DNA from: Sphingobacteriales bacterium JAD_PAG50586_3
GTDB taxonomy: Bacteria; Bacteroidota; Bacteroidia; CAMBQF01
DNA length: 64,000 bases
Direction of reading: 5' to 3'
Assembly (NCBI GenBank): GCA_023213195.1
Contig: CP096135.1
Span: 946,616-1,010,615 of the forward strand
Shown: positions 1 through 64,000 of the stretch, piece after piece
Position numbering within the stretch: position 1 is the first letter of the stretch
How the letters are laid out: each line of letters starts with the position of its first letter
The notes under the pieces: model-generated
Databases searched by the model: none
The model's input: only the letters and a program-made list of their open reading frames with translations
Told to the model about the DNA's origin: nothing
Translations under genes and position numbers: made by a program

Positions 1-426
1 GGCGCATCGCATGGGGTTGGGTTAGCTGTACATAAATACTATACTGAAACGTTTAAGCCTGCTGTTAATTCTAACATCTTCAGCAAGGCAATATCATGGC
101 TTATTACCTTCCACTTTGTGGTGTTTTTGTGGATATTCTTCCGCGCTAAGGACTTTACCACTGCCTGGGATATGATACATAGCATTGTTTACAACATGGA
201 CTTAGCCTATGTTGCACCGTTCCTTGCCGTGCGCAAAACGTTTGTGTTATTTGTTTTGATTGGCTTCGCCATCCACTTTATCCCATCACGTTGGTTCCCC
301 GCTATTACCGATGGGTTTGTGCGCATGCCTTTCTGGGCTAAAGCTGCCGCGTTTGTAATCACTATACAGCTAATCATCCAATACGCCAGCGAGAGTGTGC
401 AGCCGTTTATTTACTTTCAGTTTTAA
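1..426 (+). CDS. MBOAT-family O-acyltransferase (AlgI/DltB-like), C-terminal fragment; 5' end lies outside the window
   Basis: Frame is open from position 1 to the stop at 424-426. Hydrophobic C-terminus with WLITFHFVVFLWIFFRA, typical of MBOAT C-termini. Confidence 0.45.
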   Translation, partial: GASHGVGLAVHKYYTETFKPAVNSNIFSKAISWLITFHFVVFLWIFFRAKDFTTAWDMIHSIVYNMDLAYVAPFLAVRKTFVLFVLIGFAIHFIPSRWFPAITDGFVRMPFWAKAAAFVITIQLIIQYASESVQPFIYFQF

Positions 427-582
427 TAGGTGTCACCCCTCTGGGGTTTATACATTTTCCGTATTTGTTTCTATTGACATTTCACTCCTCCGGAGCTGTG
501 TTTTAAGTCCCAGAGGGACGGCATATCAATAGAAAATACTACCGCAAGTGTTATAAGCTCCAGAGGAGCGACACTAATAATA

Positions 583-1776
583 TTATGCGATTTTAGTTAC
601 CGTTGAGTCACTGTAAATATTTCCCTCTTCATCAACCGTAACAAGGTTTACTCCTAGGGTTTTGCCTTTGTCGAAGGTGCCTAGTTGTTGCTTAAAGCCT
701 AAGGCTTCGGCGCCGTTTACGGTGGCCCATTGTATTAATTCGGTAGTAGGTGTTTCAGGGAAGTTAGCGGCAATAGTTTTCAATTCATCCAATATAGAAA
801 GGCTGTCGTTAGAGGCGTAGCTATCAGTCCCCACTACAATTTTAGCTCCCATTTGGCGTAGCATGGGCACATCAGGCAGCTTGTTTTCTATATATAAATT
901 GGCATTGGGGCATAGCGCCCAGTATATCATTTTGCCGTAATCCATGGCCCATTGCACATCGTCTTTAGTGCTTACGGTGTTATGTACCAAAACTATACGG
1001 TTGCAATTGGGTAAATGCACCACGGTAGACGCCAACGAGTTAAAGCCCGTAGGTTTATAGGTACTTAAATCCAATCCAAACTTCGCCATTTGTTCAGCCA
1101 TAGGGCCTGTGCCCGTGCGGAACAGTTCATTCTCGCCATCGGTTTCCTGGTTGTGGATAGATATTACCCCATCGCGCAGGTAGTTATGCTCGGCAACCAG
1201 TTTTAACAGCTTTATAGATAATGAATAGGTAGCATGCGGGGTAATATTGGCAGGCGCATTGGGTATTAGTGTTTCCAACTCGCGGAGCAGCTTTTCGCCA
1301 CCCTCAAATACTTCCTCTGCCTTATCGGGGTTTAACCCAAACAGCTCTATAAAGGTGTGGTAGAGCATGTTGCGCTTGGCCTTTTGGGCAAAGGTAAAAT
1401 TGTGGTTGCTAATATCGCCCACGGCTACAATGCCATTACGCAGCATCTCGCCCTCGGCAGATTCAATAGCAGCTAGCACCTCATCATCGGCTACCCATTT
1501 GCGTATGGCCATCATATCTTTAACAAAGCCATGCAAGCCTGTATGTTTGGCTATTTTACTCTTTAGGTACGATAACTCTAAGTGGCAGTGCGCGTTAACA
1601 AATCCCGGGGTTAAAATACCCTCAAAACGCTCGGCTTTCTCCAGTACGGCAGGGTACTCAGCATCTGCGGGAGTGAACAAATTAACCACCCGCCCGTTAC
1701 TATCTACAGCTAATACGCCGTTTTCAACAGGGGTTGTGTATACAGGATAGATATAATTGGCTGTTAGAAAGCGCAT
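583..1776 (-). CDS. amidohydrolase-family metal-dependent hydrolase
   Basis: 397-aa ORF with N-terminal GFVNAHCHLELS metal-binding HxH motif and downstream His/Asp residues typical of the amidohydrolase superfamily. Confidence 0.7.
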   Translation of the reverse strand: MRFLTANYIYPVYTTPVENGVLAVDSNGRVVNLFTPADAEYPAVLEKAERFEGILTPGFVNAHCHLELSYLKSKIAKHTGLHGFVKDMMAIRKWVADDEVLAAIESAEGEMLRNGIVAVGDISNHNFTFAQKAKRNMLYHTFIELFGLNPDKAEEVFEGGEKLLRELETLIPNAPANITPHATYSLSIKLLKLVAEHNYLRDGVISIHNQETDGENELFRTGTGPMAEQMAKFGLDLSTYKPTGFNSLASTVVHLPNCNRIVLVHNTVSTKDDVQWAMDYGKMIYWALCPNANLYIENKLPDVPMLRQMGAKIVVGTDSYASNDSLSILDELKTIAANFPETPTTELIQWATVNGAEALGFKQQLGTFDKGKTLGVNLVTVDEEGNIYSDSTVTKIA

Positions 1777-1802
1777 ATGGTTATCTTTGGGGCAAAGCTA
1801 CA

Positions 1803-2198
1803 TTGAAACAGTTTACCCTAAATAAAGAAGAACGTTTAAAAAGCCGCAAATTGATGGACGAACTGTTCGTTAGCGGACAAACGCTTACGGTGTTCCCTTT
1901 TAGGCTGGTTTGGATAGAAACCCAGCTGCTAGTGGATTACCCGGCACAAATGGCGGTAAGTGTTAGCAAACGCAACTTTAAACACGCGGTAGACCGTAAC
2001 AGGCTAAAACGCTTGATGAGAGAGGCTTACCGGAAGAATAAGTTTACCGTTTACGATATGGCCCAATCTTTGAGCAAACAGTATGCTATAATGCTTATTT
2101 ACACGGGCCGTAAAATGGTTGACTATGCCGAGGTGGAAAGTAAAATAATAATAACTTTGAAAAAATTTACCGAAAGGTGTAATGAAACGCCTGCTTAG
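1803..2198 (+). CDS. rnpA: ribonuclease P protein component
   Basis: [19 protein letters not shown]... is a typical RnpA N-terminus. Start is uncertain (TTG at 1803; the track ORF begins at 1734). Overlaps the downstream yidD start, as is usual. Confidence 0.65.
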
Positions 2199-2402
2199 TG
2201 CACTAATATTAGGAGTATTTAGGTTTTACCAATTGGCTATTTCGCCTATGTTTAGCCCTGTGTGCCGTTATACGCCCACATGCTCTGCATACGGTGTTGA
2301 AGCAGTAAGAAAACATGGGCCTTTTAAAGGAACTTTTTAGCCGTAAAGCGTATACTGCGCTGCAACCCATGGGGTGGCAGCGGATACGACCCGGTACCGT
2401 AA
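2182..2402 (+). CDS. yidD: membrane protein insertion efficiency factor YidD, with an apparent single-base frameshift in a T5 run (2334-2338)
   Basis: Frame 1 reads [52 protein letters not shown]. The next frame continues [21 protein letters not shown]. Joined, they match the YidD consensus (KGxWLxxKRxLRCHPxxxGGxDPVP). Confidence 0.65.
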
Positions 2403-2426
2403 TATAACCGAGTTTATAATTTAAAA

Positions 2427-4202
2427 TTGAATATGGATTTTGTGAAGAGAATTCCAAAGAAAATTAAAGTAGCGGTTTTTGCCCTTTTTGTGGGTGCAAG
2501 CTCTATTAGCCTGTTGGCGTTTGACAAAGGCGACGATAACTACTTCGAAATATCGAAGAACCTTGACATTTTTGCCACGCTTTACCGCGAGGTAAACATG
2601 TATTATGTTGACGAAACCAACCCCGGCGATATGGTTAAAACAGCCATTGATGCCATGTTGGAAAAGTTAGACCCCTACACTAACTATATTCCGGAATCGG
2701 ATATAGAGGACCACCGCTTTATGACTACCGGCCAGTACGGTGGTATTGGTGCATTGGTGCGTCAAAAAGGCGATTATATATACATATCAGAACCTTACGA
2801 AGATAAACCGGCACAAAAAGCAGGCCTTATGGCCGGCGACGCGCTGCTTGAAGTTGATGGAAAATCTGTTAAAGGCAAACAAACCGCCGATGTGGTTAAA
2901 ATGCTTAAAGGTGTGCCTAATACAAAGGTTAGCATTAAAGTAAAGCGCGATGGCAGCAACCAACCGCTTGAGTTTAGTGTAATGCGCGAAGAGATTAAGA
3001 TTAACAACGTGCCTTATTTTGGTATGGTTGATGATAAAATTGGCTACATAAAGCTTAGCGGCTTTACTGAAGATGCAGGCAAAGAGGTTAAAGATGCCCT
3101 TGTTAGCTTAAAAGCTACCAACCCGGGTATAGAAGGTGTTATACTTGACCTTCGTGACAATCCGGGTGGGTTGCTTCGCGAAGCCATTAACATATCTAAC
3201 GTATTTGTAAATAAAGGCTTGGATATTGTTAGCACCAAAGGCAAGGTAAAAGAGTGGGACAAAACCTACAAAGCCCTTAACACCCCTGTAGATACTGATA
3301 TTCCTTTAGTGGTATTGGTTAGCCGCGGTTCGGCTTCGGCATCAGAAATTGTATCGGGTACCATGCAAGACTTAGATCGTGGTGTTATTATTGGTCAACG
3401 CTCTTACGGCAAAGGCTTGGTACAAACTACCCGCCCGCTTAGCTATAACTCTCAGGTAAAAATTACTACCTCTAAATACTACATACCAAGCGGCCGTTGC
3501 ATACAGGCGCTGGATTATACCCACCGCAACGAAGATGGTAGCGTAGGTAAAATTCCTGATTCGTTAATGACGGCTTTTAAAACTAAAAACGGCCGCGTGG
3601 TGTATGATGGTGGCGGTGTAAACCCCGACTATAAAACACCTATTAAAAAATACAGCCAAATACTACAAAGCCTTGTGGTTAAGTCTTTGGTATTTGATTA
3701 TGCTACCAAATACAAACTGGAGCATCCTACCATTGCCAAAGCCAAAGACTTTAAACTTAGCGATGCGGAGTACGAAGATTTTGTAAAATGGTTGGGCGAT
3801 AAAGAATACGACTATACCACCAAGAGCGAGGAAATGTTGGATAAGCTGAAAAGTACCGCCGAAGGAGAGAAATACTTTGACGGTGTTTCTAAAGAATTTC
3901 AGGCGCTGAAAGACGGTATGATGCACGATAAAAAAGCTGACTTATACAAGTTTAAAGGCGAGATTAAGGAATTTTTAGAAGGCGAGATTGTTGGCCGTTA
4001 CTACTACCAAAAAGGTAAGATTGAAGCATCGTTTAAATACGATACCGAAATTACCGAGGGTGTAAAAATACTGTACGACAAACCTACCTATTCTGCTATT
4101 TTAACAGGCAAATACAAACAACCTAACGCACCAAAAGAAGATGGTGAAAAGGATGATGACGGCGATGATGACGGCGGCGTTAAACAGAAGAAAAAGACAT
4201 GA
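2427..4202 (+). CDS. S41-family C-terminal processing peptidase (tail-specific protease) with an acidic C-terminal tail
   Basis: 591-aa ORF with a PDZ-like region and the S41 catalytic-region motifs VLVSRGSASASEIVSG and GLVQTTR. Followed by a hairpin plus T-run terminator. Confidence 0.8.
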   Translation: MNMDFVKRIPKKIKVAVFALFVGASSISLLAFDKGDDNYFEISKNLDIFATLYREVNMYYVDETNPGDMVKTAIDAMLEKLDPYTNYIPESDIEDHRFMTTGQYGGIGALVRQKGDYIYISEPYEDKPAQKAGLMAGDALLEVDGKSVKGKQTADVVKMLKGVPNTKVSIKVKRDGSNQPLEFSVMREEIKINNVPYFGMVDDKIGYIKLSGFTEDAGKEVKDALVSLKATNPGIEGVILDLRDNPGGLLREAINISNVFVNKGLDIVSTKGKVKEWDKTYKALNTPVDTDIPLVVLVSRGSASASEIVSGTMQDLDRGVIIGQRSYGKGLVQTTRPLSYNSQVKITTSKYYIPSGRCIQALDYTHRNEDGSVGKIPDSLMTAFKTKNGRVVYDGGGVNPDYKTPIKKYSQILQSLVVKSLVFDYATKYKLEHPTIAKAKDFKLSDAEYEDFVKWLGDKEYDYTTKSEEMLDKLKSTAEGEKYFDGVSKEFQALKDGMMHDKKADLYKFKGEIKEFLEGEIVGRYYYQKGKIEASFKYDTEITEGVKILYDKPTYSAILTGKYKQPNAPKEDGEKDDDGDDDGGVKQKKKT

Positions 4203-4239
4203 AGAACAACAATTAGTTGTAACAATATTTAATTTTGCA

Positions 4240-4267
4240 AGGGCGGTACTAATTACCGCCCTTTTTC
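4240..4267 (+). terminator. intrinsic terminator after the S41 peptidase gene
   Basis: Hairpin gggcggtactaattaccgccc followed by ttttt. Confidence 0.55.
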
Positions 4268-4513
4268 GTTTCTTTAACCACTGTGCGTATAGTAAAACTG
4301 CTACAATTTATACCCTACCGCTTTTTCTACTTATTGGGGCTGGCCGTCTTTATATTCGGTATGCCCTTTAGTAACCTAATGATGAGCCAGGGGTTGTTCT
4401 ACATATCGGGCGCCTGACTGCTTAGCAGCATTGCATACAATACTACCCTCGCACGCATTAAACTATACCTAAGCAACAGGCAAGCACTGGCCTTAGCAGC
4501 TATATTCTTTGCT

Positions 4514-5908
4514 TTGCTGGTTGGGTTAGCCTATACCACCAATTTTGATTATGGCCTTAAAGACATACGAGTAAAGTTGCCCTTGTTTTTATTGCCATTT
4601 GTTATTGTGGGCTTAGGCTCGCTTAAAGAGAAAGAATACCGTGGGCTGCTGCTATTTTTTGTATTAATGGTAGTAAGCTCTACCATAGCAGGCTATGCAA
4701 CGGCTATAAGTAACTATGGCACAACATACGAGGCGCGTCAGCTATCGCCCTACATATCAAACATACGCCTTAGTTTGCTTATTATTATGGCTATTTTTAT
4801 TGCTGGCTGGTTGGCTATAAAACTGCGCAACCTGTGGTTTAGCATTGCCGCAGCCCTAACTGTTATCTGGCTGCTTTTCTTTTTATATAAGCTGGAAAGC
4901 CTTACGGCATTGGGTACCATATTTATAGTGTGGCTGGCGCTGATAATCTTCAACCTAAAAGATATTAAGCCCAAAGCTTTGCGCATTGCATTGCCGCTAT
5001 TGCTGGCTGCCTTTGCCGGGTGGTTTTGCTATTATACCAACACTACCTATACCGAATATTTTACTCCTAAAGTGGAAGTAAACCCAAGCGAAGTAACCAA
5101 ATACGGCAACACGTATGATGTGGTAGACATGCCCTACATGATTGAGAATGGCAACCCAATATGGGCACATGTGTCTGGAGCAGAATTAAGAGAAGAATGG
5201 CCTAAGCGCAGTAGTATACATATTGATAGTACCGACGCTAAAAAGCAGCCTTTATACTACACTCTTATCCGCTACATGGCATCTAAAGGTTTAAAGAAGG
5301 ATAGAGAAGGCATAGCAGAACTTACAAATACCGATATAACCAATATAGAAAATGGTATTGCCAATGCTAACTATACCGAACAGCGGGGCTTAAAAGCAAG
5401 GCTGCATAAGATTTTTGGGAGTACTAAGGTATACAAAGCCTACCACAACCCCAGCGGACACTCCGTATTTATGCGTTTGGAGTTTTGGCGCAACAGTTGG
5501 GGCATTATAAAAGACAACCCTGTAGTGGGTGTTGGCACCGGCGATGTTATTGATGCTGTGGCCATGCAGTATAATAAGTGCAACTCTCAACTGGATGCTA
5601 AATGGCGGCTGCGCTCGCACAACCAATTTTTGGCCATTGGTATAGCCTTGGGGATTATAGGTATGTTGATTTTTCCCTTCTCTATGTTCTACCCCTTTAT
5701 TAGTGCCAAAGGCTACAAGAGCATAATGTTTACCGCGTTTTTTGTTACTGCGTTTTTATCTATGCTTACTGAAGATACGCTGGAAAGCCAGGCAGGGGTT
5801 TCGTTCTATGTGTTTTTCTTTTGCGTATTCCTGTTTTTAAAACCGGGAGCATTAACCACCCCGCAAATTGGTTGGGGGTGGTGGGATAAACCCCGATTAG
5901 AAAATTAA
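4514..5908 (+). CDS. polytopic membrane protein with an O-antigen ligase (Wzy_C)-like domain
   Basis: At least 10 predicted TM segments. HNQFLAIGIALGIIGM resembles the conserved Wzy_C/O-antigen ligase core motif. TTG start. The upstream frame stays open to 4418, so the true start is uncertain. Confidence 0.5.
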   Translation: MLVGLAYTTNFDYGLKDIRVKLPLFLLPFVIVGLGSLKEKEYRGLLLFFVLMVVSSTIAGYATAISNYGTTYEARQLSPYISNIRLSLLIIMAIFIAGWLAIKLRNLWFSIAAALTVIWLLFFLYKLESLTALGTIFIVWLALIIFNLKDIKPKALRIALPLLLAAFAGWFCYYTNTTYTEYFTPKVEVNPSEVTKYGNTYDVVDMPYMIENGNPIWAHVSGAELREEWPKRSSIHIDSTDAKKQPLYYTLIRYMASKGLKKDREGIAELTNTDITNIENGIANANYTEQRGLKARLHKIFGSTKVYKAYHNPSGHSVFMRLEFWRNSWGIIKDNPVVGVGTGDVIDAVAMQYNKCNSQLDAKWRLRSHNQFLAIGIALGIIGMLIFPFSMFYPFISAKGYKSIMFTAFFVTAFLSMLTEDTLESQAGVSFYVFFFCVFLFLKPGALTTPQIGWGWWDKPRLEN

Positions 5909-5973
5909 TAGCCCCATTCACCTTGAAAAGAAGGTAGATTAATGCTTTGCCACTTAACCATTGGCCACTACAT

Positions 5974-6447
5974 CTATACCTTAATACTCCGCTTAATAGA
6001 TTCTTCCAAAGAGATAAGTGTTTCCGTACGCTCTATACCATCTATGGCCTGTATTTTTTCGTTAAGCACTTCGCGCAGGTGGTTGGTATTTTTACAAACT
6101 ATCTTTAAAAATATGCTGTATTGGCCGGTGGTATAGTAGGCTTCTACCACCTCGGGTATGCTCTCTAGCTGCGTTATTACCTGCTTATATACCGACCCGC
6201 GAAAAAGGTAAACTCCTAAAAAGGCCGTTAAATCGTAGCCCAGTTTAGTATGGTCTACCATTAAAACGGAGCGTTTAACAATGCCTGCATCTTCCAGTTT
6301 TTTCATGCGCACGTGTATAGTACCGGCAGAAACTATCAGTTTTTTGGCAATTTCGGTGTAAGGCACCAGCGCATCTTCCATTAAAATAGAAAGTATCTGC
6401 CTATCCAGGTTATCAATTTCTAAAATTTCGTGCTTTTCAGGATGCAT
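5974..6447 (-). CDS. Lrp/AsnC-family transcriptional regulator
   Basis: 157 aa with N-terminal HTH (LDRQILSILMEDALVPYTEIAKKLIVSAGTIHVRMKKLEDAGIV) followed by an RAM/AsnC_trans-type C-terminus. Confidence 0.8.
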   Translation of the reverse strand: MHPEKHEILEIDNLDRQILSILMEDALVPYTEIAKKLIVSAGTIHVRMKKLEDAGIVKRSVLMVDHTKLGYDLTAFLGVYLFRGSVYKQVITQLESIPEVVEAYYTTGQYSIFLKIVCKNTNHLREVLNEKIQAIDGIERTETLISLEESIKRSIKV

Positions 6448-6578
6448 ATTTTTATGTTATGACAACAAATATAGCTTTAAATTATTTTATTTGTAATAAT
6501 AACTCATAATCGTTAACAAATTTGCATTATATATGTTCTTATTATACATTTGTAACAAGAAACAAACGTTCTTATACA

Positions 6579-6727
6579 CTGTGGGGTGATGAAACTATGG
6601 CAGACATGCCCTCCTGTCTCGGGGGTAGGGAGCTACGGGATAAACACACGATAATGGGTTGACCACAAAAAAATTCTATGTCGTGCGGCTAACCGCCCTG
6701 TGAAGGTTCGAACCCTTCCCCTACAGC
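6579..6727 (+). ncRNA. candidate structured small RNA of unknown class (closing helix plus tRNA-like T-arm), immediately followed by a strong intrinsic terminator
   Basis: 5' ctgtgggg pairs with 3' ccctacag. Internal hairpins gcgg-ctaa-ccgc and gaagg-TTCGAAC-ccttc (T-loop-like). No ORF. Followed by a terminator ~12 nt downstream. Confidence 0.25.
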
Positions 6728-6738
6728 TTAAATTGGAA

Positions 6739-6774
6739 AGCCCCTTAAGATTAGATACTTAAGGGGCTTTTTTA
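6739..6774 (+). terminator. intrinsic terminator
   Basis: agccccttaag-attagatact-cttaaggggct followed by tttttt. Confidence 0.65.
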
Positions 6775-6811
6775 ATACTTAAAAACAACACAGATTGGCA
6801 AAAACAGTTTT

Positions 6812-7507
6812 ATGGCACATTTAGCGGTACACATTGCGGCCGCTTTTATTAAACGGGCAACAGCCGAAAAGAAAACTTTAAATAAGAAAAAATTGCAATG
6901 CCTGCTCTATTTTGCCCACGGTTATTCTTTAGCCCTTTACAACCAACCATTGCTGCAACAGCGGTTTGAAGTTTCTAAAAACGGGCCCGTTATACATAGT
7001 GTAGCACTTGTATACCGGCAACTAAATAGCGCCCATAAAAACATCAACTATAAAGTCGACTTTTCTTCTGATGTATTGCATGTAATTTTATTGGCGTGGA
7101 ATAAGGCAAACAGCCTGACTGAAAAAGCCTTTGTAAGACTAGCAACACAGCCCGGAACGCCATGGGCTAACGCAAACGCTCCGCAGCATAGCTCATTGTA
7201 TATTGATGATTCTGCTATAAAAATCTATTTTGAAAAGTGGTATATAACAGATGTTACATTGCCAACTAAAACATATCGTTATATTTTAAAAAATAAGCCT
7301 GTAAATTACCTGCATATACCGCTAAACGCCCTAATGTGCCCATGTTGTAAAACATCGCCGTGCAACGTGGCAAATGCCGCTATGCCGGCGCCTGTAGAAA
7401 AACCCAAAGCACACCAATACTTAACACCGGCAATGCCTTTGTTATTTGCTTATGGGTTGGTTCTTTTTAAGCCAACATTAACAATGAATAAAATATTATT
7501 TTCTTAA
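6812..7507 (+). CDS. Panacea (DUF4065) domain protein, PanA-like antitoxin candidate, with a ~80-aa C-terminal extension (Cys cluster plus hydrophobic helix)
   Basis: N-terminus MAHLAVHIAAAFIKRATAEKKTLNKKKLQCLLYFAHGYSLAL matches the DUF4065/Panacea core (KLQKLLYFAQG). Paralogous to the next gene. The extension beyond the point where the paralog ends (…YFEK) includes an in-frame ATG at 7334. Confidence 0.6.
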   Translation: MAHLAVHIAAAFIKRATAEKKTLNKKKLQCLLYFAHGYSLALYNQPLLQQRFEVSKNGPVIHSVALVYRQLNSAHKNINYKVDFSSDVLHVILLAWNKANSLTEKAFVRLATQPGTPWANANAPQHSSLYIDDSAIKIYFEKWYITDVTLPTKTYRYILKNKPVNYLHIPLNALMCPCCKTSPCNVANAAMPAPVEKPKAHQYLTPAMPLLFAYGLVLFKPTLTMNKILFS

Positions 7508-7582
7508 CCTTAATGTATTTTTTGTTACGATATAATTGATTATCATTACGGTGCTTAATTCTATATTTATTCCTGTTCTGTT

Positions 7583-8041
7583 ATGGCTTATAAAGCTATT
7601 GAAATTGCAGCCGCCTTTATTAAAAAGGGCAAGGCCGAGAAGAAACCTTTTAGCCAAATGAAGCTGCAATGCATGGTATACTATGCACACGGCTATTATC
7701 TTGCGTTAAATAACGAGCCCCTATTTACAGAGGCTATTGAAGCCTGGGAAATTGGCCCGGCTATACAAAGTATATATGGTATGTACAGGTTGATAGACCG
7801 CCTGCCAATTGCTGAGTGGCCCGATGATAACTTTGACATAGATTACGAACCTAAGACAATACAGGCAATTGATGCGGCGTGGGAGGCAGCTTTTAGGCTA
7901 ACATCAGACCAGTTTATAAAATGGGTAACAGCCAAGGGTTCGCCATGGGCAAAATCGTACTCACCCATACAGTGGACGCTTAACATTAGCAACGATACAG
8001 TTAAAAGCTATTTTGAAAAGGAAGTACTGCGGATGGCTTAG
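7583..8041 (+). CDS. Panacea (DUF4065) domain protein (paralog of 6812..7507)
   Basis: MAYKAIEIAAAFIKKGKAEKKPFSQMKLQCMVYYAHGYYLAL… The 152-aa domain-only form. Confidence 0.65.
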   Translation: MAYKAIEIAAAFIKKGKAEKKPFSQMKLQCMVYYAHGYYLALNNEPLFTEAIEAWEIGPAIQSIYGMYRLIDRLPIAEWPDDNFDIDYEPKTIQAIDAAWEAAFRLTSDQFIKWVTAKGSPWAKSYSPIQWTLNISNDTVKSYFEKEVLRMA

Positions 8042-9125
8042 TCTACTAAAATATCCTTTTTACGGATGTTAATCATAAACTCGCGGAAGATGATGCGCAG
8101 CACCGAATAGGTAGGTATAGCAACCATCATACCCACTACACCGCCCAATGTACCTGCCGCTAAAATCACAATAAAAATCTCTAGGGGTGCGCTTCCATGC
8201 TTTTAGAAAATATGTAGTTAGATAGGAACCAGTTATCTATAAACTGCACTACACTGTAAATTACCAACACTTTAAGGGCTATAGGCCACCACTCGCTTGC
8301 CCCCAAATTTAAATTAGTAGTAATGGCTATAACAATACCTATACCGTTGGCAATAAGCGGCCCAACATAAGGTATAAGGTTTAGCAGCCCAAATAGTACA
8401 CCCATAAGCAACGGGTTGCTTATACCAAAAACCCACATGCCTAATGATGCCAAGGTGGTAACAGCCAAAAATTGTATTAATAAACCCACCAGGTATTTTA
8501 CCAGCAGTTGCTTACTTTCTGTAAATATTTTAACTGCCTTTTTTTCATCCGTTTTAGGTATCATCATAAGCAGTACTTTCTTTAACAAACCTTCTTCTTT
8601 AAGCAGGAAAAAGGCGATAAAAAAGATAGAGAATAATGCAGCCACAATGCTACTTACAGAGTTAAACACACCCGATGCCATGGTTGTAACCTCGCCACCA
8701 CTAAACATATTTTTAAGGCTATCAACCACAAACTCTTTAAACGGCTTATCGTCGCCAATATTAAAACGGGTATAGTAGCCCTCCAATTGGTCTAACGGGC
8801 CTTGCAGGCTTTGCATTACCTGGTTGCGGTCTAGGTTGGCTATGGTGTTGGCCTCTTGAACCAGTACGGGAATAAATATGGATAGTATGCCTGAAATTAC
8901 GCCTACTATAATAAGCATGGTAAGCAACGCTGCCGCCCACGATGGTAGCGACTTACCTTTATAAATAGGTAGGTTATCAATTCTGCGGCATAAGGGGTCG
9001 GCTACAAGTGATAGCACCGCTGCGCAAATTATGTACATTAAAATAACCCTGAAAAACCAGCATAGAAAAACAACGGTGGCCAGTACAAGTAAGAATAATA
9101 CTATGCGGGTAAGGGTTATCTTCAT
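8038..9125 (-). CDS. AI-2E family transporter (UPF0118/PerM-like), with an apparent frameshift near 8185
   Basis: The 314-aa track ORF has the typical AI-2E topology. The true C-terminus (…ILAAGTLGGVVGMMVAIPTYSVLRIIFREFMINIRKKDILVD*) is read in another frame down to 8038, overlapping the convergent Panacea stop. Confidence 0.7.
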
Positions 9126-11228
9126 TTAATGGAGTATTATACGGCCTAAGATACCCGATAATTCTATTTTAACGTTATCTAACGTGCGTTGTTTTTCAAG
9201 CAGCGCCATTTGGTCAAACTCTTCGGTGGCAGTGGCAAGCTCATCTTGCACCTCGCGTATCATCTTTAAAATAAACTTCATTTTAAGCGAGTGCAAGGCC
9301 TTTTCTATACTTTGTTTTAGCACTACGTGCGATGTTTCTTCGGTAGCAACCTCTATGCGGTGCTTGGTGTACCAACGCTCGCTAAGGCCACTTTTTCCAT
9401 TACAAGGTCGCTGGCTACGCTCCGCACATTCGCATCGGGGTGGGCAGTAGGTTCAGGCACTTCAGGCTTTTGAATATCCAGAAAACCTTCATCATCCAAC
9501 AACACATCAGGAGTAATAAAAGGCAAGGGCAGTTCATCATCGTCAAACTCTACGGCGGGAAAGTATTGCTCTTCGGGGTGGCTTTGCAACGCAACGTAGC
9601 CGGTGTAAATGGCTTGATAAACGGGGTTTTGCATCAGCACCTCGTCGCGAGACAGTTCGTAAACTATAAAATCTCCGGCCAAAACGGTATGTACTTCTTC
9701 GTGTCGGCCATCTTCCGTTTTATGGGTAAAATAGAGTACTTTATCAGAGTGGCGCAGTAGTATGCGTATAATGTCTCGCTCCTGCCATTCGGGGTCGCTA
9801 AAGTCAACGGCTAAAAGTTCCTAGTTTTTGCCTTGTTGCTGTTGGTCGTCGTACCCTTCGCTCTCATGCTCTACAAATGCCTCTTTCAGGTGTTCGGCCT
9901 CGCGCTCTTTTTGTGTTTTAGTATAGCGTAGCTTGTTAACCTCGCGCAATAGCGTTTGCTCGTCTATGCCCGTTAAGCGGCTGCACTCTTTTATATAAAA
10001 CTGGCGTTGTATACCTTCGGGGACAATAGAAATAGTATGGGCAAGGTCTTTTACTAATGCCGCACGCTTAATTGGGTCGTTGCCAACCTCATCAATAAGC
10101 AAACTGGTTTTGAAAGAAACAAAGTCCTTAGCCGACTTACCAATATATTCTTTAAGCTCATCTATGCTTACTTTTTTGGCATACGAATCGGGGTCGTCGC
10201 CATCTGGAAAAAGCACTACGCGCACGTTCATGCCCTCTTCCAAAATCATATCTATACCACGGAAGGAGGCTTTGATACCCGCAGGGTCTCCATCGTATAA
10301 AATGGTAATGTTTTTGGTATAGCGGCTGATTAGCTTTATCTGGTCGATGGTAAGGGATGTACCCGACGATGCAACTACGTTTTCTACCCCCGCCTGGTGC
10401 ATAGATATTACATCGGTATAGCCTTCTACCAAATAGCAAACATCAAACTGGGTAATGGCTTTTTTAGCAAAATAGGCACCATAAAGCACCCGGCTTTTGT
10501 TGTAAATCTCACTCTCGGGACTGTTTACATACTTGGCCTGTGTTTTATCGGCTGAGTTTAACACTCTGCCGCCAAAGCCCAGTACACGCCCCGTTAAGCT
10601 GTGTATAGGGAACATTACACGCCCCTTAAACCTGTCGAATTTTTTATTCTCTTCTACTTTAACAATAGAAAGACCTGTTTTGGCCAAGTAGTCTAGCTTA
10701 TAACCAGCTTTAACAGCGGCATCGGTAAAAGCCGACCACTCGTTAGGGCTGTAACCCAGTTGGAATTTCTCAATTATATCATCCCTAAAGCCCCGCTCGC
10801 GGAAATAGGCTATAGCCAATAGCTTTGCCATTATCACTCTCCCAAAGTTGCTCGGTAAAATATTTTTGGGCAAAGGTGTTAACTACAAAAAGGCTCTCTT
10901 TCTCGTTCTGTTGCTCAATATCTTCGGCAGTAAGCTCCTTTTCTTCAATTTCAATATTATACTTTTTAGCAAGATAACGCAGGGCCTCGGGGTAAGTGGA
11001 GTTTTCGTGCTCCATTATAAAGTTTACCGAGTTGCCCGCTTTGCCGCAGCCAAAGCACTTGTAAATGCCTTTTGTCGGCGATACAGTAAAAGATGGGCTA
11101 CGCTCGTTATGAAAAGGGCAGTTGCCCAACATATTGACACCACGGCGCTTAAGGGCAACAAAGTCGCCAACCACCTCTTCTATACGGGCGGTTTCAATAA
11201 TGCGGTCTACGGTATCTTTAGGTATCAT
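9126..11228 (-). CDS. dnaG: DNA primase DnaG, reconstructed from four ORF fragments: two single-base frameshifts (homopolymers near 10832 and 9390) and one in-frame TAG (9821-9823)
   Basis: CHC2 zinc ribbon (CPFHNERSPSFTVSPTKGIYKCFGCGKAGN), Toprim (ILYDGDPAGIKASFRGIDMILEEGMNVRVVLFPDGDDPD) and a helical C-terminal domain ending just before the AI-2E start. Frames rejoin if AAA becomes AA at ~10832 and A5 becomes A6 at ~9390. Confidence 0.75.
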
Positions 11229-11322
11229 TGTATCTAATACAGGCGTTTTTATATAATGCGCCTATGCATCCTTTTAAAAAGGATAGCGAAGATAGCGAAA
11301 ATAGGGGTGCGGAGAGAAAAAT

Positions 11323-11523
11323 TTAAGCAGCTATTGTATGTAAAATTTGGTCCTTTAAAAGCCCGCGAAGCGATATATCTTCATCTAGCTCTTCCCACTC
11401 TATAGCAGTTTTGCCCGCATATAAACTATACTGTTTAAGTTGCTTTTCTGTGCCTTTACTTAGCAGGGGGAATTTGGAAATAGCCTCCCTTATAATTTTA
11501 CCATTATTCAATACCACAATCAT
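11323..11523 (-). CDS. DUF2442 domain protein (N-terminus uncertain: in-frame TAG at 11611-11613, with a 53-codon ORF 11614..11772 in the same frame)
   Basis: …IEITAIDFHKKQDLMIVVLNNGKIIREAISKFPLLSKGTEKQL…AIEWEELDEDISLRGLL fits the DUF2442 pattern. There is no start codon between the TAG and the ATG at 11523. Confidence 0.55.
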   Translation of the reverse strand: MIVVLNNGKIIREAISKFPLLSKGTEKQLKQYSLYAGKTAIEWEELDEDISLRGLLKDQILHTIAA

Positions 11524-11752
11524 AAGGTCTTGTTTCTTATGAAAGTCTATGGCTGTAATTTCAATATTTGAAAAATCAATTAGTTTATCAATAAACGAAT
11601 CTATCTCAGACTAGGAATTTATTGAGTCTAAAATATTTATTTGAGAACCATCTAATGCTTTGCTTTCAGACAGTTTTTTAGACTTAACAGCGCTTTGCTT
11701 TACAGGAATAAGTTTTCCGGTTTGCACCTTGCCTACTTTGGTCTTACTTGTT

Positions 11753-12016
11753 TTATTTATTGAAGTACCCATTCCATTTATTTATAATTGTTGAACGCTT
11801 CTCTTTTAAAATTTGTTCCATCAGCCTAATTTCATTGGCTTTAAAGCCTTTATTGTACTCTAATTTTAAATTTGGCACAAGCCACCATTTTGCAGTTGGA
11901 AGTTTTTCATCACCTTTAAAAACATGAACATGCGGGGGCTCGTTGTTTTCATTAGAAAAGAATCTAAACTTAAAACCTCTACTATCGTTGTCTGGCAGCG
12001 CTTTAGGCATATACAA
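11753..12016 (-). CDS. DUF4160 domain protein
   Basis: MYMPKALPDNDSRGFKFRFFSNENNEPPHVHVFKGDEKL… is the typical DUF4160 N-terminus. Classic partner of DUF2442. Confidence 0.6.
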   Translation of the reverse strand: MYMPKALPDNDSRGFKFRFFSNENNEPPHVHVFKGDEKLPTAKWWLVPNLKLEYNKGFKANEIRLMEQILKEKRSTIINKWNGYFNK

Positions 12017-12148
12017 ATGTAGACATTATTCTACAACAAATAAAGCAAAGCACCTGTTACTAACAAACGTGTTTGAGTAAAAAAATAAAAGCGTGGTTAT
12101 AAAACACAGGTTTTTATACCTTTGCCGCGTCAACCCTAAATTTATAAT

Positions 12149-13579
12149 ATGGCAAATTCGCTTAGAGCAAACCGCGAGGAGAAATTCTTTAGTGATGTTA
12201 TCAAGTATTTCGATAAAGCGGCTCAATTTCTAAACCACCCAAAAGGTATTTTAGAACAGATTAAATACTGCAACGCAGTATATCGCATTAAATTCCCTGT
12301 AAAAATTGGCGACGATTTTCAGGTAATAGAGGCTTACCGTGCAGAGCACAGCCACCACAAACTACCCACTAAAGGCGGTATCCGCTACAGTGAGCATGTT
12401 AGCCAGGACGAGGTAATGGCCCTTTCGGCCCTTATGACCTACAAATGCGCTATTGTGGATGTACCATTTGGCGGCGCTAAAGGCGGTATCAAAATCAACC
12501 CAAAAGACTACACTGTAGACCAGCTGGAACGTATTACCCGCCGCTACACTACAGAGTTAATTAAAAAGAACTTTATTGGCCCGGGCATAGACGTTCCTGC
12601 ACCTGACTATGGTAGCGGTGAGCGCGAAATGAGCTGGATTGCCGATACGTACACCACTTTTTACCCTAACGAGATTAACGGTTTGGGTTGCGTAACAGGC
12701 AAGCCTGTTGGGCAAGGTGGTATACACGGACGCCGCGAGGCTACCGGCCTTGGTGTATATTATGGCCTACGTAGCGCCATGGAAAACACCGCCGATTTGA
12801 AACGCCTTAAAATGACGCATGGCTTAGAAGGCAAGCGTATTATAGTTCAAGGCTTAGGTAACGTAGGTTACCATGCAGCCATGTTCTTACATAAAGCAGG
12901 TGCTAAAATTATTGCTATTGCTGAGTATGAAGGCGCTATTTACGATGCTAAAGGCATTGACCCAACAGCATTGCTTGAGCACCGCAAAACCACAGGTTCT
13001 ATATTAAACTTTGGCAAAGCCAAAAACATTAAGAACAGTGCCGAAGCGTTAGAGCTTGATTGCGATATCTTGGTTCCGGCAGCGTTGGAAAACCAAATAC
13101 ACAAAGGCAATGCGGCTAACATTAAAGCTAAGGTTATTGCCGAGGCCGCCAATGGACCTGTTACGCCCGAAGCGGAGATTATCCTTAACAAGAAAAACGT
13201 ATTAATCATACCTGATATTTACATGAACGCAGGTGGTGTTACGGTTTCTTATTTTGAATGGTTGAAAAACCTGTCGCACGTGCGTTTTAACCGTATGGAA
13301 AAAAAGTACGAAGAGACCATGAACAAGAACCTGCTTAGCCTTATTGAGGAGAGCACAGGCACCAAACTTAGCAAAGCGCAACGTGATTATTTAGGCCGTG
13401 GCGCTAACGAGATTGACCTTGTTTACTCTGGCTTAGATGAGACTATGACAGTGGCTTACAACGAGATTTACGAGATGTTTGCCTCTAACAAAAAAGTGCC
13501 TGATATGCGTACCGCAGCATTTATGGTTGCCATAAATAAAGTAGCTGTATCGTACCAATCACTGGGTGTATGGCCTTAG
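12149..13579 (+). CDS. gdhA: NAD(P)-dependent glutamate dehydrogenase
   Basis: 476 aa. Glu/Leu/Phe/Val dehydrogenase motifs (KGGIRYSEHVSQDEVMALSALMTYKCAIVDVPFGGAKGG) and a C-terminal Rossmann domain GLGNVG. Confidence 0.85.
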   Translation: MANSLRANREEKFFSDVIKYFDKAAQFLNHPKGILEQIKYCNAVYRIKFPVKIGDDFQVIEAYRAEHSHHKLPTKGGIRYSEHVSQDEVMALSALMTYKCAIVDVPFGGAKGGIKINPKDYTVDQLERITRRYTTELIKKNFIGPGIDVPAPDYGSGEREMSWIADTYTTFYPNEINGLGCVTGKPVGQGGIHGRREATGLGVYYGLRSAMENTADLKRLKMTHGLEGKRIIVQGLGNVGYHAAMFLHKAGAKIIAIAEYEGAIYDAKGIDPTALLEHRKTTGSILNFGKAKNIKNSAEALELDCDILVPAALENQIHKGNAANIKAKVIAEAANGPVTPEAEIILNKKNVLIIPDIYMNAGGVTVSYFEWLKNLSHVRFNRMEKKYEETMNKNLLSLIEESTGTKLSKAQRDYLGRGANEIDLVYSGLDETMTVAYNEIYEMFASNKKVPDMRTAAFMVAINKVAVSYQSLGVWP

Positions 13580-13611
13580 TCAACTAAAAACGAAAAGTGG
13601 AAAACTTACAA

Positions 13612-13645
13612 TAGAAAAATCCCGGTTTAGGCCGGGATTTTTTTA
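13612..13645. terminator. bidirectional intrinsic terminator between gdhA and tatA
   Basis: aaaaatcccggtttaggccgggattttttt. Confidence 0.6.
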
Positions 13646-13788
13646 TGTCCAAAATGAGGGTAAGTATGCTATCCTTTTAAAAAGCCCATCCCTGCGGTAA
13701 TTACTCTCTGAAAAGCAATATGGGTATTACCGCCGGGGATAGGCTACACAAAACAGGAGGGAGCATAAAGAACTATAGTATTTTCACC

Positions 13789-14004
13789 CTATGGGTTAAG
13801 GGGCGTGTTTGTTTTATCGTCAATAGTTGTTTGGGCGGGGCTGTTATTGGCCGATGCGTCTTTAAACTCTTTAACGCCTTTGCCAAGGCCTTTCATCAGT
13901 TCGGGTATTTTGCGGCCGCCAAACATAAGCAGTACTATACCCAGTATTAAGAGTATCTCTGTGGTACCAAGACCCATTATACCCAATATTGTTAAAGCTG
14001 TCAT
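13789..14004 (-). CDS. tatA: twin-arginine translocase subunit TatA/E
   Basis: 71 aa. N-terminal TM plus amphipathic helix [34 protein letters not shown]. Confidence 0.8.
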
Positions 14005-14075
14005 AGCTGTTGTATTTTACTGTTAAACTAAAAAGCCCTGCCGCGGCCATAGCAACCCGGCAGGGCATAAAACCA

Positions 14076-14912
14076 CTAAACAATAAACAAATTGGCTATG
14101 GCCAGTACTTGTGTATCGGTAAGGGGCTCATCAAAAGCCTCTTGGCAACCGGCAGCGCTTACAGTTGTAATGCTTGTAATATTAGTAATGCCACCCTGGC
14201 TAAGGTTTTGCTCACCATCGTAAACGGCTTGCGTAGGCGCAGGCAGTGTGCCGCGGCTGTTACCGGTAATCCAACCTTTAGAAGTGTCTAAACCATTTTT
14301 AGTACGCAAACGGCGTACTTCCGATGCGTGGCGTGCCTCTACAGAGTGTATTTGCAGGGCGGCGGTAAGTATGGCATCGCTACCAATTAAATTACCTGCC
14401 TGGCCTTTATATGCGCGCACACCCGTATCTTCAAACGCTTGTGCAAGGGCAAGAAAATCGCCATATAAAACAAAGGGTTGAAATGCACCACCGGCTGTAA
14501 AGTCGAATATAGGCGAGTTTACAGGGGTTCCGTTTAACGACTCTATGGTGTTGGTTAAGAAAGTTACATGGTCGTTCTCATGCTGCCTAATTTGGTTAAA
14601 CACGGCAAGGTCGGCATTGGCAATAACGCCAGATGTTACACCCATGTTATAGAATTGCGCCTCTAAATACTCCAGCGTAAGTGCAAAATTTAGCACATCT
14701 ATTACCGTTGCGGTAGAAGCGGCACCCGCTACACTTGTGGTATTAGCCTTTGCCGATGCGCCGGTAGCGGCAATTACGCCTAAAGGCAGTGCCGCGGTTA
14801 ATATAGCTTTGCCCGATTGGCCTATGCTGAAGATAGATTCGCGCCTGGTATTGGTCTGAGAAAAATCAAACTTAGTATCGCCTAATTTTTCTAAAATATT
14901 TAACATTTTCAT
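14076..14912 (-). CDS. ferritin-like domain protein (Ferritin_2/DUF4439-like) with a Tat-type signal (TRRESIFSIG)
   Basis: LEYLEAQFY… and HENDHVTFL… resemble di-iron ferritin-like helices. Paralogous to the next gene. Confidence 0.55.
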   Translation of the reverse strand: MKMLNILEKLGDTKFDFSQTNTRRESIFSIGQSGKAILTAALPLGVIAATGASAKANTTSVAGAASTATVIDVLNFALTLEYLEAQFYNMGVTSGVIANADLAVFNQIRQHENDHVTFLTNTIESLNGTPVNSPIFDFTAGGAFQPFVLYGDFLALAQAFEDTGVRAYKGQAGNLIGSDAILTAALQIHSVEARHASEVRRLRTKNGLDTSKGWITGNSRGTLPAPTQAVYDGEQNLSQGGITNITSITTVSAAGCQEAFDEPLTDTQVLAIANLFIV

Positions 14913-14931
14913 TGTGTTTTAGTTTTTAAGG

Positions 14932-15639
14932 TTAACTAGGCAAGTTGCTTGCGTTGATAGGGGTTGAAATGTAAGTACCGGCAATAGCTAGTACCTGTGC
15001 GGGTGTTTTAGCACCATCAAGGCCATTGCCATCTATAATGTCGTTACCGGCAAAGTCTGCACTCCATGGGTTTAGCAAGTCGCGTATGGCGGCAGCATGG
15101 CGTGCCTCTACCGATACTATTTTACCTGCAAGGGCAAGGTATTGAACATCGGCAATAAGCTGGCCAGCACCGTTGTATGCTGCTACACCTAAGTCTTCAA
15201 AAGCCTTGGCAGTGCCTAATACACTGGCGCGGCTGTTAAAGTCTATTGATGAAAAGTTAACGGCTAAATCGTCTTTAATACGGTTAGCCGCAGGTATGGC
15301 TGCTTTAAAGAAATCGCGGTGGGCAATTTCGTGGTTTTTAAGGTCGCCAAGAATTTGGGCTTCTTCCTGTGTCATGCCGGCAAAAGGGGTAGCCATTACC
15401 TGTATGTAAAAGGCAGCTTCCAGTTGCTCCAGCGCGTAGGCATAGTTTAGAATACCAATATCGCCACTGCCAAGGTCTTCGGCCATGGGATTGTCATCGT
15501 CATCATCGTCTTTTTTACAGCCTACACCTGCAACAAGCAAGCCTGTTGCGGCTACTGCGGCGCCTGAAAATTTCAGGAAACCAAGCCTTCCGATAGGTTG
15601 ATGGATAAAATCAACCTCGGGTGAATTTTCTTTTTTCAT
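14932..15639 (-). CDS. ferritin-like domain protein (paralog) with an Asp-rich linker
   Basis: ALEQLEAAFY… and HEIAHRDFF… Probable start MKKENSPEVDF at 15639; the track ORF extends to 15705. Confidence 0.55.
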   Translation of the reverse strand: MKKENSPEVDFIHQPIGRLGFLKFSGAAVAATGLLVAGVGCKKDDDDDDNPMAEDLGSGDIGILNYAYALEQLEAAFYIQVMATPFAGMTQEEAQILGDLKNHEIAHRDFFKAAIPAANRIKDDLAVNFSSIDFNSRASVLGTAKAFEDLGVAAYNGAGQLIADVQYLALAGKIVSVEARHAAAIRDLLNPWSADFAGNDIIDGNGLDGAKTPAQVLAIAGTYISTPINASNLPS

Positions 15640-16032
15640 GATAAATTGGGATTTAATGGTTTGTAATTCTTTTTGTTTTAGAACTAAGCTATAGTCGTAG
15701 GGCATTGTTCAATCCTTACAGATAATACCTCAATTCAGAAACATTCTATATTAAATTACAAACCGAACAAACCATTAAAATTTTGGGTTTACGCGCGTGC
15801 GGAAGCCTTGGATTGCTATTCAACCCTTGTCATTGTTGGACTTTAGCCCTTCTTATCCTGAATAAATTCTTGAAAAATTGTCCTTAAAAATCGATAATTT
15901 GATTCATTTGTAAATCAAAAAAGGATATGTGTTAACGCTGGGGCTTTTCTATCGCCGTATGCTTTGCTGATGCATTGGCATTTACTGCAATTGATAGCAA
16001 TAGGAATAAAAGGCCGATGTTTTTTTTCACTA

Positions 16033-17579
16033 TTAATCAAATTGAAATTTTACAATTTTAATCTTGGACGGTAATAAGATGTGCGAAGGGCGAAATATAT
16101 TTCCTTTTTCATCAACGCATGGGTAGTGACATTTTCTAAAAAGATTAATGACCCAATCATCCTTAGCAGGAACTATAGTTCTGGTATAATTGCCATTTTC
16201 TGCAAATGAATAAAAATAATACACGGGCTCAGACTTCTTTTTACGCGCATCTATCGGCTCAAATCCATCAAATATTAGGTTATACCCTTTGGGGCTTTTA
16301 GTAAAATATGCTCCACTTAATGAATTATCATTTGTACCAAACTCCTTACTGCTGGTAATTGATTTATCCCACCTTATGCCTTTTTCATCAACATTAATAA
16401 CAGCTATGCCACATTCTACACTTCTGTTTATAATAAATTGGTCGGGAGCATAATTATATTTAATAACACGCATATTTCCAACATTATATCGATCAGGGGT
16501 GGGCCGGGGATATTAAGATTTAGCCACGTTTTTTTAAAGAATATAGTATAGGAACTGTCTTTGTTTTCAAATATATTCTTGATTACTATATCATCTACCG
16601 TTTTAAATTTTACAGCTTTGGCTGCAAAGCTATCGTTAAAAGCATATTGTGTATTTGGGGTTATGCTTGTTGCAGTGCTAATTATATTTGTAACAAAAAA
16701 GCCATGAAATAGGGCGGGGTCTTTACTGTCTTTATAAACCCCCGCAATAACGGGCTCTCCTTTTCTATTTACGTGTAACTTTGCATTACTTAGTATTTTA
16801 TTGCCTCCCGGCTCCGTTTTAATCTCTGTAAAAACACCTTTGCTATCTATTTTATATAATAAATATTTATTGGTAATGTCGCCTGTTGTGTATGAAGCAT
16901 ATGCGTGTACTAACAAGTAGCTATTTTCTTCCTTATCAGACACAAAATCAAATATTCGTAACCCATCATAAGGTGTGGGAATTGTTATTGAAAGTGTTTT
17001 AACTACATTTAATTCCTTATCTAAATAGATAAGTTTTTCTTTTGCATTTTTATCATCCTTCTCGCCATATAAATAAACGTACGGCATATCAGGTAAACCG
17101 GTAGGCCTTATTTCGTTGCTCTCACCAAATGTATACGCCCCATATAAGTCTGTATTATCTTCTTCTATGCCTGAATTTATCAATTCTGTTTTATACGTTA
17201 GTTCCCCATTGGCTCCAATACTGAATAACCTGCTTGCACAACCTGCCGGTGCCTCTTGATAGAGCAATAAATAGGGTTGTCCGCTTAAAAGAAAAAGCCC
17301 AACAGGTACTTTCTTTATGTCCTTTCCTTTAAAGTCCTCTTGCCCATACATCTTATAAAAATCAAGTGCAAGTGTTTCAGAGTTGTACTTTTCTATACTA
17401 AACTTAATATCATACTTAGGGTGAATACGCAAAACATATACACTGCCGTTATTGTCGTATAACATGGTTTTAACTTCCCAACCTACAATATTGGGCTCGG
17501 TAGTTATACTTTCTTTAATTGTTTGGGCTTGTATAACTCCTATAAATAAACAGAATAAAAGGCTGATGTATTTTTTCAT
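16033..17579 (-). CDS. secreted protein of unknown family, paralog C (two ORF fragments, frameshift near 16430-16470)
   Basis: Signal peptide MKKYISLLFCLFIGVIQAQT. Shared motifs VYVLR, IEKYN and C-terminal …KIVKFQFD with the two upstream paralogs. Confidence 0.5.
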
Positions 17580-17587
17580 TCTCTGTT

Positions 17588-19075
17588 TTATGGTACAAAT
17601 TTAAGCAGCCTTATTTCTTTTTTGCCTCCATCGTCGCCTGCAATTCCTAGCTGCCATGGAATATAACAATTGCCTGCGCTATCGTAACAGGCACTATTAT
17701 ATCCATTTAGTAAACTATAATTATTTGCCAAATCAGGCGTGCTATCAGCAACTTTTTGACCTGTTACTTTATTGCCATTAATATTAAATAAATAATATGC
17801 GCCATAGCTTTTGTCCGATTTCTGCGACCTTGTAACAAGGTTGTATCCGCCTTTATATGGGTAAAAAATAAAGGTGTTAATGTCCATAGCAGGGTTGTTT
17901 TCGGCCGGGAGTTGATCTGTATAGGTTGATGATTCAATAGCCTCATCATTAAAAACCGTTAGGTTACTAGAGGTTGTTTGTCTCTCATAGTGCGTAGAGC
18001 TATAACTATAACTACCGGCACCGGCTATGGTGCCTTGTCGCGAATAGGTAGTTTGGTAACTATCCCTATAATAGGTTTTAAAAACAGCCGCGTATTTTCC
18101 GTTTTGTACTAATACATTTTCAACATCGCAATATCCTTTACCACCAGGGCTTTGTGCCATCGTGCCCTTAAATTCAAATATATCAGGCTCAATAATTTCA
18201 CTAACATTATCTAGTTTTTCAACAAAAAATCCCTTTACAATAAGAACACCAATAACGCGGGGCGTTTTATTTTCATCATAGAAAAAATTAATATCAGAAA
18301 CTCTATTATGATCCTCAAATTTTATTTTTACTTCTTTTAACTGTCCATCTTTAGTTATTTTGTTGAAGTAATATTCAGTGTAGTTAAAATCACCCTTTCT
18401 TGAATCCATTTTTACAACTACATAGCTTTCGCCGGTTGTATTATTTATTACACATCGCACATCTCTTACAATGTGTTGTGGCTCAGGAATATCAATTTCT
18501 TTGCTGCTTACTGTAGCAAAATCAGGACTTAAAAAGTTTACAAAAACCTTTGACTCTTTATTATTACCAAATATTTGCGCCAATACATAGGGCTGTTCTT
18601 TATTCTCTGTAAATATTAATTTATCGTGCGGAAAATCCGGCTCTTTAGCCGACTGGTTCAAATCAAAAGCCTTGTTCCAATCTCTCGATACTATTTCTTT
18701 CCGGCTTTCTTCTCCGCCTTTATCATTTAATGTAACCAGATAAAAAGTAAACGTTTTATCATCGTACTTTTTTGATAAAAGAGTAGGCCTACCATTAAGC
18801 ATATACATATCCAAATACCAATATTTAGGCTCTTTGGTTATTACAGTATATATAGGCTTAAGTGTTTCCATATTGTATTTTTCTATGGAATAGTTTAAGG
18901 CTTTACCAACCATTAAACCCCTCAATACATATACCGCCTTTTCACTTTCGTCACAAAGTACCCTTAGCACCTTGTTTTTCTTGTTACTTACTTCGCTTTC
19001 GGGGCTGGTTTCTAATGTTTGTGCTTTTAGGTTTAAAGCCAGCAAGATTAATAGCAGCAGGGTTATTCTTTTCAT
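17588..19075 (-). CDS. secreted protein of unknown family, paralog B
   Basis: Signal peptide MKRITLLLLILLALNLKAQT. VYVLRG, IEKYN and C-terminal …IRLLKFVP. Confidence 0.55.
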   Translation of the reverse strand: MKRITLLLLILLALNLKAQTLETSPESEVSNKKNKVLRVLCDESEKAVYVLRGLMVGKALNYSIEKYNMETLKPIYTVITKEPKYWYLDMYMLNGRPTLLSKKYDDKTFTFYLVTLNDKGGEESRKEIVSRDWNKAFDLNQSAKEPDFPHDKLIFTENKEQPYVLAQIFGNNKESKVFVNFLSPDFATVSSKEIDIPEPQHIVRDVRCVINNTTGESYVVVKMDSRKGDFNYTEYYFNKITKDGQLKEVKIKFEDHNRVSDINFFYDENKTPRVIGVLIVKGFFVEKLDNVSEIIEPDIFEFKGTMAQSPGGKGYCDVENVLVQNGKYAAVFKTYYRDSYQTTYSRQGTIAGAGSYSYSSTHYERQTTSSNLTVFNDEAIESSTYTDQLPAENNPAMDINTFIFYPYKGGYNLVTRSQKSDKSYGAYYLFNINGNKVTGQKVADSTPDLANNYSLLNGYNSACYDSAGNCYIPWQLGIAGDDGGKKEIRLLKFVP

Positions 19076-19105
19076 ACAGTTGCTTAAAAAGTATTACAAT
19101 GGTGG

Positions 19106-20569
19106 TTATAAATCAAATTTAACCAATTTAATGCTCTTTTTGTATCTTAAATGCCAAGGCAGATAAAAGTCTCCATCTTTATCAAATTCGCCAACTTTAC
19201 CAGTATCCTGACTGTAGTTTTTCATCATATCTTCCGTAGTTGTACCTTTTATAGTTGTTTCGGTTAATCCCCCTTTAGAATCAAACTTAAGCAGGTAGTA
19301 GCCAGGATCTTTAGTTTCTGAATACGAACGCATTACCACATTAAAATCATCGCCCTTTTGTTTAAAGTATGATAGCGTGTAGTAGTATTGAGTCAAATTA
19401 TCGCCGCTATTGGCGTTATATGTCCATTTTATATCATCCCCATCAAAACAGGTAATATTCATTTGGTTGTATATCGTTACTGGAAAACCATCGCGGTTAG
19501 AGTATTTACAATGGCGAATAAAAACCGCTTTAAAATCATCTTTCCCTTCGTATACACTATCTACACGGCAATACTGAATTGCTTCGGAATGGCCTTTTGG
19601 CGCAGGCAAATTCATCTCATCTCCAAAAGGGTAAATTTTAGGATTGTTTATTTCTGATATACTGGTAAGTTCTTGGGTAAAAAAGCCTTTAAACTCTACA
19701 TCATCGCCTGTTTGGTGCATAGACACACCTAATAGCAGAGGTTCTCCTCCATCGTAAAACAATTTCGCATCGGCCAGCCAGTTGCCTGAGCCCAATTTAC
19801 ATTTAACCTCAGAAAACTTGCCGTCTTTATCCATCTTATGCACCATACACATGGTATTATTGCCACTACCTAAACGGTCGGCAAGGTTGGTTACCACGTA
19901 CATTTCGCCGGTTTTATCGTTAAAGGCGCATTGCAAATCGTAGTAATACTGTAGCTTAGGTATCTCCAGTGTTTTTTCATCAATTACCTCCAGCTTATCA
20001 TTTAAAAAGGTAAACTGTTCGGTAAATTCTCCTTTAGCATCGTAGCACTGTAAAAATATAAACGGCCTTTCTTTACTAGTAGTGGTTATTATACGCTCAT
20101 CTACCGGAAAGCTGCCCTTCATGGTAATAATCTGTTTTTTCTCGGCTTTGCTGGCTATTGCTATGCGGTTTACCTCGTTTCCATCCTTATCTATCTCTAT
20201 TAAAAAATAGTTAGCCACATCTTCTTTTTGAGGCTTGTCTTTAAATAGCAAATAGGGTTTATTGTTTAGTATGTACATATTTACATACCAAGAGTTTTGA
20301 AAGAACTTACGCTTTTCTGTTGGGTAAATAACTTTCAAATACAGCAACTTCATGGTTGCCTTATCATATTTTTCTAAAGTATAATCTATATACGATGCCC
20401 ACGCCTGCCCCCGTAGCACATATACACAATTTTCGGTTTCATCAACAAGGGTAGTTAGCACCACTGCTGCCGATTTATCTAATTCGCTGGCGGCGCTGGG
20501 CTTTGCGGTTTGTGCATTAACAGTAACAACCGCTAAAAGCAATACAAGCAGGACGCTTAGGTTTTTCAT
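19106..20569 (-). CDS. secreted protein of unknown family, paralog A
   Basis: Signal peptide MKNLSVLLVLLLAVVTVNAQT. VYVLRG, LEKYD and C-terminal …IKLVKFDL. Confidence 0.55.
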   Translation of the reverse strand: MKNLSVLLVLLLAVVTVNAQTAKPSAASELDKSAAVVLTTLVDETENCVYVLRGQAWASYIDYTLEKYDKATMKLLYLKVIYPTEKRKFFQNSWYVNMYILNNKPYLLFKDKPQKEDVANYFLIEIDKDGNEVNRIAIASKAEKKQIITMKGSFPVDERIITTTSKERPFIFLQCYDAKGEFTEQFTFLNDKLEVIDEKTLEIPKLQYYYDLQCAFNDKTGEMYVVTNLADRLGSGNNTMCMVHKMDKDGKFSEVKCKLGSGNWLADAKLFYDGGEPLLLGVSMHQTGDDVEFKGFFTQELTSISEINNPKIYPFGDEMNLPAPKGHSEAIQYCRVDSVYEGKDDFKAVFIRHCKYSNRDGFPVTIYNQMNITCFDGDDIKWTYNANSGDNLTQYYYTLSYFKQKGDDFNVVMRSYSETKDPGYYLLKFDSKGGLTETTIKGTTTEDMMKNYSQDTGKVGEFDKDGDFYLPWHLRYKKSIKLVKFDL

Positions 20570-20599
20570 AGTTAGTTAAACATGTAAGTTATTGGGGCA

Positions 20600-20650
20600 C
20601 AATATTAAATCAAAAAAGGATATGCACTAATGCATACCCTTTTTTTATTT
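20600..20650. terminator. hairpin plus T-run (bidirectional) downstream of icd
   Basis: aaaaaaggatatgcactaatgcataccctttttttatttttc. Confidence 0.45.
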
Positions 20651-20692
20651 TTCAACGGAAACAAGCAAGCCTTGAAATCCTTAGTATTATCT

Positions 20693-22137
20693 CTATTTAC
20701 CGCGACCTAACGAGAAAGCGTCTTTGCCATCAAAAGTGCAAAGGTTTTCTGTTTTAATAAAGTCGATACCGGCATCGGCAAGGCGGCCTAAAAGACCTGC
20801 AATTGCTTTGTGGCTGGTAGTAGAATCAGACAAGTAACGAACCACAAAATGGTCGGTGCAGAAAGTTTCTACGTTACCGCCCGGCCACACCTCGGTACCA
20901 CGGTTGGTAATTACTTTAAAGGCCAAACCATCGCCATTTAGCGGGGTTAGTTTCTCTACTAACTCAGGCGCAGTGCCGTTGTGGTGGAAGAACACATCAA
21001 CACCAACAGTTTCTTTTTACCTGCGCTTTTGCGTACCACAGGTTTAAGGTTCATTGGGGCTTTAGCAGTAGCGTAGCTAACGGCTTTAAATTTGGTAGGC
21101 TTTTGGCCAACGCGTGCAATAACAGCATCGGCAAACTCCTTAGTACCTACTTTCTCAGTAGATAAACCTTCTTTGAAGATGTCGTAAGTATGTACACCGT
21201 CTTCTAAGGTTTTTAACCATGCGTTGTGAACGTTCTCAGCAGCTTCAGTCTGGCCAATGTGTACAAGCATTTGTACAGCGCCTAACAACAGACCCGATGG
21301 GTTAGCCATATTTTGGCCAGCGCGGCGTGGGGCCGAACCGTGGATAGCCTCGAACATAGCACAGTTAGGGCCTACGTTAGCCGAACCTGCTAAACCAACA
21401 GAACCGGCAATTTGGGCGGCAATGTCAGAAATAATGTCACCGTAAAGGTTAAGCGTAACAATTACGTCGAACAACTCAGGGGTGTCGCTCATTTTGGCTG
21501 AGCCTATGTCAATAATCCAGTGTTCTTTTTCAATTTCAGGGTACTCAGCACCTATCTCGTCAAACACCTGGTGAAACATACCATCGGTTTGTTTCATGAT
21601 GTTGTCTTTAGAGAAACAGGTTACTTTTTTACGGCCGTATTGTTTAGCATATTCAAACGCGTAACGAACGATTTTTTCGCAGCCCGGGCGAGAGATTAGT
21701 TTTAAGCACTGTACAACCTCATCGGTTTGTTGGTGCTCAATACCGGCGTAGGTATCTTCCTCATTTTCACGGATGATAACCAAATCCATATTAGGGTATT
21801 TGGTATCAACATACGGGGCGTAAGCAATGCATGGGCGAATGTTAGCATACAAGCTAAGCATTTTGCGGGTTGTTACGTTTAAGCTTTTGTAGCCACCGCC
21901 TTGTGGGGTTGTAATAGGGGCTTTTAAGAATACTTTGGTACGGCGTAGGCTGTCCCAGGCTTCGGGGGCAATACCGGCAGCATTACCGCTAAGGTAAACC
22001 TGCTCACCAATTTGTATTTCTTCAATTTCAAGTTGTGCACCGGCTGCTTCCATAATGCGCAGGGTGGCATCCATAATTTCAGGACCAATACCATCGCCTT
22101 TAGCAACGGTAATAGGAGTTTTAGTTGACATATCCAA
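20693..22137 (-). CDS. icd: isocitrate dehydrogenase (isocitrate/isopropylmalate dehydrogenase family), two ORF fragments with a frameshift near 21000 (ttcttttt run)
   Basis: NLYGDIISD hallmark motif, GSAPRRAGQNMANP. The C-terminal 100 aa continue in another frame. Confidence 0.75.
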
Positions 22138-22139
22138 TT

Positions 22140-22945
22140 CTTTTAAAATGCGCGCAAATATAGCGGTTTATTGTTTACTACAGTATTTAGTTTCCTTTTT
22201 AAGTCCCCCTCACTCCTTTAGGAGAGGGGGATTTAGGGGTGAGGGAAAGCCACTAAACCCCGCATCGCTGTAAATAAAAGAGCATGTTTTGGACCCTCGT
22301 TTTTAAACTCCCCTACTTTTTAAGCCTGCCCAGACACGAATGTCGTCAGGGGAGGGGTGGCCTTTAGGCCGGGGTGGTTACATCCCTAAAACCCGCATCG
22401 CTGCAAGATAAAGCGCACGTTTTGAACCCTCGTTTACCTCACCCAGCCGCACCCAATTTCCATTGGCTGCGACACCCTCTCCCGGCGGGCGAGGGTAAAA
22501 ACCGATAAGCCCCTCAAAATATCACCTATCTTAAAGCCACAGGGCTGTAAAATTTTTTTCAAAATGAACTTGACATTTTATATTTCTACAGTTTAAAACG
22601 TCCGATAAATCCTCCATCCCGTTTCTTTCAATTTTTGTCAAGTAGTTTACCCCAATTAAAGCCAAGGGGCTGTAAGAAAAAATTGCAAAATGAACCCGTC
22701 ATCCCGAACTTGTTTCGGGATCTATAAATTCACAGAAGCAACATCGAAAATGTAAAGTATCAGGCATAGTTTAGTTGTGCTTGCTAATGTCGACAATTCA
22801 TCTTCGGGACAATAGATTTTTCGTTTTTCATTGTTAGTTTTTAGTTTCCTACAAAGATACAACCCCAGGTACCCGTTTGTCAAGATTAACTTTTAAGTCC
22901 CCTGCTTTTTAAGGGGTAGCCTTTAGGCGTGGTGGTTACATCATT
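22140..22945. repeat. non-coding repeat island 1: mosaic of short dispersed repeat modules (R1, R2, R3) with GC-rich hairpins
   Basis: No ORF over 60 aa. Modules are shared with island 2 (47170-47975) and with 26690-26732. See findings. Confidence 0.6.
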
Positions 22946-22948
22946 TTT

Positions 22949-23575
22949 TTAGCTATTTGATTTGTAGGTAAATTTCAAATTTGCCCAATCTGTCTCAGCC
23001 TCAACTGAATAACAAATTCCATTAAGATATGCATAAGTAGTTTTATTTCCATTTGGTAAATACATTACATACCTATTGTTGCCAGCGTTTTTTATAGGTA
23101 TCATTCGTTGAAATTTTTCAGAAAAGATAGAGTTCACATTTACAGGTTCATAAAAATAAAGGCATGCAGTTGTTAAGAGTATGGGATTATTGATAAAACC
23201 GTTATGGCCATTTTTATCAAAGCAACTATAAAATCTTCCATTCCAGGTTATGAGATTATTTACTTCTACTTTATTATTTGTTGTTCGATATAATTTTGCC
23301 TCTTGCAAAATATTCTTATTAAATTTCACGCTCATCTTATCATAAAATTTTATATTAAATAACAAGAGGTTCACTCTTGCATTCGATTCAAAAAAATACT
23401 CTGTAACATCATTATTTGTACTTTTTATAATGTGTATTTCACCAATTGCTTCATTACCTTTTGTAATTGTGTAGGTTAGGTTCTTTCTGTTATTTATATA
23501 GCTTGAAGCTTCTGCGAATTGAAAATTCATAATGCAGATTAAAAGCAGGATTATAATGTTTTTTAATTGTCTCAT
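22949..23575 (-). CDS. hypothetical secreted protein (AT-rich)
   Basis: 208 aa with signal peptide. No recognisable motif. Confidence 0.4.
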   Translation of the reverse strand: MRQLKNIIILLLICIMNFQFAEASSYINNRKNLTYTITKGNEAIGEIHIIKSTNNDVTEYFFESNARVNLLLFNIKFYDKMSVKFNKNILQEAKLYRTTNNKVEVNNLITWNGRFYSCFDKNGHNGFINNPILLTTACLYFYEPVNVNSIFSEKFQRMIPIKNAGNNRYVMYLPNGNKTTYAYLNGICYSVEAETDWANLKFTYKSNS

Positions 23576-23618
23576 GATTTCATTGTTTTTATTGGTTTAT
23601 AATGATTTATTTGTGTGT

Positions 23619-24598
23619 TTAAATGTTTTTTACTGTATATTTATCTGTGAAGTATATAATTGCGTCTTTAATTGCATCCTCAACCGGAGTATATTCTAAT
23701 TCCAATTCTGAAATAGATTTTTTGTTTGTATAGAAATTGTCAATACAAAGTATTTTCATATTTGTACTGCTTATGCTTGTTTTAATTTTACAAAACCTTA
23801 AAACGTCGCCTAAATACCCAATTCCTATTAATATTTTTTTTGGGATTTTTAACATTAAAGGGCGTTGATTAGTGATGTTATTTAGTTTTCTAAAAAAATC
23901 AACATAACTAAGATTTTCATTTACAATAAGATAGTTTGCTCCATATTTCTCTTTGGATAAGCTCAAAATGATGCCCTTAGCCACATCTTTAACATGAACA
24001 AAATTTTTCCCGCCTGACGGATAAAATATTATTTTCTTTTTCCAACCCATTAAAATTATTTTACCAGAACTTGGCTTTGTATCAAATGCTCCAAGCATAA
24101 AACCCGGATTTATAATTATTACATTTATCTTGTCTTGGTGCTGTAACAGATTTTTTCAGCTTCCAATTTACTTTGAGCATAAAAGGAAGATTGGAATGGC
24201 GATTTTATTTTACTTTTTTCTGTTCCTAAATCATTTAATGAGCCAAATCCCAATGTGTTTGCTGTGCTTACAAAAACAAATGTTTTTACTTTACAAAGAA
24301 TGGCGGTATTTTGGAATTGTGAGGTAGCATTACAATTGATTTTCCAATAATCCTTATAGTTGATTATGTTCTGACTTGTTTCTGCGGCAATATGAATAAC
24401 AGTATCTACATCTTTTAGAATCAGTGTAAAATCATCAAACAAATCCCCTTCAATTAGTTCTAAATTGGGATGTAATGGCCCTTCAAATTTTGATTTGTTA
24501 CGTATTAATCCTTTTACATAATATCCTTTTTCTAACAAATCAAATGCAAGGTTCGTACCTAGTAGTCCATTAATGCCTGTTACAAATACTTTTTCCAT
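23619..24598 (-). CDS. NAD-dependent epimerase/dehydratase-family protein (extended SDR), two fragments with a frameshift near 24100-24125
   Basis: N-terminal Rossmann VFVTGINGLLGTNLAFDLLEKGYYV. The C-terminal half is in another frame. Confidence 0.55.
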
Positions 24599-24599
24599 A

Positions 24600-25391
24600 T
24601 TAAATTTCTCTTTTGATTGCATTTGTCATTAAAGGCAATCTTATCCAGATGGGTAAAAGTTTTAAAAGTGCATAGCTGAAAGGGTTCACCATAATTACAG
24701 TGTCTTTTCTAAATAGTTGTTGAATACAATATTTAGCCACTTTTGCAGGATCTAGCAATGTTAATTTCCCCAGTAACCCTTGTTTTTCTATCCTAGCTTT
24801 TACCTCATTATTTGTTTTCATTGCTCCCGGGTTTACAACACTTACAGATACAATGGAGTCTTTAAGTTCTTCAGATAACCCTCTGGTAAAGGAATGAATG
24901 AAACTTTTTGAGGCGGGATATACAGTCTTGTAACCAATGGGCGAAAAAGCTGCCATACTTGATACATTCAGAATATATGATTCTGTTTGTTTCATTAGAT
25001 TGGGCAGTAACTTATGGGTAATTATGGAGGTTGCCACCACGTTTACCTGCATAATCGTATTGATATAATTTACATCGGCATCTATAAATTTTTTAGTGCC
25101 ACCTACTCCAGCATTATTGATTAGAATATTAATGTTAAAGTGCTTATTTAGCCAGTCGGTGAGGGCTATTACATTTTGGGTTTGAGCCAAATCCGTTTCG
25201 TAATAATAGGTTTTCACACCATATCTGGTAGCTGTTTCGGCAGCTAAAATGGAAATGCTTTCATTTGGCAGACTTACCAGAATGACATTTATTTTTCTGG
25301 TAGCCAACTCTGTTACAAAAGCCTTACCCAATCCTTGGCTGGCTCCGGTTACTATCGCAAATGTTTCTTTTGTTTGAACTTCTGCTTGCAT
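24600..25391 (-). CDS. SDR-family short-chain dehydrogenase/reductase
   Basis: FAIVTGASQGLGKAF… NAG…, YPASK catalytic motif. Confidence 0.8.
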   Translation of the reverse strand: MQAEVQTKETFAIVTGASQGLGKAFVTELATRKINVILVSLPNESISILAAETATRYGVKTYYYETDLAQTQNVIALTDWLNKHFNINILINNAGVGGTKKFIDADVNYINTIMQVNVVATSIITHKLLPNLMKQTESYILNVSSMAAFSPIGYKTVYPASKSFIHSFTRGLSEELKDSIVSVSVVNPGAMKTNNEVKARIEKQGLLGKLTLLDPAKVAKYCIQQLFRKDTVIMVNPFSYALLKLLPIWIRLPLMTNAIKREI

Positions 25392-25523
25392 AAACTTAAA
25401 TTTTATGAAGCAAAAGTATAATGAGCATAGAGCCTGAATGCTCTGGTTTATAACAGTGAACGCATTGAATTAAGTTTGTAACCTAATGGTAATAAATACT
25501 TTACATAAACCCTATGGGTGAGT

Positions 25524-26630
25524 TTATAAGGTTGAACTGCTTTTCTTGAATTCTGATGGAGTTTGATTGGTCAACTTCTTAAACGTAGTATTAAAAGCTG
25601 TTTTGGAATTAAAGCCCACCTCAAAGGCTATACCCAGTATTGAATATTGATCCATTTTTGAACTAAGCAGCAGTAATTTGGCTTCCTCAATTCTGTACTT
25701 ATTAATAAAATTGAAAAAATTTAAATTGAAGCCGGAGTTAATGATGTAGGATAATTTGTGAGTAGTTGTGCCAAATAATTCCGCAAGTTTTACTAAAGTA
25801 AGCTCAGAATCAAGATAGGGCTTTTGGCTGAGCATAAATTGAGTTAATTGTGCTTTTAGGTTAACTAATTCTTCATCCGATATAATCTTCTTTTTAGCAT
25901 CACTAACTTCAATTTCATCGCTCAAGGATATAATTTCTTCAATGGCTTTTTCTTTAAAAGGGTAGATTTCCTTTTGCCTCAATGAATGAAAAGCAGTATA
26001 ATAAATTATCAGGAGGCTTAAAATATTCATAATCAGGTCTAATCGCTCCAAACTAAAAAGAATATTGTAAAAGATAACTGTTATGACTATCAAAAGAATC
26101 GCAATAATGATCCTTTTAAGCTAGGAGAGATCAATTTCCATTTTTTGAGAAGAATACATCATAACAACCTTTTGGTGCTTTCTTACTTTGTAATAAGAAG
26201 CCAGAGTATAGAAGAGTGTCTGGCTAAGCATCAAAAAAATAAGTATATAGTTAATAGTCAGGGAATTTGACTTGGCAAAGAAATAAAGTAAAATAATGTA
26301 ACCAATGGGGAGAATGAGATGTTGCGGGATTGCCTTTTTAAATTTGAAGCTTGGATTAGAATAAAATACAACGGTAAAATAAAACAGAATTGGTGTAAAG
26401 TATTGCACGCCCCTTAATAACAGTTGCCAATTTTGGTTTAGCTCTACACCGTAAACAAGAAATACTATTTCATCTACCCAGAAAAATGCCCACAGAAGAA
26501 AATATACTCCAAGCAATCGGTTAGCAATTTTGTTTACCTTAAATATATTAACCTGATTCAAAAATGAAAGCAGCATTAGTGAACCAAAGTTTAAAATCAC
26601 AAACAAAGAAGCTAATTTGTCAAATATCAT
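25524..26630 (-). CDS. AraC-family HTH transcriptional regulator with an N-terminal multi-TM sensor domain, interrupted by an in-frame TAG (26121-26123)
   Basis: C-terminal AraC HTH (…LAELFGTTTHKLSYIINSGFNLNFFNFINKYRIEEAKLLL…GFNSKTAFNTTFKKLTNQTPSEF). The upstream 169-aa TM ORF is in the same frame through the TAG. Confidence 0.5.
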
Positions 26631-26832
26631 ATTTTATTACTTTGTGTTGCCGAACTTAATTTTTTCATTACGTATCATCGGGGTGAGGCCCTACAAAGAT
26701 ATAACCCACTACCCCTTTGTCAAGAATAAGTTCCGCTCTTTATTTAAATTAAACCCTTTACCCCCTTATCTGTTTGTGGTATTGCGCTCTGGCAATTGCA
26801 CGTTGCAAATGCCTACCTTTGCACCCTATATA

Positions 26833-27563
26833 TGGCAAATAACCCACCTGTAAAACCGTACGATAACCCCAACCTTACTAAGAAAGAAGAGGTTGCCCTT
26901 ATGTTTGATACCATATCGGGCCGGTACGATTTTATGAACCGATTTTTATCCCTAGGCATTGATAAGCTGTGGCGCCTTAGGCTTCTTAAAAAACTACGCA
27001 AGCAAAATCCTGAAAATGTGTTAGATATAGCCACCGGCACTGCCGATTTGGCCATACTGGTATCTAAACACGCTAAAAACGTTATTGGGGCAGATATATC
27101 GGAAGGTATGCTGGCCGTAGGGCGAGAAAAGGTTGCCAAGCGCAAAATTACCAATGTTACCCTGCAATATGGCGATAGCGAAAACCTACCCTTTGCCGAT
27201 AATACCTTTGATGCCATTACCGTAGCCTTTGGGGTGCGTAACTACGAGAACCTTGAAAAAGGCCTTGCTGATATGCTACGTGTATTAAAGCCCGGCGGCA
27301 TGGTTTATGTATTAGAATTTTCGCGCCCGCGCAAGTTTCCTGTAAAGCAGGCATACTTTTTTACTTTAACAACGTTTTACCCCGATGGGGCAAAGTTTTG
27401 TCAAAAGACACATCGGCATACACGTATTTACCCCAATCGGTAAAAGCCTTTCCTGATGGCGAAGACTTTACGGCTATATTAGAAAAATGTGGCTTTACCG
27501 AAACTAAATTTGATTTTTTGAGTAATGGCATTGCCGCCTTGTATACGGCAGTAAAGAAATAAA
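26833..27563 (+). CDS. ubiE: demethylmenaquinone / ubiquinone C-methyltransferase UbiE/MenG, with a frameshift near 27350-27440
   Basis: SAM-MTase motif VLDIATGTADLA plus UbiE signatures. The true C-terminus (…FPDGEDFTAILEKCGFTETKFDFLSNGIAALYTAVKK*) is in another frame, ending at 27563. Confidence 0.75.
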
Positions 27564-27569
27564 TACCGT

Positions 27570-28288
27570 TTGAAACGAATAATAGCCATACTAGTAAGTC
27601 TGTTACTTGTGTTGGGGCCGCTAAGCGCCCAGCGACGCGAGATTATAAAGAACTTGCCTAAATACGACAGGCAGGTTATTCACTTTGGCTTTATTTTGGG
27701 TATGAATACCATGAACTTTGTGGTAAAGCAAAACCCCAACATCAAATCGTACGACTCTGTATACGTGGTTGAAACCCAAGGCGAAACAGGTTTTTCGCTG
27801 GGCATCGTGTCTAACCTGCACATTGGCAATAACTTAGACTTACGTTTTCTTCCCGGCCTGTCATTCGGTACACGCAATATAGAATACACCCTGCGTACGC
27901 ATTTTAACGGTACTGCCACACAAACCCCGTTTGTAAAAAAGGTAGAGTCTACCATCCTGGAGTTTCCATTGTTAATGAAGTTTAAATCTAACCGCTATGG
28001 CAACATGCGGGCCTATATTATTGGCGGCGGCAGGTACTCTTTAGACCTTGCATCGCAAGCCAAGGTGGTTGATGAGGGCAAGCAAACCATTAAGTTATAC
28101 CGTAGCGATTATATGTGGGAACTGGGCTTTGGGTTCGATTTTTACCTGAGTACTTTAAGCTATCGCCCGAAATTAAGGTGGCCTATGGCTTTAGAGATTT
28201 GCTAAAACGAGAAGACCACCTCTTTAGCCAAAGTGTAGATGCCTTACGCTCTAAGACAATCTATTTCTCTTTAACGTTTGAATAGCCT
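27570..28288 (+). CDS. outer-membrane beta-barrel (porin-like) protein, with a frameshift near 28160-28200; true C-terminus …IYFSLTFE*
   Basis: Signal peptide followed by alternating beta-strand pattern. The 3' end is read in another frame through 28288. Confidence 0.5.
28221..28288 (+). repeat. direct repeat copy A (~68 bp, ~94% identical to 29313-29380)
   Basis: ctttagccaaagtgtagatgcctt[a/g]cgctctaagac[a/c]atctat[t/c]tctctttaacgtttgaata. Coincides with the 3' end of the OMP gene. Confidence 0.7.
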
Positions 28289-28316
28289 TACAAACAAATT
28301 ATTGCCCACGGCAGAC

Positions 28317-29228
28317 CTATTCTACCACCAATTTTTGGCTATAAATAATACCCTTATGGTTAATACAAACCGTGTAAAGTCCGCTAGGGTATTGACTAAA
28401 TAATAATCCATCTGGTTGAACCTGCTTAGTTTCTACCAGCCTGCCTTGCATATCATAAATATGGATGATAACCACATCGTTAAATGGGGGTTTTACCATA
28501 AAAGAGCCCAACGTGGGATTAGGGTAAATTAATACCGGACTTTTATTGGTTTCTTTAATTATTGTAAGAAAAGGATTACATGGGCGCTCATCAGGGGCAT
28601 TCCAAAACCCAATTTGTGCACAATCGCTATAACAGATTAGCTTGCGCGGTATAGCTATATTTTCAGGTAAGTAATATTGAGGAAACAAGAATGTTTCAGC
28701 ACCTAATTTGTCATACACCTTAATAACATCCATGTTATCAGGGGTTAATCCAAAACCGTAAGCAGAAGGGTATTTATTTCGTATAAATAAAACCCTAAGC
28801 GTATCATTATTAATAACCTCATACCCTGTAGAATCCACATAAACCGTAATGGTGTCTACAAAAGGCAAAGATGTATAATACGTTGGTGTTACCCATGTGT
28901 CGCCGGGTGCAGCATTAAAATTATATAAAATTGAATATGTGCCTTGGGGCGACCTCCAAAATATGGTATCACCTCCCATACTTTCATACAAGTAAATAAT
29001 TTTGCTTCCATCTACTATTTTAGTTACCGTTCTATTTATAACAGAATCATAAACAACATTAGTAGGGTAGCAAGTAATTGTTTTATCAAAAATCATGGTG
29101 TCTTCTTCAAATACACTTTTACATTTATACGTCCAGCTGCTTGGGGCGGGGGCAAAATGTTGTGCAGTAGCATTTGCCCATATTAGTAATAATAAGCCAA
29201 AAGCTATTTGTTTTAAGTATGCTATCAT
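28317..29228 (-). CDS. T9SS C-terminal sorting-domain (Por_Secre_tail) protein of unknown function
   Basis: Signal peptide. C-terminus IYPNPTLGSFMV…IHIYDMQGRLV…GLYTVCI…KLVVE is a canonical T9SS CTD. Confidence 0.7.
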   Translation of the reverse strand: MIAYLKQIAFGLLLLIWANATAQHFAPAPSSWTYKCKSVFEEDTMIFDKTITCYPTNVVYDSVINRTVTKIVDGSKIIYLYESMGGDTIFWRSPQGTYSILYNFNAAPGDTWVTPTYYTSLPFVDTITVYVDSTGYEVINNDTLRVLFIRNKYPSAYGFGLTPDNMDVIKVYDKLGAETFLFPQYYLPENIAIPRKLICYSDCAQIGFWNAPDERPCNPFLTIIKETNKSPVLIYPNPTLGSFMVKPPFNDVVIIHIYDMQGRLVETKQVQPDGLLFSQYPSGLYTVCINHKGIIYSQKLVVE

Positions 29229-29312
29229 GTTATCAGCATTAATGTTGTGTAAAGCTACGTTGTTGATATAGCTACTGCAAAAACATTAAATCGTATTTAT
29301 CGGATAATGTAC

Positions 29313-29380
29313 TTTAGCCAAAGTGTAGATGCCTTGCGCTCTAAGACCATCTATCTCTCTTTAACGTTTGAATAAAAAAG
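29313..29380 (+). repeat. direct repeat copy B, followed by an intrinsic terminator (29383-29412)
   Basis: Duplicated 3' end fragment of the 27570 OMP gene (encodes …YFSQSVDALRSKTIYLSLTFE*), followed by aagcccctgtttccaggggctttt. Confidence 0.7.
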
Positions 29381-29425
29381 CCCCTGTTTCCAGGGGCTTT
29401 TGCGTAGTATCTTACTAAAAGGGTA

Positions 29426-31471
29426 TTACCACATTTTAGCGCGTTGGTCTACCGGACGGAATAGTTTATCGCCGGGTTTAATACCAAAGGCATCGTAAAA
29501 CTCACCCATATTGGTAACCACACCGTTTACACGGAATTTACCCGGAGAGTGTGGGTCGGTATACAACTGCTCACGTAAAGCCTCTGGGCGGGCATGGCCC
29601 CTCCATATTTGCGCTAACGATAAAAAGAAACGTTGGTTTGGAGTAAAACCATCTATTTTATCGTTGTTTTTGTTGTTCATTTTAAAGGCTTCAAAAGCAA
29701 TAGTACAGCCACCCAAATCGGCTATGTTTTCGCCCAAGGTAAGCTCGCCGTTAATGTGTACACTATCTAACGGAAAGTATGCGTTGTATTGGTCTACAAA
29801 CACCTTGGTAAGGGCTTTGTATTTAACGGCATCTTCAGGGCTCCACCAATCTGTAAGGTTTCCGTTGGCATCAAACTGGCGGCCTTGGTCGTCAAAACCA
29901 TGGGTAAGCTCGTGGCCTATAACCATACCTATGCCACCGTAGTTAATGGCATCATCGGCATGCTCGTTAAAGAAAGGAGGTTGCAATATAGCGGCAGGGA
30001 ACACAATCTCATTAATAGTAGGGTTGTAGTAGGCATTAACCTCTTGCGGACCCATTAACCATTCTGTTTTATCTACCGTTTTGCCCAGTTTGCTTAGGTT
30101 ACGTTTTTGCTCATTTACAAAGCCTGCCTGTAGGTTATACCACCAGTGGCCATCATTCATTTCAAGGCCTTTATACTCTAACCATTTATCAGGATAACCT
30201 ATTTTGGTTATTATTTTAGCCAGTTTTTCTTGTGCTTTTTTCTTTGTTTCGGGGCTCATCCAGGTAAGCGCGTCAATGCGTTTAGCAAGGGCGGTGCGTA
30301 GGTTCTTCACCAAATCATCAGCACGTTTTTTAGCGTTTTCAGAGAATTTCAGCTTAACATATTCTTCGCCCACAATATCGCGCATAATGTAGCTTGTGTT
30401 GTCTACAACAAACTTCCAGTGCGGCTCCATTTTTTCGCGGCCATTCATAAACTTGCCATAAAAATCAAAGCGGGCAGTAGCAAAGTTTTTGCTTAGGTAT
30501 TTAGCGTTATCGTTAACAATATGAAAGCGCAGGTATGTTTTCCAATCGGTTGCAGGAATGGTTTTTAAATATCCGTCTAAGGCTGCAAAAAACTTAGGCT
30601 GGCTTACAACCACTTGTGGGTTATTATCAGGTATGCCTGATAGTTTAAAGAACAATGCCCAGTCTAAATTTTTGTTTTGCTTAATCCAGTCGGCAGTAGC
30701 TACGGGGTTATATACCGCGTAAGGGTCGCGTTGCTCTACAAGGGTCATTTGGGCCTTGGCCAGCTTCTCGTCTACACCATAAACGGTAGCGGCATTTTTA
30801 GCAGCATCAGCCGGGGTTTGGCCTTGCAGTTCAAATATTTTTTGAATGTACTCTTTGTATTTTTTGCGGGTTTCTTCAGACTTTCCATCGGTACGGAAGT
30901 AGTAATCCCTCTCTGGCAAACCAATGCCTGCCTGGCTAAGGTATAATGTATACGTATCAGATTTTTTCAAATCCTGGTCTACATACATACCAAAAAAACC
31001 GGTGTTTGTAAGTTTAGCCATAAGGCGGGCGTTGCTTTGCGGGGTGCCAAAGCTATCTGCAGCCGCTAACCAGCCTTTAAGGGGGTTTATGCCCTCTTTT
31101 TCAACCAGGTTAGTGTCCATGGCAGAGCGGTAGTAAGCACCCAGCAGCTGGGTGTTGCTGCCTTTTTCGGCATCTTTATTTTTACCGGCATTTTCTAAAA
31201 CGGTAAGGGTAGCTTTTTGGCTTTGCTCATCAAGCTCGTAAAAAGCGCCCCACTTGCTTTTGTCGCCCGGTATGGGGTTGGCTTTAATCCATTTAGAGTT
31301 TACAAACTCAAAAAAGTCGTCGCCGGGTTTGTGGGTAGAGTCTAACAGGGCAATATCAAAAGGGTTAACTTTATCAGTGCCGGCAGTAGCCTCTTTAGGC
31401 CCGCACGATTGAAGTAATGAGCCCGCAGACAAAAAGCCTACTGCGGCTAACAGGTAAACTGTTTTTTTCAT
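29426..31471 (-). CDS. M13-family zinc metallopeptidase (neprilysin/PepO-like)
   Basis: 681 aa. VIGHELTHGFD (HExxH) and downstream ENIADLGG motifs. Signal peptide/lipoprotein N-terminus. Confidence 0.85.
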   Translation of the reverse strand: MKKTVYLLAAVGFLSAGSLLQSCGPKEATAGTDKVNPFDIALLDSTHKPGDDFFEFVNSKWIKANPIPGDKSKWGAFYELDEQSQKATLTVLENAGKNKDAEKGSNTQLLGAYYRSAMDTNLVEKEGINPLKGWLAAADSFGTPQSNARLMAKLTNTGFFGMYVDQDLKKSDTYTLYLSQAGIGLPERDYYFRTDGKSEETRKKYKEYIQKIFELQGQTPADAAKNAATVYGVDEKLAKAQMTLVEQRDPYAVYNPVATADWIKQNKNLDWALFFKLSGIPDNNPQVVVSQPKFFAALDGYLKTIPATDWKTYLRFHIVNDNAKYLSKNFATARFDFYGKFMNGREKMEPHWKFVVDNTSYIMRDIVGEEYVKLKFSENAKKRADDLVKNLRTALAKRIDALTWMSPETKKKAQEKLAKIITKIGYPDKWLEYKGLEMNDGHWWYNLQAGFVNEQKRNLSKLGKTVDKTEWLMGPQEVNAYYNPTINEIVFPAAILQPPFFNEHADDAINYGGIGMVIGHELTHGFDDQGRQFDANGNLTDWWSPEDAVKYKALTKVFVDQYNAYFPLDSVHINGELTLGENIADLGGCTIAFEAFKMNNKNNDKIDGFTPNQRFFLSLAQIWRGHARPEALREQLYTDPHSPGKFRVNGVVTNMGEFYDAFGIKPGDKLFRPVDQRAKMW

Positions 31472-31675
31472 GTGTAAAGATTGGTTAATGCAAAAGTAAC
31501 TAAGGTTTGCAAGGTTAGTATATGTATGGGGTAAATAATTACACGAAGCCTACAATGGGATAGCAGTACTTATGTGCAACAAGCAGTATTTTTAGTTAAT
31601 AACCCCAAAATACACCGCCGCTATTTATATAATCAACTGAAAATCAATATTAAAAATAAAAAAACCGCCCCACTA

Positions 31676-31714
31676 TTTGTTGTTAATAAAATTTCTCTAT
31701 CTTTGCACTCCTTA
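31676..31714 (+). promoter_or_regulatory. candidate Bacteroidetes-type promoter for rpsO (TTTG … TAtcTTTG)
   Basis: tatTTGttgttaataaaatttctcTAtcTTTGcact resembles the -33 TTTG / -7 TAnnTTTG consensus about 35 nt upstream of rpsO. Confidence 0.3.
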
Positions 31715-31748
31715 ATAAAGAAGCAAATAAACTTTTTACAGTATAAAG

Positions 31749-32018
31749 ATGTACTTAACAAGCGAAGTAAAAAAAGAAATTTTTAAACTACACGGTGAAA
31801 CAGAAACCAACACAGGTTCTTCTGAAGGTCAAATAGCCCTTTTTACACACCGCATTAACCACCTTACCGAGCATTTAAAAGCTAACCGTAAGGATTTTAA
31901 CACCCAAAGGTCTTTAATAAACCTGGTAGGTAAACGCCGCCGTTTATTAGACTATCTTAAAAATGGCGAGATTGAACGCTACAGGGCAATTATCAAAACC
32001 CTGGGCATCCGTAAATAA
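31749..32018 (+). CDS. rpsO: 30S ribosomal protein S15
   Basis: 89 aa. …GSSEGQIALFTHRINHLTEHLKANRKDFNTQRSLINLVGKRRRLLDYL…. Confidence 0.9.
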   Translation: MYLTSEVKKEIFKLHGETETNTGSSEGQIALFTHRINHLTEHLKANRKDFNTQRSLINLVGKRRRLLDYLKNGEIERYRAIIKTLGIRK

Positions 32019-32030
32019 TTCACCAAGCGA

Positions 32031-32066
32031 AAAGAGGCAATTACAATTGCCTCTTTTCGTTTTTCA
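32031..32066 (+). terminator. intrinsic terminator after rpsO
   Basis: aagaggcaattacaattgcctctt followed by ttcgttttt. Confidence 0.6.
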
Positions 32067-32092
32067 TTTAAAGTATTTTAACCAATCAGACT

Positions 32093-34324
32093 ATGTCTAA
32101 AATAGCAATTACTCAATCGTTCGATTTGGGCGATGGCCGCACAGTTACCCTTGAAACAGGTAAACTTGCCAAACAGGCAGACGGTTCAGTAGTAGTACGC
32201 ATAGGCAACACCATGTTGTTAGCCGCCGTTGTTTCTAACCAAGACCCGGTTCCCGGGGCCGATTTTATGCCCTTAACCGTTGAATATAAAGAGAAGTACG
32301 CAGCCGCCGGTGTTTTTCCGGGTGGCTTTTTTAAGCGTGAGGCCCGTCCGTCAGACTACGAAATCCTTATCTGCCGTTTAGTTGACCGCGCTTTACGTCC
32401 TCTTTTTCCTGAAGATTACCATGCTGACACACAGGTTGTTATCAACCTAATATCAGCAGAAGCAGGTGTGCTGCCCGATACTTATGCTTGTTTAGCAGCA
32501 TCGGCCGCCCTTGCCCTTTCTGATATTCCTTTTAAAGGCCCTATTTCTGAAGTTCGCGTTTGCCGTATTAATGGCGAGTTGGTATTAAACCCAACAATGG
32601 AGCAGATAGAGCAAGCCGATATTGATATGATGGTTGCCGCCACTATGGAAAACGTAGTGATGATTGAAGGCGAAATGAAAGAAGTTGCAGAAGCTGATAT
32701 GATGTCGGCTATTGGCTTTGGACACGAAGCTATCAAACGCCAGCTTACCGCTATCAACGCGTTGGTTGAGGCTGCCGGTGGTAAAAAACCTGCCCGCGTT
32801 TACAACCACGAAACTAACGACGAAGACTTACGTGCCGCTGTTAAAGCCGCTACGTACGATAAAGTATATGCTGTTGCCAAAGCCGGTAACCCTAAAAAAG
32901 ACGACCGTAAGGCCGCTTTTAAAGCCGTATTGGAAGAGTACAAAGCTACTTTTAGCGAAGAAGAATTGGCTGAGAAAATTGGCCTGATTAAAAAATACTA
33001 CCACGAGGTGGAATGGCAAGCCGTTCGCGACGTGATATTGAATGAGCGTATCCGTTTAGACGGTCGTAAAACAGACGAAATACGTAACATTTGGAGCGAG
33101 GTTGATTACCTTCCAAGTGCCCACGGTTCGGCTATCTTTACCCGTGGCGATACACAATCTCTTACCACTGTTACCCTGGGTAACAAAATGGATGAGCAAC
33201 TTATTGATGGCGCCATTATTAAAGGCACTGCTAAATTCCTTTTACATTACAACTTCCCTGCATACTCTACAGGTGAGGCCCGCATGAACCGCGGTACCAG
33301 CCGCCGCGAGGTAGGCCACGGTAACCTTGCGTTACGTGCTTTGAAAAACATGATTCCTTCTGCTCCTGAAAATCCTTACACTATCCGTATAGTGTCTGAT
33401 ATTCTTGAGTCTAACGGTTCATCATCTATGGCTACGGTTTGCGCCGGTACACTTGCTTTGATGGATGCCGGTATACAAATTAAACGTCCGGTATCAGGCA
33501 TTGCCATGGGCTTAATTACTGATGGTACAGGCAAATTTGCTGTACTATCTGATATTCTGGGTGATGAAGACCACTTAGGAGATATGGACTTTAAAGTAAC
33601 GGGTACCGAAAATGGTATTACCGCTTGCCAAATGGACATTAAAGTAGATGGTTTAACGGCTGAAATTATGACACAAGCCCTAGACCAGGCCCGTGCAGGC
33701 CGCTTACACATACTTGGCGAAATTGCTAAGACTATGTCTGCGCCTAATGCTGATTACAAACCACACGCACCGCGTATTGTTGAATTCCGCATTCCACGCG
33801 AATACATTGGCGCCGTTATTGGTTCTGGTGGCAAGGTTATTCAGGAAATGCAACGCGAAACTAACACCATCATCACTATTGAAGAGGTTGGACAAGAAGG
33901 TATCATCCAGATATCATCAGCCAACAAAAATGATATTGATGCAGCGTTAGACCGTATTAAGAATATTATTACTGAGCCTGAAGTTGGTACAATATATACC
34001 GGCAAAGTTAAAACAATACAGCCCTTTGGTGCGTTTGTTGAAATACTACCGGGTAAAGACGGCTTACTCCACATTTCAGAAATTAAATGGGAGCGTTTAG
34101 AAACGATGGATGGTGTGCTGAATGAAGGTGATGTGATTGAGGTTAAATTAATTGGCCTTGACCCTAAAACCGGTAAATTAAAACTATCACGTAAGGTTCT
34201 TTTAGACAAGCCGGAAGGTTATGTTGAGCCTGAACCACGCGAGCGCCGCGAAGGTGGCGACCGTGGCCCACGCCGCGATTTTAAAGGCGGCGGCCGTGAT
34301 AACCGTGGCCCGCGCCGCGACTAA
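32093..34324 (+). CDS. pnp: polyribonucleotide nucleotidyltransferase (PNPase)
   Basis: 743 aa. Two RNase PH domains, KH and S1, and an RGG-rich C-terminal tail. Confidence 0.9.
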
Positions 34325-34399
34325 CATTGCTTTATTATTAGTGTAACAAATAGATACAACTATCGTATAAAAGCCCCTTATATATAAGGGTGTTTGCCT

Positions 34400-35263
34400 A
34401 TGAGACAGTTAAAGATTACAAAACAGGTTACAAATCGCGAAACCGCCTCTCTTGATAAGTATTTACAAGAGATTGGTAAGGTAGAGCTTATCAACGCCGA
34501 AGAGGAAGTTGAGTTAGCGCGCCGTATACGCTAGGGCGACCAGGCGGCACTGGAAAAGCTAACCAAAGCCAACCTTCGTTTCGTTGTGTCGGTATCTAAA
34601 CAATACCAAAACCAGGGCCTTAGCCTGCCCGACTTAATTAACGAGGGTAACCTGGGTTTGATTAAAGCTGCGCAACGTTTTGATGAAACACGTGGTTTTA
34701 AATTCATTTCGTACGCCGTATGGTGGATTCGCCAGTCAATTCTTCAGGCGTTAGCAGAGCAGTCTCGTATTGTTCGTTTACCACTGAACAAAATTGGTTC
34801 TATCAATAAAATCAACAAGGCTTTTTCTAAGCTGGAGCAAGAGTATGAGCGCGAACCAACCGCCGAAGAAATTGCCCAAATCTTGGAAATGACCGAGAAT
34901 GATGTTAAGGAGTCTATTAAAAACTCGGGCCGCCATATTTCTATGGATGCGCCGCTGGTTCAAGGCGAAGAGAGCAACATGTACGATGTACTACGCAGCT
35001 CTGATAGCCCAAGCCCTGAGAGTGGTTTAATTAACGACTCTTTACGTAAAGAGATAGAGCGCGCATTGTCTACACTAACTCCCCGCGAGGCTGATGTTAT
35101 TAAATTATACTTCGGCTTAAACGGTGAGCATGCCATGACATTGGAAGAGATAGGTGAGAAGTTTGACCTTACACGCGAGCGTGTACGCCAGATTAAAGAA
35201 AAAGCGATTCGTCGCTTAAAACACACATCACGTAGCAAAATCCTAAAAACATACCTTGGATAA
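34400..35263 (+). CDS. rpoD: RNA polymerase primary sigma factor (sigma-70 family, short Bacteroidetes SigA type), with an in-frame TAG at 34532-34534 (codon 45)
   Basis: [53 protein letters not shown]… continues in frame into regions 2, 3 and 4 ([12 protein letters not shown], …[15 protein letters not shown]…TLEEIG…). Confidence 0.8.
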
Positions 35264-35283
35264 GAAACAACTACTTATAAAGA

Positions 35284-35317
35284 AAGCCCCTTCGGAAACG
35301 TTGGGGCTTTTTTGTGG
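35284..35317 (+). terminator. intrinsic terminator after rpoD
   Basis: aagccccttcggaaacgttggggctttttt. Confidence 0.6.
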
Positions 35318-35441
35318 TTTGTATATCTATCCCCTCTTGAGAGTGGTGCCAAATGAAATGAAGGCGGGGTGTGTTATTTTATAATCCCATCTTTATTTAG
35401 GGGGAATAACTTTTCCGAGAAACCCTAGGTTAATAGGTGTG

Positions 35442-36416
35442 CTATTTGTTCTTTTTACGCCCACTGGCTGCGAGTTTTACTATGCGGATGTAGTTTGGTT
35501 CCAACAACCCTTTTTCAAAGAAACCACGCTCTTTTATCATGCTGTGCATGCGGGGTAAATTATATGGCGGAACAGTCATTAGCAAATGGTGTTCGGCATG
35601 GTAGTTTACATAGTGCGGTGCAAACAGCATACGCTCTAAAAAGTTGGCATAAGTAGTGCGCGAGTTTGCGTGGTTATCTTTTGAATTGGCTACCACGCTA
35701 TGCTCTGCAATAGAGCGTACCCGCAAGCAAAAATTGTAGGTGGTAAAGTATGCGCCCACCCACAGCAAATACAGCCACGGTGCGCCACACAGCCATAATA
35801 TGCCTAACATAATTAGGTTAACGGTAGCAGCTCCCCACATGTTTTTAAAACCGGTAGAGAATATATTGGCAACTTTGCGGCCCCTTTGGTCTACTTTAAT
35901 AATCATGCCCCCTAAATGGTATTGCAAAAATCCCAGGTGCATGGCGGTAAGCCCTACGTTGGCTTTTACACCGGTAAGGCCGGTTAAGTCGCGGCTAAAT
36001 TTGCGTGTAAGCCCTGCTTTGTTGGTAGGGTAGCCCTTGGTAAGGGGTAAATCAGGGTCAACATCTGTACCCGTAGTAACATGGTGTTTAAGGTGGTAGG
36101 GGCGGTAGCGTATCAAATCGTGAAAAATGGGGTAGGCCCCAAACCACGACCCAAAAAACTCATTCTGCTTGCGGGTTTCAAATAGCGCGTGGTGAGATGC
36201 ATCGTGCATAATAATAGCGCACGCCAGTTGCTTGCCACCCAATATAAATAACGCCGGCACAATGGTAAACACACTGGGGTAAAAGCCCGCAATGGCAAAA
36301 GCAAAGGCTATCCAAAACCAGGTATCAAAAACCTCCCACGCGGCGCGCCAGTTGTTCTTTTTAAGCAGGTCTTTTATCTCCTCTTTTTTAAGGTATGTAT
36401 AAACATCAACATCCAT
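35442..36416 (-). CDS. membrane fatty-acid desaturase
   Basis: Histidine boxes HDASHH, HLKHH and HAEHH. TM segments. Confidence 0.8.
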   Translation of the reverse strand: MDVDVYTYLKKEEIKDLLKKNNWRAAWEVFDTWFWIAFAFAIAGFYPSVFTIVPALFILGGKQLACAIIMHDASHHALFETRKQNEFFGSWFGAYPIFHDLIRYRPYHLKHHVTTGTDVDPDLPLTKGYPTNKAGLTRKFSRDLTGLTGVKANVGLTAMHLGFLQYHLGGMIIKVDQRGRKVANIFSTGFKNMWGAATVNLIMLGILWLCGAPWLYLLWVGAYFTTYNFCLRVRSIAEHSVVANSKDNHANSRTTYANFLERMLFAPHYVNYHAEHHLLMTVPPYNLPRMHSMIKERGFFEKGLLEPNYIRIVKLAASGRKKNK

Positions 36417-36481
36417 GTACTACAAAAATAAAAAAAGCCCGGTACAAACCGGGCTTTTATATGGTGCAATAGCTGTTTTAA

Positions 36482-38139
36482 TTAGGGGGCAGCTACTGTG
36501 TTAGGTACAATAGTACCATCAGGCACAGTTACGTCTTTCAATTCTTTCAGTTCAATAGCCTCTTTAGCCTTAATATTATCAGCATCAAAAGTTAAAATTT
36601 TGGCGTACGATGCTTTTGCTAATACATAGTCTTTAGCTACTAAAAGGTAGTAAGAACCAAGGTATACGTAAGCTTCGGCAAGCTGGCGCTTGTTTTTCTC
36701 AACCTCTTCGGGCTTAATTTTGCTAATGTATGTTTCGTAAAAAGGCTTAGCCATTCCTTTTTAGAATCCGGGTCCATGCGTGAGTTTGCCTGTGCACGTT
36801 TCAGGTACACAATAGCAGCATCGGGCTGCAGCGCAGCCGCTTTAGCGTAGGCAGTATCGGCCTTACCAAAAGCGCCCAATTGGTAGTGGGCCAGGCCAAG
36901 GTTTAACCAATCGGCAGTAATAACGCCTTTATCAAGCGATGTTTTGATGTTGTAGAACTTAATAGCCTCAGCATAGTTCTTGGTTTTAAGGTACGCGCCT
37001 GCAATATCGCCGGTTAGCTCTTTGCGGGTAGTATCTTGGTTATAAACATCAAGAAGCACTTTAAGGGCTATAGAGTCCATGTTGTTTTTAAGCAACAGTT
37101 TGCCATAATACTCATAGTCTGAAGCCAAAAGTTTATCAGCAGGTTGTTGGGCCATAAACTTGTTCATGCTCTTTAGGCCGTCTTCGTATTTACGCACCTC
37201 GTATTGAGAGTATGCTTTTAGGCGTTTAAGTACAACAATGTTGCTGTCTGTTTGAAAGATTAGGTCAATCTCGCTAATGGCATCGTTATATTGCTTGGCA
37301 AGGAATAAGAACTTGGCGTAGCGTACGCGGGCTTTAAAGTTGTTTTTAGCCAACGATAGGTACTTTTTGTATTGTTCTTTAGCTAGGCCATATTTATCAA
37401 ACAAGAAGTAGAAGTCGCCTTTCTCGCGGTATGCAGGGGCAAACGATGAGTCTACCTTAATAGCATCGTTATACGATTTTAAAGCAGAGTCGAAGTTGCG
37501 GGCGCGTAACCAAAGCTGGCCCTGGCGCAGGTATGCACGCACGTTGTTTTTATCAAGAGAAATGGCTTTCTCGTAGTTGTTCATGGCATCGCCACCTTTG
37601 TTAGCCTCTAAAAACACATCGCCCAGGGCAATGTATAAAGCGGCGTTTTTAGGCTTGTTGTCTTTACCAAGGTCAATAGCGCGGGCTTTTATAAGGTAAC
37701 CCATAGCTTTGGCTGTATCTTTAGTAGGGGCGTTTACCAGTGCGTAAGCAGCCTCTATAAATACAGGTATGCTTTTGTTATCGCTCCACTGCACACCTTT
37801 ATCAACCAGTGCAATACCATCGGCTTTTTTGCCGCGGTGCATGGCTACACTGCCTAAACCAATGTGGTTTAAAGGGTTTGTGGGCGCTTTGGCAGTGCCC
37901 AGTTTAAACATTACCTCGGCCGAGTCTAAATCATCAGTAGAGATAAAGTTTTTGCCATAGTAATAGTACACATCGCCATTGGCAGCATCAGAAACCAATA
38001 GTTTTTTAAAAGCTTCGTCGGCGCGGTTGTACTGCTCATTGTCTGAGAACTTTATGGCATCCTGAAGTGTTTGGGCATGGGTGTTGGCTGCAAAAAACAG
38101 CGCTACTATCAAGGCCGATACTGATTTAATGATTTTCAT
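36482..38139 (-). CDS. TPR-repeat protein with signal peptide (frameshift near 36760, cctttttag run)
   Basis: Multiple TPR-like helical repeats. The last 90 aa are read in a second frame. Confidence 0.55.
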
Positions 38140-38186
38140 GAGTGATTAAAAATTCAAAGTGTTTATTTGTGGATTCGTGTTGTGTG

Positions 38187-39125
38187 TTAGTCTTTTACGC
38201 GAATAACCTGCGCTTTTATGTTGGCGGGCAATAATCCCATCAGCTTAACTATGCGTTGTCCTTTGTCATAATAACAAAAGTTTACAAAGCCCGTGCCAAG
38301 CCCATTATACGGCTCGCGTTTTATCATATACACTTCGCGCGATAGTGGGTATTCCTTTAATGCTAAGTGGCCTGCCAGTGGCGGAAAAACTCGTGGTTAA
38401 ACGATGTATCTGTAGCCGCTGCAAGGTTAACAACCTTTATATCCTTTAAAAAGTTCATAGAGGTAGAGTCGTCGCGGTCGCTAATCCAGCTAACACCAAT
38501 AACACCAATAGCGTTGGGGTGCTCTTGCACATACTTAATAACATTGGGGTTAGAGCTGCTGGCCTTAGCAATAGGCAGGAAACTGCTGTATGGCGAATTT
38601 ATCCATTAAAAAGCGGGCATTGCTGCTTTGCTTGCTATCAAAAACCACCTGCACATCGCCCAATTTAGATTTTGGGTTCAAATCTGTCCATTTAGGTGCC
38701 TTGGCCCTTAAAAATACGGTCTAAGTGGCCCAGGGTAAGGTTGGTATCGGTATTGCTTTGATTAACAATAAAGGCGACAGCATCGTATGCTATTAATGAT
38801 GTTTTAGGGGTGATTTTTATACTGTCGAAGTATGCCTTTTCTGATGGGTTAAGGTCTCGGCTAACCATAATTACCCGTGCCGAATCTTTTAGCAAATCGG
38901 CAAAGGCCGTTGGCTCATCGGTATAGGTGGGGGTAATAACAGCGCCCTGGTTTAGCGACATAAAGGTATTTACCTGCGAATCTGCCAGAACTGGAAATTC
39001 TCATCAACCGATATTTTTATTTTCCCCGATGTTAAATCGTCTGTATGGCCGGGGCCGGGCTTGCCACATGCGGCCAGCAGTGCAATGGCTGTAGCCATTA
39101 AGCCTGCAAAAATCCTGTTAGTCAT
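38187..39125 (-). pseudogene. PstS-family phosphate-binding (PBP) lipoprotein gene broken by at least three frameshifts
   Basis: MTNRIFAGLMATAIALLAACGKPG… (N-terminus) and …GQRIVKLMGLLPANIKAQVIRVKD* (C-terminus) in different frames. The 38692..38961 fragment sits between them. Confidence 0.5.
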
Positions 39126-39339
39126 TGTCTTCTTTTAGCGATTTAAATTTTTGATACGTGCCAAACGCCCTGTACAAGCCAAATGCAATTAACAGGTAAC
39201 CGGGCCATGTGCCAATTTTGCGTTCAACCATAACACCATAGTCGGTGGTTAAATAAAACACACCTAAAGCAATATAAATTACCGCCATTAAGGCGCTAAA
39301 AATAACGAGCACTAAGGGTAATGTTGACTTTTTAGACAT
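39118..39339 (-). CDS. small two-TM membrane protein, hypothetical
   Basis: 73 aa with two hydrophobic helices. Confidence 0.35.
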   Translation of the reverse strand: MSKKSTLPLVLVIFSALMAVIYIALGVFYLTTDYGVMVERKIGTWPGYLLIAFGLYRAFGTYQKFKSLKEDND

Positions 39340-39397
39340 ACAACTTTTGCAAGGTGCGAATATAGCAATATTACCTTTAGCGCCCGCAGTATCTATG

Positions 39398-40240
39398 TTA
39401 GATTTGTTTAAAGCTTATGGGCACTACCAATATTACAGGTACAGCCCGCCCATCTTGCATTCCGGGCGCCCATTTAGGCATAGATTTTACGGCGTTTACC
39501 GCTGTTTTTTTCAGCAGGTCGTAACTGCCACGCACGGCCTCTACATGGCTTACTGTTCCATCTACGCCGACAATAAACTGCACATATATGGTGCCTGATA
39601 AGCCCATTTCTGACCATTGGCGGTTTTTACGTGCCTGCTCGCTGATGAAGTTCATCATAGCGGGTTCGCCACCCGGAAATTTAGGCATAACCTGCGCGGT
39701 GTATACAGGGGTGTAGGTGTCTACCGGTTTTGCAGGGCCTTTTCCTCCAGTGCCGGTAGTATCGTCAACTTCATATATATCGTCTTTATTTAATAGCCTG
39801 TCTACACCGTCTTGATTTATGGTGCCAAAAGATTTTTTAGGGTCTATAGGTTGTATTATAATTTCCCTTTTTCCATTAACATCATAATCATTTGTAGCCT
39901 GTGTAGCCACTTTTTCGGCTTTGTTATTTTGTGGCTTTACAGGCTCTGGTGGTACAATATCGTCAACAATATCGGTTGGAGGTGTGCTGCCTGTATTAAG
40001 AACAATATCCTTAATTTCAGGGCTGCGGGTAGCAATTAACAGTAGGAGCATAAGTAAGAGTGCAGTAGAGCCAAAGGCCTTTGCCATAGAGTTGTTGTAG
40101 CCTTTGCGTATTGCATAGGCACCGTAGCTTTTGTTGCGGTTTTCAAAAACCAAATCGTCAAAGCTGTTTACATTTTTTGCGAGCATATCCATAAGTGTGA
40201 TTTTGGTTCTAGAACGGCAGGTCGCCGTTTTAGTGTACAT
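39398..40240 (-). CDS. energy transducer TonB-family protein
   Basis: N-terminal TM, Pro-rich spacer (PPEPVKP…), C-terminal TonB_C (…GTVSHVEAVRGSYDLL…AVNAVKSMPKWAPGMQDGRAVPV). Confidence 0.7.
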   Translation of the reverse strand: MYTKTATCRSRTKITLMDMLAKNVNSFDDLVFENRNKSYGAYAIRKGYNNSMAKAFGSTALLLMLLLLIATRSPEIKDIVLNTGSTPPTDIVDDIVPPEPVKPQNNKAEKVATQATNDYDVNGKREIIIQPIDPKKSFGTINQDGVDRLLNKDDIYEVDDTTGTGGKGPAKPVDTYTPVYTAQVMPKFPGGEPAMMNFISEQARKNRQWSEMGLSGTIYVQFIVGVDGTVSHVEAVRGSYDLLKKTAVNAVKSMPKWAPGMQDGRAVPVILVVPISFKQI

Positions 40241-40520
40241 TTTATTGCCTACAATTAATTGTCTTTATCGGAGATGCTATCGTCGCTATTTTTCCATAAG
40301 ATGTTTGTGTAAATGCTTGTATTTGTTTAGGTTATATGGCACACAGAAAACAGGCTTTATCGGAAAAAAGGGATAGTAATTAATTGAAAATTCAAAATGC
40401 AAAATGGTTTTCACCTCCCCCTTTTCCCCTTCCTAAATTTAGGAGAGGAGGCAGAAACATGACGTAGGTCATATATCCAAGGTAAATTATATTTCTACCT
40501 TTGCGGCTTAACTATATAGT

Positions 40521-40739
40521 ATGAGCGAAGTAGTAGTAAGAGACAGCAACGGTACGGTATTGCAAGACGGTGATTCTGTAACCCTAACCAAAGATTTGAA
40601 ATTGAAAGGTTCATCAACCGTTATAAAGCGCGGCACCATGGTAAAAAACATCAAGCTTACCGGCGATGCGCAGGAAATAGATTGCCGTGTAAATAAAATG
40701 GAAGTAGTACTCCGCGCTGAGTTTTTGAAGAAGGCTTAG
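40521..40739 (+). CDS. PhnA-domain protein (C-terminal domain of alkylphosphonate-utilisation protein PhnA/YjdC-like)
   Basis: VRDSNGTVLQDGDSVTLTKDLKLKGSSTVIKRGTMVKNIKLTGDAQEIDCRV matches the PhnA C-terminal domain. Confidence 0.65.
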   Translation: MSEVVVRDSNGTVLQDGDSVTLTKDLKLKGSSTVIKRGTMVKNIKLTGDAQEIDCRVNKMEVVLRAEFLKKA

Positions 40740-40750
40740 TAACATATAGC

Positions 40751-41155
40751 TTACAGCTGATAGCGTATAGGTTTGAGGGCCTGAATTAATATAGTAAGGC
40801 CTTCATTTTTTCTTTTTCCAGTCAAGGCAGTTAGTTTAAGCTTTATCTCTTGTTTTTCGCTGGAAGTCATTACTTTTTTTACAGGCCAATGCCATTCATC
40901 ATGCGCCTCAAAAGCTATTAAAATAGTGTATTCTGGCACGCCAGAATATTCTGAAAATATTCTGCACATGTTTCCGTTTTCTACATAATATACATAGCCC
41001 CAACGGCCATAGTATTTCACAGAAAACCCATTTGTATTGATAATTTTGTCCTCGTATATGGCAATATCTTTATTAAGCTCTTGCAAATGGCTATTGTTTG
41101 AAGAGAAGATAGTGCTATCCCAAAGGTGTTTTATATATGCAATTAGTTTCTTCAT
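40751..41155 (-). CDS. hypothetical cytoplasmic protein (AT-rich)
   Basis: 134 aa. No motif recognised. Confidence 0.4.
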   Translation of the reverse strand: MKKLIAYIKHLWDSTIFSSNNSHLQELNKDIAIYEDKIINTNGFSVKYYGRWGYVYYVENGNMCRIFSEYSGVPEYTILIAFEAHDEWHWPVKKVMTSSEKQEIKLKLTALTGKRKNEGLTILIQALKPIRYQL

Positions 41156-41265
41156 GCTTATAATAACTACTCTTTGCTATTTCATAAGGTAGAATGTTTT
41201 ACTACAGGTATAAGGCAAAGTTACGTTTTGAATAGTCAGGCCAATTTAAAATAAGCCCCGTGCCT

Positions 41266-41931
41266 TTAAAACACCTTCTTTTTCAGCCTAAATAAATCTG
41301 GCAGATAAACACCATATATAGCAACAGCTGTGTCGCCTTTTATTTTGTAATATGGCTGTGGATAATATGCCCTACGTTGACGGCTTGTTAATTTACTCAG
41401 GTCGATAGAAACCGGTTCAGCAAAATCTATTTTTTGTAGCGGAACTTTTAATTTTTTATCATAGTTATGTGCATACCAATATGCAGCATAAGTAGATGCC
41501 CAGTTACCATTTTTGGTTTTATAAACATCAAAGTATTGGTATTTTTCATGAATGTATACGTTATTACCCAAATGCTTTACAAACAATAAAACGTTTTTAT
41601 ACTCACAGAATGGAGGTATACCATAATGGTCATAAACATCAAATTCAATAGTATCGCCTTTAAACGAACCGTACACAGTTTTAATAATCTTATATCTGGC
41701 TTTAAACTTAGAATCAAAGCTCATTCTGTTACTGGTATCTTTAACTACTAATATTTTCTCGCCAACAAATACCAATAAATTATTCTTTAACTCATTTTCA
41801 TTTGAACTGTCTTTAACAGCATAAAACGCAGGGTCTACAGCTGTTTGGTTAGCTGTATGGCAATTGGATAATGCTAACAAGCATAAGAGGCAATACAAGC
41901 TTAATTTAATAGCCGGAATTTTTATAAGCAT
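41266..41931 (-). CDS. hypothetical lipoprotein (lipobox LSNC)
   Basis: 221 aa. Signal peptide ending in a Cys lipobox. Confidence 0.45.
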   Translation of the reverse strand: MLIKIPAIKLSLYCLLCLLALSNCHTANQTAVDPAFYAVKDSSNENELKNNLLVFVGEKILVVKDTSNRMSFDSKFKARYKIIKTVYGSFKGDTIEFDVYDHYGIPPFCEYKNVLLFVKHLGNNVYIHEKYQYFDVYKTKNGNWASTYAAYWYAHNYDKKLKVPLQKIDFAEPVSIDLSKLTSRQRRAYYPQPYYKIKGDTAVAIYGVYLPDLFRLKKKVF

Positions 41932-41957
41932 AGAGCGAATTTACTAAAATGTATAAA

Positions 41958-41996
41958 ATAAAAAGCCCCGCCTGTATAACAAGCGGGGCTTTGTTT
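41958..41996. terminator. bidirectional intrinsic terminator
   Basis: aaaaagccccgc-ctgtataacaa-gcggggctttgttt. Confidence 0.55.
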
Positions 41997-42013
41997 AAGT
42001 AGTAATTAGGGTA

Positions 42014-43300
42014 TTATTTGCTAACGTTTTCGCAAAGAATTTCTTTCTCGCGGGCGTCTAAAGAATATTTGTAGCCACTGTTCCAGGTGCCGCCACCGGC
42101 ATAATCCTGCTGAACAAATACATCAACCATATAGCATTTACCATCGCTCTTTTTAAATGCAACAGTCATCCACTGGTAGCGGTATACAGGCAGGTCATAA
42201 TCGTTCTTTTTAATTTGCCATGCGCTGGTCATAACCCCTACACGTTGAATGGTAACGCCCGAAGTATAATAGCCTGTAACCTCGCGTTTAGCAGCTGCTT
42301 CCCATGTTGGGTTTGATGATGCCACTTTAGGGAAACGCACTTTGGCTAGTTGCTCAGCATCCCACTTGGCTTTAAACTTAACAAACTCACCGCTGCTTTT
42401 AAAGTCTTCGTATTGCTTTTGTATGCCTTCAAACGTGGTTCTAAGTGTTTTAAGTTGCGCTTCGGCAGGCACACCCGGTTTTAATGGGATAAGGGCTTTG
42501 TCTATTTTAGCAATATTTTCTTTCATACCGCGAATAGCAGCATCCGGGTCAAGTTTGTTACGCTCCTCATTAAAATCGTACATGTAGGTTTTCTTCATCT
42601 CGGGGATAAAGTTCTCGTCCATGTATTTAGGGTACATCTCGTTATAGTACCTGTCAGCATCCGGAATCATTTTAGGGTAGTCTGCCGTTGGCGATGCTGC
42701 GTATGCATCGCGGCCCGCTATATAATCGGCATAGCTGTATTTGCTGTAAGCCCCATCGCGGAAGTTGCTGGTAGCGCGGCCTGCGGCATCCATAACAATC
42801 CAGTTCATTTGGTTTTCTTTGTCAAGCATGGCGCTGTTGCCATCGTATTGCGCTTTCAGGTCGTTCAGCTCTTTTTGGTAGTCGTCAACCTTCCAGTTAG
42901 GGTCTTTGGTTTTTATTTTGTCAATATACCCTTGTGCTTTATCAAAATCGCCATCCAGATAGCCTTTGTAGCGTTTTTCAGTAGACTTAGGTTTTAACTC
43001 TTTTAACAGGGATTCTACGTTTCCTATTTCGTAGCTGGCCGGGCTGGCTTGTATTTGCTGGTAACGGCTGTTGCCACCGGTTGTGGTAGACCCCGAACCT
43101 GACGATGAGCCGGAAGTTGAAGAGCCTGAAGAAGAGCCGCTGCCCGATGATGAACCACCCGATGAAGGTGTGGTAGAGGTTGCTTTATCTACAGTTTTGT
43201 TGGCCTTGTCTTTGGCTTTGTTTAGCAAGCCGCCACCAATTTGGCCATAGCTTGTAGTAAGTGCAAGTGCGGCAATAGTAGTAATGGTAAGGTTTTTCAT
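42014..43300 (-). CDS. hypothetical secreted protein with a Ser/Gly-rich linker
   Basis: 428 aa. Signal peptide, (SSGSG)n low-complexity linker, then a ~330-aa domain with no recognised motifs. Confidence 0.45.
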   Translation of the reverse strand: MKNLTITTIAALALTTSYGQIGGGLLNKAKDKANKTVDKATSTTPSSGGSSSGSGSSSGSSTSGSSSGSGSTTTGGNSRYQQIQASPASYEIGNVESLLKELKPKSTEKRYKGYLDGDFDKAQGYIDKIKTKDPNWKVDDYQKELNDLKAQYDGNSAMLDKENQMNWIVMDAAGRATSNFRDGAYSKYSYADYIAGRDAYAASPTADYPKMIPDADRYYNEMYPKYMDENFIPEMKKTYMYDFNEERNKLDPDAAIRGMKENIAKIDKALIPLKPGVPAEAQLKTLRTTFEGIQKQYEDFKSSGEFVKFKAKWDAEQLAKVRFPKVASSNPTWEAAAKREVTGYYTSGVTIQRVGVMTSAWQIKKNDYDLPVYRYQWMTVAFKKSDGKCYMVDVFVQQDYAGGGTWNSGYKYSLDAREKEILCENVSK

Positions 43301-43414
43301 ATTTATAGTTTACAGTTGAAGTTTCAAAAATAGTATAGTTAGTGGATATTGAGGTGTTTAATGAATATCTGCCCACAAAATAAATAATAAATGCTCAACG
43401 GCAGGCAATAAATG

Positions 43415-43987
43415 CTACTCTATCTCAATGCCATATTTATCAAGCAAACCCGCAATGCCGGCCGCCGAAAATTTAGCCCCTTTTATGTGGTTTTCTTCGG
43501 GGTCTATAGTGTAGTTAAAGGCGGTACGCAAATCAGCCTTTTCCAGTATGGTGTTTTCAAAAACAGCACCGCTTAAATCGCAGTTGTCAAATACTGCACC
43601 GGTAATGTCGGCTTGGGTAAAGTCTACCTCTTGCAGGTTGCAGTTTTTAAAGCGTGTGCCCTTTATTTTAAGGTTGTAGAATGATGCAATATTTAACAGG
43701 CAATTATCAAAGCTAAAAGCTAGTAAAAAAGGGGCACAATTGCCAAAGCTAAGGCCCATCAGTTTACAACCTTTAAAAGCCACTGTTTTAAGCGCGGTTT
43801 TATCCAATTTGGCCATGCTTATGTCGCAGTTTTCAAAGGTGCAATCTATAAACGCATAGACCGCTAAATCAAGGTTTGCAAGGTTGCAGCTGATAAAAGT
43901 GCAGTTCTCGTACTCACCGCTTTCTAAGGGCTCTTTTACAAAGTCAACGCTTTTAAATTCTTCGTCTTCGGCTATTATCCTGCCCAT
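43415..43987 (-). CDS. pentapeptide-repeat protein
   Basis: Tandem A(D/N)LxxA pentapeptides (…CNLANLDLAVYAFIDCTFENCDIS…). Confidence 0.7.
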   Translation of the reverse strand: MGRIIAEDEEFKSVDFVKEPLESGEYENCTFISCNLANLDLAVYAFIDCTFENCDISMAKLDKTALKTVAFKGCKLMGLSFGNCAPFLLAFSFDNCLLNIASFYNLKIKGTRFKNCNLQEVDFTQADITGAVFDNCDLSGAVFENTILEKADLRTAFNYTIDPEENHIKGAKFSAAGIAGLLDKYGIEIE

Positions 43988-44508
43988 TAGTTCAACTCTT
44001 TTATCATTACAATATTGGTGTAGGTGTTTTCTTCCATAGGGAACAGCACCGTGCCAATGGCTTTATATTGCTGGCGTTGGTAAAACGCAATGCCGGGCGG
44101 GTTTTCATCCCACACCTCTAGCCACAGGTGGGTGTGGCCTTTTGATAATACCGTTTTCTCAACCTCTGCCATTAAATTATACCCAATGCCTTTGCCAAAA
44201 AAAGCATCAAGCACATACAGCTTGCTAAGTTCGGGCTGGGTAATGTTGCCAATAGGGCAGGGGCGGTTAAAATCTATTTGGGCAGCACCCACAAGGTTTT
44301 GGTTGCAGGTGGCAACAATAATGCAGTGCGGCTCGTTTATAATAATGTTTTGCAAGTACTGTGGCGCAAACCGTTGGCTTACAAAGTTTGCATACTCGGT
44401 AGAAACCCCATCAAACCCATACGTGGTAATGTAAACGGTTTGAAACAGGATAGACAACCTGAGTGCATCTGTTGGTACGGCATACCTGTACTTGATTTCT
44501 TTTTCCAT
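43987..44508 (-). CDS. GNAT-family N-acetyltransferase
   Basis: …LYVLDAFFGKGIGYNLM… acetyl-CoA-binding motif. Stop and start overlap with the pentapeptide gene. Confidence 0.7.
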   Translation of the reverse strand: MEKEIKYRYAVPTDALRLSILFQTVYITTYGFDGVSTEYANFVSQRFAPQYLQNIIINEPHCIIVATCNQNLVGAAQIDFNRPCPIGNITQPELSKLYVLDAFFGKGIGYNLMAEVEKTVLSKGHTHLWLEVWDENPPGIAFYQRQQYKAIGTVLFPMEENTYTNIVMIKELN

Positions 44509-44558
44509 TTACCCTGTAAAGGTAATTATAGTAGTTTTGAAACAAATAGTTTTTTACC

Positions 44559-45131
44559 ATGAAAACACTTATTACAGCCCTTTTTGGCATTGCGTTACTA
44601 TCGTTTACAACGGGTATTGATAAGCCTATGCTTGATAAAGAAGAAGCCAAAAAAGCCTATTTCTTTTTGAATACTGTACGTGCTAATGTTACCGCCTATG
44701 CCAAAGAACTGCAACTGCCTAATGATATTAAAATTACCACCAGAGCGTTAATGTGGAACGACACCCTTGCCAAAGTGGCGGAGGCCAAGGCGCTGGACAT
44801 GGCTACCCGCAACTACTTTGCCCATGTAGACCCCGATGGTGTGGGCATGAACTACTACATTGACAAGGCCGGTTACAAGCTTGATAAGTACCAGGTAAAA
44901 ACCAAAAGGCAAAACTCTTTTGAGTCTATCTCGGCCGGCTATAACACCGGCGAAGAGGTTATCAAAAGCCTTATTATTGATACCTGGGACCCTGTAAACC
45001 TGGGCCACCGCAAACACCTGCTGGGTATGGAGGGCTGGGCCGGCACAACCGATATTGGTATTGGCTTTGCCCGTGGCACGGTAAACAACAAGTTTACTAC
45101 CTACGTAAGTATATTAATAGCGAAGCATTAA
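44559..45131 (+). CDS. CAP/SCP (YkwD-like) domain secreted protein
   Basis: …NYFAHVDPDG… and …GHRKHLLGMEGWAGTTDIGIGFA… resemble the bacterial CAP/YkwD signatures. Confidence 0.5.
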   Translation: MKTLITALFGIALLSFTTGIDKPMLDKEEAKKAYFFLNTVRANVTAYAKELQLPNDIKITTRALMWNDTLAKVAEAKALDMATRNYFAHVDPDGVGMNYYIDKAGYKLDKYQVKTKRQNSFESISAGYNTGEEVIKSLIIDTWDPVNLGHRKHLLGMEGWAGTTDIGIGFARGTVNNKFTTYVSILIAKH

Positions 45132-45143
45132 AGTACAACAGCT

Positions 45144-45938
45144 TTATTTTGTAATGTCTATACCTTTTGACAAACAAAAGCGGCTAATATCATCGTATAT
45201 TTTCTTTGTAATTATAGTAGCTTTACTACAGTCCTTTTTATTAGGATCTCCGTTGGTGTGTATAGCAAAAGCATAGTTTACGGCACTATCAGTATACCAA
45301 ACAGGGGCACCACTAACGCCGTGTTCAGTATAAAATTCATAACGCATATAGTTTTCGGTGTCGTTTTTAATATAATTAGTAGTATTATCTTCCCAAAGTG
45401 TACAATACAATTTATTATCTTCACTAGGGTATCCGGCTAAAAATACCGGAGGCTTTCCGGTCAAATTATTTGCATCATAAGGAGTAAGTGTAAAACGTGT
45501 ATTTACTTTCTTATAGGCCTCTTCATCCGGTAATATTATAACACCATAATCCTCTTCAATACTGTAGTGTTTGTTGAATGATTGTAATGTGTAAATATTG
45601 TCGTTTTGCGTGGTTGCAAATGTTGTTTGGTATAGGTTGGTATTGCGGTCGGTAGCGCCAAAACGTAAAGTCAGTTGTTTAACCCGAGTGTAAATAAATT
45701 GCGGCCTTTTTCTCACATTATGCCCGGCTGTAATTAAAACCCTGGGGTGTATAAAAAATGCAGTGCCGATGTATGATTTGCCTCTCTTCATAGTTACATG
45801 TACTATACCGCTATTGGGGGCAGAAATTGCAGTTACTTGTTTTCTGCGTTTTTTAGCAGCTGGAATATCACAATTTTGTGCTTGCGAAATGGTAAATAAA
45901 AGCACAGAAAAAAACAGGAATAAAGATTTAATATTCAT
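45144..45938 (-). CDS. trypsin-like (S1-fold) serine peptidase, secreted
   Basis: Signal peptide. LITAGHNV (His), GVSGAPVW (Ser), analogous to TAAHC/GDSGGP. Confidence 0.5.
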   Translation of the reverse strand: MNIKSLFLFFSVLLFTISQAQNCDIPAAKKRRKQVTAISAPNSGIVHVTMKRGKSYIGTAFFIHPRVLITAGHNVRKRPQFIYTRVKQLTLRFGATDRNTNLYQTTFATTQNDNIYTLQSFNKHYSIEEDYGVIILPDEEAYKKVNTRFTLTPYDANNLTGKPPVFLAGYPSEDNKLYCTLWEDNTTNYIKNDTENYMRYEFYTEHGVSGAPVWYTDSAVNYAFAIHTNGDPNKKDCSKATIITKKIYDDISRFCLSKGIDITK

Positions 45939-46012
45939 AGCAGTTAGGTTTTTATTTAAGTAAAATTAGCTATTTTATTTTTAAAAAAATAGTGGGTTGA
46001 AAAAATTAAGCA

Positions 46013-46396
46013 CTAAAGCACCAACTCGGTAAACAGGCGCTCTGCCGTTTGGTTTAAGTTGTGGGTAATGCCCGGGTGTGGGCGCGATGTTTGTATGGCC
46101 GAACTGCGCACTGCTGTTAGCCACCTAAACCGCGATGGTACATCTAGTTCAGCAATAGGGCCGCAGTTGGCAGCACCCATGGCTATCTTCTCAAACGATT
46201 CTAAATTCAGCTTTACCTGGTGTATATCCAGCTCATCGCTAAACGATGCCAAGCGGGCTTCATTTAACTGGTATTTTACCGATATATATTTGGCGTTTTT
46301 GCAAAACAGCACTATGCCTACGTTTATAAACTCTTCCCTTTCTACCACGGGCAAAACGCGTATTACGGCATACTCATATAAGTATCTTTCTTGCAT
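46013..46396 (-). CDS. DUF3037 domain protein
   Basis: YLYEYAVIRVLPVVEREEFINVGIVLFCK matches the DUF3037 N-terminal core. Confidence 0.65.
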   Translation of the reverse strand: MQERYLYEYAVIRVLPVVEREEFINVGIVLFCKNAKYISVKYQLNEARLASFSDELDIHQVKLNLESFEKIAMGAANCGPIAELDVPSRFRWLTAVRSSAIQTSRPHPGITHNLNQTAERLFTELVL

Positions 46397-47168
46397 TTTG
46401 GGCTTCGTTAGTAAAAATTTCAGAGTTATTTATGCGGGTAATTAAAAATTGGTAATATACCTCCCTTGCTTGTTCGGCAGTTTCGTCAATGTCTTCGCGT
46501 TCCAACCATTCAGCGGGAATAAGATTAACCAACGCACGTATTTTATCTGCTGTTAATACCTGTTTAAATTCGGCATTTATTTCATCAAGCATACTGGCCT
46601 GTGGCAATAGTACGTGGTCTTTAATTAAGGCAAAAGGGCTTTTAGCATGCGTTTCCCAGGTTGTCCAGCTGTGGTGAAAGTATAGTGATGCGCCTTGGTC
46701 TATAAGCCACAGCTCCTTATGCCACATAAGCATATTGGTGTTTTTAAAAGTGCGGTCTATATTGGTAATAAAGGCATCTAACCATACAATAGCCGATGCT
46801 GTTTTAGCATCAACCGTAGTAACTACAGGGTCAAACGTTATAGCGCCCGATAGAAAGTGCATGGCGATATTAAGCCCCTGACTGCTTTTCAGCAGGTCTT
46901 GTATCTCCTCGTCGCCTTCGGTTTGGCCAAACGCTTCGTCCAGGTTAGCAAATACCAGTTCGGGTACTTTTAACCCCAGCAGGCGGGCAATTTCGCCACC
47001 CAGTAGTTCCGATATAAGCGCCTTTGGGCCATGGCCATTCCCTTTGAATTTAAGCACATACTTAAACCCATCGTCAGCCTCGGCCAGGGCCGGCAACGAA
47101 CCACCCTCGCGCAACGGCTGAATATAGCGCGTAACGTTAACAGTACGTAAATCAGAAACTGTAGTCAT
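46374..47168 (-). CDS. HipA-like kinase-domain protein (Ser/Thr kinase fold), overlapping its DUF3037 partner
   Basis: …ALISELLGGEIARLLGLKVPE…AIVWLDAFITNIDRTFKNTNMLMW… resembles the HipA_C catalytic region (DxHxKN-like). Confidence 0.5.
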   Translation of the reverse strand: MTTVSDLRTVNVTRYIQPLREGGSLPALAEADDGFKYVLKFKGNGHGPKALISELLGGEIARLLGLKVPELVFANLDEAFGQTEGDEEIQDLLKSSQGLNIAMHFLSGAITFDPVVTTVDAKTASAIVWLDAFITNIDRTFKNTNMLMWHKELWLIDQGASLYFHHSWTTWETHAKSPFALIKDHVLLPQASMLDEINAEFKQVLTADKIRALVNLIPAEWLEREDIDETAEQAREVYYQFLITRINNSEIFTNEAQNARKILI

Positions 47169-47169
47169 A

Positions 47170-47975
47170 ATCTGTTGCCAAATGTAGTTATTTTAACTTT
47201 TAAAGGTCTCCCTTTCCAAAGGGAGTGGCTGGCGCCTTGGCGCCAGACGAGGGATTTAATGTCGTTGTCAAAATCCCCGGCTCTTCGAGCCACCCCTTTA
47301 AAAGGGCGACCTAAACCCTTGCGGCTGTAAGATAAAGCACACGTTTTGAGCTCTCCTTCCGTACCCCCTCCTAACCTCGCGTTGCTCGGTTTCTCCTCCC
47401 CCTACTAATAGGGGAGGTGTCCGCCAGGACTGTGGGGGTAAGAAAACCCGCATGGCTGTCCCAAAGGGATGCCTTCGGCACAAGATAAAGCGTACGTTTT
47501 GAGCCCCAACTATATACCCTCTTGAGAGGGGTGGCAAAGCAACGCTTTGACGGGGTGTGTATTGTAACGTTCCAATCCCTACAGGCGGTAGTAAAATATA
47601 TCATTTCTGCTCATCGTTTTTTTTAACTCCCCTACTTTTTAAGGAGGGGTAATTCTGACTGGTAAGTCAGAATGGGGTGGTTACCTTAAACCCCTACAGG
47701 CGGTAGTAGAAAAATGTGTTTCTGCGCACCATTTATAGGTGCAAATACATGGGTTGACTTAAAGTAAAACTTTAACTCAAAAAATTTTAAAGATCTCCCT
47801 TTCAAAAGGGAGTGGATTCCGATGATAATCGGAAGACGAGGGATTTCGGCAGGCATTAGTTATAGTTTTTACAAAGATACAACCCCGAATACCCCTTTGT
47901 CAAATTAAAATATACACACTACATTAGAACACAGAAACACCTGCCTTTTATAGTATGTAACATGATACTGCAAAC
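47170..47975. repeat. non-coding repeat island 2: mosaic of modules R1 to R6
   Basis: No ORF over 80 aa. Shares R1, R2 and R3 with island 1 and R5 with 35326-35395. Internal duplicated R4 and R6 modules. Confidence 0.6.
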
Positions 47976-49076
47976 ATGAACAGAAAGACAATAATGATTA
48001 AAGTACTATTCTTTTTAAGCGTACTGGCTATTTTAACATCGTGTAACGGGCAAAATAAAAATATATCATCTAATACAGAAACCTTAAATGATTCAATTGC
48101 TGTAGGAAATACTGTAAATAAACTCGGTAACCATTTGTGGTATGTTTTTCAAGACAAAAAGAATAACTATTGGTTTGGAAGTAATGGTGAAGGTGTGTAT
48201 CGTTATGACGGAAAAACGATAGTCAATTTTACGACAAAAGATGGACTTGCAAACGACACTATAAGACAAATTCAAGAGGACAAATTTGGGAATATATTTG
48301 TTTCAACTTTCGGCGGTATCAGCAAGTTTGACGGAAAGACATTTGCTACTCTGCAACCAATCAAAAGCAAAGAATGGAAATTAGAACCTAATGATTTGTG
48401 GTTTTATATATTGGGTAAAAAGAATGAGGGTGCTTATCGCTACGATGGCGAAAACCTATACAATTTAGAATTTCCTCAACACTATCTTCACGATGAAATT
48501 TATCCACGAGTTGTCAATTCGTTTTTTAGTCCTTACGAAGTGTATTCTATTTATAAAGACAGAAAAGGGGCAATGTGGTTTGGCACTTCAGTTTTTGGAG
48601 CTTGCCGTTTTGACGGAGAAACAGTAAAATGGATGTACGAAGACGATTTGACCTATGTACCTAATGGGGGCACTTTTGGCATTCGTTCCATTTTTGAAGA
48701 TAAAGAAGGCAGCTATTGGTTTTGCAATACGCGGCACCGGTTTGTTTTTGACTTTGACAAAACAACAAAAAGCGACAGGCTTCAATATCAAAAAATTGAT
48801 GGAATTGGAAACGCAAAAATCTTTGGTGGAGATGAATACATTTACTATTCATACATTTTAGAAGATAATAAAGGGAATATTTGGTTAACCACCTGGGACA
48901 AAGGAGTGTATAAATATGATGGATCTGCTATTACAAATTATTCAGTTAAAGATGGTTTAAAAGACGTTAATTTAGTTTCAATGTACAAAGATAACCAAGG
49001 CAACCTATGGCTTGGAACACCAGAAAACGGAGCATTTAAGCTTAATGGTAATACATTTGAAAGATTTAAACCATAA
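47976..49076 (+). CDS. lipoprotein composed of two-component-regulator propeller (Reg_prop-type) repeats
   Basis: Lipobox LTSC. Repeated units of the form GNIWLTTWDKGVYKYDG, YWFGSNGEGVYRYDG, MWFGTSVFGACRFDG, LWLGTPENGAFKLNG. Confidence 0.55.
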   Translation: MNRKTIMIKVLFFLSVLAILTSCNGQNKNISSNTETLNDSIAVGNTVNKLGNHLWYVFQDKKNNYWFGSNGEGVYRYDGKTIVNFTTKDGLANDTIRQIQEDKFGNIFVSTFGGISKFDGKTFATLQPIKSKEWKLEPNDLWFYILGKKNEGAYRYDGENLYNLEFPQHYLHDEIYPRVVNSFFSPYEVYSIYKDRKGAMWFGTSVFGACRFDGETVKWMYEDDLTYVPNGGTFGIRSIFEDKEGSYWFCNTRHRFVFDFDKTTKSDRLQYQKIDGIGNAKIFGGDEYIYYSYILEDNKGNIWLTTWDKGVYKYDGSAITNYSVKDGLKDVNLVSMYKDNQGNLWLGTPENGAFKLNGNTFERFKP

Positions 49077-49230
49077 CAAAAAAGTAAAGGCAACCACTAA
49101 GTTAAAAGGGAGTTTTAACCCTTTGCCGTGGTTGGTGTTTAGCACAGCGTCACCAACCACTAAATTATACTAAGTTTTCTTTCAAATCCATTTCCTTTTC
49201 GTTAGCTTTCGGTTTCTTAAATCGCTCACA

Positions 49231-50868
49231 ATGAATATACGTTTACTTCTGTTTCTTGCTTTACTTGGTGTTAGTGCCCGTTCTTTTAGTCAGTGTGCTG
49301 AAAATCCGCAGCCTAAGGTGCTGTTGGTGGGCGACTCGTGGGCGTTTTTTATGAGTGTTGACCAAACCATTAACACCGTGTTTAGCAAATGGGGCCACAG
49401 CGATTGCACCTTTTATACTAACATTACCCTTGCTGAAAACGGTGCCGAAACGGACGACTTTTTAACGCCTGCCAAGCAAAACGAGATTTTGGCTAAGCTG
49501 GATGAATACCCATCAATAGAATTCATCCACCTGAGTATTGGCGGAAACGATGCCCTGGGCGATTGGAACATTAACTACACCCAAGGCCAAACCGACACGC
49601 TGATTGAAGATATATCGCAACGGTTGTTAGATGTTATTACCTTTATTAAAACCGCCCGCCCCAACATTAAAGTGTTTTGGAGTGGCTATGTATACCCCAA
49701 TTTTGGTGAGGTTATAGAAACATCATTCTTAGGCGAAAACCACCCGTTTTTTGGTACGTGGGATGGTATGGGCCAGCCTACCTTTCAGCAGATTAATGAC
49801 ATTTTAAATGTATTCTCTCACCGTGCTGAGGTGTATGCCGATACAACAGACAATGTAGATTATGTTAGCTGCCCGGGTTTGTTGCAGTATACTTTTGGTC
49901 AGCCCGACCCGTTAGGGGTTGCCCCCGGTGGCAGCTATGCTGCTTTCACACAGCCTTTGCCCTTTGGCGACCCATCGTACCCATCGCCTAAAGAGTCTAT
50001 GCGCGATTATGGGCTTACCAAAGATTGTTTTCACCTTTCGCCGCGCGGCTACCGCGATTTTATTGGCTACCACACCCGCAAGTTTTATCACAAAGCCCTT
50101 ATGCACGATTTTTATGCCGTTGCCGATTCTATTGAGTTGAATGGCTCGCTAAGCGCCAATGGTAGCGTGTCTGACCTATTAAAGCTGGGCGAGTTGGATA
50201 GTGGCAATTATGCATCGCTGCTTACCTTTAACCTTGCCACTATGGCCGATACGGGCATTACCAAGGCATCGCTGTTCATTCGTCGTGAAGAGTTGGCGGG
50301 CGCAACACCGGTAAACGGTGCTATGCAGGTAAAAATAAAAGCAGGCTATTTTGGTGGTAGTATATTATTAGAAACAGCCGATTTGCTTGCCCAACCATCT
50401 ACCCAGGGCGCGCCCTGCATTTTTGGGGCTAACCAGGAAAATGGCGATTGGGTAAGGCTTGAGCTGCCTGAGTATTTCTACCCTTACCTGCAAACAGGCA
50501 ATACTGTACAGTTTATTCTGGAAGCACCAACAGCTACAGGGTCTATACTGTTTAGCAATGCTACAGAGCCTGATTTTGCCCCTGTTTTAGACATTACCTA
50601 CGGTCCTAAAACGGTTTCGGTGGTTGAGGTTAAAAATGATGTATTGGTTGATATATACCCAAACCCCACCACAGGCTTGCTAAACATAAATACTACATTG
50701 GATTTGACCAACACTACCATACAAATACACGATATTACCGGCAGGCTAATGCTAAGCACAGTATTAACGGGCACAACGGTTGATGTTGCTGCCTTACCTG
50801 CGGGCATATACTCGCTACAGCTAATAACCCCTAAGGGCACGTTTAATAAGAAGATTGTAAGGAATTAG
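49231..50868 (+). CDS. SGNH/GDSL-family hydrolase with a T9SS C-terminal sorting domain
   Basis: GDSWAFF block I. C-terminal …IYPNPTTGLLNI…IHDITGRLM…GIYSLQL… is a Por_Secre_tail. Confidence 0.65.
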   Translation: MNIRLLLFLALLGVSARSFSQCAENPQPKVLLVGDSWAFFMSVDQTINTVFSKWGHSDCTFYTNITLAENGAETDDFLTPAKQNEILAKLDEYPSIEFIHLSIGGNDALGDWNINYTQGQTDTLIEDISQRLLDVITFIKTARPNIKVFWSGYVYPNFGEVIETSFLGENHPFFGTWDGMGQPTFQQINDILNVFSHRAEVYADTTDNVDYVSCPGLLQYTFGQPDPLGVAPGGSYAAFTQPLPFGDPSYPSPKESMRDYGLTKDCFHLSPRGYRDFIGYHTRKFYHKALMHDFYAVADSIELNGSLSANGSVSDLLKLGELDSGNYASLLTFNLATMADTGITKASLFIRREELAGATPVNGAMQVKIKAGYFGGSILLETADLLAQPSTQGAPCIFGANQENGDWVRLELPEYFYPYLQTGNTVQFILEAPTATGSILFSNATEPDFAPVLDITYGPKTVSVVEVKNDVLVDIYPNPTTGLLNINTTLDLTNTTIQIHDITGRLMLSTVLTGTTVDVAALPAGIYSLQLITPKGTFNKKIVRN

Positions 50869-52321
50869 GCCCAAAAATCGCGCATTTTCATTTTTTCTTT
50901 AGCCAGCTTGGGTACAAAGAAAAACTGGTACAACTCCCACATCCACACCCGGCGGCCAATGCGGGTATACCAACGCATGGCGCTACGCAGCCGGGCCTCT
51001 TTATGAAAGAACAACCGTATTAGCGCGCTTGGCCTGGTTTGCATAATAACCTCTATCAGCTTAACATAGAGTATAACCATCCAAGGCTTTAGGTACTGCG
51101 TGGCTATTACCTTAGTGCTTATAGTCCCAGTAGCGTTGGTCGGTAAGTATAATGTCTTTGTCTTTAACATCGTCAAAATAAGGGGTCCATTTATGCGGTG
51201 TTACGTATAGCACCTGTACCTTGGTCGGGGTCGTAAGATAGTAGCTGCTTAAGGCTGTTGTAAAAGTCGCGGGTCTTTTCTTCGCCAAAGCCTACCACGT
51301 AGGTAGCCATAGAGAGTATACCATGTTGACGTAACAGGTTTATGGCTTCTTTGTCTTTAGATACCTGCCCGGCCTTTTTAATTTTGGCCAGCACCACTTC
51401 GTCGTAGTTCTCTATGCCCAGCAAAAACCGCTCAAAGCCCGCTTTTTTGTATAGGTGTAGAAACTCGGCATCGCGCACAATATTGTCAGCCCTTATAGAG
51501 CCTACCAATATCAGTTTAAGGTTTTTGGCAACCAGTGCCTCTAAAAACTCTCTCCAGGCTTTGGGGTTTGATGATGGGTTCTCATCGGCAAAGTTAAATA
51601 CCAGTACCCCGTATTCCTTATGCAGCATCTCCATTTCGTCGGCTAGCTTTTGCGGGTTGCGGTAGCGCCACTTTTTCCAAAACAGGCTTTGGCCGCAATA
51701 GGTGCAAGGGTAGGGGCACCCGCGCGAAAACTGTATAACTACCGCTTTGCGTTTCCCCCAATAGGTGTAGTTATAGCCCTTCATAAGTTCCCAACCTACA
51801 CGGTAGTCGTCAAGGTTTTTAATGGTTTCTGGGGTGTCGGTTTTAAAAGGTATGCCACCAATGTTGTAGGCAAGACCTTTTATATTTTCAAGCGGGGCGT
51901 TGGTGCTAAGGGCGGTTATAAGGTTAAGCACTACCTCTTCGCCCTCGCCGCATACTATGTAATCAATCTGGGGGTTGGTTTCCAGTATCTCTTTCCAGTG
52001 GTAGGTGGGGAACACCCCGCCAATAATAACCTGTATGTTGCTGTTTAGCTGCTTTACCTTTTGGGTAATATCGTTAATAATAGGCTGTGCCGATGTGGAA
52101 CCCGAGTGCCCCAGCATTATAACATCGGGGTTGTGGGCAACAACGCGGGCTACAATCTCCGAATGTTTCATGGGGCCAAATTCAGCATCCAGTAGTTCAA
52201 CATCATGGCCTGCATCTATCAGCGGCCCGCCAATAGATAATAAGCCCAAGGGTGGCAAATGTTCGTTGGGCATGCGGCTGCCAATAGAAAGGTGCGGTGG
52301 GTTGATAATAAGAATCTTCAT
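50865..52321 (-). CDS. B12-binding-domain radical SAM protein (two fragments, frameshift near 51180)
   Basis: N-terminal B12-binding-like domain. CPYPCTYCGQS radical-SAM cysteine motif. The C-terminal 100 aa are in a second frame. Confidence 0.7.
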
Positions 52322-52473
52322 TCAGCTATAGTCCTTGGTAATAATACGCAAACCGTACTTAATTATTTTGCTATGCCAAAGCTAATAGATTTAGAATAAT
52401 GGCGGGATAAATTGGTTGGGGAGAATTCAAAGAGGTGATAAAAACAAAAAAGGCAGCCATAAGCTACCTTTTG

Positions 52474-52558
52474 TACCCAGGACGGGACTTGAACCCGTAC
52501 ATCCTCAACAGATACAGGATTTTAAGTCCTGCGTGTCTACCAATTCCACCACCCGGGC
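52474..52558 (-). tRNA. tRNA-Leu (anticodon TAA)
   Basis: GCCCGGGTGGTGGAATTGGTAGACAC… Anticodon stem cagga/tcctg with loop ctTAAaa. Long variable arm. T-arm acggg-TTCAAGT-cccgt. CCA not encoded. Confidence 0.85.
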
Positions 52559-52641
52559 GAATCTTTTTCAAACATTGCCTTGGGAAGCCCGGGCAAAATT
52601 TTGTTTTAAATAACAAACCCTCTTTTTAAGAGGGTTTGCTT

Positions 52642-52717
<76 letters not shown>

Positions 52718-52780
52718 TTGAAGTGGGCTGCAAAAGTACATAAAATTTTAAAATCGCAAAATTTTATGCGAAATTTTTTC

Positions 52781-53470
52781 TTACCCTACTTTTTCGGCAA
52801 ACTTCTCTGTTGTTTTTTCTGCCGTAAGGTGCTTCAGGGCATCTGGGGTCATGCAGCTATTATCGCCATAATCAACCTCTATTTTACCCAGTTTGGTAGC
52901 AATATCAACGGCACGCCTGTTTAACCATTTGCTGTGGCTGCCAATGGCCATAAGGGCGGTATTCATGGCATCTTTCACAAAATTTTCTTCCGCTTGCAGG
53001 TTTTTCTCTATTATTTCCAGGTAAGGCTCAAAATACTCGTCGGGCAAAACGGTGTTACTTTTACAAATGGCAACAATACCAAGGTAGCCGCAACGGCGCA
53101 GGTTATTATTGGGGCTTTGGGCCCAGTCTTCTGATAGTTCTATTAAAAAGGGCACATAAGGCAACAGGTTAGAGCCTATAGAGTAAGATATCATCCACTC
53201 GTTATTACCCATAATCCATTTTTCCAGTTGGTTGCGGGTAACAAGGGCCGGGTCGGCAATAAGGCTGGCCAGTATGCGGGTATCATAATACTCTTCGTCC
53301 CAAAGTTCAAGGGACAAATCGTGGTCTTTCCCCATTTTTTTGGCCTGCGCCTTTAGCTTGGTTATGCCCAGGCCAAAAGATTTAACACCATTGCCGGTGC
53401 GCTCCATTAAACGTATGCCGCGCTCATCTTTATTGGCTTCCAGCCACTGTAATACCTCTTTCTTTGTCAT
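52781..53470 (-). CDS. DNA alkylation repair protein (AlkD/AlkC-like HEAT-repeat glycosylase family)
   Basis: 229-aa all-helical protein. …GITKLKAQAKKMGKDHDLSLELW…RILASLI… is typical of the DNA_alkylation family. Confidence 0.6.
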   Translation of the reverse strand: MTKKEVLQWLEANKDERGIRLMERTGNGVKSFGLGITKLKAQAKKMGKDHDLSLELWDEEYYDTRILASLIADPALVTRNQLEKWIMGNNEWMISYSIGSNLLPYVPFLIELSEDWAQSPNNNLRRCGYLGIVAICKSNTVLPDEYFEPYLEIIEKNLQAEENFVKDAMNTALMAIGSHSKWLNRRAVDIATKLGKIEVDYGDNSCMTPDALKHLTAEKTTEKFAEKVG

Positions 53471-53559
53471 ACCGTTTTCCGTTAATTGGGGTAATAATAA
53501 TAAATTTTTGTGTGGGTAAAAGTAGGTAAAGGTTTTTATATTTAAATTTATAGTTGATA

Positions 53560-53830
53560 GGGTTGGTAATAAAGAAACTAATAATACTTGTAATAATAAC
53601 TTGCATTGGGTTGCCGCTAACAGCCCAGCGCTTTAGGGGCTTGCGCAGTAAAGGGGTTGGGCTGGGTGTAGGTATGTGCAATATCCTTTCCCCGGGCAAA
53701 CAACAACCGGCGAGCAACGTGGCGACCCACGTTATAACGATGTGTACATGACCATGATGTTTAATGTCAACATTATGATATTAGACGACAGGGGCCGCCG
53801 CCCTAAATTTTTTACCTGGGCCAGCCGTTT
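53560..53830 (+). pseudogene. remnant DUF6089 gene with an internal deletion (signal-peptide region fused to the last ~45 codons)
   Basis: …LPLTAQRFRGL… (matches the N-terminus of 53927 gene) and EQRGDPRYNDVYMTMMFNVNIMILDDRGRRPKFFTWASRF* (matches the C-terminus …EQRGDPRDKDVYMMLLFNVNYKLTDSRGRLPKFFSWASRF*). Confidence 0.5.
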
Positions 53831-53926
53831 TTAAGTTTATGCTTGATGCAGTAATGATTTAGCGAAAATTTAATGGTAAAATTTGGCTAAAGTTGTTATA
53901 TTTGTTCTCTAATTAGGCATAGAGTA

Positions 53927-54842
53927 TGAAAAAACTACTTCTTATAGCGGCAGTATTGTTAGGGCTTATGCCTTTGCAAGCGCAGCGTTTCAGGGGCTTA
54001 TGCAGCTAGAGGCAAGGTTGGGCGTAGGTACGTCTAACACCCTGTCTGAGCTGGGTGGGGCCAACCGCATTGGTACGCACTTTTACCGCGATTATGAAAT
54101 TGTTATGACCCGCCCTGCGGTTCATTTTGGTGTACGTTACTATATTCCTGAGTCGCGTTGGGCAGGCACCTTCAACATTGTTTATGCACGCGTTGCCGGT
54201 AGGGATAACCTTACCAAAGACCCATATCGCGAAAACCGCAACCTTAACTTCCGCTCTTATATTTTAGAGTTTTCAGTTCAGGGCGAGTATTATTTCCGCA
54301 AAAAACAAACCGGTGCACGTTATTCTATCCGCGAGGTAGTGGGTGCTAAACAGGTTAATATGGACTGGTACCTTTTTGGCGGTATTGGCGGGTTCTTTTT
54401 TAACCCAAAAGGCCAATATAATGGAAACTGGTATGCTTTGCAACCATTAAATACCGAAGGGCAGACATTGTTACCTACCCGTAAAAAATACAGCCGCTTT
54501 ACCGGTTGCATACCTTTGGGCCTTGGTGGCAAATACGGTATTAATAACCAAATAAGTGTTGGTTTTGAAGCCGGTTTCCGTTACACGTTTACTGATTATC
54601 TTGACGATGTTAGCACAACATACGTTGACCCTGCCGTATTAATTGGCGGCAACAGTCAGCTTTCTGCCACCCTTGCCGACCCTAGTCTGGGAACTGTTCC
54701 TAACCAAACAGGCATTGGAGAGCAGCGTGGCGACCCACGTGATAAAGACGTTTACATGATGCTTTTGTTTAACGTTAACTACAAACTAACAGATTCACGC
54801 GGCCGCCTTCCGAAATTTTTCTCGTGGGCAAGTCGCTTTTAA
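53927..54842 (+). CDS. DUF6089-family outer-membrane beta-barrel protein (frameshift near 53995)
   Basis: MKKLLLIAAVLLGLMPLQAQRFRG|MQLEARLGVGTSNTLSELGG… Paralogous to the next gene. …FTDYLDDVSTTY… shared motif. Confidence 0.6.
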
Positions 54843-54880
54843 TCCTAACTATTTTCAACTTTTTTGCGTTTAGGTTATTA

Positions 54881-55702
54881 ATGAGAAAGATAGCGTGCTC
54901 AATTATTCTTGCTTTATTGGTTGTATCTGTTCAGGCACAACGTTCGCAAGTGGGCCTTGTTGGTGGGGTTACCTACTACTTAGGAGATTTAAATCCCAAC
55001 AAACAGTTTTATAAAATAAAACCGGCAGGGGGTATATTCTACCGTTATAACATGAACCCGCGCATGGCCGTTAGGGGTAATATTATTTACGGCGGCATAG
55101 AGGCTAATGATGCCGACTCTAAAGACACCTTTGCTATAAACCGCAACCTTGCCTTTAAATCTATGTTGCTTGAGTTTTCGGGCTATTTCGAATTTAACTT
55201 TTTTAATTACATACTTGGCGACCCTCAATACCCTTTTACCCCTTACGTATTTGCAGGCGCGTCTATTTTCCGCTTTAACCCTAAGGCCGAATTAAATGGC
55301 GAAGAGTTTGCCTTACAGCCTTTGGGTACCGAAGGCCAGGGAACAACTGCCTACCCCGACAGGAAAAAATACTCGCTTACCAACCCATCGGTATTGTTTG
55401 GGGTGGGCTTAAAGTGGAACGTTTTCAGGGGCTTTGGTATGGGCTTGGAATGGGGCATGCGCCGCACCTTTACTGATTATCTGGATGATGTAAGTAAAAC
55501 CTATGCCGATGTGGCCGCCCTTTCAGCAGAAAACGGCCCCGATGCAGCAGCCCTTTCAGACCGCTCTGCCGACCCGGGTACTAATACAGACCGCCAGCGT
55601 GGCAATACCAAAACAAAAGATTGGTTCTCCTTTGCAGGTTTGTCAATAACATTCAATATAAAAGGCAAGCAATCGCAGTGCCCTGCATACCCTAATCATT
55701 AA
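54881..55702 (+). CDS. DUF6089-family outer-membrane beta-barrel protein (paralog)
   Basis: MRKIACSIILALLVVSVQAQRSQVGLVGGVTYYLGDLNP…FTDYLDDVSKTY…. Confidence 0.6.
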   Translation: MRKIACSIILALLVVSVQAQRSQVGLVGGVTYYLGDLNPNKQFYKIKPAGGIFYRYNMNPRMAVRGNIIYGGIEANDADSKDTFAINRNLAFKSMLLEFSGYFEFNFFNYILGDPQYPFTPYVFAGASIFRFNPKAELNGEEFALQPLGTEGQGTTAYPDRKKYSLTNPSVLFGVGLKWNVFRGFGMGLEWGMRRTFTDYLDDVSKTYADVAALSAENGPDAAALSDRSADPGTNTDRQRGNTKTKDWFSFAGLSITFNIKGKQSQCPAYPNH

Positions 55703-55716
55703 TACATTATTATAAG

Positions 55717-56481
55717 GTGGCAGAAGAAATCCTGAAAAGTAAAATTGTAAAAGATAAAGTACCTGCCCACGTAGCAGTAATAATGGATGGCAATGGCCGG
55801 TGGGCCAAACAGCGCGGCATGATGCGTGTGCTGGGTCATAAAAATGCAATTAAAGCCGTTAGGGATACTGTAGAAGCCGCTGCCGAACTGGGTGTTAAGC
55901 ACCTTACCATGTATGCTTTTTCTACTGAGAATTGGAACAGGCCTAAAATGGAGGTTGACGCTCTTATGGACCTTTTGGTATCTACCATACAAGGCGAAGT
56001 AAAAACCCTTAACCAGAATAAGATTAAGCTAAACGCCATTGGCGATATAGACAGCCTGCCCGTTAAAACCCGCAAAGAACTGTTAAAGGCTATAGACGAT
56101 ACCGCCGGTAATAACCACATGACGTTGCACCTGGCCCTTAGCTATAGCGGCCGCAGCGAGATTATGCGGGCTATTAAAAATATGATGTTTGATCTGGAAA
56201 GCAATAAAATTGAAAGGTCGGCGTTGAATGATGACTTGTTTGCACAGTACCTTTATACTGCCGGTATTCCCGACCCTGAGTTGCTTATACGCACCAGCGG
56301 AGAACACCGCATAAGTAACTTTTTACTGTGGCAAATGGCGTATACCGAGTTTTATTTTACTGAAAAACTATGGCCCGACTTTAGAAAGGCCGACTTTTTT
56401 GATGCTGTGCTAGACTACCAATCGCGCGAAAGGCGCTTTGGTAAAACCAGCGAGCAGGTGGACAAGAAAACCAAACCCTGA
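55717..56481 (+). CDS. uppS: isoprenyl transferase (undecaprenyl diphosphate synthase)
   Basis: HVAVIMDGNGRWA…YAFSTENW…ELLIRTSGE…RISNFLLWQ…. Confidence 0.9.
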   Translation: MAEEILKSKIVKDKVPAHVAVIMDGNGRWAKQRGMMRVLGHKNAIKAVRDTVEAAAELGVKHLTMYAFSTENWNRPKMEVDALMDLLVSTIQGEVKTLNQNKIKLNAIGDIDSLPVKTRKELLKAIDDTAGNNHMTLHLALSYSGRSEIMRAIKNMMFDLESNKIERSALNDDLFAQYLYTAGIPDPELLIRTSGEHRISNFLLWQMAYTEFYFTEKLWPDFRKADFFDAVLDYQSRERRFGKTSEQVDKKTKP

Positions 56482-56486
56482 TAAAT

Positions 56487-58944
56487 ATGCAGAGAACCAG
56501 ACAAACATGGTTGTTGCCTCTGCTAATTATTGTATTACACGCTTTACAGGCCGATGCCCAAACGCCTGTTGATTCTTTAAAACCCAATTACATTAACCCC
56601 ACCCAATATGAGGTTGGCGGCATTGATTTTGTTGGCCTTAAACGGCACAAGAAAGATGTGTTGCTGTCTATTATTGGCCTGCGCGTTGGCGACAAGGTAG
56701 AGGTGCCTAGCGAAAAGCTGGCCGACATTATTGACTACCTATGGAAACAAAACCTGTTTAGCGATATTAAACTCAACGTAGACAGCATTGTTGAGGGTAA
56801 GATTTACCTAGCTTTTCAGGTAGAGGAAATTGCCTACCAGGCCGGGCCGGTTAAGCTAAATGGCATTAGCAGGGCCGAAGCAAACAAGCTATCAACCAAA
56901 CTCAAACCCTATGCAACAGGCACTATTAGCCAACAGCATATTCTTTCCATAACCACCCTTATTACCAATTATTATAAAGATAAGGGGTATTACAACGTGT
57001 TTGTAAGTACCCGCCAACTGCCCGCAAAGGTTGATACCAATATGGTACAGCTTGTTGCTGATATTACAACAGGCCCAAGGGTAAAAATCAATAGTATAGA
57101 TATTGTGGGCAACAGGGCAGTGGCCGATACTAAGCTGCGCCGGGTGATGAAAGACACCAAAGAGCGGCGTTGGTTCAACATCTTTAAAACATCAAAATAC
57201 AATGCCGAAGCCTATACTAAAGATAAGCAGCGCATAATAGATTACTACAACCAACTGGGCCACCGCGATGCTGAGGTGGTTAAAGACAGTGTTTACCTGT
57301 TCAGCCCCAAGCGGTTAAACATCAGCATTACTATAGATGAGCATAAGGTATATTACTATGGCAATATAACATGGGTGGGCAACACCAAATACAGTACCGA
57401 TACCCTGAATCGTGTGCTGGGTATAAAGCCTGGCGAGGTGTACGACAAAAGCAAGCTGAACGAAGCCTTGTATATGAATGCTGCGGGAAACGATATTACA
57501 TCGCTATACATGGATAATGGCTACTTGTTTTTTAATGTAACACCAGTAGAGACAGGCCTTAATGGCGATAGTATTAACCTGGAGATGCACATTTACGAAG
57601 GGAAACCTGCCACCATTGGCGGCATAAGCATAAAAGGCAACACCCGCACGCAAGACCATGTAATTCTGCGTGAGGTATATACCAAGCCCGGCCAGTTATT
57701 TAAGCGCAGCGATATTATACTAAGCCAACAGGCATTAATACGGCTTGGCTATTTTAACCCCGAAGCCTTGCAGGTAAACCCCATACCCAATCCTGCAAAT
57801 GGCACTGTTGACATTGAATATGTGGTAGAAGAAAAACCCACCGACCAGATACAGCTATCGGGGGGCATTGCGGCGGGTAAAATTGTGGGTACACTGTCGT
57901 TGGTGATGAATAATTTTTCGTTTAAAAGCATAGGCAAAAAAGACCGATGGCAGCCGCTCCTTCTGGCGATGGGCAGCGAGTAGCATTAAGCGCGCAAAGC
58001 AACGGGGCCTCATTTCAATCGTACAGCCTTAGTGTAACAGAACCGTGGTTGGGTGGTAAAAAACCGAACTCGCTTACGGGCAATGTGTTGTACAACGCGC
58101 AACGGTACGATAGTAACCGAAAGTTTAGCGCCTTGGGTTTCACGGTAGGCTTGGGCAACCGCTGGAAAAAGCCCGATAACTTCTTCAGCTCGTTCTACAC
58201 CATCAACTTTTATAAATACAAGGCCGATAGCTTTCCCGGAATTGATTTTAATGGCGACAGGTACGATGTTAATGTGGGTGTAAGCGTATCGCGCAGTTCG
58301 TTAGATGGTAAGGATTATCCAATGGAAGGCTCATCGTTTACCCTGGGGTGCAGGCAACGCCTCCGTGGTCGGGCAGCAGGTCTTTTACCGCGCAAAACCC
58401 ACCCAAAATGGTAGAGTACCACAAATGGAATTTTGATGCCCTTTGGTACCAAAAAATAGTAGGCAAACTGGTATTTAAAGCATCAGCAGCCGTGGGGTAT
58501 TTGGGCTACTACAACAAAAAACTGGGCCTTGCGCCGGTAAACCGCTTTTATATGGGCGGGGTGCAACTGGCTGCAACCAGCTTTGTAGGGCAGGAGTACA
58601 TTAATATGCGGGGGTACGAGAATGGAAGCCTGTCGCCCACGGGAGGCAGTGCGCTATACAACCGTTTTGTGCTGGAACTGCGCCACCCTATTTTGCTAAA
58701 ACCCGAAGCCGGGGTTAGCATTTATGGCCTTGCCTTTGCCGAGGCGGGCAATGTGTGGAGTGGAGTAAAAGACTATAACCCATCGGTACTAAAACGTTCT
58801 GTCGGGGCGGGCGTTAGGGTGGTGGTGCCTATGTTTGGGCTTATTGGGGTAGATGCGGGCTATGGTTTCGACACAAAATCAATACCCGGATATAGTGGAA
58901 ACCCGTGGCAATTCCACTTTGTTATAGGGCGTGATATCAAATAA
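56487..58944 (+). CDS. bamA: outer membrane protein assembly factor BamA, copy 1 (three fragments, two single-G/T homopolymer frameshifts near 57950 and 58345)
   Basis: Signal peptide, POTRA repeats, C-terminal Omp85 barrel ending …NPWQFHFVIGRDIK. Confidence 0.8.
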
Positions 58945-59019
58945 AGCGTATTTTTGCAATATTTTTAAAAATTCTGCGTTTACCTAAACCGTAAAAGCAA
59001 CTGGAACACAAGCCATAGA

Positions 59020-61538
59020 GTGAAGAAATTATATACAGCGCCAAAGTATTTTAAACAAATAGTTTTAGGCCTTTTCCTTTTATTAACCGTAGGCGCAAAC
59101 GCCCAAATTACCATTGGTGGCGACTCTATTATTGTAGACTATGCCAGCCCTACAGAATATGAAATTGCGGCCATCACGGTAGATGGTGTTCAGTTTTACG
59201 ATAAAGGCATTATCGTAATGCTATCGGGCCTTAGCCATTGGCGATAAGATTGATATACCCGGTGATAAGCTTTCTACAGCCATTGAAAACCTTTGGAAAC
59301 AGGGCCTTTTCGGCAATATTGAAATTATAGCTGATAAAATAGAGGGCAAAAAAATATTCCTGCGCTTAAAACTGGAAGAAAGGCCGCGCCTATCAAGCTT
59401 CGCGTTTAAAGGCATACCCCGTTCTGAAGCCGATAAGCTGCGCGATAAGATTAAGCTGATACGTGACAAGGTGGTTAACGATGAGCTTATTATTTCTACC
59501 CAAAACCTGGTTAAAGAATATTACAGGGATAAAGGCTATTACGATGCCGAGGTTAACATTACCCAAACCCCCGATACCTCTAATGCCAACAAGGTTGTGC
59601 TTTTCATCAACGTAAAGCAAAACAACAAAATCAAGATTAATAAAATCAATATTATTGGCAACAGCATGGTGGCCGATGCCAAAATACGCCGCCAGTTAAA
59701 AGACACCAAAGAGAAAAAGTGGTACAGCCTGTTTTCTACCTCTAAGTTTATAGAGGAGAATTATAAAAAGGATAAGCAGAAGATAATTGACCTGTATAAC
59801 GAGCAGGGCTTTAGGGATGCTACCATTGTTAAAGACACCGTTTACCGTTACGATAATAAAACGCTGAACATTGATATTGTGGTAGAAGAAGGCCGTAAGT
59901 ACTACTTCCGCAACATTACATGGGTGGGCAATACCAAATACTCTTCAGACACACTTAACCGTGTATTGAACATTAAAAGGGGCGATGTTTATAACCAGGC
60001 TACCTTAGAGGGGGCCTTGTTCACCAGCCAAAACGGTACCGATGTATCATCGTTGTACATGGATATGGGTTACCTTTTCTTTAACGTTACCCCTGTAGAG
60101 GTTGCCGTAGTGGGCGACTCTATAGACTTTGAAATGCGCATGTACGAAGGCCGCCCTGCCACCATTAATAAGATTACCATTGTTGGCAACACCAAAACCA
60201 ACGACCATGTTATCCTGCGCGAGGTGCTAACCAAGCCGGGCCAGCTTTTCCGCAGGTCTGATATTATTTCAACACAGCGTTTCCTTGCACAGTTAGGCTA
60301 TTTTAACCCCGAGGCTTTGCAGGTAAACCCTAAGCCCGACCCTATAAACGGTACGGTTGATATTGAGTATGTGGTTGAAGAAAAACCATCAGACCAGATA
60401 GAACTTTCAGGTGGTTGGGGTGCAGGCCGTTTGGTAGGCACACTGGGTGTTACCTTCAACAACTTCTCGGCCCGCAATATGTTTAAAAAAGGCATGTGGC
60501 GCCCATTGCCTGCCGGCGATGGTCAGCGTTTATCAATCCGCGGCCAAACAAACGGTATCTTCTTCCAATCATACAACCTGTCGTTTACAGAGCGCTTGGT
60601 TAGGTGGGCGCAAGCCAAACTCATTAACGGTTTCTGTGTTCCATACAGCCCAGTCTAACGGCTACCCAAAATCTGATGTTAACCGTGTAGCCCTGCGTGT
60701 TACCGGAGCTACCATTGGCCTTGGTACACGTTGGAAACGCCCCGACAATTACTTCAACGCTTTTTACAGTGTTAACTTTCAGTACTACGATAACCAAAAG
60801 TATATATCAAGCATTTCAACAAAGTCGTACAGCGCCACGCTGGGCTTCTCGGTATCGCGTAACTCTATAGACCAGCCTATTTACCCACGCGAGGGGTCTA
60901 ACATATCACTATCTGTAAACGCCACACCACCATGGCCGTTGCGTGTTAACGATGGTAAGCTTGGCTTTAGGACATTTGGCGATGATAACGATGCCCGCTT
61001 TAAGTTTGTAGAATACCACAAGTGGAAACTGGATTTAACATGGTACCACGCCCTTGCAGGCAAATTGGTACTTAGCGCCCGTGCCCACTTAGGCTACTTG
61101 GGTTACTATAATAAAGATATTGGCACATCGTTGTTCGAGCGTTTCCAGGTAGGTGGCTCGGGCTTATCTAACTTTAACCTGGTAGGTACAGAAATTGTGG
61201 CCCTGCGTGGTTACCCTGATGGTAGCTTATCGCCTGCCAATAACCAGGGCAGCGCCATGTTCAACAGGTATATTTTAGAGTTGCGCTACCCTGTATCGCT
61301 AAACCCACAGGCTACAGTATTTGGCCTTGCATTTTTAGAGGGCGGCAACACGTGGGATAAAATACGCGACTTTAACCCCTTCAACATTAAACGCTCTGCC
61401 GGTGTTGGTGTAAGGGTGTTTTTACCCATGTTTGGTATGCTTGGTTTAGATTATGGCTATGGCTTTGATAAGATAGACCGCCTTGGCAGCACCCAGCAGC
61501 GTGGCAACATACACTTTATTATAGGCCAGCAGTTTTAA
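59020..61538 (+). CDS. BamA paralog, copy 2 (three fragments, frameshifts near 59240 and 60590)
   Basis: Same architecture. Long identical blocks with copy 1 (e.g. NITWVGNTKYS.DTLNRVL, GYLFFNVTPVE, GNTKTNDHVILREV.TKPGQLF.RSDII, GYFNPEALQVNP.P.P.NGTVDIEYVVEEKP.DQI.LSGG). Confidence 0.75.
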
Positions 61539-61660
61539 TGCACAATTCATAATGCATAATTATTTGCGCTGAACAAACATTTTGCACTTTGCATTATTCA
61601 TTTTGAATTAATTTGCACGGTAATTGAGTAGTTATAGAATAGATTTAAAATTTAACACCA

Positions 61661-62245
61661 ATGAAAAGGATAATAGCCATTGTTTTTGCCCTGTTTTTAG
61701 CTTTAGGCTTAAACGCGCAAAAGTTTGCTTATGTAGACAGCCAATACATATTAGACAATATTCCCGATTATAAATCGGCACAGGCGCAGTTAGATAAATA
61801 CTCGCTGCAATGGCAAAAAGAAATACAGGCTAAGTTTGATGAGCTTGATAAGCTGTACAAAGACTTTCAGGCCGATGCTATTTTGCTTACCGAAGAGATG
61901 CGTAAAAAACGTGAAGACGAAATCTTAGATAAAGAAAAGCAAGCCAAAGAATTGCAAAAAAACCGCTTTGGTAAAGATGGCGACTTGTTTAAAAAACGCC
62001 AAGAGCTTGTAAAACCTATACAAGACAAGGTATACAATGCGCTAAAAGATTTTGCAACCACTAAAAACTACGCGGTAATCTTTGATAAATCAAGCGACTT
62101 AACAATTTTATACGCTAACCCTAAGTATGACATTAGCGATGAGATATTAGACGAAATGGGCTTTAAAAACACCAGCAGCGATGATAGTGGCTCTGGCAGC
62201 GGCGGCGGTACAGGCGGTGGCACTACCGGTGGCGATAAAAAATAA
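61661..62245 (+). CDS. OmpH/Skp-family periplasmic chaperone
   Basis: Signal peptide, coiled-coil OmpH profile. Gly/Ser-rich tail. Confidence 0.75.
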   Translation: MKRIIAIVFALFLALGLNAQKFAYVDSQYILDNIPDYKSAQAQLDKYSLQWQKEIQAKFDELDKLYKDFQADAILLTEEMRKKREDEILDKEKQAKELQKNRFGKDGDLFKKRQELVKPIQDKVYNALKDFATTKNYAVIFDKSSDLTILYANPKYDISDEILDEMGFKNTSSDDSGSGSGGGTGGGTTGGDKK

Positions 62246-62264
62246 TCAGTTTTAAAAACAGTAA

Positions 62265-62780
62265 ATGAAAAAGTTAGCAATAATAGCACTCCTTGCCCTA
62301 TCGGCACTCAACGTAAACGCACAGGTAAAAGCTAAGTACGGTTGGATTAACTCATCAGAGTTATTAGATATTATGCCTGAAAGGAAAAAGGCAGCAGTTT
62401 CTATAGACTCTATGGTTAAAGCCGAAGAAAGCATCATCAAAATATTGAATGATGATTACGAGTCGAAGCTTAAAAAGCTAAATACCGAGGCTGCCAAAAT
62501 GACCCCCGACCAACTGGCCCGTGCAAAAGACGAGTTAGCTAAAATTGAGGATGCTATTTACATGCAAACCCAAGGCGCACGAGATAAAGTACAAAAAAGG
62601 AGCAGGAACTGCTTAACCCTTTGTTAGATAAGGTATCTACCGCTATTAAAGATGTAGCTAAAGAAAACGGCTATACCTATGTGTTTGATATTAGCTTAGG
62701 CTAAGGCACTTGTTTACCCCGATGGCGACAACATGATTAAGCTGGTTAAGAAAAAACTGGGCTTGCCGGTAATGGACTAA
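62265..62780 (+). CDS. OmpH/Skp-family chaperone, second copy (frameshifts near 62600 and 62700)
   Basis: MKKLAIIALLALSALNVNAQVKAKYGWINSSELL… The C-terminus …YTYVFDISLG|ALVYPDGDNMIKLVKKKLGLPVMD* is split across frames. Confidence 0.65.
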
Positions 62781-62833
62781 CAAGCCTTTGTATGTAACAG
62801 ATCCTGAAACTAGTTCAGGATGACGTGAACAGG

Positions 62834-63620
62834 TTGAAAAAAGCGCACCTATAGGAATTTTTGATTCGGGTATTGGCGGCCTTACGGTTGCCGGTGCTAT
62901 TACCCGTGCTTTGCCTAACGAGAATACCATTTACTTTGGCGATACCGCCCACATGCCTTACGGCGATAAATCGCCGGAGTTGATTAAAAGGTACTCTACC
63001 CAAATAGCAGATTTTTTAGTGAGCAAAGGTTGTAAGGCCATTGTTATTGCCTGCAACACGGCGTCGGCACAAGCCTATAAAGAGGTTGTAGAGCATGTTA
63101 AGGGCGAAATACCTGTTATTAATGTTATAGACCCTGTAGCTGAATATATAGTAGGAAAATATCCCGCTAAAAAAATTGGTGTTATTGGTACCAAAGGCAC
63201 CATAGGCTCGGGCATTTACCCAAAAAAATTAAGAAGCTTAATAAAAGCGCCAATGTAACATCGTTGGCTACGCCTTTATTAGCACCAATGATAGAGGAAG
63301 GCTTTTTCAATAACAACATCAGCCGCACCATTATCAACTCTTATCTATCTAAAAAGAATATTGTAGATGCCGAGGTGGTAATACTTGCCTGCACGCATTA
63401 CCCTCTTATTAAGGCCGATATAATTAAGTTTTACGGCAAACGGGCCGATATTATAGACTCGTCAGACGTAGTAGCTGCTTACGTACAAAATGTGCTGCGT
63501 AAAAACGATTTGCTTACAACTGCCAAAACACCCGGTAAGCACGAGTTTTACGTAAGCGACTTTACCGAGAGCTTTGAGAAAAGCACCAAGCGCCTTTTTT
63601 GGCGAAAAAATAGACCTTAA
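62834..63620 (+). CDS. murI: glutamate racemase (frameshifts in A6 and A8 runs near 62840 and 63230)
   Basis: PIGIFDSGIGGLTVA…VIACNTASA… and …LACTHYPL… catalytic Cys motifs. N-terminus MKKSAPIGIF is recovered with one extra A. Confidence 0.75.
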
Positions 63621-63722
63621 AGAGGTTTTTCTGGGCAACTAAACGCACGTTTCTTACTTCTTTCGCTAGCGAATTCAATAAAACGCTAATTTTAAAACCT
63701 GCCCTGTGGGTTTGCATTATAC

Positions 63723-64000
63723 ATGAAGAAGATTTTACTGGTTGAAGATGAAGCAAGTGCTGTAGACTTTATACGTAAAGGCCTTACAGAGGCCGACTAT
63801 GATGTGTCGGTAGCGTTTGATGGCGATACAGCGCTGAAAATGGCGGAGGGCTCAACATTCGATTTGTTTATACTGGACATAATGATGCCGGGCAAAAATG
63901 GTATTGAGGTATGCAAAGAGTTGAGGGAACGCAATGTAAGTAGTCCCATACTTTTTCTTACTGCCTTGGGTACATCAGAAAATATAGCCCTGGGCCTTAA
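63723..64000 (+). CDS. response regulator receiver domain (OmpR/PhoB-type), 3' end outside the window
   Basis: MKKILLVEDEASAVDFIRKGLTEADYDVSVAFDGDTALKMAEGSTFDLFILDIMMPGKNGIEVCKELR…. Confidence 0.8.
   Translation, partial: MKKILLVEDEASAVDFIRKGLTEADYDVSVAFDGDTALKMAEGSTFDLFILDIMMPGKNGIEVCKELRERNVSSPILFLTALGTSENIALGL

Follow-up and report, generated by a model that had tools for sequence, protein, structure and literature searches.

The two adjacent Panacea (DUF4065) genes in the window, which is the whole 64,000-nt stretch of DNA analyzed here, are best read as a vertically inherited, toxin-less Panacea pair of a small clade of Bacteroidota that is mostly known from metagenome assemblies, and the longer of the two proteins carries a chimeric, probably metal-binding C-terminal tail. 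We assign this reading as a whole a probability of roughly 55%. The longer protein is called PanL and the shorter one PanS throughout. PanS is the ancestral copy, and in none of the loci examined does the pair have an adjacent toxin gene.

Panacea is known as a hyperpromiscuous antitoxin domain, which is passed from one mobile toxin partner to another, and we know of no function for DUF4065 proteins outside toxin-antitoxin (TA)-like loci. About half of all DUF4065 proteins are found outside such loci (PMC8832971).

Two Panacea paralogs in a syntenic locus

Both open reading frames were found where the first-pass annotation had placed them and with the sequences it had given, and the PanL protein of the window is exactly UPT68098.1 of the MAG Sphingobacteriales bacterium JAD_PAG50586_3. 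The features of the locus are the following:

6580-6726, + strand: tRNA-Asp-like RNA gene, upstream of PanL and co-oriented with it (context only)
6737-6774, + strand: terminator of the tRNA-Asp-like RNA (context only; no role in the Panacea system is implied)
6812..7507, + strand: PanL, long Panacea paralog of 231 aa, a single continuous CDS with a PF13274 match at aa 28-118
6812..7255, + strand: Panacea domain of PanL, aa 1-148 (AF2 model, PHROG 1281, dN/dS 0.13-0.21, GPV at aa 58-60)
7238..7333, + strand: linker of PanL, aa 143-174, WY..D...P.KTYRYI.K..PV.YL, upstream of the start codon proposed for a hidden toxin (dN/dS 0.20-0.46)
7337..7363, + strand: Cys motif C-x-[C/H]-C-K-T-x-P-C, aa 176-184, the core of an ActB-like segment (~aa 160-186, nt 7289-7369)
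7364..7426, + strand: variable Pro-rich spacer, aa 185-205 (dN/dS 0.38-0.97; low pLDDT and coil in AF2)
7427..7507, + strand: C-terminal tail, aa 206-231 and stop; contains a short hydrophobic patch and runs at its end into conserved DNA upstream of PanS
7508..7582, + strand: intergenic region with the conserved sequence ATTG.TTA..ATTAC..TGCTTAAT, kept in 10 loci including PanL-less ones
7583..8041, + strand: PanS, short Panacea paralog of 152 aa, with a PF13274 match
8181-9125 and 8038-8169, - strand: AI-2E transporter gene (PF01594), convergent and downstream, split by a frameshift in the window

The assignment of both ORFs to Panacea/DUF4065 in the first pass was borne out by PF13274 (SocA_Panacea), which scored 38.3 bits for PanL and 38.1 bits for PanS (gathering cut-off 25.7; E ~3e-9), and PHROG 1281 spans aa 5-142 of PanL (E=7e-24) and aa 1-148 of PanS (E=1e-28). 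Alignment of the paralogs, which had been suggested as a way of locating the end of the domain, gave 40% identity over aa 1-146 (E=5e-39), with PanL continuing for ~85 aa beyond the domain. In a search of the PanL profile against 1.84e9 proteins, the PanS family was the next best match (110 bits, the following match scoring 78); PanL and PanS are therefore mutual closest relatives. The AF2 model of PanL, computed from an 89-sequence alignment in place of an earlier 4-sequence run with a mean pLDDT of 50, has a block-mean pLDDT that exceeds 90 in most of aa 1-140, falls to 72 in aa 71-80 and is 88 in aa 141-150, and it places the final helix of the Panacea domain at aa 133-149. The conserved GPV signature motif of Panacea/DUF4065 (PMC8832971) is present as NGPV at aa 57-60 of PanL, as GPA in PanS and as GPC in orthologs of PanS; conservation in the 89-sequence alignment is 90% or higher at G58 and P59, and the third signature position is variable. 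Foldseek of the AF2 model against the PDB returned no significant structural neighbor of the Panacea domain (best E=1.6), a PanS profile search of PDB sequences was empty, and none of the PADLOC-DB component models matched PanL, PanS or the tail.

The gene order Wzy_C, AsnC(-), RNA, PanL, PanS, AI-2E(-) and DnaG(-) recurs in ~12 independent contigs. PanL and PanS are 75 nt apart, PanS adjoins or overlaps the convergent AI-2E gene, and in PanL-less loci PanS is preceded by only ~150-200 nt of non-coding DNA. Much of the neighborhood had been described correctly from the window alone, namely the convergent AI-2E transporter downstream (PF01594 match), a small-RNA locus upstream (the structured-RNA gene at 6580-6726) and the lack of a separate toxin gene on either side. 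The comparison with related genomes that had been recommended extended this last point, since the ~12 contigs share a core-genome order and contain no conserved toxin-like ORF beside PanL or PanS on either strand. Between loci, identity is 75-99% for the neighboring genes, 78% for PanS and 52% for PanL.

Two side results concern the same DNA. An antisense ORF at 7496-7690 over the 5' end of PanS recurs in the orthologs, and we judged it to be a by-product because its frame is the codon-aligned reverse of strongly conserved sequence. The idea that an island once integrated at the tRNA-like gene and left the pair behind was unsupported, with no att-like repeat of the RNA 3' end in the 64-kb window.

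Compared with PanAT type II TA systems (PMC8832971), the pair has the same PF13274 domain, a typical size (the 152 aa of PanS) and the GP(V) signature, and its spacing and conservation are those of PanAT members. However, its partner in the ~12 loci is another Panacea paralog and never a non-Panacea protein, and the locus belongs to the core genome and is inherited vertically, not mobile. The accessory domains known from PanA (HTH, PAD1) are N-terminal, whereas the extension of PanL is C-terminal and unrelated to them. The outgroup relatives P0012 and P0014 are canonical antitoxin-first PanA proteins with an overlapping membrane PanT gene; because these nearest outgroup PanA proteins pair with membrane toxins, an ancestral TA role is plausible. 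SocA, the type VI antitoxin of Caulobacter that serves as ClpXP adaptor for SocB, shares the Panacea fold and is a precedent for a Panacea protein that functions as an adaptor and not by simple inhibition. The SocA equivalog model NCBIfam NF047745 gave 40.6 and 57 bits, below its cut-off of 190, and the pair has no socB-like neighbor.

The C-terminal tail of PanL

PanS stops 6 residues past YFEK, and PanL has 89 more codons past the same point, which are stop-free and in frame in all orthologs. Seven PanL sequences were compared, those of the window, L001, L003, L004, L008, L016 and L019. The linker is conserved in the PanL frame, and translation therefore runs on from the Panacea domain. Within the Cys motif C176, C179, K180, T181, P183 and C184 are invariant in the seven sequences, and dN/dS is 0-0.19 in five of the six informative pairs. 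The Cys cluster described in the first-pass annotation thus stands for C176, C179 and C184, but not for its middle cysteine, as position 178 is either C or H. Among 1.84e9 representative proteins the extension was found only in this clade, and no free-standing homolog of it was detected. In the 89-sequence AF2 model the tail is coil with pLDDT of 50-69, although such low confidence does not by itself prove disorder. In our reading PanL is made as one 231-aa protein, consisting of the Panacea domain and an 85-89-aa, largely unstructured basic tail that we infer to be soluble and cytoplasmic. This tail may be a mosaic of three pieces, the first comprising the linker and a C-x2-C-x4-C knuckle, the second the Pro-rich spacer, and the third a terminal stretch laid over regulatory DNA.

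The invariant C-x2-C-x4-C core, in "AFQPLMC..CKTAPC", has a weak but specific likeness to the [4Fe-4S] motif of ActB, a subunit of Alternative Complex III. When the extension profile was searched against the PDB sequence set, ActB (6btm_B) was matched with E=0.0044 and 6f0k_B with E=1.4; the best match of a reversed-sequence control had E=1.4. The JGI label for the fragment, 'Fe-S-cluster-containing dehydrogenase component', was assigned independently. In the comparison with ActB/NrfC/PsrB-type subunits (6btm_B, 6f0k_B, 2vpw_B), 'EKPGDNPQVAFQPVMCQHCNHAPC' of ActB corresponds to 'EKPVDYLQLAFQPLMCPCCKTAPC' of PanL with identical C-x2-C-x4-C spacing, and the L016 variant of PanL (CPHC) has a His at the ActB position. 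The similarity, however, spans only this fragment (~26-58 aa), and PanL lacks the following C-P and the cysteines of the other cluster; its tail is therefore not a complete dicluster ferredoxin domain. Only three or four of the eight dicluster cysteines are present (C176, C/H178, C179 and C184), and Pfam Fer4 found nothing in the tail at E up to 10. Judged by sequence, the linker-knuckle piece seems either to descend from the [4Fe-4S]-binding segment of ActB or to have converged on it. This likeness is short (~26 aa) and, at E=0.004, of modest significance. The knuckle most plausibly binds a metal, but with no more than three or four of the eight cysteines in place this is a guess.

In the window, PanL differs from its orthologs in the final 26 aa. 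The PanL ends of the window and of the L001 group fall in the same TTTCTTAAC DNA motif in different reading frames, and this motif and its flanking DNA are also found in loci without PanL; the last codons of PanL therefore overlap pre-existing DNA. The adjoining region 7508..7582 is probably the promoter/operator of PanS.

Two other origins of the extension were considered and rejected. A tblastn match that apparently read past the PanS stop had pointed to a duplicated PanS joined to the 3' end of the AI-2E gene in antisense. Permutation tests gave this no significant support: across 18 tests the read-through p fell no lower than 0.03, no antisense translation reached a permutation p<0.05 against the AI-2E C-terminus, and the DNA alignments were not significant either. 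A degenerate second Panacea domain was rejected after HHalign profile-profile comparison found only the shared YFEKWY overlap; weak collinear tblastn matches between the extension and Panacea had E=0.07-1, and positions 6895 and 7430 share an 18-nt repeat.

Retention and loss of the two genes

PanS is present in every locus except in the L016/L019 lineage, with 70-100% identity across the clade and dN/dS of 0.02-0.12; a scan of metagenome contigs with PanS added at least two further loci. PanS is equally constrained in the lineages that have no PanL, and therefore does not exist for PanL. PanL is absent from L006/L013/L015 and from L010, and its loss in L007 left a start-codon remnant with an internal deletion; together these make at least three losses of PanL. 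The L016/L019 lineage has lost PanS and kept PanL, and the pair is therefore not obligate. In this lineage the C-terminal 107 aa of PanL remain under purifying selection (pN/pS 0.13). PanL is ancient, since it is present in both of the sub-clades defined by the AI-2E gene. It is a fast-evolving gene, with synonymous divergence 2-3 times as high as in PanS. Such a pattern also occurs in conflict or defence genes.

An alternative reading makes PanL a fused TA or effector protein, whose tail would be the harmful or effector module, restrained in cis by the Panacea domain and perhaps also in trans by PanS. TA systems fused into a single chain are known (PMC9712102), some PanA proteins are themselves toxic in E. 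coli (PMC8832971), and PanL is a dispensable, fast-evolving gene with elevated dS whose repeated loss left PanS in place; the only contig covering the site in the PanS-less lineage has an in-frame TAG at W96 of PanL. We nevertheless consider this reading unlikely. The tail is short and predicted to be unstructured, searches of Pfam, NCBIfam, PADLOC and PHROGs gave no toxin-family match for it and a phage collection gave no match at all, and its PDB matches are confined to the ActB/NrfC Fe-S segment. Moreover, the constraint on the tail in L016/L019 means that PanS is not an obligate antidote, and the constraint on PanS is no lower where PanL is absent. CapRel^SJ46 (PMC9712102) likewise unites an antitoxin-type regulatory domain and a second module in one polypeptide, but there the toxSAS enzyme is N-terminal and a non-Panacea antitoxin domain is C-terminal, whereas the second module of PanL is an 85-aa low-complexity tail without toxin homology. 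A further reading, which we regard as a long shot, is that PanL is a single-chain effector in which the Panacea domain gates an ActB-derived Cys-knuckle tail, the tail serving as a mimic or as a metal/redox-sensing switch (for example one that disturbs or monitors Alternative Complex III assembly) and PanS as a second, trans-acting brake. If this were true, the locus would be a TA-like pair in which both partners descended from an antitoxin.

The tRNA-Asp-like RNA

The RNA upstream of PanL is a stranger object than the Panacea pair. It is near-invariant in 10 loci, lies directly upstream of the pair and co-oriented with it in every locus that reaches far enough, and is preceded by a consensus Bacteroidetes promoter at 6521-6552. 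ARAGORN found nothing in the native sequence and called a tRNA-Asp(GTC) after the segment 6626-6701 had been shortened; no Rfam family matched at E up to 10, and the central segment was not found in viral contigs. The constant arrangement would suit a single module of RNA and Panacea genes, with the RNA as ligand, target or regulator and with PanL possibly reached by terminator read-through. The gap between the terminator and the PanL ATG is only 37-55 nt and contains no exact Bacteroidetes promoter consensus, and several PanA-associated toxins act on tRNA (PMC8832971). However, the loci all belong to a single narrow clade with synteny across the entire neighborhood, and the adjacency therefore carries little information. 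The RNA also has a consensus promoter of its own and a strong terminator, PanS is preceded by a separate conserved region, and none of the papers found reports an association of this RNA with Panacea. We regard such a module as distinctly improbable.

The 57-aa reading frame at 7334

The first-pass annotation had correctly read an in-frame ATG at 7334 (PanL codon 175) and a downstream peptide of 57 aa, and had proposed that this peptide, with its cysteines and a C-terminal hydrophobic helix, is a hidden toxin or the trace of a PanA-PanT fusion by stop-codon loss. In its strongest form, an independent small membrane toxin (7334-7507) would lie within the 3' end of PanL and be neutralized by the Panacea proteins. 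The ATG is kept in six of seven lineages, a hydrophobic patch does occur near the PanL C-terminus, and small membrane toxins are known as partners of PanA (PMC8832971) and also adjoin the nearest outgroup PanA genes. Against this, purifying selection acts in the same frame from aa 143, 32 codons before the ATG, and Met175 is Val (GTT) in the L016/L019 lineage. Orthologs of 228-231 aa conserved end to end, which the annotation had itself named as the outcome that would speak against its proposal, occur in six lineages. The predicted membrane helix was not recovered either: the hydrophobic stretch is 10-13 residues long and includes Pro and Lys, it differs between the two main lineages and is coil rather than helix in AF2, and the maximal 19-residue Kyte-Doolittle mean is 1.37 in the window and 1.27 and 1.06 in orthologs (threshold 1.6). 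The end of the peptide coincides with DNA that is conserved for another reason and is read in a frame that differs by lineage. The peptide resembles the small membrane PanT toxins (clusters T3/T12, Kurata et al.) in its small size and hydrophobic C-terminal region but, unlike them, is not independently conserved. It also has no sequence similarity to the genuine PanT partners of the outgroup (L017, L018). These have overlapping genes of their own that encode 130-145 aa, in which the N-terminal half is charged and two long hydrophobic C-terminal segments stand in place of a single short patch. The stop-codon-loss fusion fails on the conservation of the extension throughout and the absence of a free-standing homolog among 1.84e9 representative proteins. 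In our reading the 57-aa frame at 7334 does not amount to a separate gene, nor is the tail a toxin that spans the membrane; we consider the hidden-toxin reading very improbable.

The probability is close to nil that the extension is an assembly artefact or results from functionless read-through after a stop codon was lost. In favor of this reading, the frames of yidD, the AI-2E transporter gene and dnaG are broken in the window and intact in orthologs, and the final 26 aa of PanL differ from those of the orthologs. However, the long form recurs in independent assemblies (JGI, ENA, Logan and NCBI), purifying selection acts on the linker and on the Cys motif, and the reading is refuted for aa 143-205.

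Discussion

Of the explanations offered in the first pass, its fallback of an orphan tandem antitoxin pair comes closest to the evidence. In the toxin-less pair that we favor, PanS would be the ancestral, strongly constrained member, standing alone between the tRNA-like RNA and the convergent AI-2E gene, and PanL would be an old, faster-evolving and dispensable duplicate of a Panacea gene. PanS has no adjacent partner; we therefore propose that any partner is encoded elsewhere, or that PanS is a SocA-like adaptor. Metal binding by PanL and action in trans are what we infer from these comparisons.

The locus bears on three points. First, a Cys cluster and a short hydrophobic patch after an in-frame ATG are insufficient for calling a hidden toxin. 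Second, the PanL tail would represent a new C-terminal module built from an Fe-S-protein-like fragment and former intergenic DNA. At last, the PanS locus offers a clean natural example of the unexplained half of DUF4065 proteins, in which a toxin-independent role can be tested directly.

Two Panacea paralogs at a fixed chromosomal position

Both open reading frames that the first-pass annotation had assigned to the Panacea (DUF4065) family belong to it, with the coordinates and sequences it had reported: PF13274 (SocA_Panacea) scores 38.3 bits with the long protein (PanL) and 38.1 bits with the short one (PanS), above the Pfam gathering score of 25.7 bits, and PHROG 1281 matches both across nearly the entire domain.

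6812-7507, + strand: PanL, 231-aa ORF, PF13274 match
7583-8041, + strand: PanS, 152-aa ORF, PF13274 match

The two co-oriented genes are 75 nt apart, and their products are paralogs (40% identity over aa 1-146, E=5e-39). PanL has the same sequence as UPT68098.1, a protein encoded on a 4.16-Mb contig of the MAG Sphingobacteriales bacterium JAD_PAG50586_3. After the YFEK motif common to both, PanS ends 6 residues later and PanL 89 codons further on; the extension of the first ORF beyond its paralog's end is thus confirmed from the sequence, as is its in-frame ATG at 7334 (PanL codon 175), which opens a 57-aa peptide. The convergent gene 3' of PanS encodes an AI-2E family transporter, as a Pfam match confirmed.

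On all contigs of sufficient length, the genes follow the order rnpA, yidD, S41 protease, Wzy_C, AsnC-type regulator (-), RNA gene, PanL, PanS, AI-2E (-), DnaG (-). Between the window and L001, a locus in a relative, identity is 75-99% for the flanking genes, 52% for PanL, 78% for PanS and 53% for AI-2E. No att-like repeat was found in the 64-kb window, and the pair occupies a position in the core genome rather than on a mobile island. The AI-2E gene (8038-9125, -) is the fastest-evolving neighbour, with 53-57% identity between sub-clades versus 75-99% for the other flanking genes. The window's closest relative is L010 by AI-2E but L015 and L006 by PanS, and this disagreement hints at recombination inside the locus. 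In the window, yidD, AI-2E and dnaG are split across frames (2182-2399, 8038-9125 and 9129-11228) and are intact in L001, L005 and L006; the splits are either homopolymer-type assembly errors in the MAG or real pseudogenisation, and other ORF calls in the window call for corresponding caution.

PanS forms only five 90%-identity clusters among 5.8e9 proteins searched, is present in every locus save one lineage, and has a dN/dS of 0.02-0.12, PanL-less genome pairs included. PanL occurs in both AI-2E-defined sub-clades and is therefore old; it is absent from L006, L013, L015 and L010, and L007 retains the PanL upstream region with the start codon (ATGGCATATGTAGC) beside an internal deletion. The lineage of L016 and L019 has PanL and no PanS before AI-2E. 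There, PanL of L016 carries an in-frame TAG at W96, and its C-terminal 107 aa compared with L019 give pS 0.166 and pN 0.021, which indicates purifying selection. Since each gene is found without the other, the data argue against an obligate toxin-antidote pair. The PanL-AI-2E gap of this lineage (L019 320-940, L016 539-906) contains a ~90-nt sequence (…AAAAGTGCGTGGAATGTCCGCGCGCGGTATGAATCTA.ATAATCCTGCGTAAG.AACCTCCGGCATTAATTTCGCAA…), repeated twice in L019, that looks like a small repeat element in place of PanS. In the same genome pairs (L001, L003, L004), dS is 0.39-0.65 for PanL and 0.15-0.22 for the adjacent PanS, an excess that may reflect strong constraint on PanS codons or, at PanL, either recombination or old allelic lineages.

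No third conserved ORF was found in any locus compared and no ORF in the upstream non-coding stretch, and the convergent AI-2E gene directly adjoins PanS or overlaps it. The first-pass annotation was therefore right that no separate toxin gene lies beside the pair, and the alternative it had offered, an orphan tandem antitoxin pair, fits best. Only about half of DUF4065 proteins lie in TA-like loci (Kurata et al., PMC8832971), and this pair belongs to the half outside them.

We propose, at a probability of about 0.55, that PanS is a conserved soluble binding protein and PanL a dispensable single-chain paralog with a Cys/His-knuckle tail. PanS would be a soluble Panacea-domain protein with a conserved cellular role, either binding a partner encoded elsewhere or serving as an adaptor like SocA; PanL would be translated as one chain, its tail a flexible, basic, Pro-rich arm that bears a small Cys/His knuckle with a probable metal-binding role. 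The data establish domain identity, paralogy, constraint in the reading frame, restriction to the clade and the pattern of gene content; metal binding, action in trans and location we infer. That PanL is instead an effector fusion, under the control of its Panacea domain and of PanS, appears doubtful: CapRel^SJ46 is a precedent and PanL evolves fast (dS 2-3x that of PanS), but the L016/L019 lineage keeps PanL without PanS, and the tail has no toxin homology.

A tRNA-Asp-like RNA gene upstream of PanL

The small-RNA locus noted upstream of the pair is a structured RNA gene with its own promoter and terminator, both predicted from sequence.

6521-6552, + strand: predicted RNA promoter, exact Bacteroidetes consensus TTTG-N20-TACATTTG
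6580-6726, + strand: RNA gene, ~147 nt, near-invariant in ten loci
6626-6701, + strand: 76-nt insertion in the RNA at the variable-loop position
6737-6774, + strand: predicted strong RNA terminator

In these ten loci the neighbouring genes have dS >1. The promoter consensus occurs seven times in the window, another copy lying directly 5' of tRNA-Gly/tRNA-Leu genes. The RNA folds as a tRNA-Asp(GUC)-like cloverleaf, interrupted by the insertion, with D and anticodon arms, an acceptor stem of 7 bp and a canonical T arm (GAAGG-TTCGAAC-CCTTC). The native sequence has no ARAGORN or Rfam match; once the insertion was cut to 3-22 nt, ARAGORN called tRNA-Asp(GTC) in 176 of the 180 variants. The RNA has U1-A72, G73 and U37, and the U1-A72 pair and the pyrimidine at 37 speak against a tRNA that decodes in the ordinary way; the RNA may be either a mimic of a tRNA or the tRNA-Asp of this genome, carrying an intervening sequence. 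A functional module of PanL, PanS and this RNA, which has transcription signals of its own, we regard as improbable.

The PanL extension is continuous with the Panacea domain

The first-pass annotation had proposed that the extension may hide a 57-aa toxin ORF (7334-7507) with a C-terminal hydrophobic helix. Our results differ from this as follows: First, full-length PanL orthologs (228 aa) occur in five further lineages from independent assemblies (L001/L005, L003, L004, L008), and their alignment runs unbroken from the Panacea domain through the linker WY..D...P.KTYRYI.K..PV.YL into the motif LMC.CCKT.PC. Second, the linker upstream of ATG 7334 is under constraint, and the constrained coding region therefore begins at the Panacea domain, not at the ATG.

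dN/dS of PanL by region (Nei-Gojobori, PanL reading frame)
Panacea domain: 0.13-0.21
Linker, aa 143-174, wholly 5' of ATG 7334: 0.20-0.46
Cys motif: 0-0.19 in 5/6 informative pairs
Spacer, aa 185-205: 0.38-0.97
Tail, aa 206-231: 0.14-0.27, L001 group only

Third, in the distant relative P0011/P0158 (loci L016, L019; PLVCPHCKTAPC at the motif), Val (GTT, no start codon) replaces the Met of ATG 7334, and HC replaces CC. Finally, the proposed helix was not borne out: the hydrophobic patch, which is not the same in the window and the L001 group, spans 10-13 residues with Pro and Lys inside, and its 19-residue Kyte-Doolittle values (1.37, 1.27, 1.06) fall below the classical threshold of 1.6. An AlphaFold2 model built on an 89-sequence alignment has block-mean pLDDT mostly >90 over aa 1-150 (72 at aa 71-80, 88 at aa 141-150); in the tail it places a short helix of low confidence at aa 152-160, then coil from aa 161 (pLDDT 50-69). 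Together, the end-to-end orthologs, the upstream constraint, the non-start GTT and the weak patch essentially dispose of an independently translated toxin at 7334-7507, which we consider very unlikely. Least likely of all is an assembly artefact, which the frameshifts in yidD, AI-2E and dnaG might suggest, but the long PanL also occurs in independent assemblies.

Origin of the tail

A profile of six tail sequences matched ActB of the Flavobacterium johnsoniae Alternative Complex III (6btm_B) at E=0.0044, aligning EKPGDNPQVAFQPVMCQHCNHAPC with EKPVDYLQLAFQPLMCPCCKTAPC. A weaker match (E=1.4) was the 'Fe-S-cluster-containing hydrogenase' chain 6f0k_B, which we take to be Rhodothermus marinus ActB. 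Single tail sequences as queries gave E=0.014 and 0.31, P0011 aligned with NrfC/PsrB (2vpw_B) over 58 residues (E=0.36), and the best match of a reversed-sequence control of the tail was unrelated (E=1.4). The JGI pipeline had, independently, given P0011 and P0158 the name 'Fe-S-cluster-containing dehydrogenase/hydrogenase component'. With its C-x2-C-x4-C spacing and with either Cys or His at position 178, the motif is compatible with a metal ligand set; the dicluster domain has eight ligands, whereas the tail has 3-4 of these, and none of the Pfam Fer4 models matches it, which rules out a complete ferredoxin. These similarities suggest, not strongly, that the tail core is no ferredoxin domain but a fragment that arose by capture or convergence and may bind metal. 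Tests of two alternative origins, a degenerate second Panacea domain and reading through into AI-2E antisense sequence, led to the rejection of both.

The PanL tail is clade-specific. An exhaustive HMMER search of 1.84e9 representative proteins found 2,458 Panacea proteins matching the PanL profile; among the best 150, only the PanL cluster matched end to end, the P0011 fragment entered the tail, two others ended at profile positions 158-159, and the remainder ended near position 140.

All loci conserve the DNA motif ATTTCTTAAC, within which the PanL stop codon falls; the window reads it in one frame and the L001 group in another. With ~30 nt on its 5' side, this motif also precedes PanS in the PanL-less L006, L010, L013 and L015 and in L007, which retains only a PanL remnant. 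Because it is present without PanL, the last PanL codons overlap older DNA whose conservation has an independent cause, probably the expression of PanS.

Window 7490-7582; L001 6085-6166; L010 about 640-746: conserved DNA element upstream of PanS

This element (…ACAAATCAGAT…CAATTTCTTAAC…ATTG.TTAATATTAC..TGCTTAAT, palindrome TAATATTA included) is kept with or without PanL, whose 3' end overlaps it, and is probably the PanS promoter/operator.

Relation to known Panacea systems

Among outgroup Panacea proteins, the nearest (P0012, P0014) are encoded by classical antitoxin-first genes that overlap a partner gene.

L017 341-1229: Panacea gene and 145-aa partner, 14-nt overlap
L018 3001-3863: Panacea gene and 130-aa partner, 4-nt overlap

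The two partners are homologous (28% identity, E=1e-8), have no Pfam match, and combine a charged N-terminal half with two long hydrophobic segments at the C-terminus. They match what Kurata et al. (PMC8832971) describe as membrane PanT toxins and probably form an uncharacterised family of these. In PanAT systems the neighbour of the Panacea gene is a toxin, whereas here it is a paralog; by the published neighbourhood criteria the locus is therefore not PanAT. The pair scores 40.6 and 57 bits against a SocA equivalog cut-off of 190 bits and is not a SocA equivalog, and PADLOC defence component models gave no match for it. The PanL/PanS lineage may once have had a membrane PanT partner that it now lacks, and what is new here is that a tandem Panacea pair is vertically fixed without a toxin and that one of its members has a novel C-terminal appendage.

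Follow-up and report, generated by a model that had tools for sequence, protein, structure and literature searches.

About 70% of the consensus errors in R9.4 nanopore assemblies fall in CCAGG/CCTGG, with homopolymer length errors coming next, and the dominance of this motif among the substitution errors was attributed to methylation (Wick, Judd and Holt 2019, PMC6591954). Where methylation misleads nanopore base-calling, the usual outcome is an ambiguity between A and G or between C and T, and only part of the ambiguous positions end up wrong in the assembly (PMC11610573, Lohde et al. 2024); modification-induced errors were found to be strand-specific (PMC11610603). Later ONT models cope well with CCWGG methylation of the E. 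coli type, as was shown for R10.4.1. Presumably, Guppy 5.1.15, which was used for the genome considered here, may likewise cope with it.

Two biological systems produce a similar picture. In 1978, Coulondre et al. (Coulondre and Miller) reportedly traced amber hotspots in lacI of E. coli to the deamination of 5-methylcytosine at CCAGG. TAG can also be recoded, by suppressor tRNAs, through pyrrolysine or as Gln, the last being known in some phages of Bacteroidota, which likewise leaves in-frame TAGs within otherwise intact genes.

We analyzed a window of 64 kb, meaning the whole stretch of DNA presented here, in which four genes, including rpoD and dnaG, contain an in-frame TAG. The window resembles the Dcm-motif errors of Wick, Judd and Holt (2019) in that native DNA was read with R9.4-type pores, the substitutions are confined to CCWGG-derived sites, and homopolymer-length errors form a second class; such errors are systematic and so survive high coverage. 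In contrast to that study, the organism is an uncultivated member of the Bacteroidota (order AKYH767) rather than an enterobacterium, the base-caller (Guppy 5.1.15) is a later one, only a minority of the CCWGG sites is affected, and methylation of the motif is presumed. C/T or G/A transitions, with only some ambiguous positions flipping the consensus, are shared with the study of Lohde et al. (PMC11610573) and the Hammerhead study (PMC11610603), whereas those concerned R10.4.1 chemistry and other motifs and reported strand-specific errors at or next to the modified base, a property that is judged here from the consensus sequence alone. The change is identical to that of the lacI hotspots (CCAGG to CTAGG, CAG to TAG). 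However, those are real mutations of the DNA, whereas here most likely only the base call is changed, since the affected genes are essential and indel errors occur in the same sequence.

In-frame TAG codons and the CCWGG motif

Every stop codon with at least 45 stop-free codons on either side in the same frame was collected across the window. The scan returned many stops, and the coding scores were clearly positive on both sides only at 9821, 11611, and 34532. The scores flanking the TAG at 26121 were negative (-1.2 and -4.3), which is consistent with atypical codon usage; this site is backed by flanking runs of 170 and 198 codons and by homology, one homologous protein spanning both sides. 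No TAA or TGA qualified as an interrupting stop in the same scan of the 64-kb window, and at 9126 a TAA followed by ATG marks an ordinary junction between genes. All qualifying in-frame stops (4/4) were TAG. Because more single-base substitution routes lead to TAA (2,025) than to TAG (1,578), with 668 leading to TGA, random substitution would be expected to yield TAA more frequently than TAG. The preliminary description had located the four TAGs correctly, each breaking a continuous reading frame in the window sequence and its translations, and its statement that TAG is the ordinary stop of gdhA agrees with the codon at 13577-13579. Its proposal that CAG, GAG, or AAG had changed to TAG holds for CAG, the probable original at two sites, whereas the other two would be changes of TGG (Trp) to TAG.

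Table 1. Interrupted genes of the window, their in-frame TAG codons, and the frameshifts
Feature	Position	Strand	Remarks
AI-2E transporter, 1-nt indel	8181..8187	-	In C4 run (G4 on +, 8184-8187); TAG brought into frame, gene truncated
dnaG, primase	9129..11228	-	Broken by one TAG and two 1-nt frameshifts
dnaG, frameshift 2	9392-9396	-	T5/A5 run
dnaG, TAG pentamer	9820..9824	-	TAG 9821-9823 (-); CTAGG on gene strand (CCTAG on +); putative original CCAGG, CAG (Gln)
dnaG, frameshift 1	about 10787-10882	-	Between zinc ribbon and catalytic core
DUF2442-domain gene	11323..11772	-	149 codons; Lys-rich N-terminal extension; Pfam DUF2442
DUF2442 gene, TAG pentamer	11611..11615	+	TAG 11611-11613 (-); CTAGG on + (CCTAG on gene strand); putative original TGG (Trp)
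Isocitrate dehydrogenase (icd), 1-nt frameshift	20961..21025	-	Near A5 run; Iso_dh and Isocitrate_DH_C_bact in different frames
Membrane-anchored AraC-family regulator	25524..26630	-	368 codons; HTH_18 and HTH_AraC in C-terminal part; otherwise intact
AraC-like gene, TAG pentamer	26121..26125	+	TAG 26121-26123 (-); CTAGG on + (CCTAG on gene strand); putative original CCTGG, TGG (Trp)
rpoD, primary sigma factor	34400..35263	+	287 codons; Sigma70 regions 2, 3, 4 by Pfam; otherwise intact
rpoD, TAG pentamer	34531..34535	+	TAG 34532-34534 (+), codon 45; CTAGG; putative original CCAGG, CAG (Gln)
TPR gene, frameshift	36679..36772	-	Intact 561-aa orthologue (L085) aligns in two frames
BamA-like Omp85-family gene, frameshift	60438..60656	+	Between POTRA repeats and Omp85 barrel
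Glutamate racemase (murI), frameshift	63222..63228	+	A7 run; Asp_Glu_race profile over two frames

All four TAGs lie in CTAGG/CCTAG, which is one transition (C-to-T or G-to-A) away from CCWGG. This context holds 42 of the 1,868 TAG triplets in the window (2.2%), giving p = 2.6e-7 for 4/4. Changes of the inner C of CCWGG account for 0.46% of the single-base routes that lead to any stop and for 7.7% of the transition routes that lead to TAG; from these shares, the chance that all four are CCWGG-derived lies between 5e-10 and 3.5e-5. The orientation of the motif sets the residue, C-TAG-G corresponding to Gln (CAG) and CC-TAG to Trp (TGG), and reversion would predict Gln for the rpoD and dnaG sites and Trp for those of the AraC-like gene and the DUF2442 gene. 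Some counts speak against a motif-specific error. The window also contains 71 intact CCWGG sites, the rpoD TAG having one such site at a distance of 9 bp, and in about 32 intact sites the reading frame includes CAG or TGG as a codon. When about 5 kb of the window was compared with relatives, it showed no general excess of CCWGG loss (19 vs 16).

Residues of homologues at the interrupted codons

The strand-specific expectation agreed with the homologues of rpoD (Gln) and of the AraC-like gene (Trp). The window rpoD corresponds to the 287-aa RpoD proteins that adjoin pnp in relatives. Four close relatives (L081, L082, L083, and L085) read CGC-CAG-GGC at the site and possess CCAGG, and another (L001) also has CAG, but in a TCAGG context. 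Over a 21-mer, L081 differs only in the base that makes the TAG, and Gln occupies the site in 43 of 54 relatives. The RpoD of L085 is identical at 286 of 287 positions, the sole difference being the TAG codon, and on account of this identity RpoD is under strong purifying selection. In the AraC-like gene, the TAG separates a 169-aa membrane part from a 198-aa HTH_18 part. Full-length homologues, which measure about 365 aa, contain the two parts as a single stretch, and 70 of 71 homologues have Trp in the TAG column.

The other two sites lie in variable sequence. The TAG of dnaG falls in the linker past the Toprim and DnaB-binding domains, where the closest homologue (P0122, 77% identity) has Arg. 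In the DUF2442 gene, the TAG is codon 54 of the 149-codon ORF, and its sole homologue begins about at this position, in an unconserved stretch, with Asn there. No ATG, GTG, or TTG occurs between this TAG and the point where similarity to the homologue begins.

Frameshifts and the origin of the assembly

Frameshifts at homopolymers co-occur with the TAGs, at A5, A7, and C4 runs in the genes dnaG, murI, and icd and in that of the AI-2E transporter; the junction in the Omp85-family gene, near 60590-60600, lies outside any homopolymer. The break in the AI-2E transporter gene is an indel and not a substitution; the neighbouring frame reads on as ...APLEIFIVILAAGTLGGVVGMMVAIPTY..., and the Pfam profile stops at position 290 of 327. 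In dnaG, Zn_ribbon_DnaG and DNAG_N/Toprim were found by Pfam in separate frames, and the junctions were compared with P0122. Since murI, the BamA-like Omp85 gene, and dnaG are essential and icd belongs to central metabolism, these frameshifts mean that the deposited sequence cannot be that of a living cell.

The deposited proteins carry the same interruptions. The N-terminal AraC-like fragment, the DnaG fragment ending at the TAG, and the PNPase of the window match UPT68122.1, UPT68103.1, and UPT68127.1 exactly, and all three are encoded on one contig of 4,155,772 bp, which places the window in CP096135.1 of Sphingobacteriales bacterium JAD_PAG50586_3. This metagenome-assembled genome (MAG) was obtained from native-DNA PromethION R9.4.1 reads with Guppy 5.1.15 and Flye 2.9 at 115x coverage, and neither signal-level nor short-read polishing was mentioned (PMC9583780). 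Its 4,869 CDS in 4.16 Mb and its CheckM completeness of 94.9% for a closed circle (PMC9583780) are consistent with split genes. Taken together, the motif substitutions and homopolymer indels correspond to the published R9.4.1 consensus error profile.

Thus, the four TAGs are very probably consensus base-calling errors of an unpolished nanopore assembly and not codons of the living bacterium, and the in-frame TAGs are almost certainly an artefact rather than new biology. The R9.4.1 Flye assembly without a reported polishing step settled this reading. Base-call error was among the options offered by the preliminary description, and it is borne out by the CCWGG-derived context, the codons of relatives, and the R9.4.1 provenance. 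We propose that a minority of the CCWGG sites had the inner C of their CCAGG strand called as T, yielding CTAGG (CCTAG on the other strand), and that an amber codon arose wherever the reading frame takes the motif's CAG or TGG as a codon. A cytosine modification at CCWGG (5mC, possibly 4mC) that shifts the pore signal is the most likely cause. If the TAGs are base-calling errors, the original codon would be CAG (Gln) at the rpoD and dnaG sites and TGG (Trp) at those of the AraC-like gene and the DUF2442 gene, and the 1-nt indels in dnaG, murI, icd, Omp85, TPR, and AI-2E genes would represent the other class of error to which this chemistry is prone.

Alternative explanations and significance

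The errors might also stem from a context weakness of the base-caller or Flye at CCAGG-like k-mers, without any base modification. No C5 or N4/N6 DNA methyltransferase motif was found in the long ORFs of the 64-kb window, and only about 1 in 9 susceptible CCWGG sites (about 11%) was struck. Moreover, purines flank the pentamer on both sides at 4/4 TAG sites versus 15/71 intact sites, suggesting a wider k-mer dependence; beyond these flanks, no rule for which sites are struck emerged among those of the window. However, in bacteria 5mC has CCWGG as its classic motif, and this is the one motif for which a methylation-caused dominance among R9.4 consensus substitution errors is documented (PMC6591954); at 115x, most substitution errors that have no link to modification should cancel out. 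We regard an origin without modification as unlikely.

Real C-to-T mutations in the population that was sequenced, arising where 5-methylcytosine is deaminated at CCWGG, would fit the chemistry of all four changes, CCAGG to CTAGG being a known product. Nevertheless, ambers fixed at 115x in the primary sigma factor and the primase would be lethal, the near-identity of RpoD to that of its relative argues against such mutations, and deamination cannot make the frameshifts in murI, Omp85, and icd. Such mutations are very improbable. We give next to no credence to a variant in which the deamination ambers are tolerated through a suppressor tRNA encoded elsewhere in the genome, which, if true, would mean that a natural uncultivated member of the Bacteroidota lives with suppressed ambers in rpoD and dnaG.

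Equally remote is the reading of the TAGs as real codons that are translated, by an amber-suppressor tRNA, partial reassignment of TAG, pyrrolysine, or programmed readthrough, as the exclusive use of TAG among the qualifying stops might suggest. The residues in homologues differ by site (Gln in RpoD, Trp in the AraC-like protein), and one suppressor cannot restore both; the suppressor and readthrough options of the preliminary description are unsupported. Its rejection of a global reassignment stands, TAG still being a normal terminator that closes many ordinary genes here and 11 of the 40 stop-free runs of at least 200 codons in the window, including gdhA. Within the 64 kb, the tRNAs detected were tRNA-Leu(taa) and tRNA-Gly(gcc), and none had a CUA anticodon. 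In contrast to known recoding, what the sites have in common is a DNA motif and not a translational context, and suppression would leave unexplained both the frameshifts and how strictly the context derives from CCWGG (p about 3e-7). That the genes are true pseudogenes, in an amoeba-associated genome undergoing decay, is likewise exceedingly improbable: the MAG did come from a non-axenic amoeba culture (PMC9583780) and many genes in the window are broken, but rpoD, dnaG, murI, and the Omp85 gene are still highly conserved in sequence, decay would be expected to leave relaxed conservation and a mixed nonsense spectrum instead of TAG in one motif, several indels fall in homopolymers, and the authors of the genome inferred a fast-growing free-living heterotroph (PMC9583780). 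Suppression and reassignment of TAG can effectively be dismissed, as can genuine decay of the genes.

As base-calling errors, the in-frame TAGs are without biological significance. Their truncated products nevertheless stand in NCBI nr as separate proteins, UPT68103.1 as a 336-aa 'toprim domain-containing protein' and UPT68122.1 as a 169-aa 'hypothetical protein', and split genes probably inflate the reported CDS count. A concentration of in-frame TAGs in CTAGG/CCTAG alongside frameshifts at homopolymers is a cheap flag for unpolished nanopore assemblies, and the context also tells which base to restore. For the organism itself, the pattern of the errors hints at cytosine modification at CCWGG in this uncultivated AKYH767 bacterium.

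In-frame TAG codons and their common motif

Four TAG triplets were confirmed at the positions claimed in the preliminary description, each breaking an open frame. Pfam recognized sigma regions 2, 3, and 4 in the rpoD product, a primary sigma factor; the DNAG_N, Toprim, and DnaB_bind domains of DnaG all lie upstream of the TAG, HTH_18 of the AraC-family regulator lies downstream of it, and the fourth gene encodes a DUF2442 protein. Every stop in the window with at least 45 stop-free codons on each side in the same frame was then listed. Of the many stops obtained, only those at 9821, 11611, and 34532 had two flanks whose coding scores were both clearly positive. The TAG at 26121 had negative scores, consistent with atypical codon usage; its support comes instead from the length of its flanking runs (170 and 198 codons) and from full-length AraC-like homologues spanning it. 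No TAA or TGA in the window qualified, although substitutions would yield TAA more often than TAG (single-substitution routes to a stop in the window's long ORFs: TAA 2,025, TAG 1,578, and TGA 668).

All four in-frame TAGs were enclosed in CTAGG (CCTAG on the other strand), a context found for 42 of the 1,868 TAG triplets in the window (p = 2.6e-7 for four of four). Under a mutational null, changes at the inner CCWGG cytosine account for 0.46% of the single-base changes that produce any stop and for 7.7% of the transitions that produce TAG; the corresponding p ranged from 5e-10 to 3.5e-5. The inner C of CCAGG is the cytosine methylated by Dcm-type enzymes. Since CTAGG is one transition away from CCAGG, a strand-specific prediction of the original codon follows: CAG (Gln) is predicted where the gene strand reads C-TAG-G (rpoD and dnaG), and TGG (Trp) for a gene-strand CC-TAG, the orientation seen in the DUF2442 and AraC-like genes.

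The window retained 71 intact CCWGG sites, one of them only 9 bp from the rpoD TAG. In about 32 of them the CAG or TGG is read as a codon, which means that only about one-ninth of the susceptible sites were affected. Purine flanks were the sole further regularity (all four TAG sites vs. 15 of the 71 intact sites). These intact sites, the low rate, and the lack of any methyltransferase motif in the window weigh against a simple picture. Moreover, judging by the family motifs, the Leu codons at CTAGG look native both in LSLGID of UbiE/MenG and in GINGLLG, an SDR Rossmann motif; thus, many CTAGG sites are probably genuine rather than hidden missense errors, and the total CCWGG error rate is uncertain. 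Purine-flanked CTAGG also occurs at 17649, 28385, 45425, and 54684, where errors would mean Pro-to-Leu or Gly-to-Ser changes (e.g., YIPWQ-L-GIAGD, and TLADP-S-LGTVP in PorG). The ratio of distinct CTAGG to CCWGG sites was 17:36 in 1-37400 and 4:35 in 37400-64000 (Fisher p = 0.02), and 24:71 in the whole window against 12:94 at the relatives' loci (p = 0.016); the excess in 1-37400 could reflect more hidden C-to-T errors there, or chance.

Several palindromes were skewed. GATC (15 observed vs. about 236 expected), TCGA (31), and CTAG (43) were strongly depleted, and GGCC was enriched about twofold. The same skew in the closest relatives (L085, L084, L081, and L001) makes it a property of the lineage, not an assembly error, and it may result from restriction pressure.

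Comparison of the predicted codons with related bacteria

The two predictions that could be tested agreed with the residues in relatives, Gln in rpoD and Trp in the AraC-like gene. Among 54 relatives in which rpoD was found adjoining pnp, RpoD position 45 was Gln in 43, Glu in 10, and Ala in one. Four close relatives (L081, L082, L083, and L085) read CGC-CAG-GGC, that is, CCAGG, at this site; the 21-mer of L081 equals that of the window save for the single TAG base, and RpoD of L085 is identical at 286 of 287 positions, the stop being the sole difference. In an exhaustive search, 70 of 71 aligned full-length AraC-like homologues had Trp in the TAG column and, since Trp has a single codon, the original would have been TGG. 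The earlier proposal that the TAGs arose, for example, from CAG, GAG, or AAG held for rpoD and failed for the AraC-like gene. The dnaG TAG falls in a variable linker where the nearest homologue (P0122, 77% identity) has Arg, and a metagenome scan gave no DnaG relative above 69% identity. The DUF2442 gene had a single homologue, starting at about the TAG position; the absence of a start codon from this TAG to the conserved domain requires a frame that continues across the TAG.

No same-species reference for a base-by-base comparison was found in the GTDB scan or the protein database, which makes a window-wide error catalogue impossible. The best PNPase match in the GTDB scan had 87% amino-acid identity (L001), protein-database relatives reached 90-97%, and the closest long contig, L085, had a DNA identity of 89.5% over pnp-rpoD and 74-83% elsewhere. 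A comparison with relatives showed no asymmetry in the directional loss of CCWGG over about 5 kb (19 vs. 16) because natural divergence swamps any signal, and of the substitutions that only the window's PNPase carries, none is CCWGG-derived. A 264-aa gene without a family match (45144-45938), between a CAP-domain gene and a DUF3037/HipA_2 pair, is absent at the corresponding place in L085 (20390-21343).

Frame breaks and origin of the sequence

Frameshifts were recognized as one gene split over reading frames, by Pfam or by comparison with orthologues.

In-frame TAG codons and frame breaks in the window
Gene	Position	Strand	Observation
rpoD	34532-34534	+	TAG interrupting continuous frame
dnaG	9821-9823	-	TAG interrupting continuous frame
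DUF2442 gene	11611-11613	-	TAG interrupting continuous frame
AraC-like gene	26121-26123	-	TAG interrupting continuous frame
dnaG	~10787-10882		1-nt frameshift, zinc ribbon vs. catalytic core
dnaG, C-terminus	9392-9396		1-nt frameshift, T5/A5 run
Isocitrate dehydrogenase (icd)	20961-21025		1-nt frameshift, gene vs. its own C-terminal domain
BamA-like Omp85 gene	60438-60656		1-nt frameshift, POTRA repeats vs. Omp85 barrel
Glutamate racemase (murI)	63222-63228		1-nt frameshift, A7 run
TPR gene	36679-36772		1-nt frameshift; intact in L085
AI-2E transporter	8184-8187		1-nt indel, C4 run; brings TAG at 8181 into frame

The TAG at 8181-8183 was rejected as a substitution error: it has the CCTAG context but stems from the C4 indel next to it, and the neighbouring frame goes on to encode the conserved C-terminus of the transporter. 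The CCTAG context by itself is therefore no proof of a substitution error. The Omp85 junction (60590-60600) lies outside any homopolymer; there, GAGCGCTTGG seems to be one base too long for the consensus ...SFTE-P-WLGG that relatives would encode. The indels in the window are not all of the homopolymer type. Further candidate frameshifts were seen in ubiE/menG (27272-27441) and BamA (57926-58942), and at 58969-59245 and 16430-16512; those at 43.4-44.5 kb and 46.0-47.2 kb were dismissed as pairs of normal genes that overlap, separate in L085 too, and that at 38.2-38.6 kb aligned in a single frame. No cell could live with so many broken genes, whose proteins are well conserved in other respects.

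CP096135.1 is a metagenome-assembled genome whose source was a non-axenic Lake Zurich amoeba culture, made with PromethION R9.4.1, Guppy 5.1.15, and Flye 2.9 at 115x coverage; its announcement mentions no polishing step (PMC9583780). Its 4,869 CDS per 4.16 Mb and CheckM completeness of 94.9% for a closed circle (PMC9583780) fit widespread gene splitting. Exact-sequence look-up of three of the window's proteins ties it to this genome, of Sphingobacteriales bacterium JAD_PAG50586_3: the PNPase matches UPT68127.1, and the other two are broken products. Two broken products stand in NCBI nr as independent proteins, both 100% identical to the window: UPT68103.1 (336 aa, "toprim domain-containing protein"), the DnaG fragment ending at the TAG (9824-10873), and UPT68122.1 (169 aa, "hypothetical protein M0D57_05540"), the AraC N-terminal fragment (26124-26630). 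Each is the sole member and representative of its own 90%-identity cluster in the collection searched.

Explanations for the TAG codons

In published benchmarks of R9.4 data, Dcm methylation placed about 70% of the consensus errors at CCAGG/CCTGG, homopolymer-length errors being the next class (PMC6591954). Modification-induced nanopore errors are mostly C/T or A/G ambiguities, of which only some become assembly errors (PMC11610573), and they are strand-specific (PMC11610603). For Guppy 5, the literature consulted did not say in which direction CCWGG is miscalled (here C to T). Since the window carries both published classes, CCWGG-derived changes and indels, we conclude that the four TAGs are artefacts, base-calling errors at CCWGG in an unpolished nanopore assembly. 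Base-call error had been offered beside amber suppression and programmed readthrough, and it is the option favoured by the observed motif association, the original bases that relatives show for two of the sites, the indels in the same window, and the sequencing method. Modification of the inner cytosine of CCWGG would lead to C being miscalled as T, giving an amber codon; such modification, not k-mer context alone, most likely lies behind the miscall.

Real deamination of 5-methylcytosine at CCWGG would yield the same sequence change, but it cannot explain the frameshifts or amber codons fixed in both rpoD and dnaG. Amber suppression, reassignment, or pyrrolysine would have the TAGs translated; this fails, as homologues point to two different original residues (Gln and Trp), no tRNA-CUA lies within the window, translation gives no reason for a DNA motif, and TAG is a normal stop here, as previously noted (e.g., ending gdhA at 13577-13579). 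Genome decay fails because every in-frame stop is a TAG within a single motif and because RpoD, apart from its stop, matches a relative's protein throughout.

The base-calling errors at CCWGG are of an already known type and represent no real biological feature of this bacterium; their value lies in the warning and the diagnostic signature that they provide.

Follow-up and report, generated by a model that had tools for sequence, protein, structure and literature searches.

Organization of the repeat islands

The window, by which we mean the whole 64,000-nt stretch of CP096135.1 analyzed here, carries two islands of short repeats. Island 1 (22138-22948) extends from the start of icd, a minus-strand gene with its ATG at 22131, to the stop of a DUF6134 gene (22949) that belongs to an AT-rich islet of six genes; island 2 (47188-47975), its twin, lies upstream of a HipA_2-like gene (hipA). 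The sequence comes from a circular genome of 4.16 Mb, assigned to an uncultivated member of the Bacteroidota, order AKYH767, and obtained from a Lake Zurich amoeba culture (PMC9583780). The organism is a freshwater bacterium.

In both islands, L-type units alternate with hairpin units every 115-147 nt (Table 1). Successive L-type units of island 1 are 133, 147 and 125 nt apart; for those of island 2 the distances are 133, 131 and 115 nt. Island 2 runs in the order HB1, L3, H5, L4, H6, L'1, H7, L'2, HB2 and R3c. According to repeat searches, the modules common to the two islands are all in one orientation, and the matches between copies on the minus strand are limited to the pair REP1-REP2 and two 13-nt hits at chance level (E 0.63). 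At the icd end, the boundary of island 1 is conserved and formed not by a repeat but by the gene's own promoter, with a TAnnTTTG box 31 nt upstream of the ATG.

An initial annotation had described island 1 as a non-coding mosaic of modules that recur elsewhere in the window. The repeat searches recovered every family that it listed, at or near the positions it gave. That the island has no ORFs also holds in substance: the ORFs that overlap the islands have just 42-79 codons' worth of product (aa), none with a Pfam match below E = 0.05, and those of island 1 (42-72 aa) are without Pfam support. The orthologous island of a relative (L007, see below) is set apart from it by indels whose lengths are not divisible by three.

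Table 1. Features of the two islands and of their surroundings in the window. L006 and L007 are contigs of two metagenomic relatives; L016-L026 are contigs with the hipA locus.
Feature	Position	Strand	Remarks
icd 5' UTR and own promoter	22138-22195	-	-7 box TATATTTG at 22162-22155; conserved in L006 and L007
H1, nested GC-rich hairpin unit	22196-22252	+	Ends GGGGTGAGGG; different hairpin unit here in L007
L1, 47-nt linker	22253-22299	+	R1 of the initial annotation
H2, double-hairpin unit	22300-22385	+	R2 of the initial annotation
L2, linker	22386-22432	+
H3, hairpin unit	22433-22503	+	CCTCACCC; 9-bp hairpin, TGTC-tagged on the minus strand; palindrome ACCCTCTCCCGGCGGGCGAGGGT
Lx1, degenerate L variant	22533-22569	+
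Lx2, degenerate L variant	22658-22695	+
REP1, CGTC-tagged hairpin	22697-22722	+	CGTC-ATCCCGAA-CTTGT-TTCGGGAT-C; CGTC-2 type
R3b, predicted portable promoter module	22849-22884	-	TTGACAAAcGGG..GGGGTTGTATCTTTGTAG; points into island 1 towards icd
H4, double-hairpin unit	22890-22939	+	Islet-side edge of island 1
AT-rich islet, six genes	22949-26630	-	27-35% GC; DUF6134, two unknowns, epimerase fragment, SDR, AraC
R3a, predicted promoter module	26691-26724	-	71 nt upstream of the first islet gene; direct repeat of R3b
HB1, hairpin unit	47197-47257	+
L3, linker	47310-47356	+
H5, hairpin unit	47357-47442	+
L4, linker	47443-47507	+
H6, hairpin unit	47511-47560	+
L'1, linker	47574-47616	+
H7, hairpin unit	47617-47684	+
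L'2, linker	47689-47731	+
HB2, hairpin unit	47784-47846	+
CGTC-hairpin-nCCAC units of island 2, n = 3	Starts 47838, 47552, 47249	-
R3c, predicted promoter module	47870-47903	-	End of island 2
AT-rich Reg_prop gene	47976-49076	+	34% GC; missing between hipA and the Por_Secre_tail gene in L016-L026
Mini-island 3	49089-49163	-	Two hairpins between 10-nt direct repeats TTAGTGGTTG; far edge of the 2-kb inserted block
REP2, second CGTC hairpin copy	62800-62825	-	Compensatory change, C-G to T-A

A lineage-specific linker

L, called R1 in the initial annotation, is a 47-nt linker without internal structure. L1 and L2 are 84% identical over 50 nt, and more copies are present in island 2, where L4 is interrupted by a 22-nt double mini-hairpin (47459-47480). 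An nhmmer profile of L detects six copies with E = 1e-11 to 4e-13 and the interrupted copy with 2e-6, and nothing else better than E = 0.15 in the rest of the window and in about 80 kb of relatives' DNA. The internal pair of repeats pointed out earlier in island 1 is also real and aligns as a degenerate variant of L (Lx1 and Lx2); island 2 has degenerate variants of its own, L'1 and L'2.

Matches to L and H come from the window and L007 only; about 200 kb of relatives' DNA has neither. Five matches to the L core in genome contigs were all due to chance, as was the single match of a degenerate L pattern in metagenome contigs, which falls inside a coding region; the patterns of L, R3 and H gave no match in the viral collection, and a BLAST search of plasmids and phages with island 1 gave none. 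Thus L, R3 and H2/H7 have no match outside the window and L007 in the collections scanned.

Several roles were considered for L and rejected. As a promoter, its boxes TAtcTTGC and TATTTACA miss the -7 consensus (see below), and there is no -33 element at the right spacing; as an IHF-like site, it has no match to WATCAANNNNTTR, both points being read from the sequence. Small conserved peptides encoded in L or H were dismissed because their start codons are not conserved in L007. A CRISPR array was also discarded: the L copies are only 62-84% identical and the "spacers", that is, the H units, recur between islands.

Composite hairpin units with a variable palindrome

H, HB, H3 and H6 each form a pair of neighboring stem-loops; folded as DNA, most of these units have z-scores of -3 to -4, and the nested GC-rich palindromes fold in the manner first proposed. 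The family designated R2 was recovered as H2, H4 and H7. In the minus orientation, H units follow the plan (GTAA)CCACCCC - [near-perfect palindrome of 12-22 nt] - yACC - CCTCC-TTAAAAAG-nnGGGGAG - TTAAAAA, in which a semi-conserved C-arm/G-arm hairpin stands beside a second, near-perfect palindrome. The latter, the first in this orientation, is wholly different between copies (GGCCTAAAGGCC, ATTCTGACTTACCAGTCAGAAT, TGGCGCCAAGGCGCCA and TTCCGATTATCATCGGAA) and looks like the result of replacement, not of stepwise covariation, as if swapped wholesale from copy to copy. On the minus strand it is often tagged with CGTC or TGTC and has nCCAC as its tail. H2 bears, in addition, a nested 27-nt mini-hairpin insertion in its loop (22324-22350), missing from the copies of L007 and of island 2. 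Relative to shuffled sequences, island 2 folds with z = -6.6 and -7.7 on the two strands. Overall the two strands of the islands fold about equally well, and neither is favored in folding energy. The plans of HB and H3 have one match each in the viral collection, with exact relatives in unrelated contigs; H3 is orthologous in L007, and its plan is common to contig L055.

The hairpins do not qualify as terminators, since the real terminators of the window are hairpins of the A-tract/stem/T-tract type and scans detected none of these in the islands in the relevant direction. Rfam, at gathering and at permissive thresholds, returned only unrelated eukaryotic families for the islands (E = 0.24-7); the gathering threshold was reached in the window by two tRNAs only. 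The initial annotation had also proposed REP/MITE-like elements. The REP part is supported, in that the islands consist of short extragenic hairpin units, one of them a CGTC-tagged REP, that vary between sister species. The MITE part is not: no pair of terminal inverted repeats was seen to join the ends of the modules, and comparison with the empty sites shows no clear duplication of the target. The TTAA/TAAA flanks of the H units are only suggestive.

A CGTC-tagged REP hairpin shared with unrelated contigs

The sequence CGTCATCCCGAACTTGTTTCGGGATC, which starts at 22697 on the plus strand, is a CGTC-tagged REP (REP1), and recurs with a compensatory change at 62825 on the minus strand (REP2), about 20 nt past a stop read by eye in "...atggactaa", downstream of an interrupted OmpH-like frame. 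In both, the 5' CGTC is unpaired, the stem of 8 bp opens with A-T pairs at its first two positions, and the loop is 5 nt long (ATCCCGAA/CTTGT/TTCGGGAT in REP1 and ATCCTGAA/CTAGT/TTCAGGAT in REP2). The CGTC-tagged REP superfamily, as defined by Di Nocera et al. (2013), has an unpaired CGTC, stems of 8-9 bp opening with A-T, loops of 4-5 nt and CCA tails (PMC3733652); it occurs in five phyla, including Bacteroidetes (Gramella forsetii), with no dedicated transposase known, and the Neisseria dRS3 repeat is classed within it as CGTC-1 (PMC3733652). In such REPs the tag, which can also be TGTC or CCTC, comes immediately before the stem, the tail is short and mostly CCA, and a genome has many dispersed copies that are mainly extragenic. 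On these features REP1 and REP2 can be placed among the CGTC-2 REPs, which they resemble in tag, stem, loop and extragenic site, although their tail is CTA or CTG and not CCA. Moreover, REP1 translates as RHPELVSGS, one residue away from the RHSELVSGS of an intragenic CGTC-2 REP of Sulfurovum (PMC3733652, supplement file 4).

CGTC hairpins with stems of at least 6 bp are in excess in the window, with five observed (22697+, 62825-, 47838-, 47552- and 47249-) against 0.73 in shuffled sequences. Four of these lie in the islands and one after the interrupted OmpH-like frame; a sixth, in island 2, has a 5-bp stem and brings the number to six in 64 kb, all outside the listed ORFs (ORFs of at least 110 aa in the case of 62825). 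The CGTC-hairpin-nCCAC arrangement occurs three times in island 2 (0.1 expected). These three hairpins share the tag and an nCCA tail with CGTC-2 REPs, but the hairpins of island 2 follow the stem and loop rule only in part (stems of 5-7 bp, loops of 2-4 nt), their sequence is unrelated, and the hairpins of the window sit in larger composite units with a lineage-specific linker. The 3' tail is nCCAC in three island-2 hairpins and CTA/CTG in REP1/REP2, and both CCA and CTN are present among 28 related hairpins.

A 25-mer of REP1 (CGTCATCCYGAACTNGTTTCRGGAT) is matched exactly at 26 IMG/VR loci, on contigs of 38-71% GC. Several of these contigs have head-to-head doublets about 90 nt apart, and one has 16 tagged hairpins on a single strand within 13 kb; some of the neighboring hairpins are of the C-arm/G-arm kind, in the same style as H. 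Among 28 aligned CGTC hairpins, three of the eight stem pairs change on both sides and 98.9% of the cells are paired; the observed covariation score was reached by none of 500 shuffles.

A predicted promoter module repeated at the islands

Promoters recognized by sigma-A in Bacteroidota have the consensus TTTG at -33 and TAnnTTTG at -7. R3 reads TTGACAAAsGGG-N5-7-GGGTTrTAwCTTTGTA on the minus strand, can also be described as TTG-N21-TAtcTTTG, and fits both boxes, which lie at their customary distance. In each island no other sequence matches a sigma-70-type promoter as well, and R3 is, from these matches, a predicted promoter-like module on the minus strand and not a palindromic repeat. The three copies of the initial annotation are all present (Table 1), the third having been placed about 10 nt off, at 47880-47918. 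A TAnnTTTG box is found within 120 nt upstream of 18 of the 53 ORFs of the window, with 0.076 sites expected per 120 nt. R3 stands at the gene-distal end of all three islands (islands 1 and 2 and that of L007). R3b (22884-22849) is directed into its array, towards icd, and R3c (47903-47870) likewise towards hipA, yet both genes keep conserved -7 boxes of their own beside the ATG. In line with that consensus and with the outward-facing portable promoters of mobile elements, R3 has both boxes, occurs in four copies with a conserved spacer and precedes the acquired islet operon; unlike such elements' promoters, it lies in no recognizable insertion sequence, and two of its three copies in the window face non-coding arrays.

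The islands in related genomes

The icd proteins of two metagenomic relatives, L006 and L007, are 97% identical to that of the window and the icd DNA is about 88% identical, which makes them sister species. In L006, ubiE and icd are back to back, with a spacer of 148 nt and no repeats. L007 has a 680-nt island at the icd site; R3 lies at its ubiE end, L is present three times together with hairpin units, and there is no cassette. In the window, the icd spacer holds island 1 and the 3.7-kb islet, bracketed by R3a and R3b; the six genes of the islet are missing at the icd locus in both relatives. The core H3-L2-H2-L1 is orthologous in the window and L007, with 88% identity, compared with 72% at the third codon positions of icd. 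The differences concentrate at the module junctions, leaving the hairpins and the L core nearly unchanged; the icd-adjacent unit is a different hairpin in the two species, and the R3-proximal half cannot be aligned.

The hipA locus offers a second comparison. In eleven contigs of one species (L016-L026; HipA 87-88% identical) the spacer between the Por_Secre_tail gene and hipA is 122 nt long, whereas in the window 2.0 kb, made up of mini-island 3, the Reg_prop gene and island 2, replace about 51 nt. The Reg_prop gene was not seen to travel with the modules: in L027, from another organism and the one context compared, a close homologue stands without them. The initial annotation held that the modules mark a junction with horizontally acquired DNA; this is borne out by the relatives, whose spacers of 148 and 122 nt stand at the same two spots as the islands and AT-rich genes of the window. 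Both islands are thus expansions of short spacers between divergent promoters and turn over module by module beside AT-rich genes that look acquired. A separate gene insertion, with a 63-nt target duplication, lies nearby.

Discussion

Islands 1 and 2 are probably mosaic clusters of non-autonomous REP-type hairpin repeats, BIME- or NIME-like, at a hotspot of gene gain. Their building blocks are double-hairpin units, the lineage-specific L, a cosmopolitan CGTC-2 REP hairpin and the portable promoter module R3; the assignment draws on the repeats and their structure, the turnover between species and the conservation of the core, the class of REP1 and REP2, and the link with gene gain. A plausible course of events is that single-stranded DNA lets the hairpins extrude, whereupon a single-strand-specific enzyme encoded elsewhere in the genome, possibly a GIY-YIG nuclease of the Ssn type or a Y1/HUH transposase, acts on them in trans. 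Clusters would grow as hairpin units insert beside or inside one another and as copies recombine, in the permissive spacers between divergent core genes, where they may act as recombination-prone sites for the gain and loss of AT-rich accessory genes. R3 might then supply the acquired genes with a promoter.

In a 2025 study, the Neisseria NTS (CGTCATTCCCGCG..CGCGGGAATC, the longer form of the dRS3 element) was found to be cut as single-stranded DNA by the small GIY-YIG nuclease SsnA, and pairs of NTS-like motif and nuclease are widespread (PMC11893778). The islands resemble enterobacterial BIMEs in their organization and, from the features compared here, appear closer still to the dRS3/NTS mosaics. 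REP1 has the frame CGTCAT-stem-loop-stem-ATC, and in both cases hairpins form mosaic arrays with other repeats and stand on either side of genes that are variable or acquired (repeat-gene-repeat). However, the pattern of the Ssn-related motif (SRM), HGTCWYN(0-2)YYVSBRHN(0-5)WNVSBRGN(0-2)RNCYNB, has no exact match in the window; REP1 needs two substitutions to fit it, a tolerance at which shuffled sequences give more hits than the real one. Genomes with the Ssn system have a cd10448 GIY-YIG gene, often flanked by the motif; no ssn gene was found in the window, and L, H and R3 are without a counterpart in Neisseria. Admittedly crude searches found no GIY-YIG or Y1 enzyme in the window or by the hairpins of viral contigs, those for a GIY-YIG ORF covering the window and 28 hairpin-bearing viral loci with a regular expression and with three approximate phmmer queries; a Pfam search of the ORFs around the hairpins of contig L037 was uninformative. 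Because the SRM is unmatched and no GIY-YIG ORF was found in the window, the relation to the Ssn systems is a lead and not a case of membership.

With BIMEs and REPIN/RAYT systems the islands share extragenic, strain-variable mosaics of palindromic units and non-palindromic linkers, and presumably mobilization in trans by an enzyme that acts on single-strand hairpins. As in BIME and NIME mosaics, H and L form ordered arrays, with empty, rearranged and expanded states in three sister species. BIME REPs, however, alternate in orientation and carry GTAG tags, whereas the composite units of the window are all direct repeats, no GTAG-tagged hairpins were found in it, and the genome has no known RAYT. 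Neither alternating REPs, as in BIMEs, nor RS units bracketed by inverted dRS3 repeats, as in NIMEs, were seen, the tagged hairpins of island 2 being all on the minus strand. This uniform direction, the confinement of L and H to the window and L007, the unmatched SRM and the lack of a candidate enzyme in the crude searches weigh against the preferred reading. Island 1 illustrates well a type of element already known and is no new kind of system.

To our knowledge, REP-type repeats, well studied in Proteobacteria, have hardly been described in Bacteroidota. The locus adds a series of three species in which the same site is empty, has an island only, or has an island with acquired genes, as well as a CGTC hairpin that stays identical, base for base, in organisms of 38-71% GC and a repeated promoter module associated with acquired genes. 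It seems well suited to testing Ssn- or HUH-type enzymes on such hairpins outside Proteobacteria, and hairpin clusters as markers of gene gain.

A different reading, which we consider rather unlikely, makes the islands transcription units; a family of small structured RNAs had been mentioned in the initial annotation. R3 would fire towards icd and hipA to give a multi-hairpin leader of about 700 nt, or small RNAs, that regulate, insulate or stabilize the expression of the downstream gene or are processed like a repeat array; R3c and HB2, for example, would yield a two-hairpin RNA of about 90 nt ending in AUCUUUAAAAUUUUUU. R3, a full promoter match, stands at the distal end of all three islands and faces the array, the module cores are more conserved than synonymous sites, local structure is strong, and one G-T wobble in H3, read from the sequence, favors the minus strand, which would be the one transcribed. 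Conservation above the synonymous rate and a promoter heading each array fit a function at the RNA level equally well. Yet icd and hipA keep -7 boxes of their own, the same genes do without an island in L006 and in L016-L026, and Rfam finds no match. Neither strand is favored by folding energy, no canonical terminator exists in the minus direction, and the variable hairpins are replaced wholesale and do not change by stepwise covariation. Moreover, the class of the CGTC hairpins is documented as a DNA element (PMC3733652, PMC11893778).

It is improbable, in our estimate, that the L-H arrays and R3 constitute a distinct device of Bacteroidota, either transcribed and processed into hairpin RNAs or working with an Ssn-like nuclease to gate the gain of foreign genes at spacers between divergent promoters. 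If they did, L and the palindromes that are swapped in would have a function of their own, and would not be selfish debris.

The direct repeats R3a and R3b bracketing the AT-rich islet, the hairpin modules bracketing the Reg_prop gene, the single orientation of all modules and the nearby insertion with its target duplication could also evoke a cassette system. The modules would be the sites of an integron (attC-like) or of another site-specific recombinase, the AT-rich genes cassettes, R3 the cassette promoter and its bracketing repeats attL and attR. We find this very doubtful: the 29 ORFs of the window searched, including the six islet genes and the genes flanking the islands, have no integrase or recombinase match in Pfam, the units (115-147 nt) contain no ORF, L007 has an island without a cassette, the close homologue of the Reg_prop gene in L027 is without such flanks, and no R''/R' core sites are evident by eye.

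Returning to the clusters of REP-type hairpins as the preferred reading, the quality of the data also bears on it. Flye was used to assemble the R9.4.1 Nanopore reads, and the result was not polished with short reads (PMC9583780). Errors in homopolymers are thus to be expected, and those within the island modules may be one letter too long or too short; the split icd frame is due solely to the loss of 1 nt from an A-run at about 21018. That the modules are themselves a product of such errors, of chance likeness or of low-complexity sequence has practically no probability left and is refuted already by the orthologous modules on the independent, Illumina-based JGI contig L007, which establish them as real, by profile E-values down to about 1e-13 and by the exact matches of the CGTC hairpin in 26 unrelated contigs.

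In practical terms, islands of this kind break short-read assemblies and yield spurious small ORFs. Contigs of the relatives end inside hairpin units, and that of a 90% relative, L014, starts within a hairpin unit built to the same plan, a little upstream of the hipA promoter, as would be seen where a repeat had broken the assembly.

Variation upstream of icd and hipA

Short-read contigs of relatives start within hairpin sequence upstream of hipA or icd, at a distance of 85-99 nt (see table). In a species whose icd is 85% identical, the DNA just before the icd promoter varies among strains: one carries a restriction-modification gene there, and the others carry hairpin-bearing DNA. Variation seems to recur in the spacer that precedes icd.

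Mini-island 3 consists of two hairpins downstream of the Reg_prop gene. A direct repeat of 10 nt, TTAGTGGTTG in minus orientation, flanks it on both sides and is the sole target-duplication-like signature seen around any unit, although it overlaps a hairpin arm.

Related hairpins outside the lineage

In the high-GC contig L055, a unit with the order CCCTCACCC-[hairpin]-ACCCTCTCCCGCCGGGAGAGGGTAAA has its three-part plan in common with H3, a double-hairpin unit of island 1, and contig L054 holds a unit, TCTCCCTTTTCAAAGGGAGTGGCCTTTAGACCGAGGGATT, resembling the double-hairpin unit HB. Such composite hairpin plans may occur far beyond the lineage of the window. Head-to-head doublets of CGTC-tagged hairpins, about 90 nt apart and REPIN-like, were seen in the IMG/VR viral contigs L031, L035, L047, L049 and L037. 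The last carries 16 tagged hairpins in 13 kb, 15 of them on one strand. Crude searches detected no GIY-YIG or Y1 gene near the CGTC hairpins of these contigs.

Other features of the window

A Por_Secre_tail gene lies between the 95% identical copies of a 63-nt direct repeat, which appears to be the 3' end of the OMP beta-barrel gene lying upstream (...SLTFE* terminus); a terminator comes after the second copy. The locus looks like an inserted gene with duplication of its target's 3' end.

The icd reading frame is broken by a 1-nt deletion in an A-run, relative to the 479-aa homologues in the sister-species contigs L006 and L007; the break is a Nanopore homopolymer error, and a pseudogene was rejected. 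The POTRA/BamA-like, OmpH and epimerase frames look similarly split.

Coordinates of the features (in the window unless a contig is named)
Feature	Position	Strand	Remark
Hairpin-starting contig ends	L014 1-85; L011-L013 1-99		compared with L010 2311-2420
Mini-island 3	49089-49163
H3	22433-22503
Three-part unit	L055 41-90
HB-like unit	L054 100-140
Por_Secre_tail gene	28317-29228	minus	flanked by both repeat copies
63-nt repeat	28222-28284; 29312-29374
Terminator	29376-29401
icd	20693-22131		392-aa + 100-aa ORFs; A-run at about 21018
POTRA/BamA-like genes	56487-58944; 59471-61538		apparently split like icd
OmpH	62265-62780		apparently split like icd
Epimerase fragment	24125-24622		apparently split like icd

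Outer-membrane genes occur as tandem paralogues at 53697-55503 and 56409-61975 of the window: a set of DUF6089 beta-barrel genes, and two POTRA-domain genes whose DNA is 71-79% identical over stretches.

Follow-up and report, generated by a model that had tools for sequence, protein, structure and literature searches.

Our analysis of a 64-kb window of a 4.16-Mb bacterial genome (the window being the whole stretch of DNA analysed) reveals that porT, a gene for an outer-membrane component of the T9SS, is followed by a lineage-specific insert carrying a single T9SS cargo gene, and that the last 63 bp of porT recur at the far end of this insert. Our preferred explanation, to which we give about an even chance, is that recombination swapped genes once in a cargo slot beside porT and left this scar. 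The features of the locus, in window coordinates, are:

27570..28285, plus strand: porT/sprT, T9SS outer-membrane beta-barrel component (NF052311), split into two ORFs
27570-28205 and 28115-28285, plus strand: the two porT ORF pieces, split by a missing G after 28148
28222..28284, plus strand: repeat copy 1, 21 codons that form the functional end of porT, in frame with the gene
28283-28285, plus strand: stop codon TAG of copy 1
28286..29311, no strand assigned: lineage-specific low-GC insert of 1,026 bp (GC 0.357, no similarity to the slot of relatives), made up of the cargo gene with a 31-bp spacer on its left and 83 bp of upstream DNA on its right
28317..29228, minus strand: T9SS type-A cargo gene, 303 aa (PF18962, TIGR04183)
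29229..29311, minus strand: upstream region and presumed promoter of the cargo gene, its right end being the junction with copy 2
29312..29374, plus strand: repeat copy 2, a non-coding remnant of the end of porT, now displaced
29373-29375, plus strand: former stop codon TAA of copy 2
29376..29401, both strands: predicted bidirectional intrinsic terminator hairpin (folding against shuffles; match in relatives L001, L017 and L018)
29426..31471, minus strand: M13 (PepO-like) peptidase gene, right-hand neighbour of the slot (Peptidase_M13_N and Peptidase_M13, Pfam)

The direct repeat is ungapped and comprises 63 bp at 28222-28284 and 29312-29374, with 3 mismatches (95.2% identity). With 3 mismatches allowed, the 63-mer occurs at 2 sites in the 64-kb window (0 expected from 100 dinucleotide-preserving shuffles); the window has no further copy, each of 25 related loci has a single porT 3′ end and no second copy, and no match is present in the viral contigs searched. 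The similarity stops after the third base of the stop codon, which is TAG in copy 1 and TAA in copy 2. Copy 1 encodes ...FSQSVDALRSKTIYFSLTFE* and completes porT, giving the locus a geometry of the attL/attR type, with direct repeats at both ends. A sequence-only reading of the same DNA had described a 3′-end repeat, about 94% identical, around a 1-kb segment with a single opposite-strand T9SS-cargo gene. The repeat is real, the identity is correct for 64 bp, and the only gene between the copies is the minus-strand gene at 28317-29228, whose product has a Por_Secre_tail type-A sorting domain; the 68-bp intervals given for the repeat, 28221-28288 and 29313-29380, are about 4 bp too long, the second being 1-2 bp out of register. 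Two sets of repeated units elsewhere in the window, at 22.2-22.9 kb and 47.3-47.9 kb, were considered as tRNA or known RNA, and neither was found.

The gene completed by copy 1, previously called porin-like, is PorT/SprT, a component of the T9SS, by profile assignment. Specifically, its N-terminal part matches the NCBIfam model NF052311 (T9SS_PorT_SprT) with 180 bits (cut-off 125) over residues 3-205, and its C-terminal fragment covers profile positions 189-239 of the same model; the repaired PorT has 238 aa and is 94% identical to intact homologs. The split between the two pieces corresponds to CCTGA in the window and CCTGGA in relatives. ORF reading and comparison with relatives revealed frameshifts at three further genes of the window: ubiE, located upstream of porT and broken by a T7-to-T6 change at 27357-27362, and icd and an epimerase gene, both of which are split. 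The contig, CP096135.1, is from strain JAD_PAG50586_3 of the uncultivated order AKYH767, and was assembled with Flye from Nanopore R9.4.1 reads of a mixed culture, without short-read polishing, at 115x coverage and a mean read length of 9 kb (reads SRX14779367; PMC9583780). Because the assembly is an unpolished Nanopore R9.4.1 assembly, the frameshifts in porT, ubiE, icd and the epimerase gene are sequencing errors; porT is therefore intact, and the 3′ end that it uses is copy 1. PorT would keep its C-terminal beta-strand through copy 1. An intact porT also fits selection for an event that restores its 3′ end.

Comparison with related loci reveals what the insert replaced. The comparison set, anchored on repaired PorT, consists of 25 genomic and metagenomic loci whose PorT is 71-94% identical to that of the window. 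All loci showing DNA past porT have the order icd (minus), ubiE-porT (plus), one or two LamG + CHU_C genes (minus), M13 peptidase (minus), and MFS transporter (minus), and the M13 peptidase gene is syntenic in the relatives whose contigs reach it. The LamG/CHU_C products are type-B T9SS cargo, unrelated to the type-A cargo of the window; their genes have the GC of their flanks (0.44-0.46), and the cargo genes of the slot are tandemly duplicated in some relatives. Because the porT-peptidase gap of relatives already holds LamG/CHU_C cargo, the window shows a lineage-specific replacement in a conserved cargo slot, rather than an insertion into an empty intergenic site. Neither this prior occupancy nor the identity of the outer-membrane protein as PorT/SprT was part of the sequence-only reading.

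The arrangement in the window is unique among the sampled genomes: the cargo gene of the window is absent from the slot in all related loci showing DNA past porT. A tblastn search gave no match to LamG/CHU_C in the 64-kb window, and relocation of the LamG/CHU_C gene to elsewhere in the window was rejected on this result. An empty porT-peptidase gap is present in none of the 25 related loci, a weak comparison because the closest relative has 94% PorT identity. In the genomes and metagenomes searched, neither the donor arrangement (porT-TAG-insert) nor the empty site (porT-TAA-hairpin-peptidase) was found; the metagenome scan with PorT yielded one truncated contig.

The insert looks compositionally foreign, having low GC and being unrelated to the slot of relatives. 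Its GC is 0.357, compared with 0.431-0.441 in ubiE, porT and pepO, and its GC3 is 0.30, compared with 0.45-0.54; positions 28286-29311 have no significant nucleotide similarity to the slot of relatives. The earlier proposal that this segment was acquired or inserted agrees with both observations. The 83 bp at 29229-29311 were considered as the promoter of an ancestral LamG gene and rejected, since the local alignment is not significant (25 of 300 shuffles reach its score).

The coding content of the insert is the cargo gene alone. The predicted 303-aa protein comprises a signal peptide (hydrophobic N-terminus), an all-beta domain, and a C-terminal sorting domain at residues ~234-302 (39.6 bits to PF18962 and 45.7 bits to TIGR04183); a signal peptide together with a Por_Secre_tail domain having the CTD fold identifies it as a T9SS type-A cargo. 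The AF2 (AlphaFold) model, computed from 41 family members, has a mean pLDDT of 82.7, and its CTD matches the T9SS-bound CTDs 8glk_D and 8qb1_A; the all-beta N-terminal domain gave no informative match. The possibility that the gene is an orphan was raised by a word-indexed search that gave 2 relatives, and was rejected upon an exhaustive HMMER search that gave a family of 123 representatives at E<=1e-10, ~300 aa in length and 25-35% identical; no family member occurs in the viral contigs searched. The two closest relatives, P0002 and P0003 (55% and 27% identity), have unrelated neighbours and are without porT, repeats or shared flanks. The 55% homolog is also low in GC (0.351, compared with 0.44-0.46 in its own flanks).

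Copy 2 is followed by a hairpin that copy 1 lacks. The hairpin, at 29376-29401, has an 11-bp stem, with folding energies of -18.3 and -19.3 kcal/mol and z-scores of -4.5 and -5.2 for the plus and minus strands, respectively (0 of 200 shuffles fold as well), and U-runs are present on both strands (the plus-strand run is UUUU, the minus-strand run UUUUUUAUU). A GC-rich stem-loop with a U-run behind it is a predicted intrinsic terminator, although a simple terminator scan missed this one. Nothing comparable is present after copy 1, where TAG leads directly into non-homologous DNA. The hairpin is 25/26 identical to one located directly after the porT stop codon (TAA) in the lineage comprising L001, L017 and L018, and L001 has porT, then the hairpin, then LamG/CHU_C. 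Copy 2 and the hairpin together are collinear with the porT end and hairpin of L001 (90 nt, 92%), and for this reason represent the resident porT end.

As had been presumed, the terminator once belonged to the outer-membrane protein gene, a conclusion that these alignments support; it would now serve the M13 peptidase gene only. porT would be left without a terminator of its own and converging on the newly arrived cargo gene. The L002 and L011 lineages offer a parallel: there, too, porT, ending in TAG, has no terminator and converges on cargo. The hairpin may alternatively be a hybrid of the porT and peptidase terminators, formed by a deletion between them, the 25-nt spacer being too short and too diverged to discriminate.

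The gene swap that we favour would have proceeded as follows. In the lineage of the window, the LamG/CHU_C gene would have been lost, leaving porT, terminator and peptidase gene. Low-GC DNA of ~1 kb, bearing a type-A cargo gene and its own last ~63 bp of porT, would then have integrated, through a circular or ends-in intermediate, by a single reciprocal crossover in the 63-bp homology (Campbell or 'ends-in' type), carried out either by RecA or by a site-specific recombinase acting in trans. porT would have become complete through copy 1, and the resident 3′ end, with its terminator, would have been displaced 1,090 bp downstream as copy 2, the hairpin after which would still terminate the peptidase gene. 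The new cargo gene would be convergent to porT, like the ancestral cargo. One crossover with an incoming homolog of the target would account for the duplicated homology, the restored gene, and the displaced resident end. Against it stand the requirement for at least two events (LamG/CHU_C loss, then integration), the shortness of 63 bp for RecA-dependent recombination, and the failure of the genome and metagenome searches to recover a donor or an empty site.

The two copies look like two alleles, a pattern that supports the swap weakly, being based on four differing sites. Specifically, repeat position 25 is in TTA in copy 1 and TTG in copy 2; position 37 is in ACA in copy 1 and ACC in copy 2; position 44 is in TTC in copy 1 and CTC in copy 2 (F>L, the sole non-synonymous difference); and position 64 is in TAG in copy 1 and TAA in copy 2. 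Thus, 3 of the 4 differences, the stop-to-stop change included, keep the coding meaning. Copy 2 agrees with L001 at positions 25, 37 and 64, while copy 1 agrees with L011/L002 at positions 25 and 64 and is nearest to the L011-L014 lineage (59/63). The agreement with L011 at positions 25 and 64 is partly forced, because TTG>TTA and TAA>TAG are the only silent options there.

With copy 2 taken as ancestral, 3 of the 4 changes fall in the ~13 synonymous sites of copy 1, compared with 64 free sites in copy 2 (p~0.016); if all four are assigned to copy 2, three or more of them would be silent with a probability of ~0.03; and if either copy may have changed, meaning-preserving differences are not significantly in excess (p~0.11). 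As a discriminator of the two-allele view, the substitution pattern, at p~0.016-0.11 depending on polarity, is suggestive at best.

The main rival to the crossover, tenable but clearly short of probable in our view, is duplication of the target in situ. Here, foreign DNA would have been inserted illegitimately at a break in the 3′ end of porT, and the 63 bp would have been copied locally, through fill-in of a long staggered break or template switching during replication, with the copies, identical at first, then drifting apart. Both copies have a T at repeat position 49 that is absent from all relatives compared, and both have a Thr codon (ACx) in common with L011; the two features occur together in no relative and count in favour of in-situ duplication, which they fit as well as the swap. 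The F>L difference is on the non-coding copy 2, where neutral decay would be expected to put it, the silent-site excess overall is not significant (p~0.11), and the search for a donor allele gave none. In contrast, equal neutral rates predict far more change in copy 2 than at the silent sites of copy 1, and copy 2 keeps the L001 state at 3 of the 4 differing positions (p~0.016-0.03). In addition, an event that left 4 differences in 64 bp should be an old one, yet the GC of the insert is unameliorated. We know of no transposition or repair pathway that typically yields a 63-bp target duplication, which also weighs against duplication in situ.

An integrase-less mini-element resembling a CIME, with the 63 bp as attL/attR, a recombinase elsewhere in the genome, and cassettes that target the 3′ end of porT, is improbable. 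The geometry is that of elements that integrate into, and restore, the 3′ end of a gene; the insert is compositionally foreign; and cargo genes are present beside porT in every lineage, with varying content and copy number. The sequence-only reading proposed such a tiny integrative element, and the geometry is indeed present; the remainder of the proposal is not supported, in that no recombinase turned up among the window ORFs scanned, the insert has no terminal inverted repeats, the repeat does not recur in the sequences searched, and the closest homologs of the cargo gene have other surroundings.

In particular, no integrase, transposase or recombinase is encoded among the 30 ORFs scanned in the window, in agreement with the earlier claim that the window has no recombinase; terminal inverted repeats are absent from the ends of the insert; and the repeat is absent from the remainder of the window, the related loci and the viral contigs. 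Moreover, the genes in the slot of relatives are vertically inherited LamG/CHU_C paralogs of native GC, without flanking repeats, and the cargo homologs (55% and 27%) occur in other contexts, without shared flanks. A mobile cassette is not supported, as a recombinase, an empty site and recurrence were all sought, within the sequences described above, and not found. The broader proposal that the last ~63 bp of porT are a dedicated attachment site, at which integrase-less T9SS cargo cassettes are swapped among freshwater Bacteroidota by a recombinase encoded elsewhere, is highly improbable; if true, it would mean that secreted-protein genes are placed, modularly and reversibly, beside a gene of the secretion machinery.

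Two further readings are less likely than in-situ duplication and the mini-element. If porT had been tandemly duplicated together with its terminator, and foreign DNA had then taken the place of the first terminator and of all but the last 63 bp of the second porT, this would explain a direct repeat with the native terminator after the second copy, and cargo genes of the slot do duplicate in tandem in relatives; it is quite unlikely, as it needs a duplication, a two-ended illegitimate replacement and LamG/CHU_C loss, and 28286-29311 contain no other remnant of a second porT. An assembly artefact, in which two strain variants from a mixed culture were chimerically joined in an unpolished and error-rich Nanopore/Flye metagenome assembly (as frameshifts in icd, the epimerase gene, ubiE and porT attest), is very unlikely, as at 115x coverage and with 9-kb mean reads, single reads span the entire 1.1-kb structure, unique sequence is joined at both junctions, and the errors seen are single-base indels, with no rearrangements. 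Given the read length, a 1.1-kb misassembly at the porT locus is unlikely.

Viewed as a recombinational swap, the locus is a clean natural case in which a gene exchange leaves an essential gene intact by way of a duplicated 3′ end, and it brings to light, next to porT, a conserved slot for T9SS cargo in which one occupant can give way to another. The locus matters chiefly for annotation: porT should be treated as an intact gene, copy 2 as a remnant, and the terminator as that of the peptidase gene. As matters stand, the locus is a single historical event in one genome, and nothing indicates continued mobility of the segment, although the two repeats could permit homologous pop-out of the insert. 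An excised circular form would show the junction ...GGATAATGTA-[63-mer]-GCCTTACAAAC..., and a donor allele would read porT ...TTA...ACA...TAG, then GCCTTACAAAC... If empty or circular forms were seen, they would provide a handle on the exchange of secreted-protein repertoires in uncultivated freshwater Bacteroidota.

The locus is of a type already known, a scar of recombination in which a gene regains its 3′ end, and it can be compared with several systems. Target duplications of IS elements and transposons are 2-15 bp in length. The window shares with them direct repeats of target sequence around an insertion, and differs in that the repeat is 63 bp, the copies are non-identical, and neither inverted repeats nor a transposase is present; the locus does not resemble a transposon insertion. 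In Streptococcus thermophilus, CIMEs related to ICESt1/ICESt3 occupy the 3′ end of fda. As in CIMEs and genomic islets, a short direct repeat corresponds to the 3′ end of the gene targeted, the element-proximal copy makes that gene whole again, and the segment between the repeats has no recombination module. Unlike in CIMEs, neither a cognate integrase nor a full-length relative of the element is known here, no empty site or excised form was seen, and the repeat, of 63 bp with 4 differences, is present as one instance in one genome, around a single T9SS cargo gene.

The likeness to Campbell-type integration, as of suicide plasmids, lies in the duplication of the homology around the incoming DNA, in repeats that are donor/recipient hybrids, and in reversibility by pop-out; the differences are that the event here was a natural one, that the homology is only 63 bp, and that the origin of a ~1.09-kb circle is without explanation. 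Finally, the locus shares with the ubiE/menG-porT(sprT) pair of Bacteroidota the adjacency of ubiE and porT and a T9SS cargo gene that converges on porT, features common to all 25 related loci surveyed that reach beyond porT, and differs from it in the cargo itself, an unrelated type-A cargo standing in place of the conserved type-B (CHU_C) LamG one.

In the region upstream of ubiE, the icd–ubiE gap differs among the window and the related porT loci, and the ubiE–porT segment is therefore variable on both sides. In the window, this gap is occupied by a 4.56-kb low-GC island (22177–26741; GC 0.26–0.38 versus ~0.44); in L001–L003, the gap is only ~10 bp and the island is absent; and in L015, the gap is occupied by two T9SS cargo genes. 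The island encodes the following:
22177–26741, a DUF6134 protein, an epimerase, an SDR, and an AraC-type regulator with a membrane N-terminus

On the other side of porT, synteny with all relatives stops at ~31510–31540, just beyond the point where the M13 peptidase gene begins; there, the relatives have an MFS transporter gene and a 484-aa gene and the window has rpsO and pnp. This loss of synteny marks a second breakpoint of rearrangement, which lies 2 kb from the porT-end repeat. Similarity to relatives is mosaic between 20700–22137 and 29426–31471: for icd, the L001 lineage is nearest (94%; L011, 87%), ubiE and porT are equidistant from L001 and L011 (~88–89%), and the M13 peptidase gene is nearest to L002/L003 (86%, versus 81–85%). 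This mosaic pattern suggests that the L001, L011, and L002/L003 lineages recombined in the past around the slot, the gap between porT and the peptidase gene.

The window contains three occurrences of a motif, TACAAAGATAYAACCC(N4-8)CCNTTTGTCAA, with none expected by chance:
22848–22892, motif site
26690–26732, motif site
47856–47908, motif site
Two of these copies, as direct repeats of ~45 bp with 82% identity, flank most of the low-GC island, and two copies are located 70–110 bp upstream of plus-strand genes; the motif could be a regulatory site or could represent insertion ends. In addition, clustered non-coding repeat units of 25–50 bp are common to two intergenic regions located 25 kb apart (22253–22435 and 47310–47734), and these units match no tRNA and no Rfam family.

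Many genes of the window are broken by single-base indels:
20693–22137, icd
23619–24622, epimerase gene
26796–27562, ubiE (T7 to T6)
27570–28285 (+), porT (G lost in CCTGG)
56487–61538, further apparent gene splits
Sequence comparison with relatives shows the ubiE and porT breaks to be errors in the Nanopore consensus of a Flye assembly that was not polished; these genes are not pseudogenes. The published annotation lists 4,869 CDS in 4.16 Mb, a figure that is probably inflated by such indel splits.

At the second copy of the porT end (29307–29375), an ATG falls exactly on the left junction and opens a 22-codon mini-ORF (MYFSQSVDALRSKTIYLSLTFE*) in the former porT frame; the mini-ORF is probably fortuitous.

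The ancestral LamG/CHU_C cargo gene of the slot is variable among relatives, being present as one copy or as two in tandem:
L001/L017/L018, 2752–4400
L011, 7718–10930
L019, L020, and L024
In the L001 lineage, the gene is divided in two, with a LamG part of 393 aa and a CHU_C part of 129 aa, and a terminator is present between porT and the cargo gene, which is the case only in this lineage among the relatives. The window also carries a further type-A T9SS cargo gene, which has the sorting domain alone in common with the cargo gene under study:
49231–50868, GDSL-lipase-like protein with Por_Secre_tail
The 55%-identical homolog of the studied gene (L008, 317–1234) likewise has a markedly low GC content, 0.351 versus 0.44–0.46 for its own flanks, and the subfamily either has been acquired repeatedly from low-GC donors or has an intrinsically AT-rich composition.
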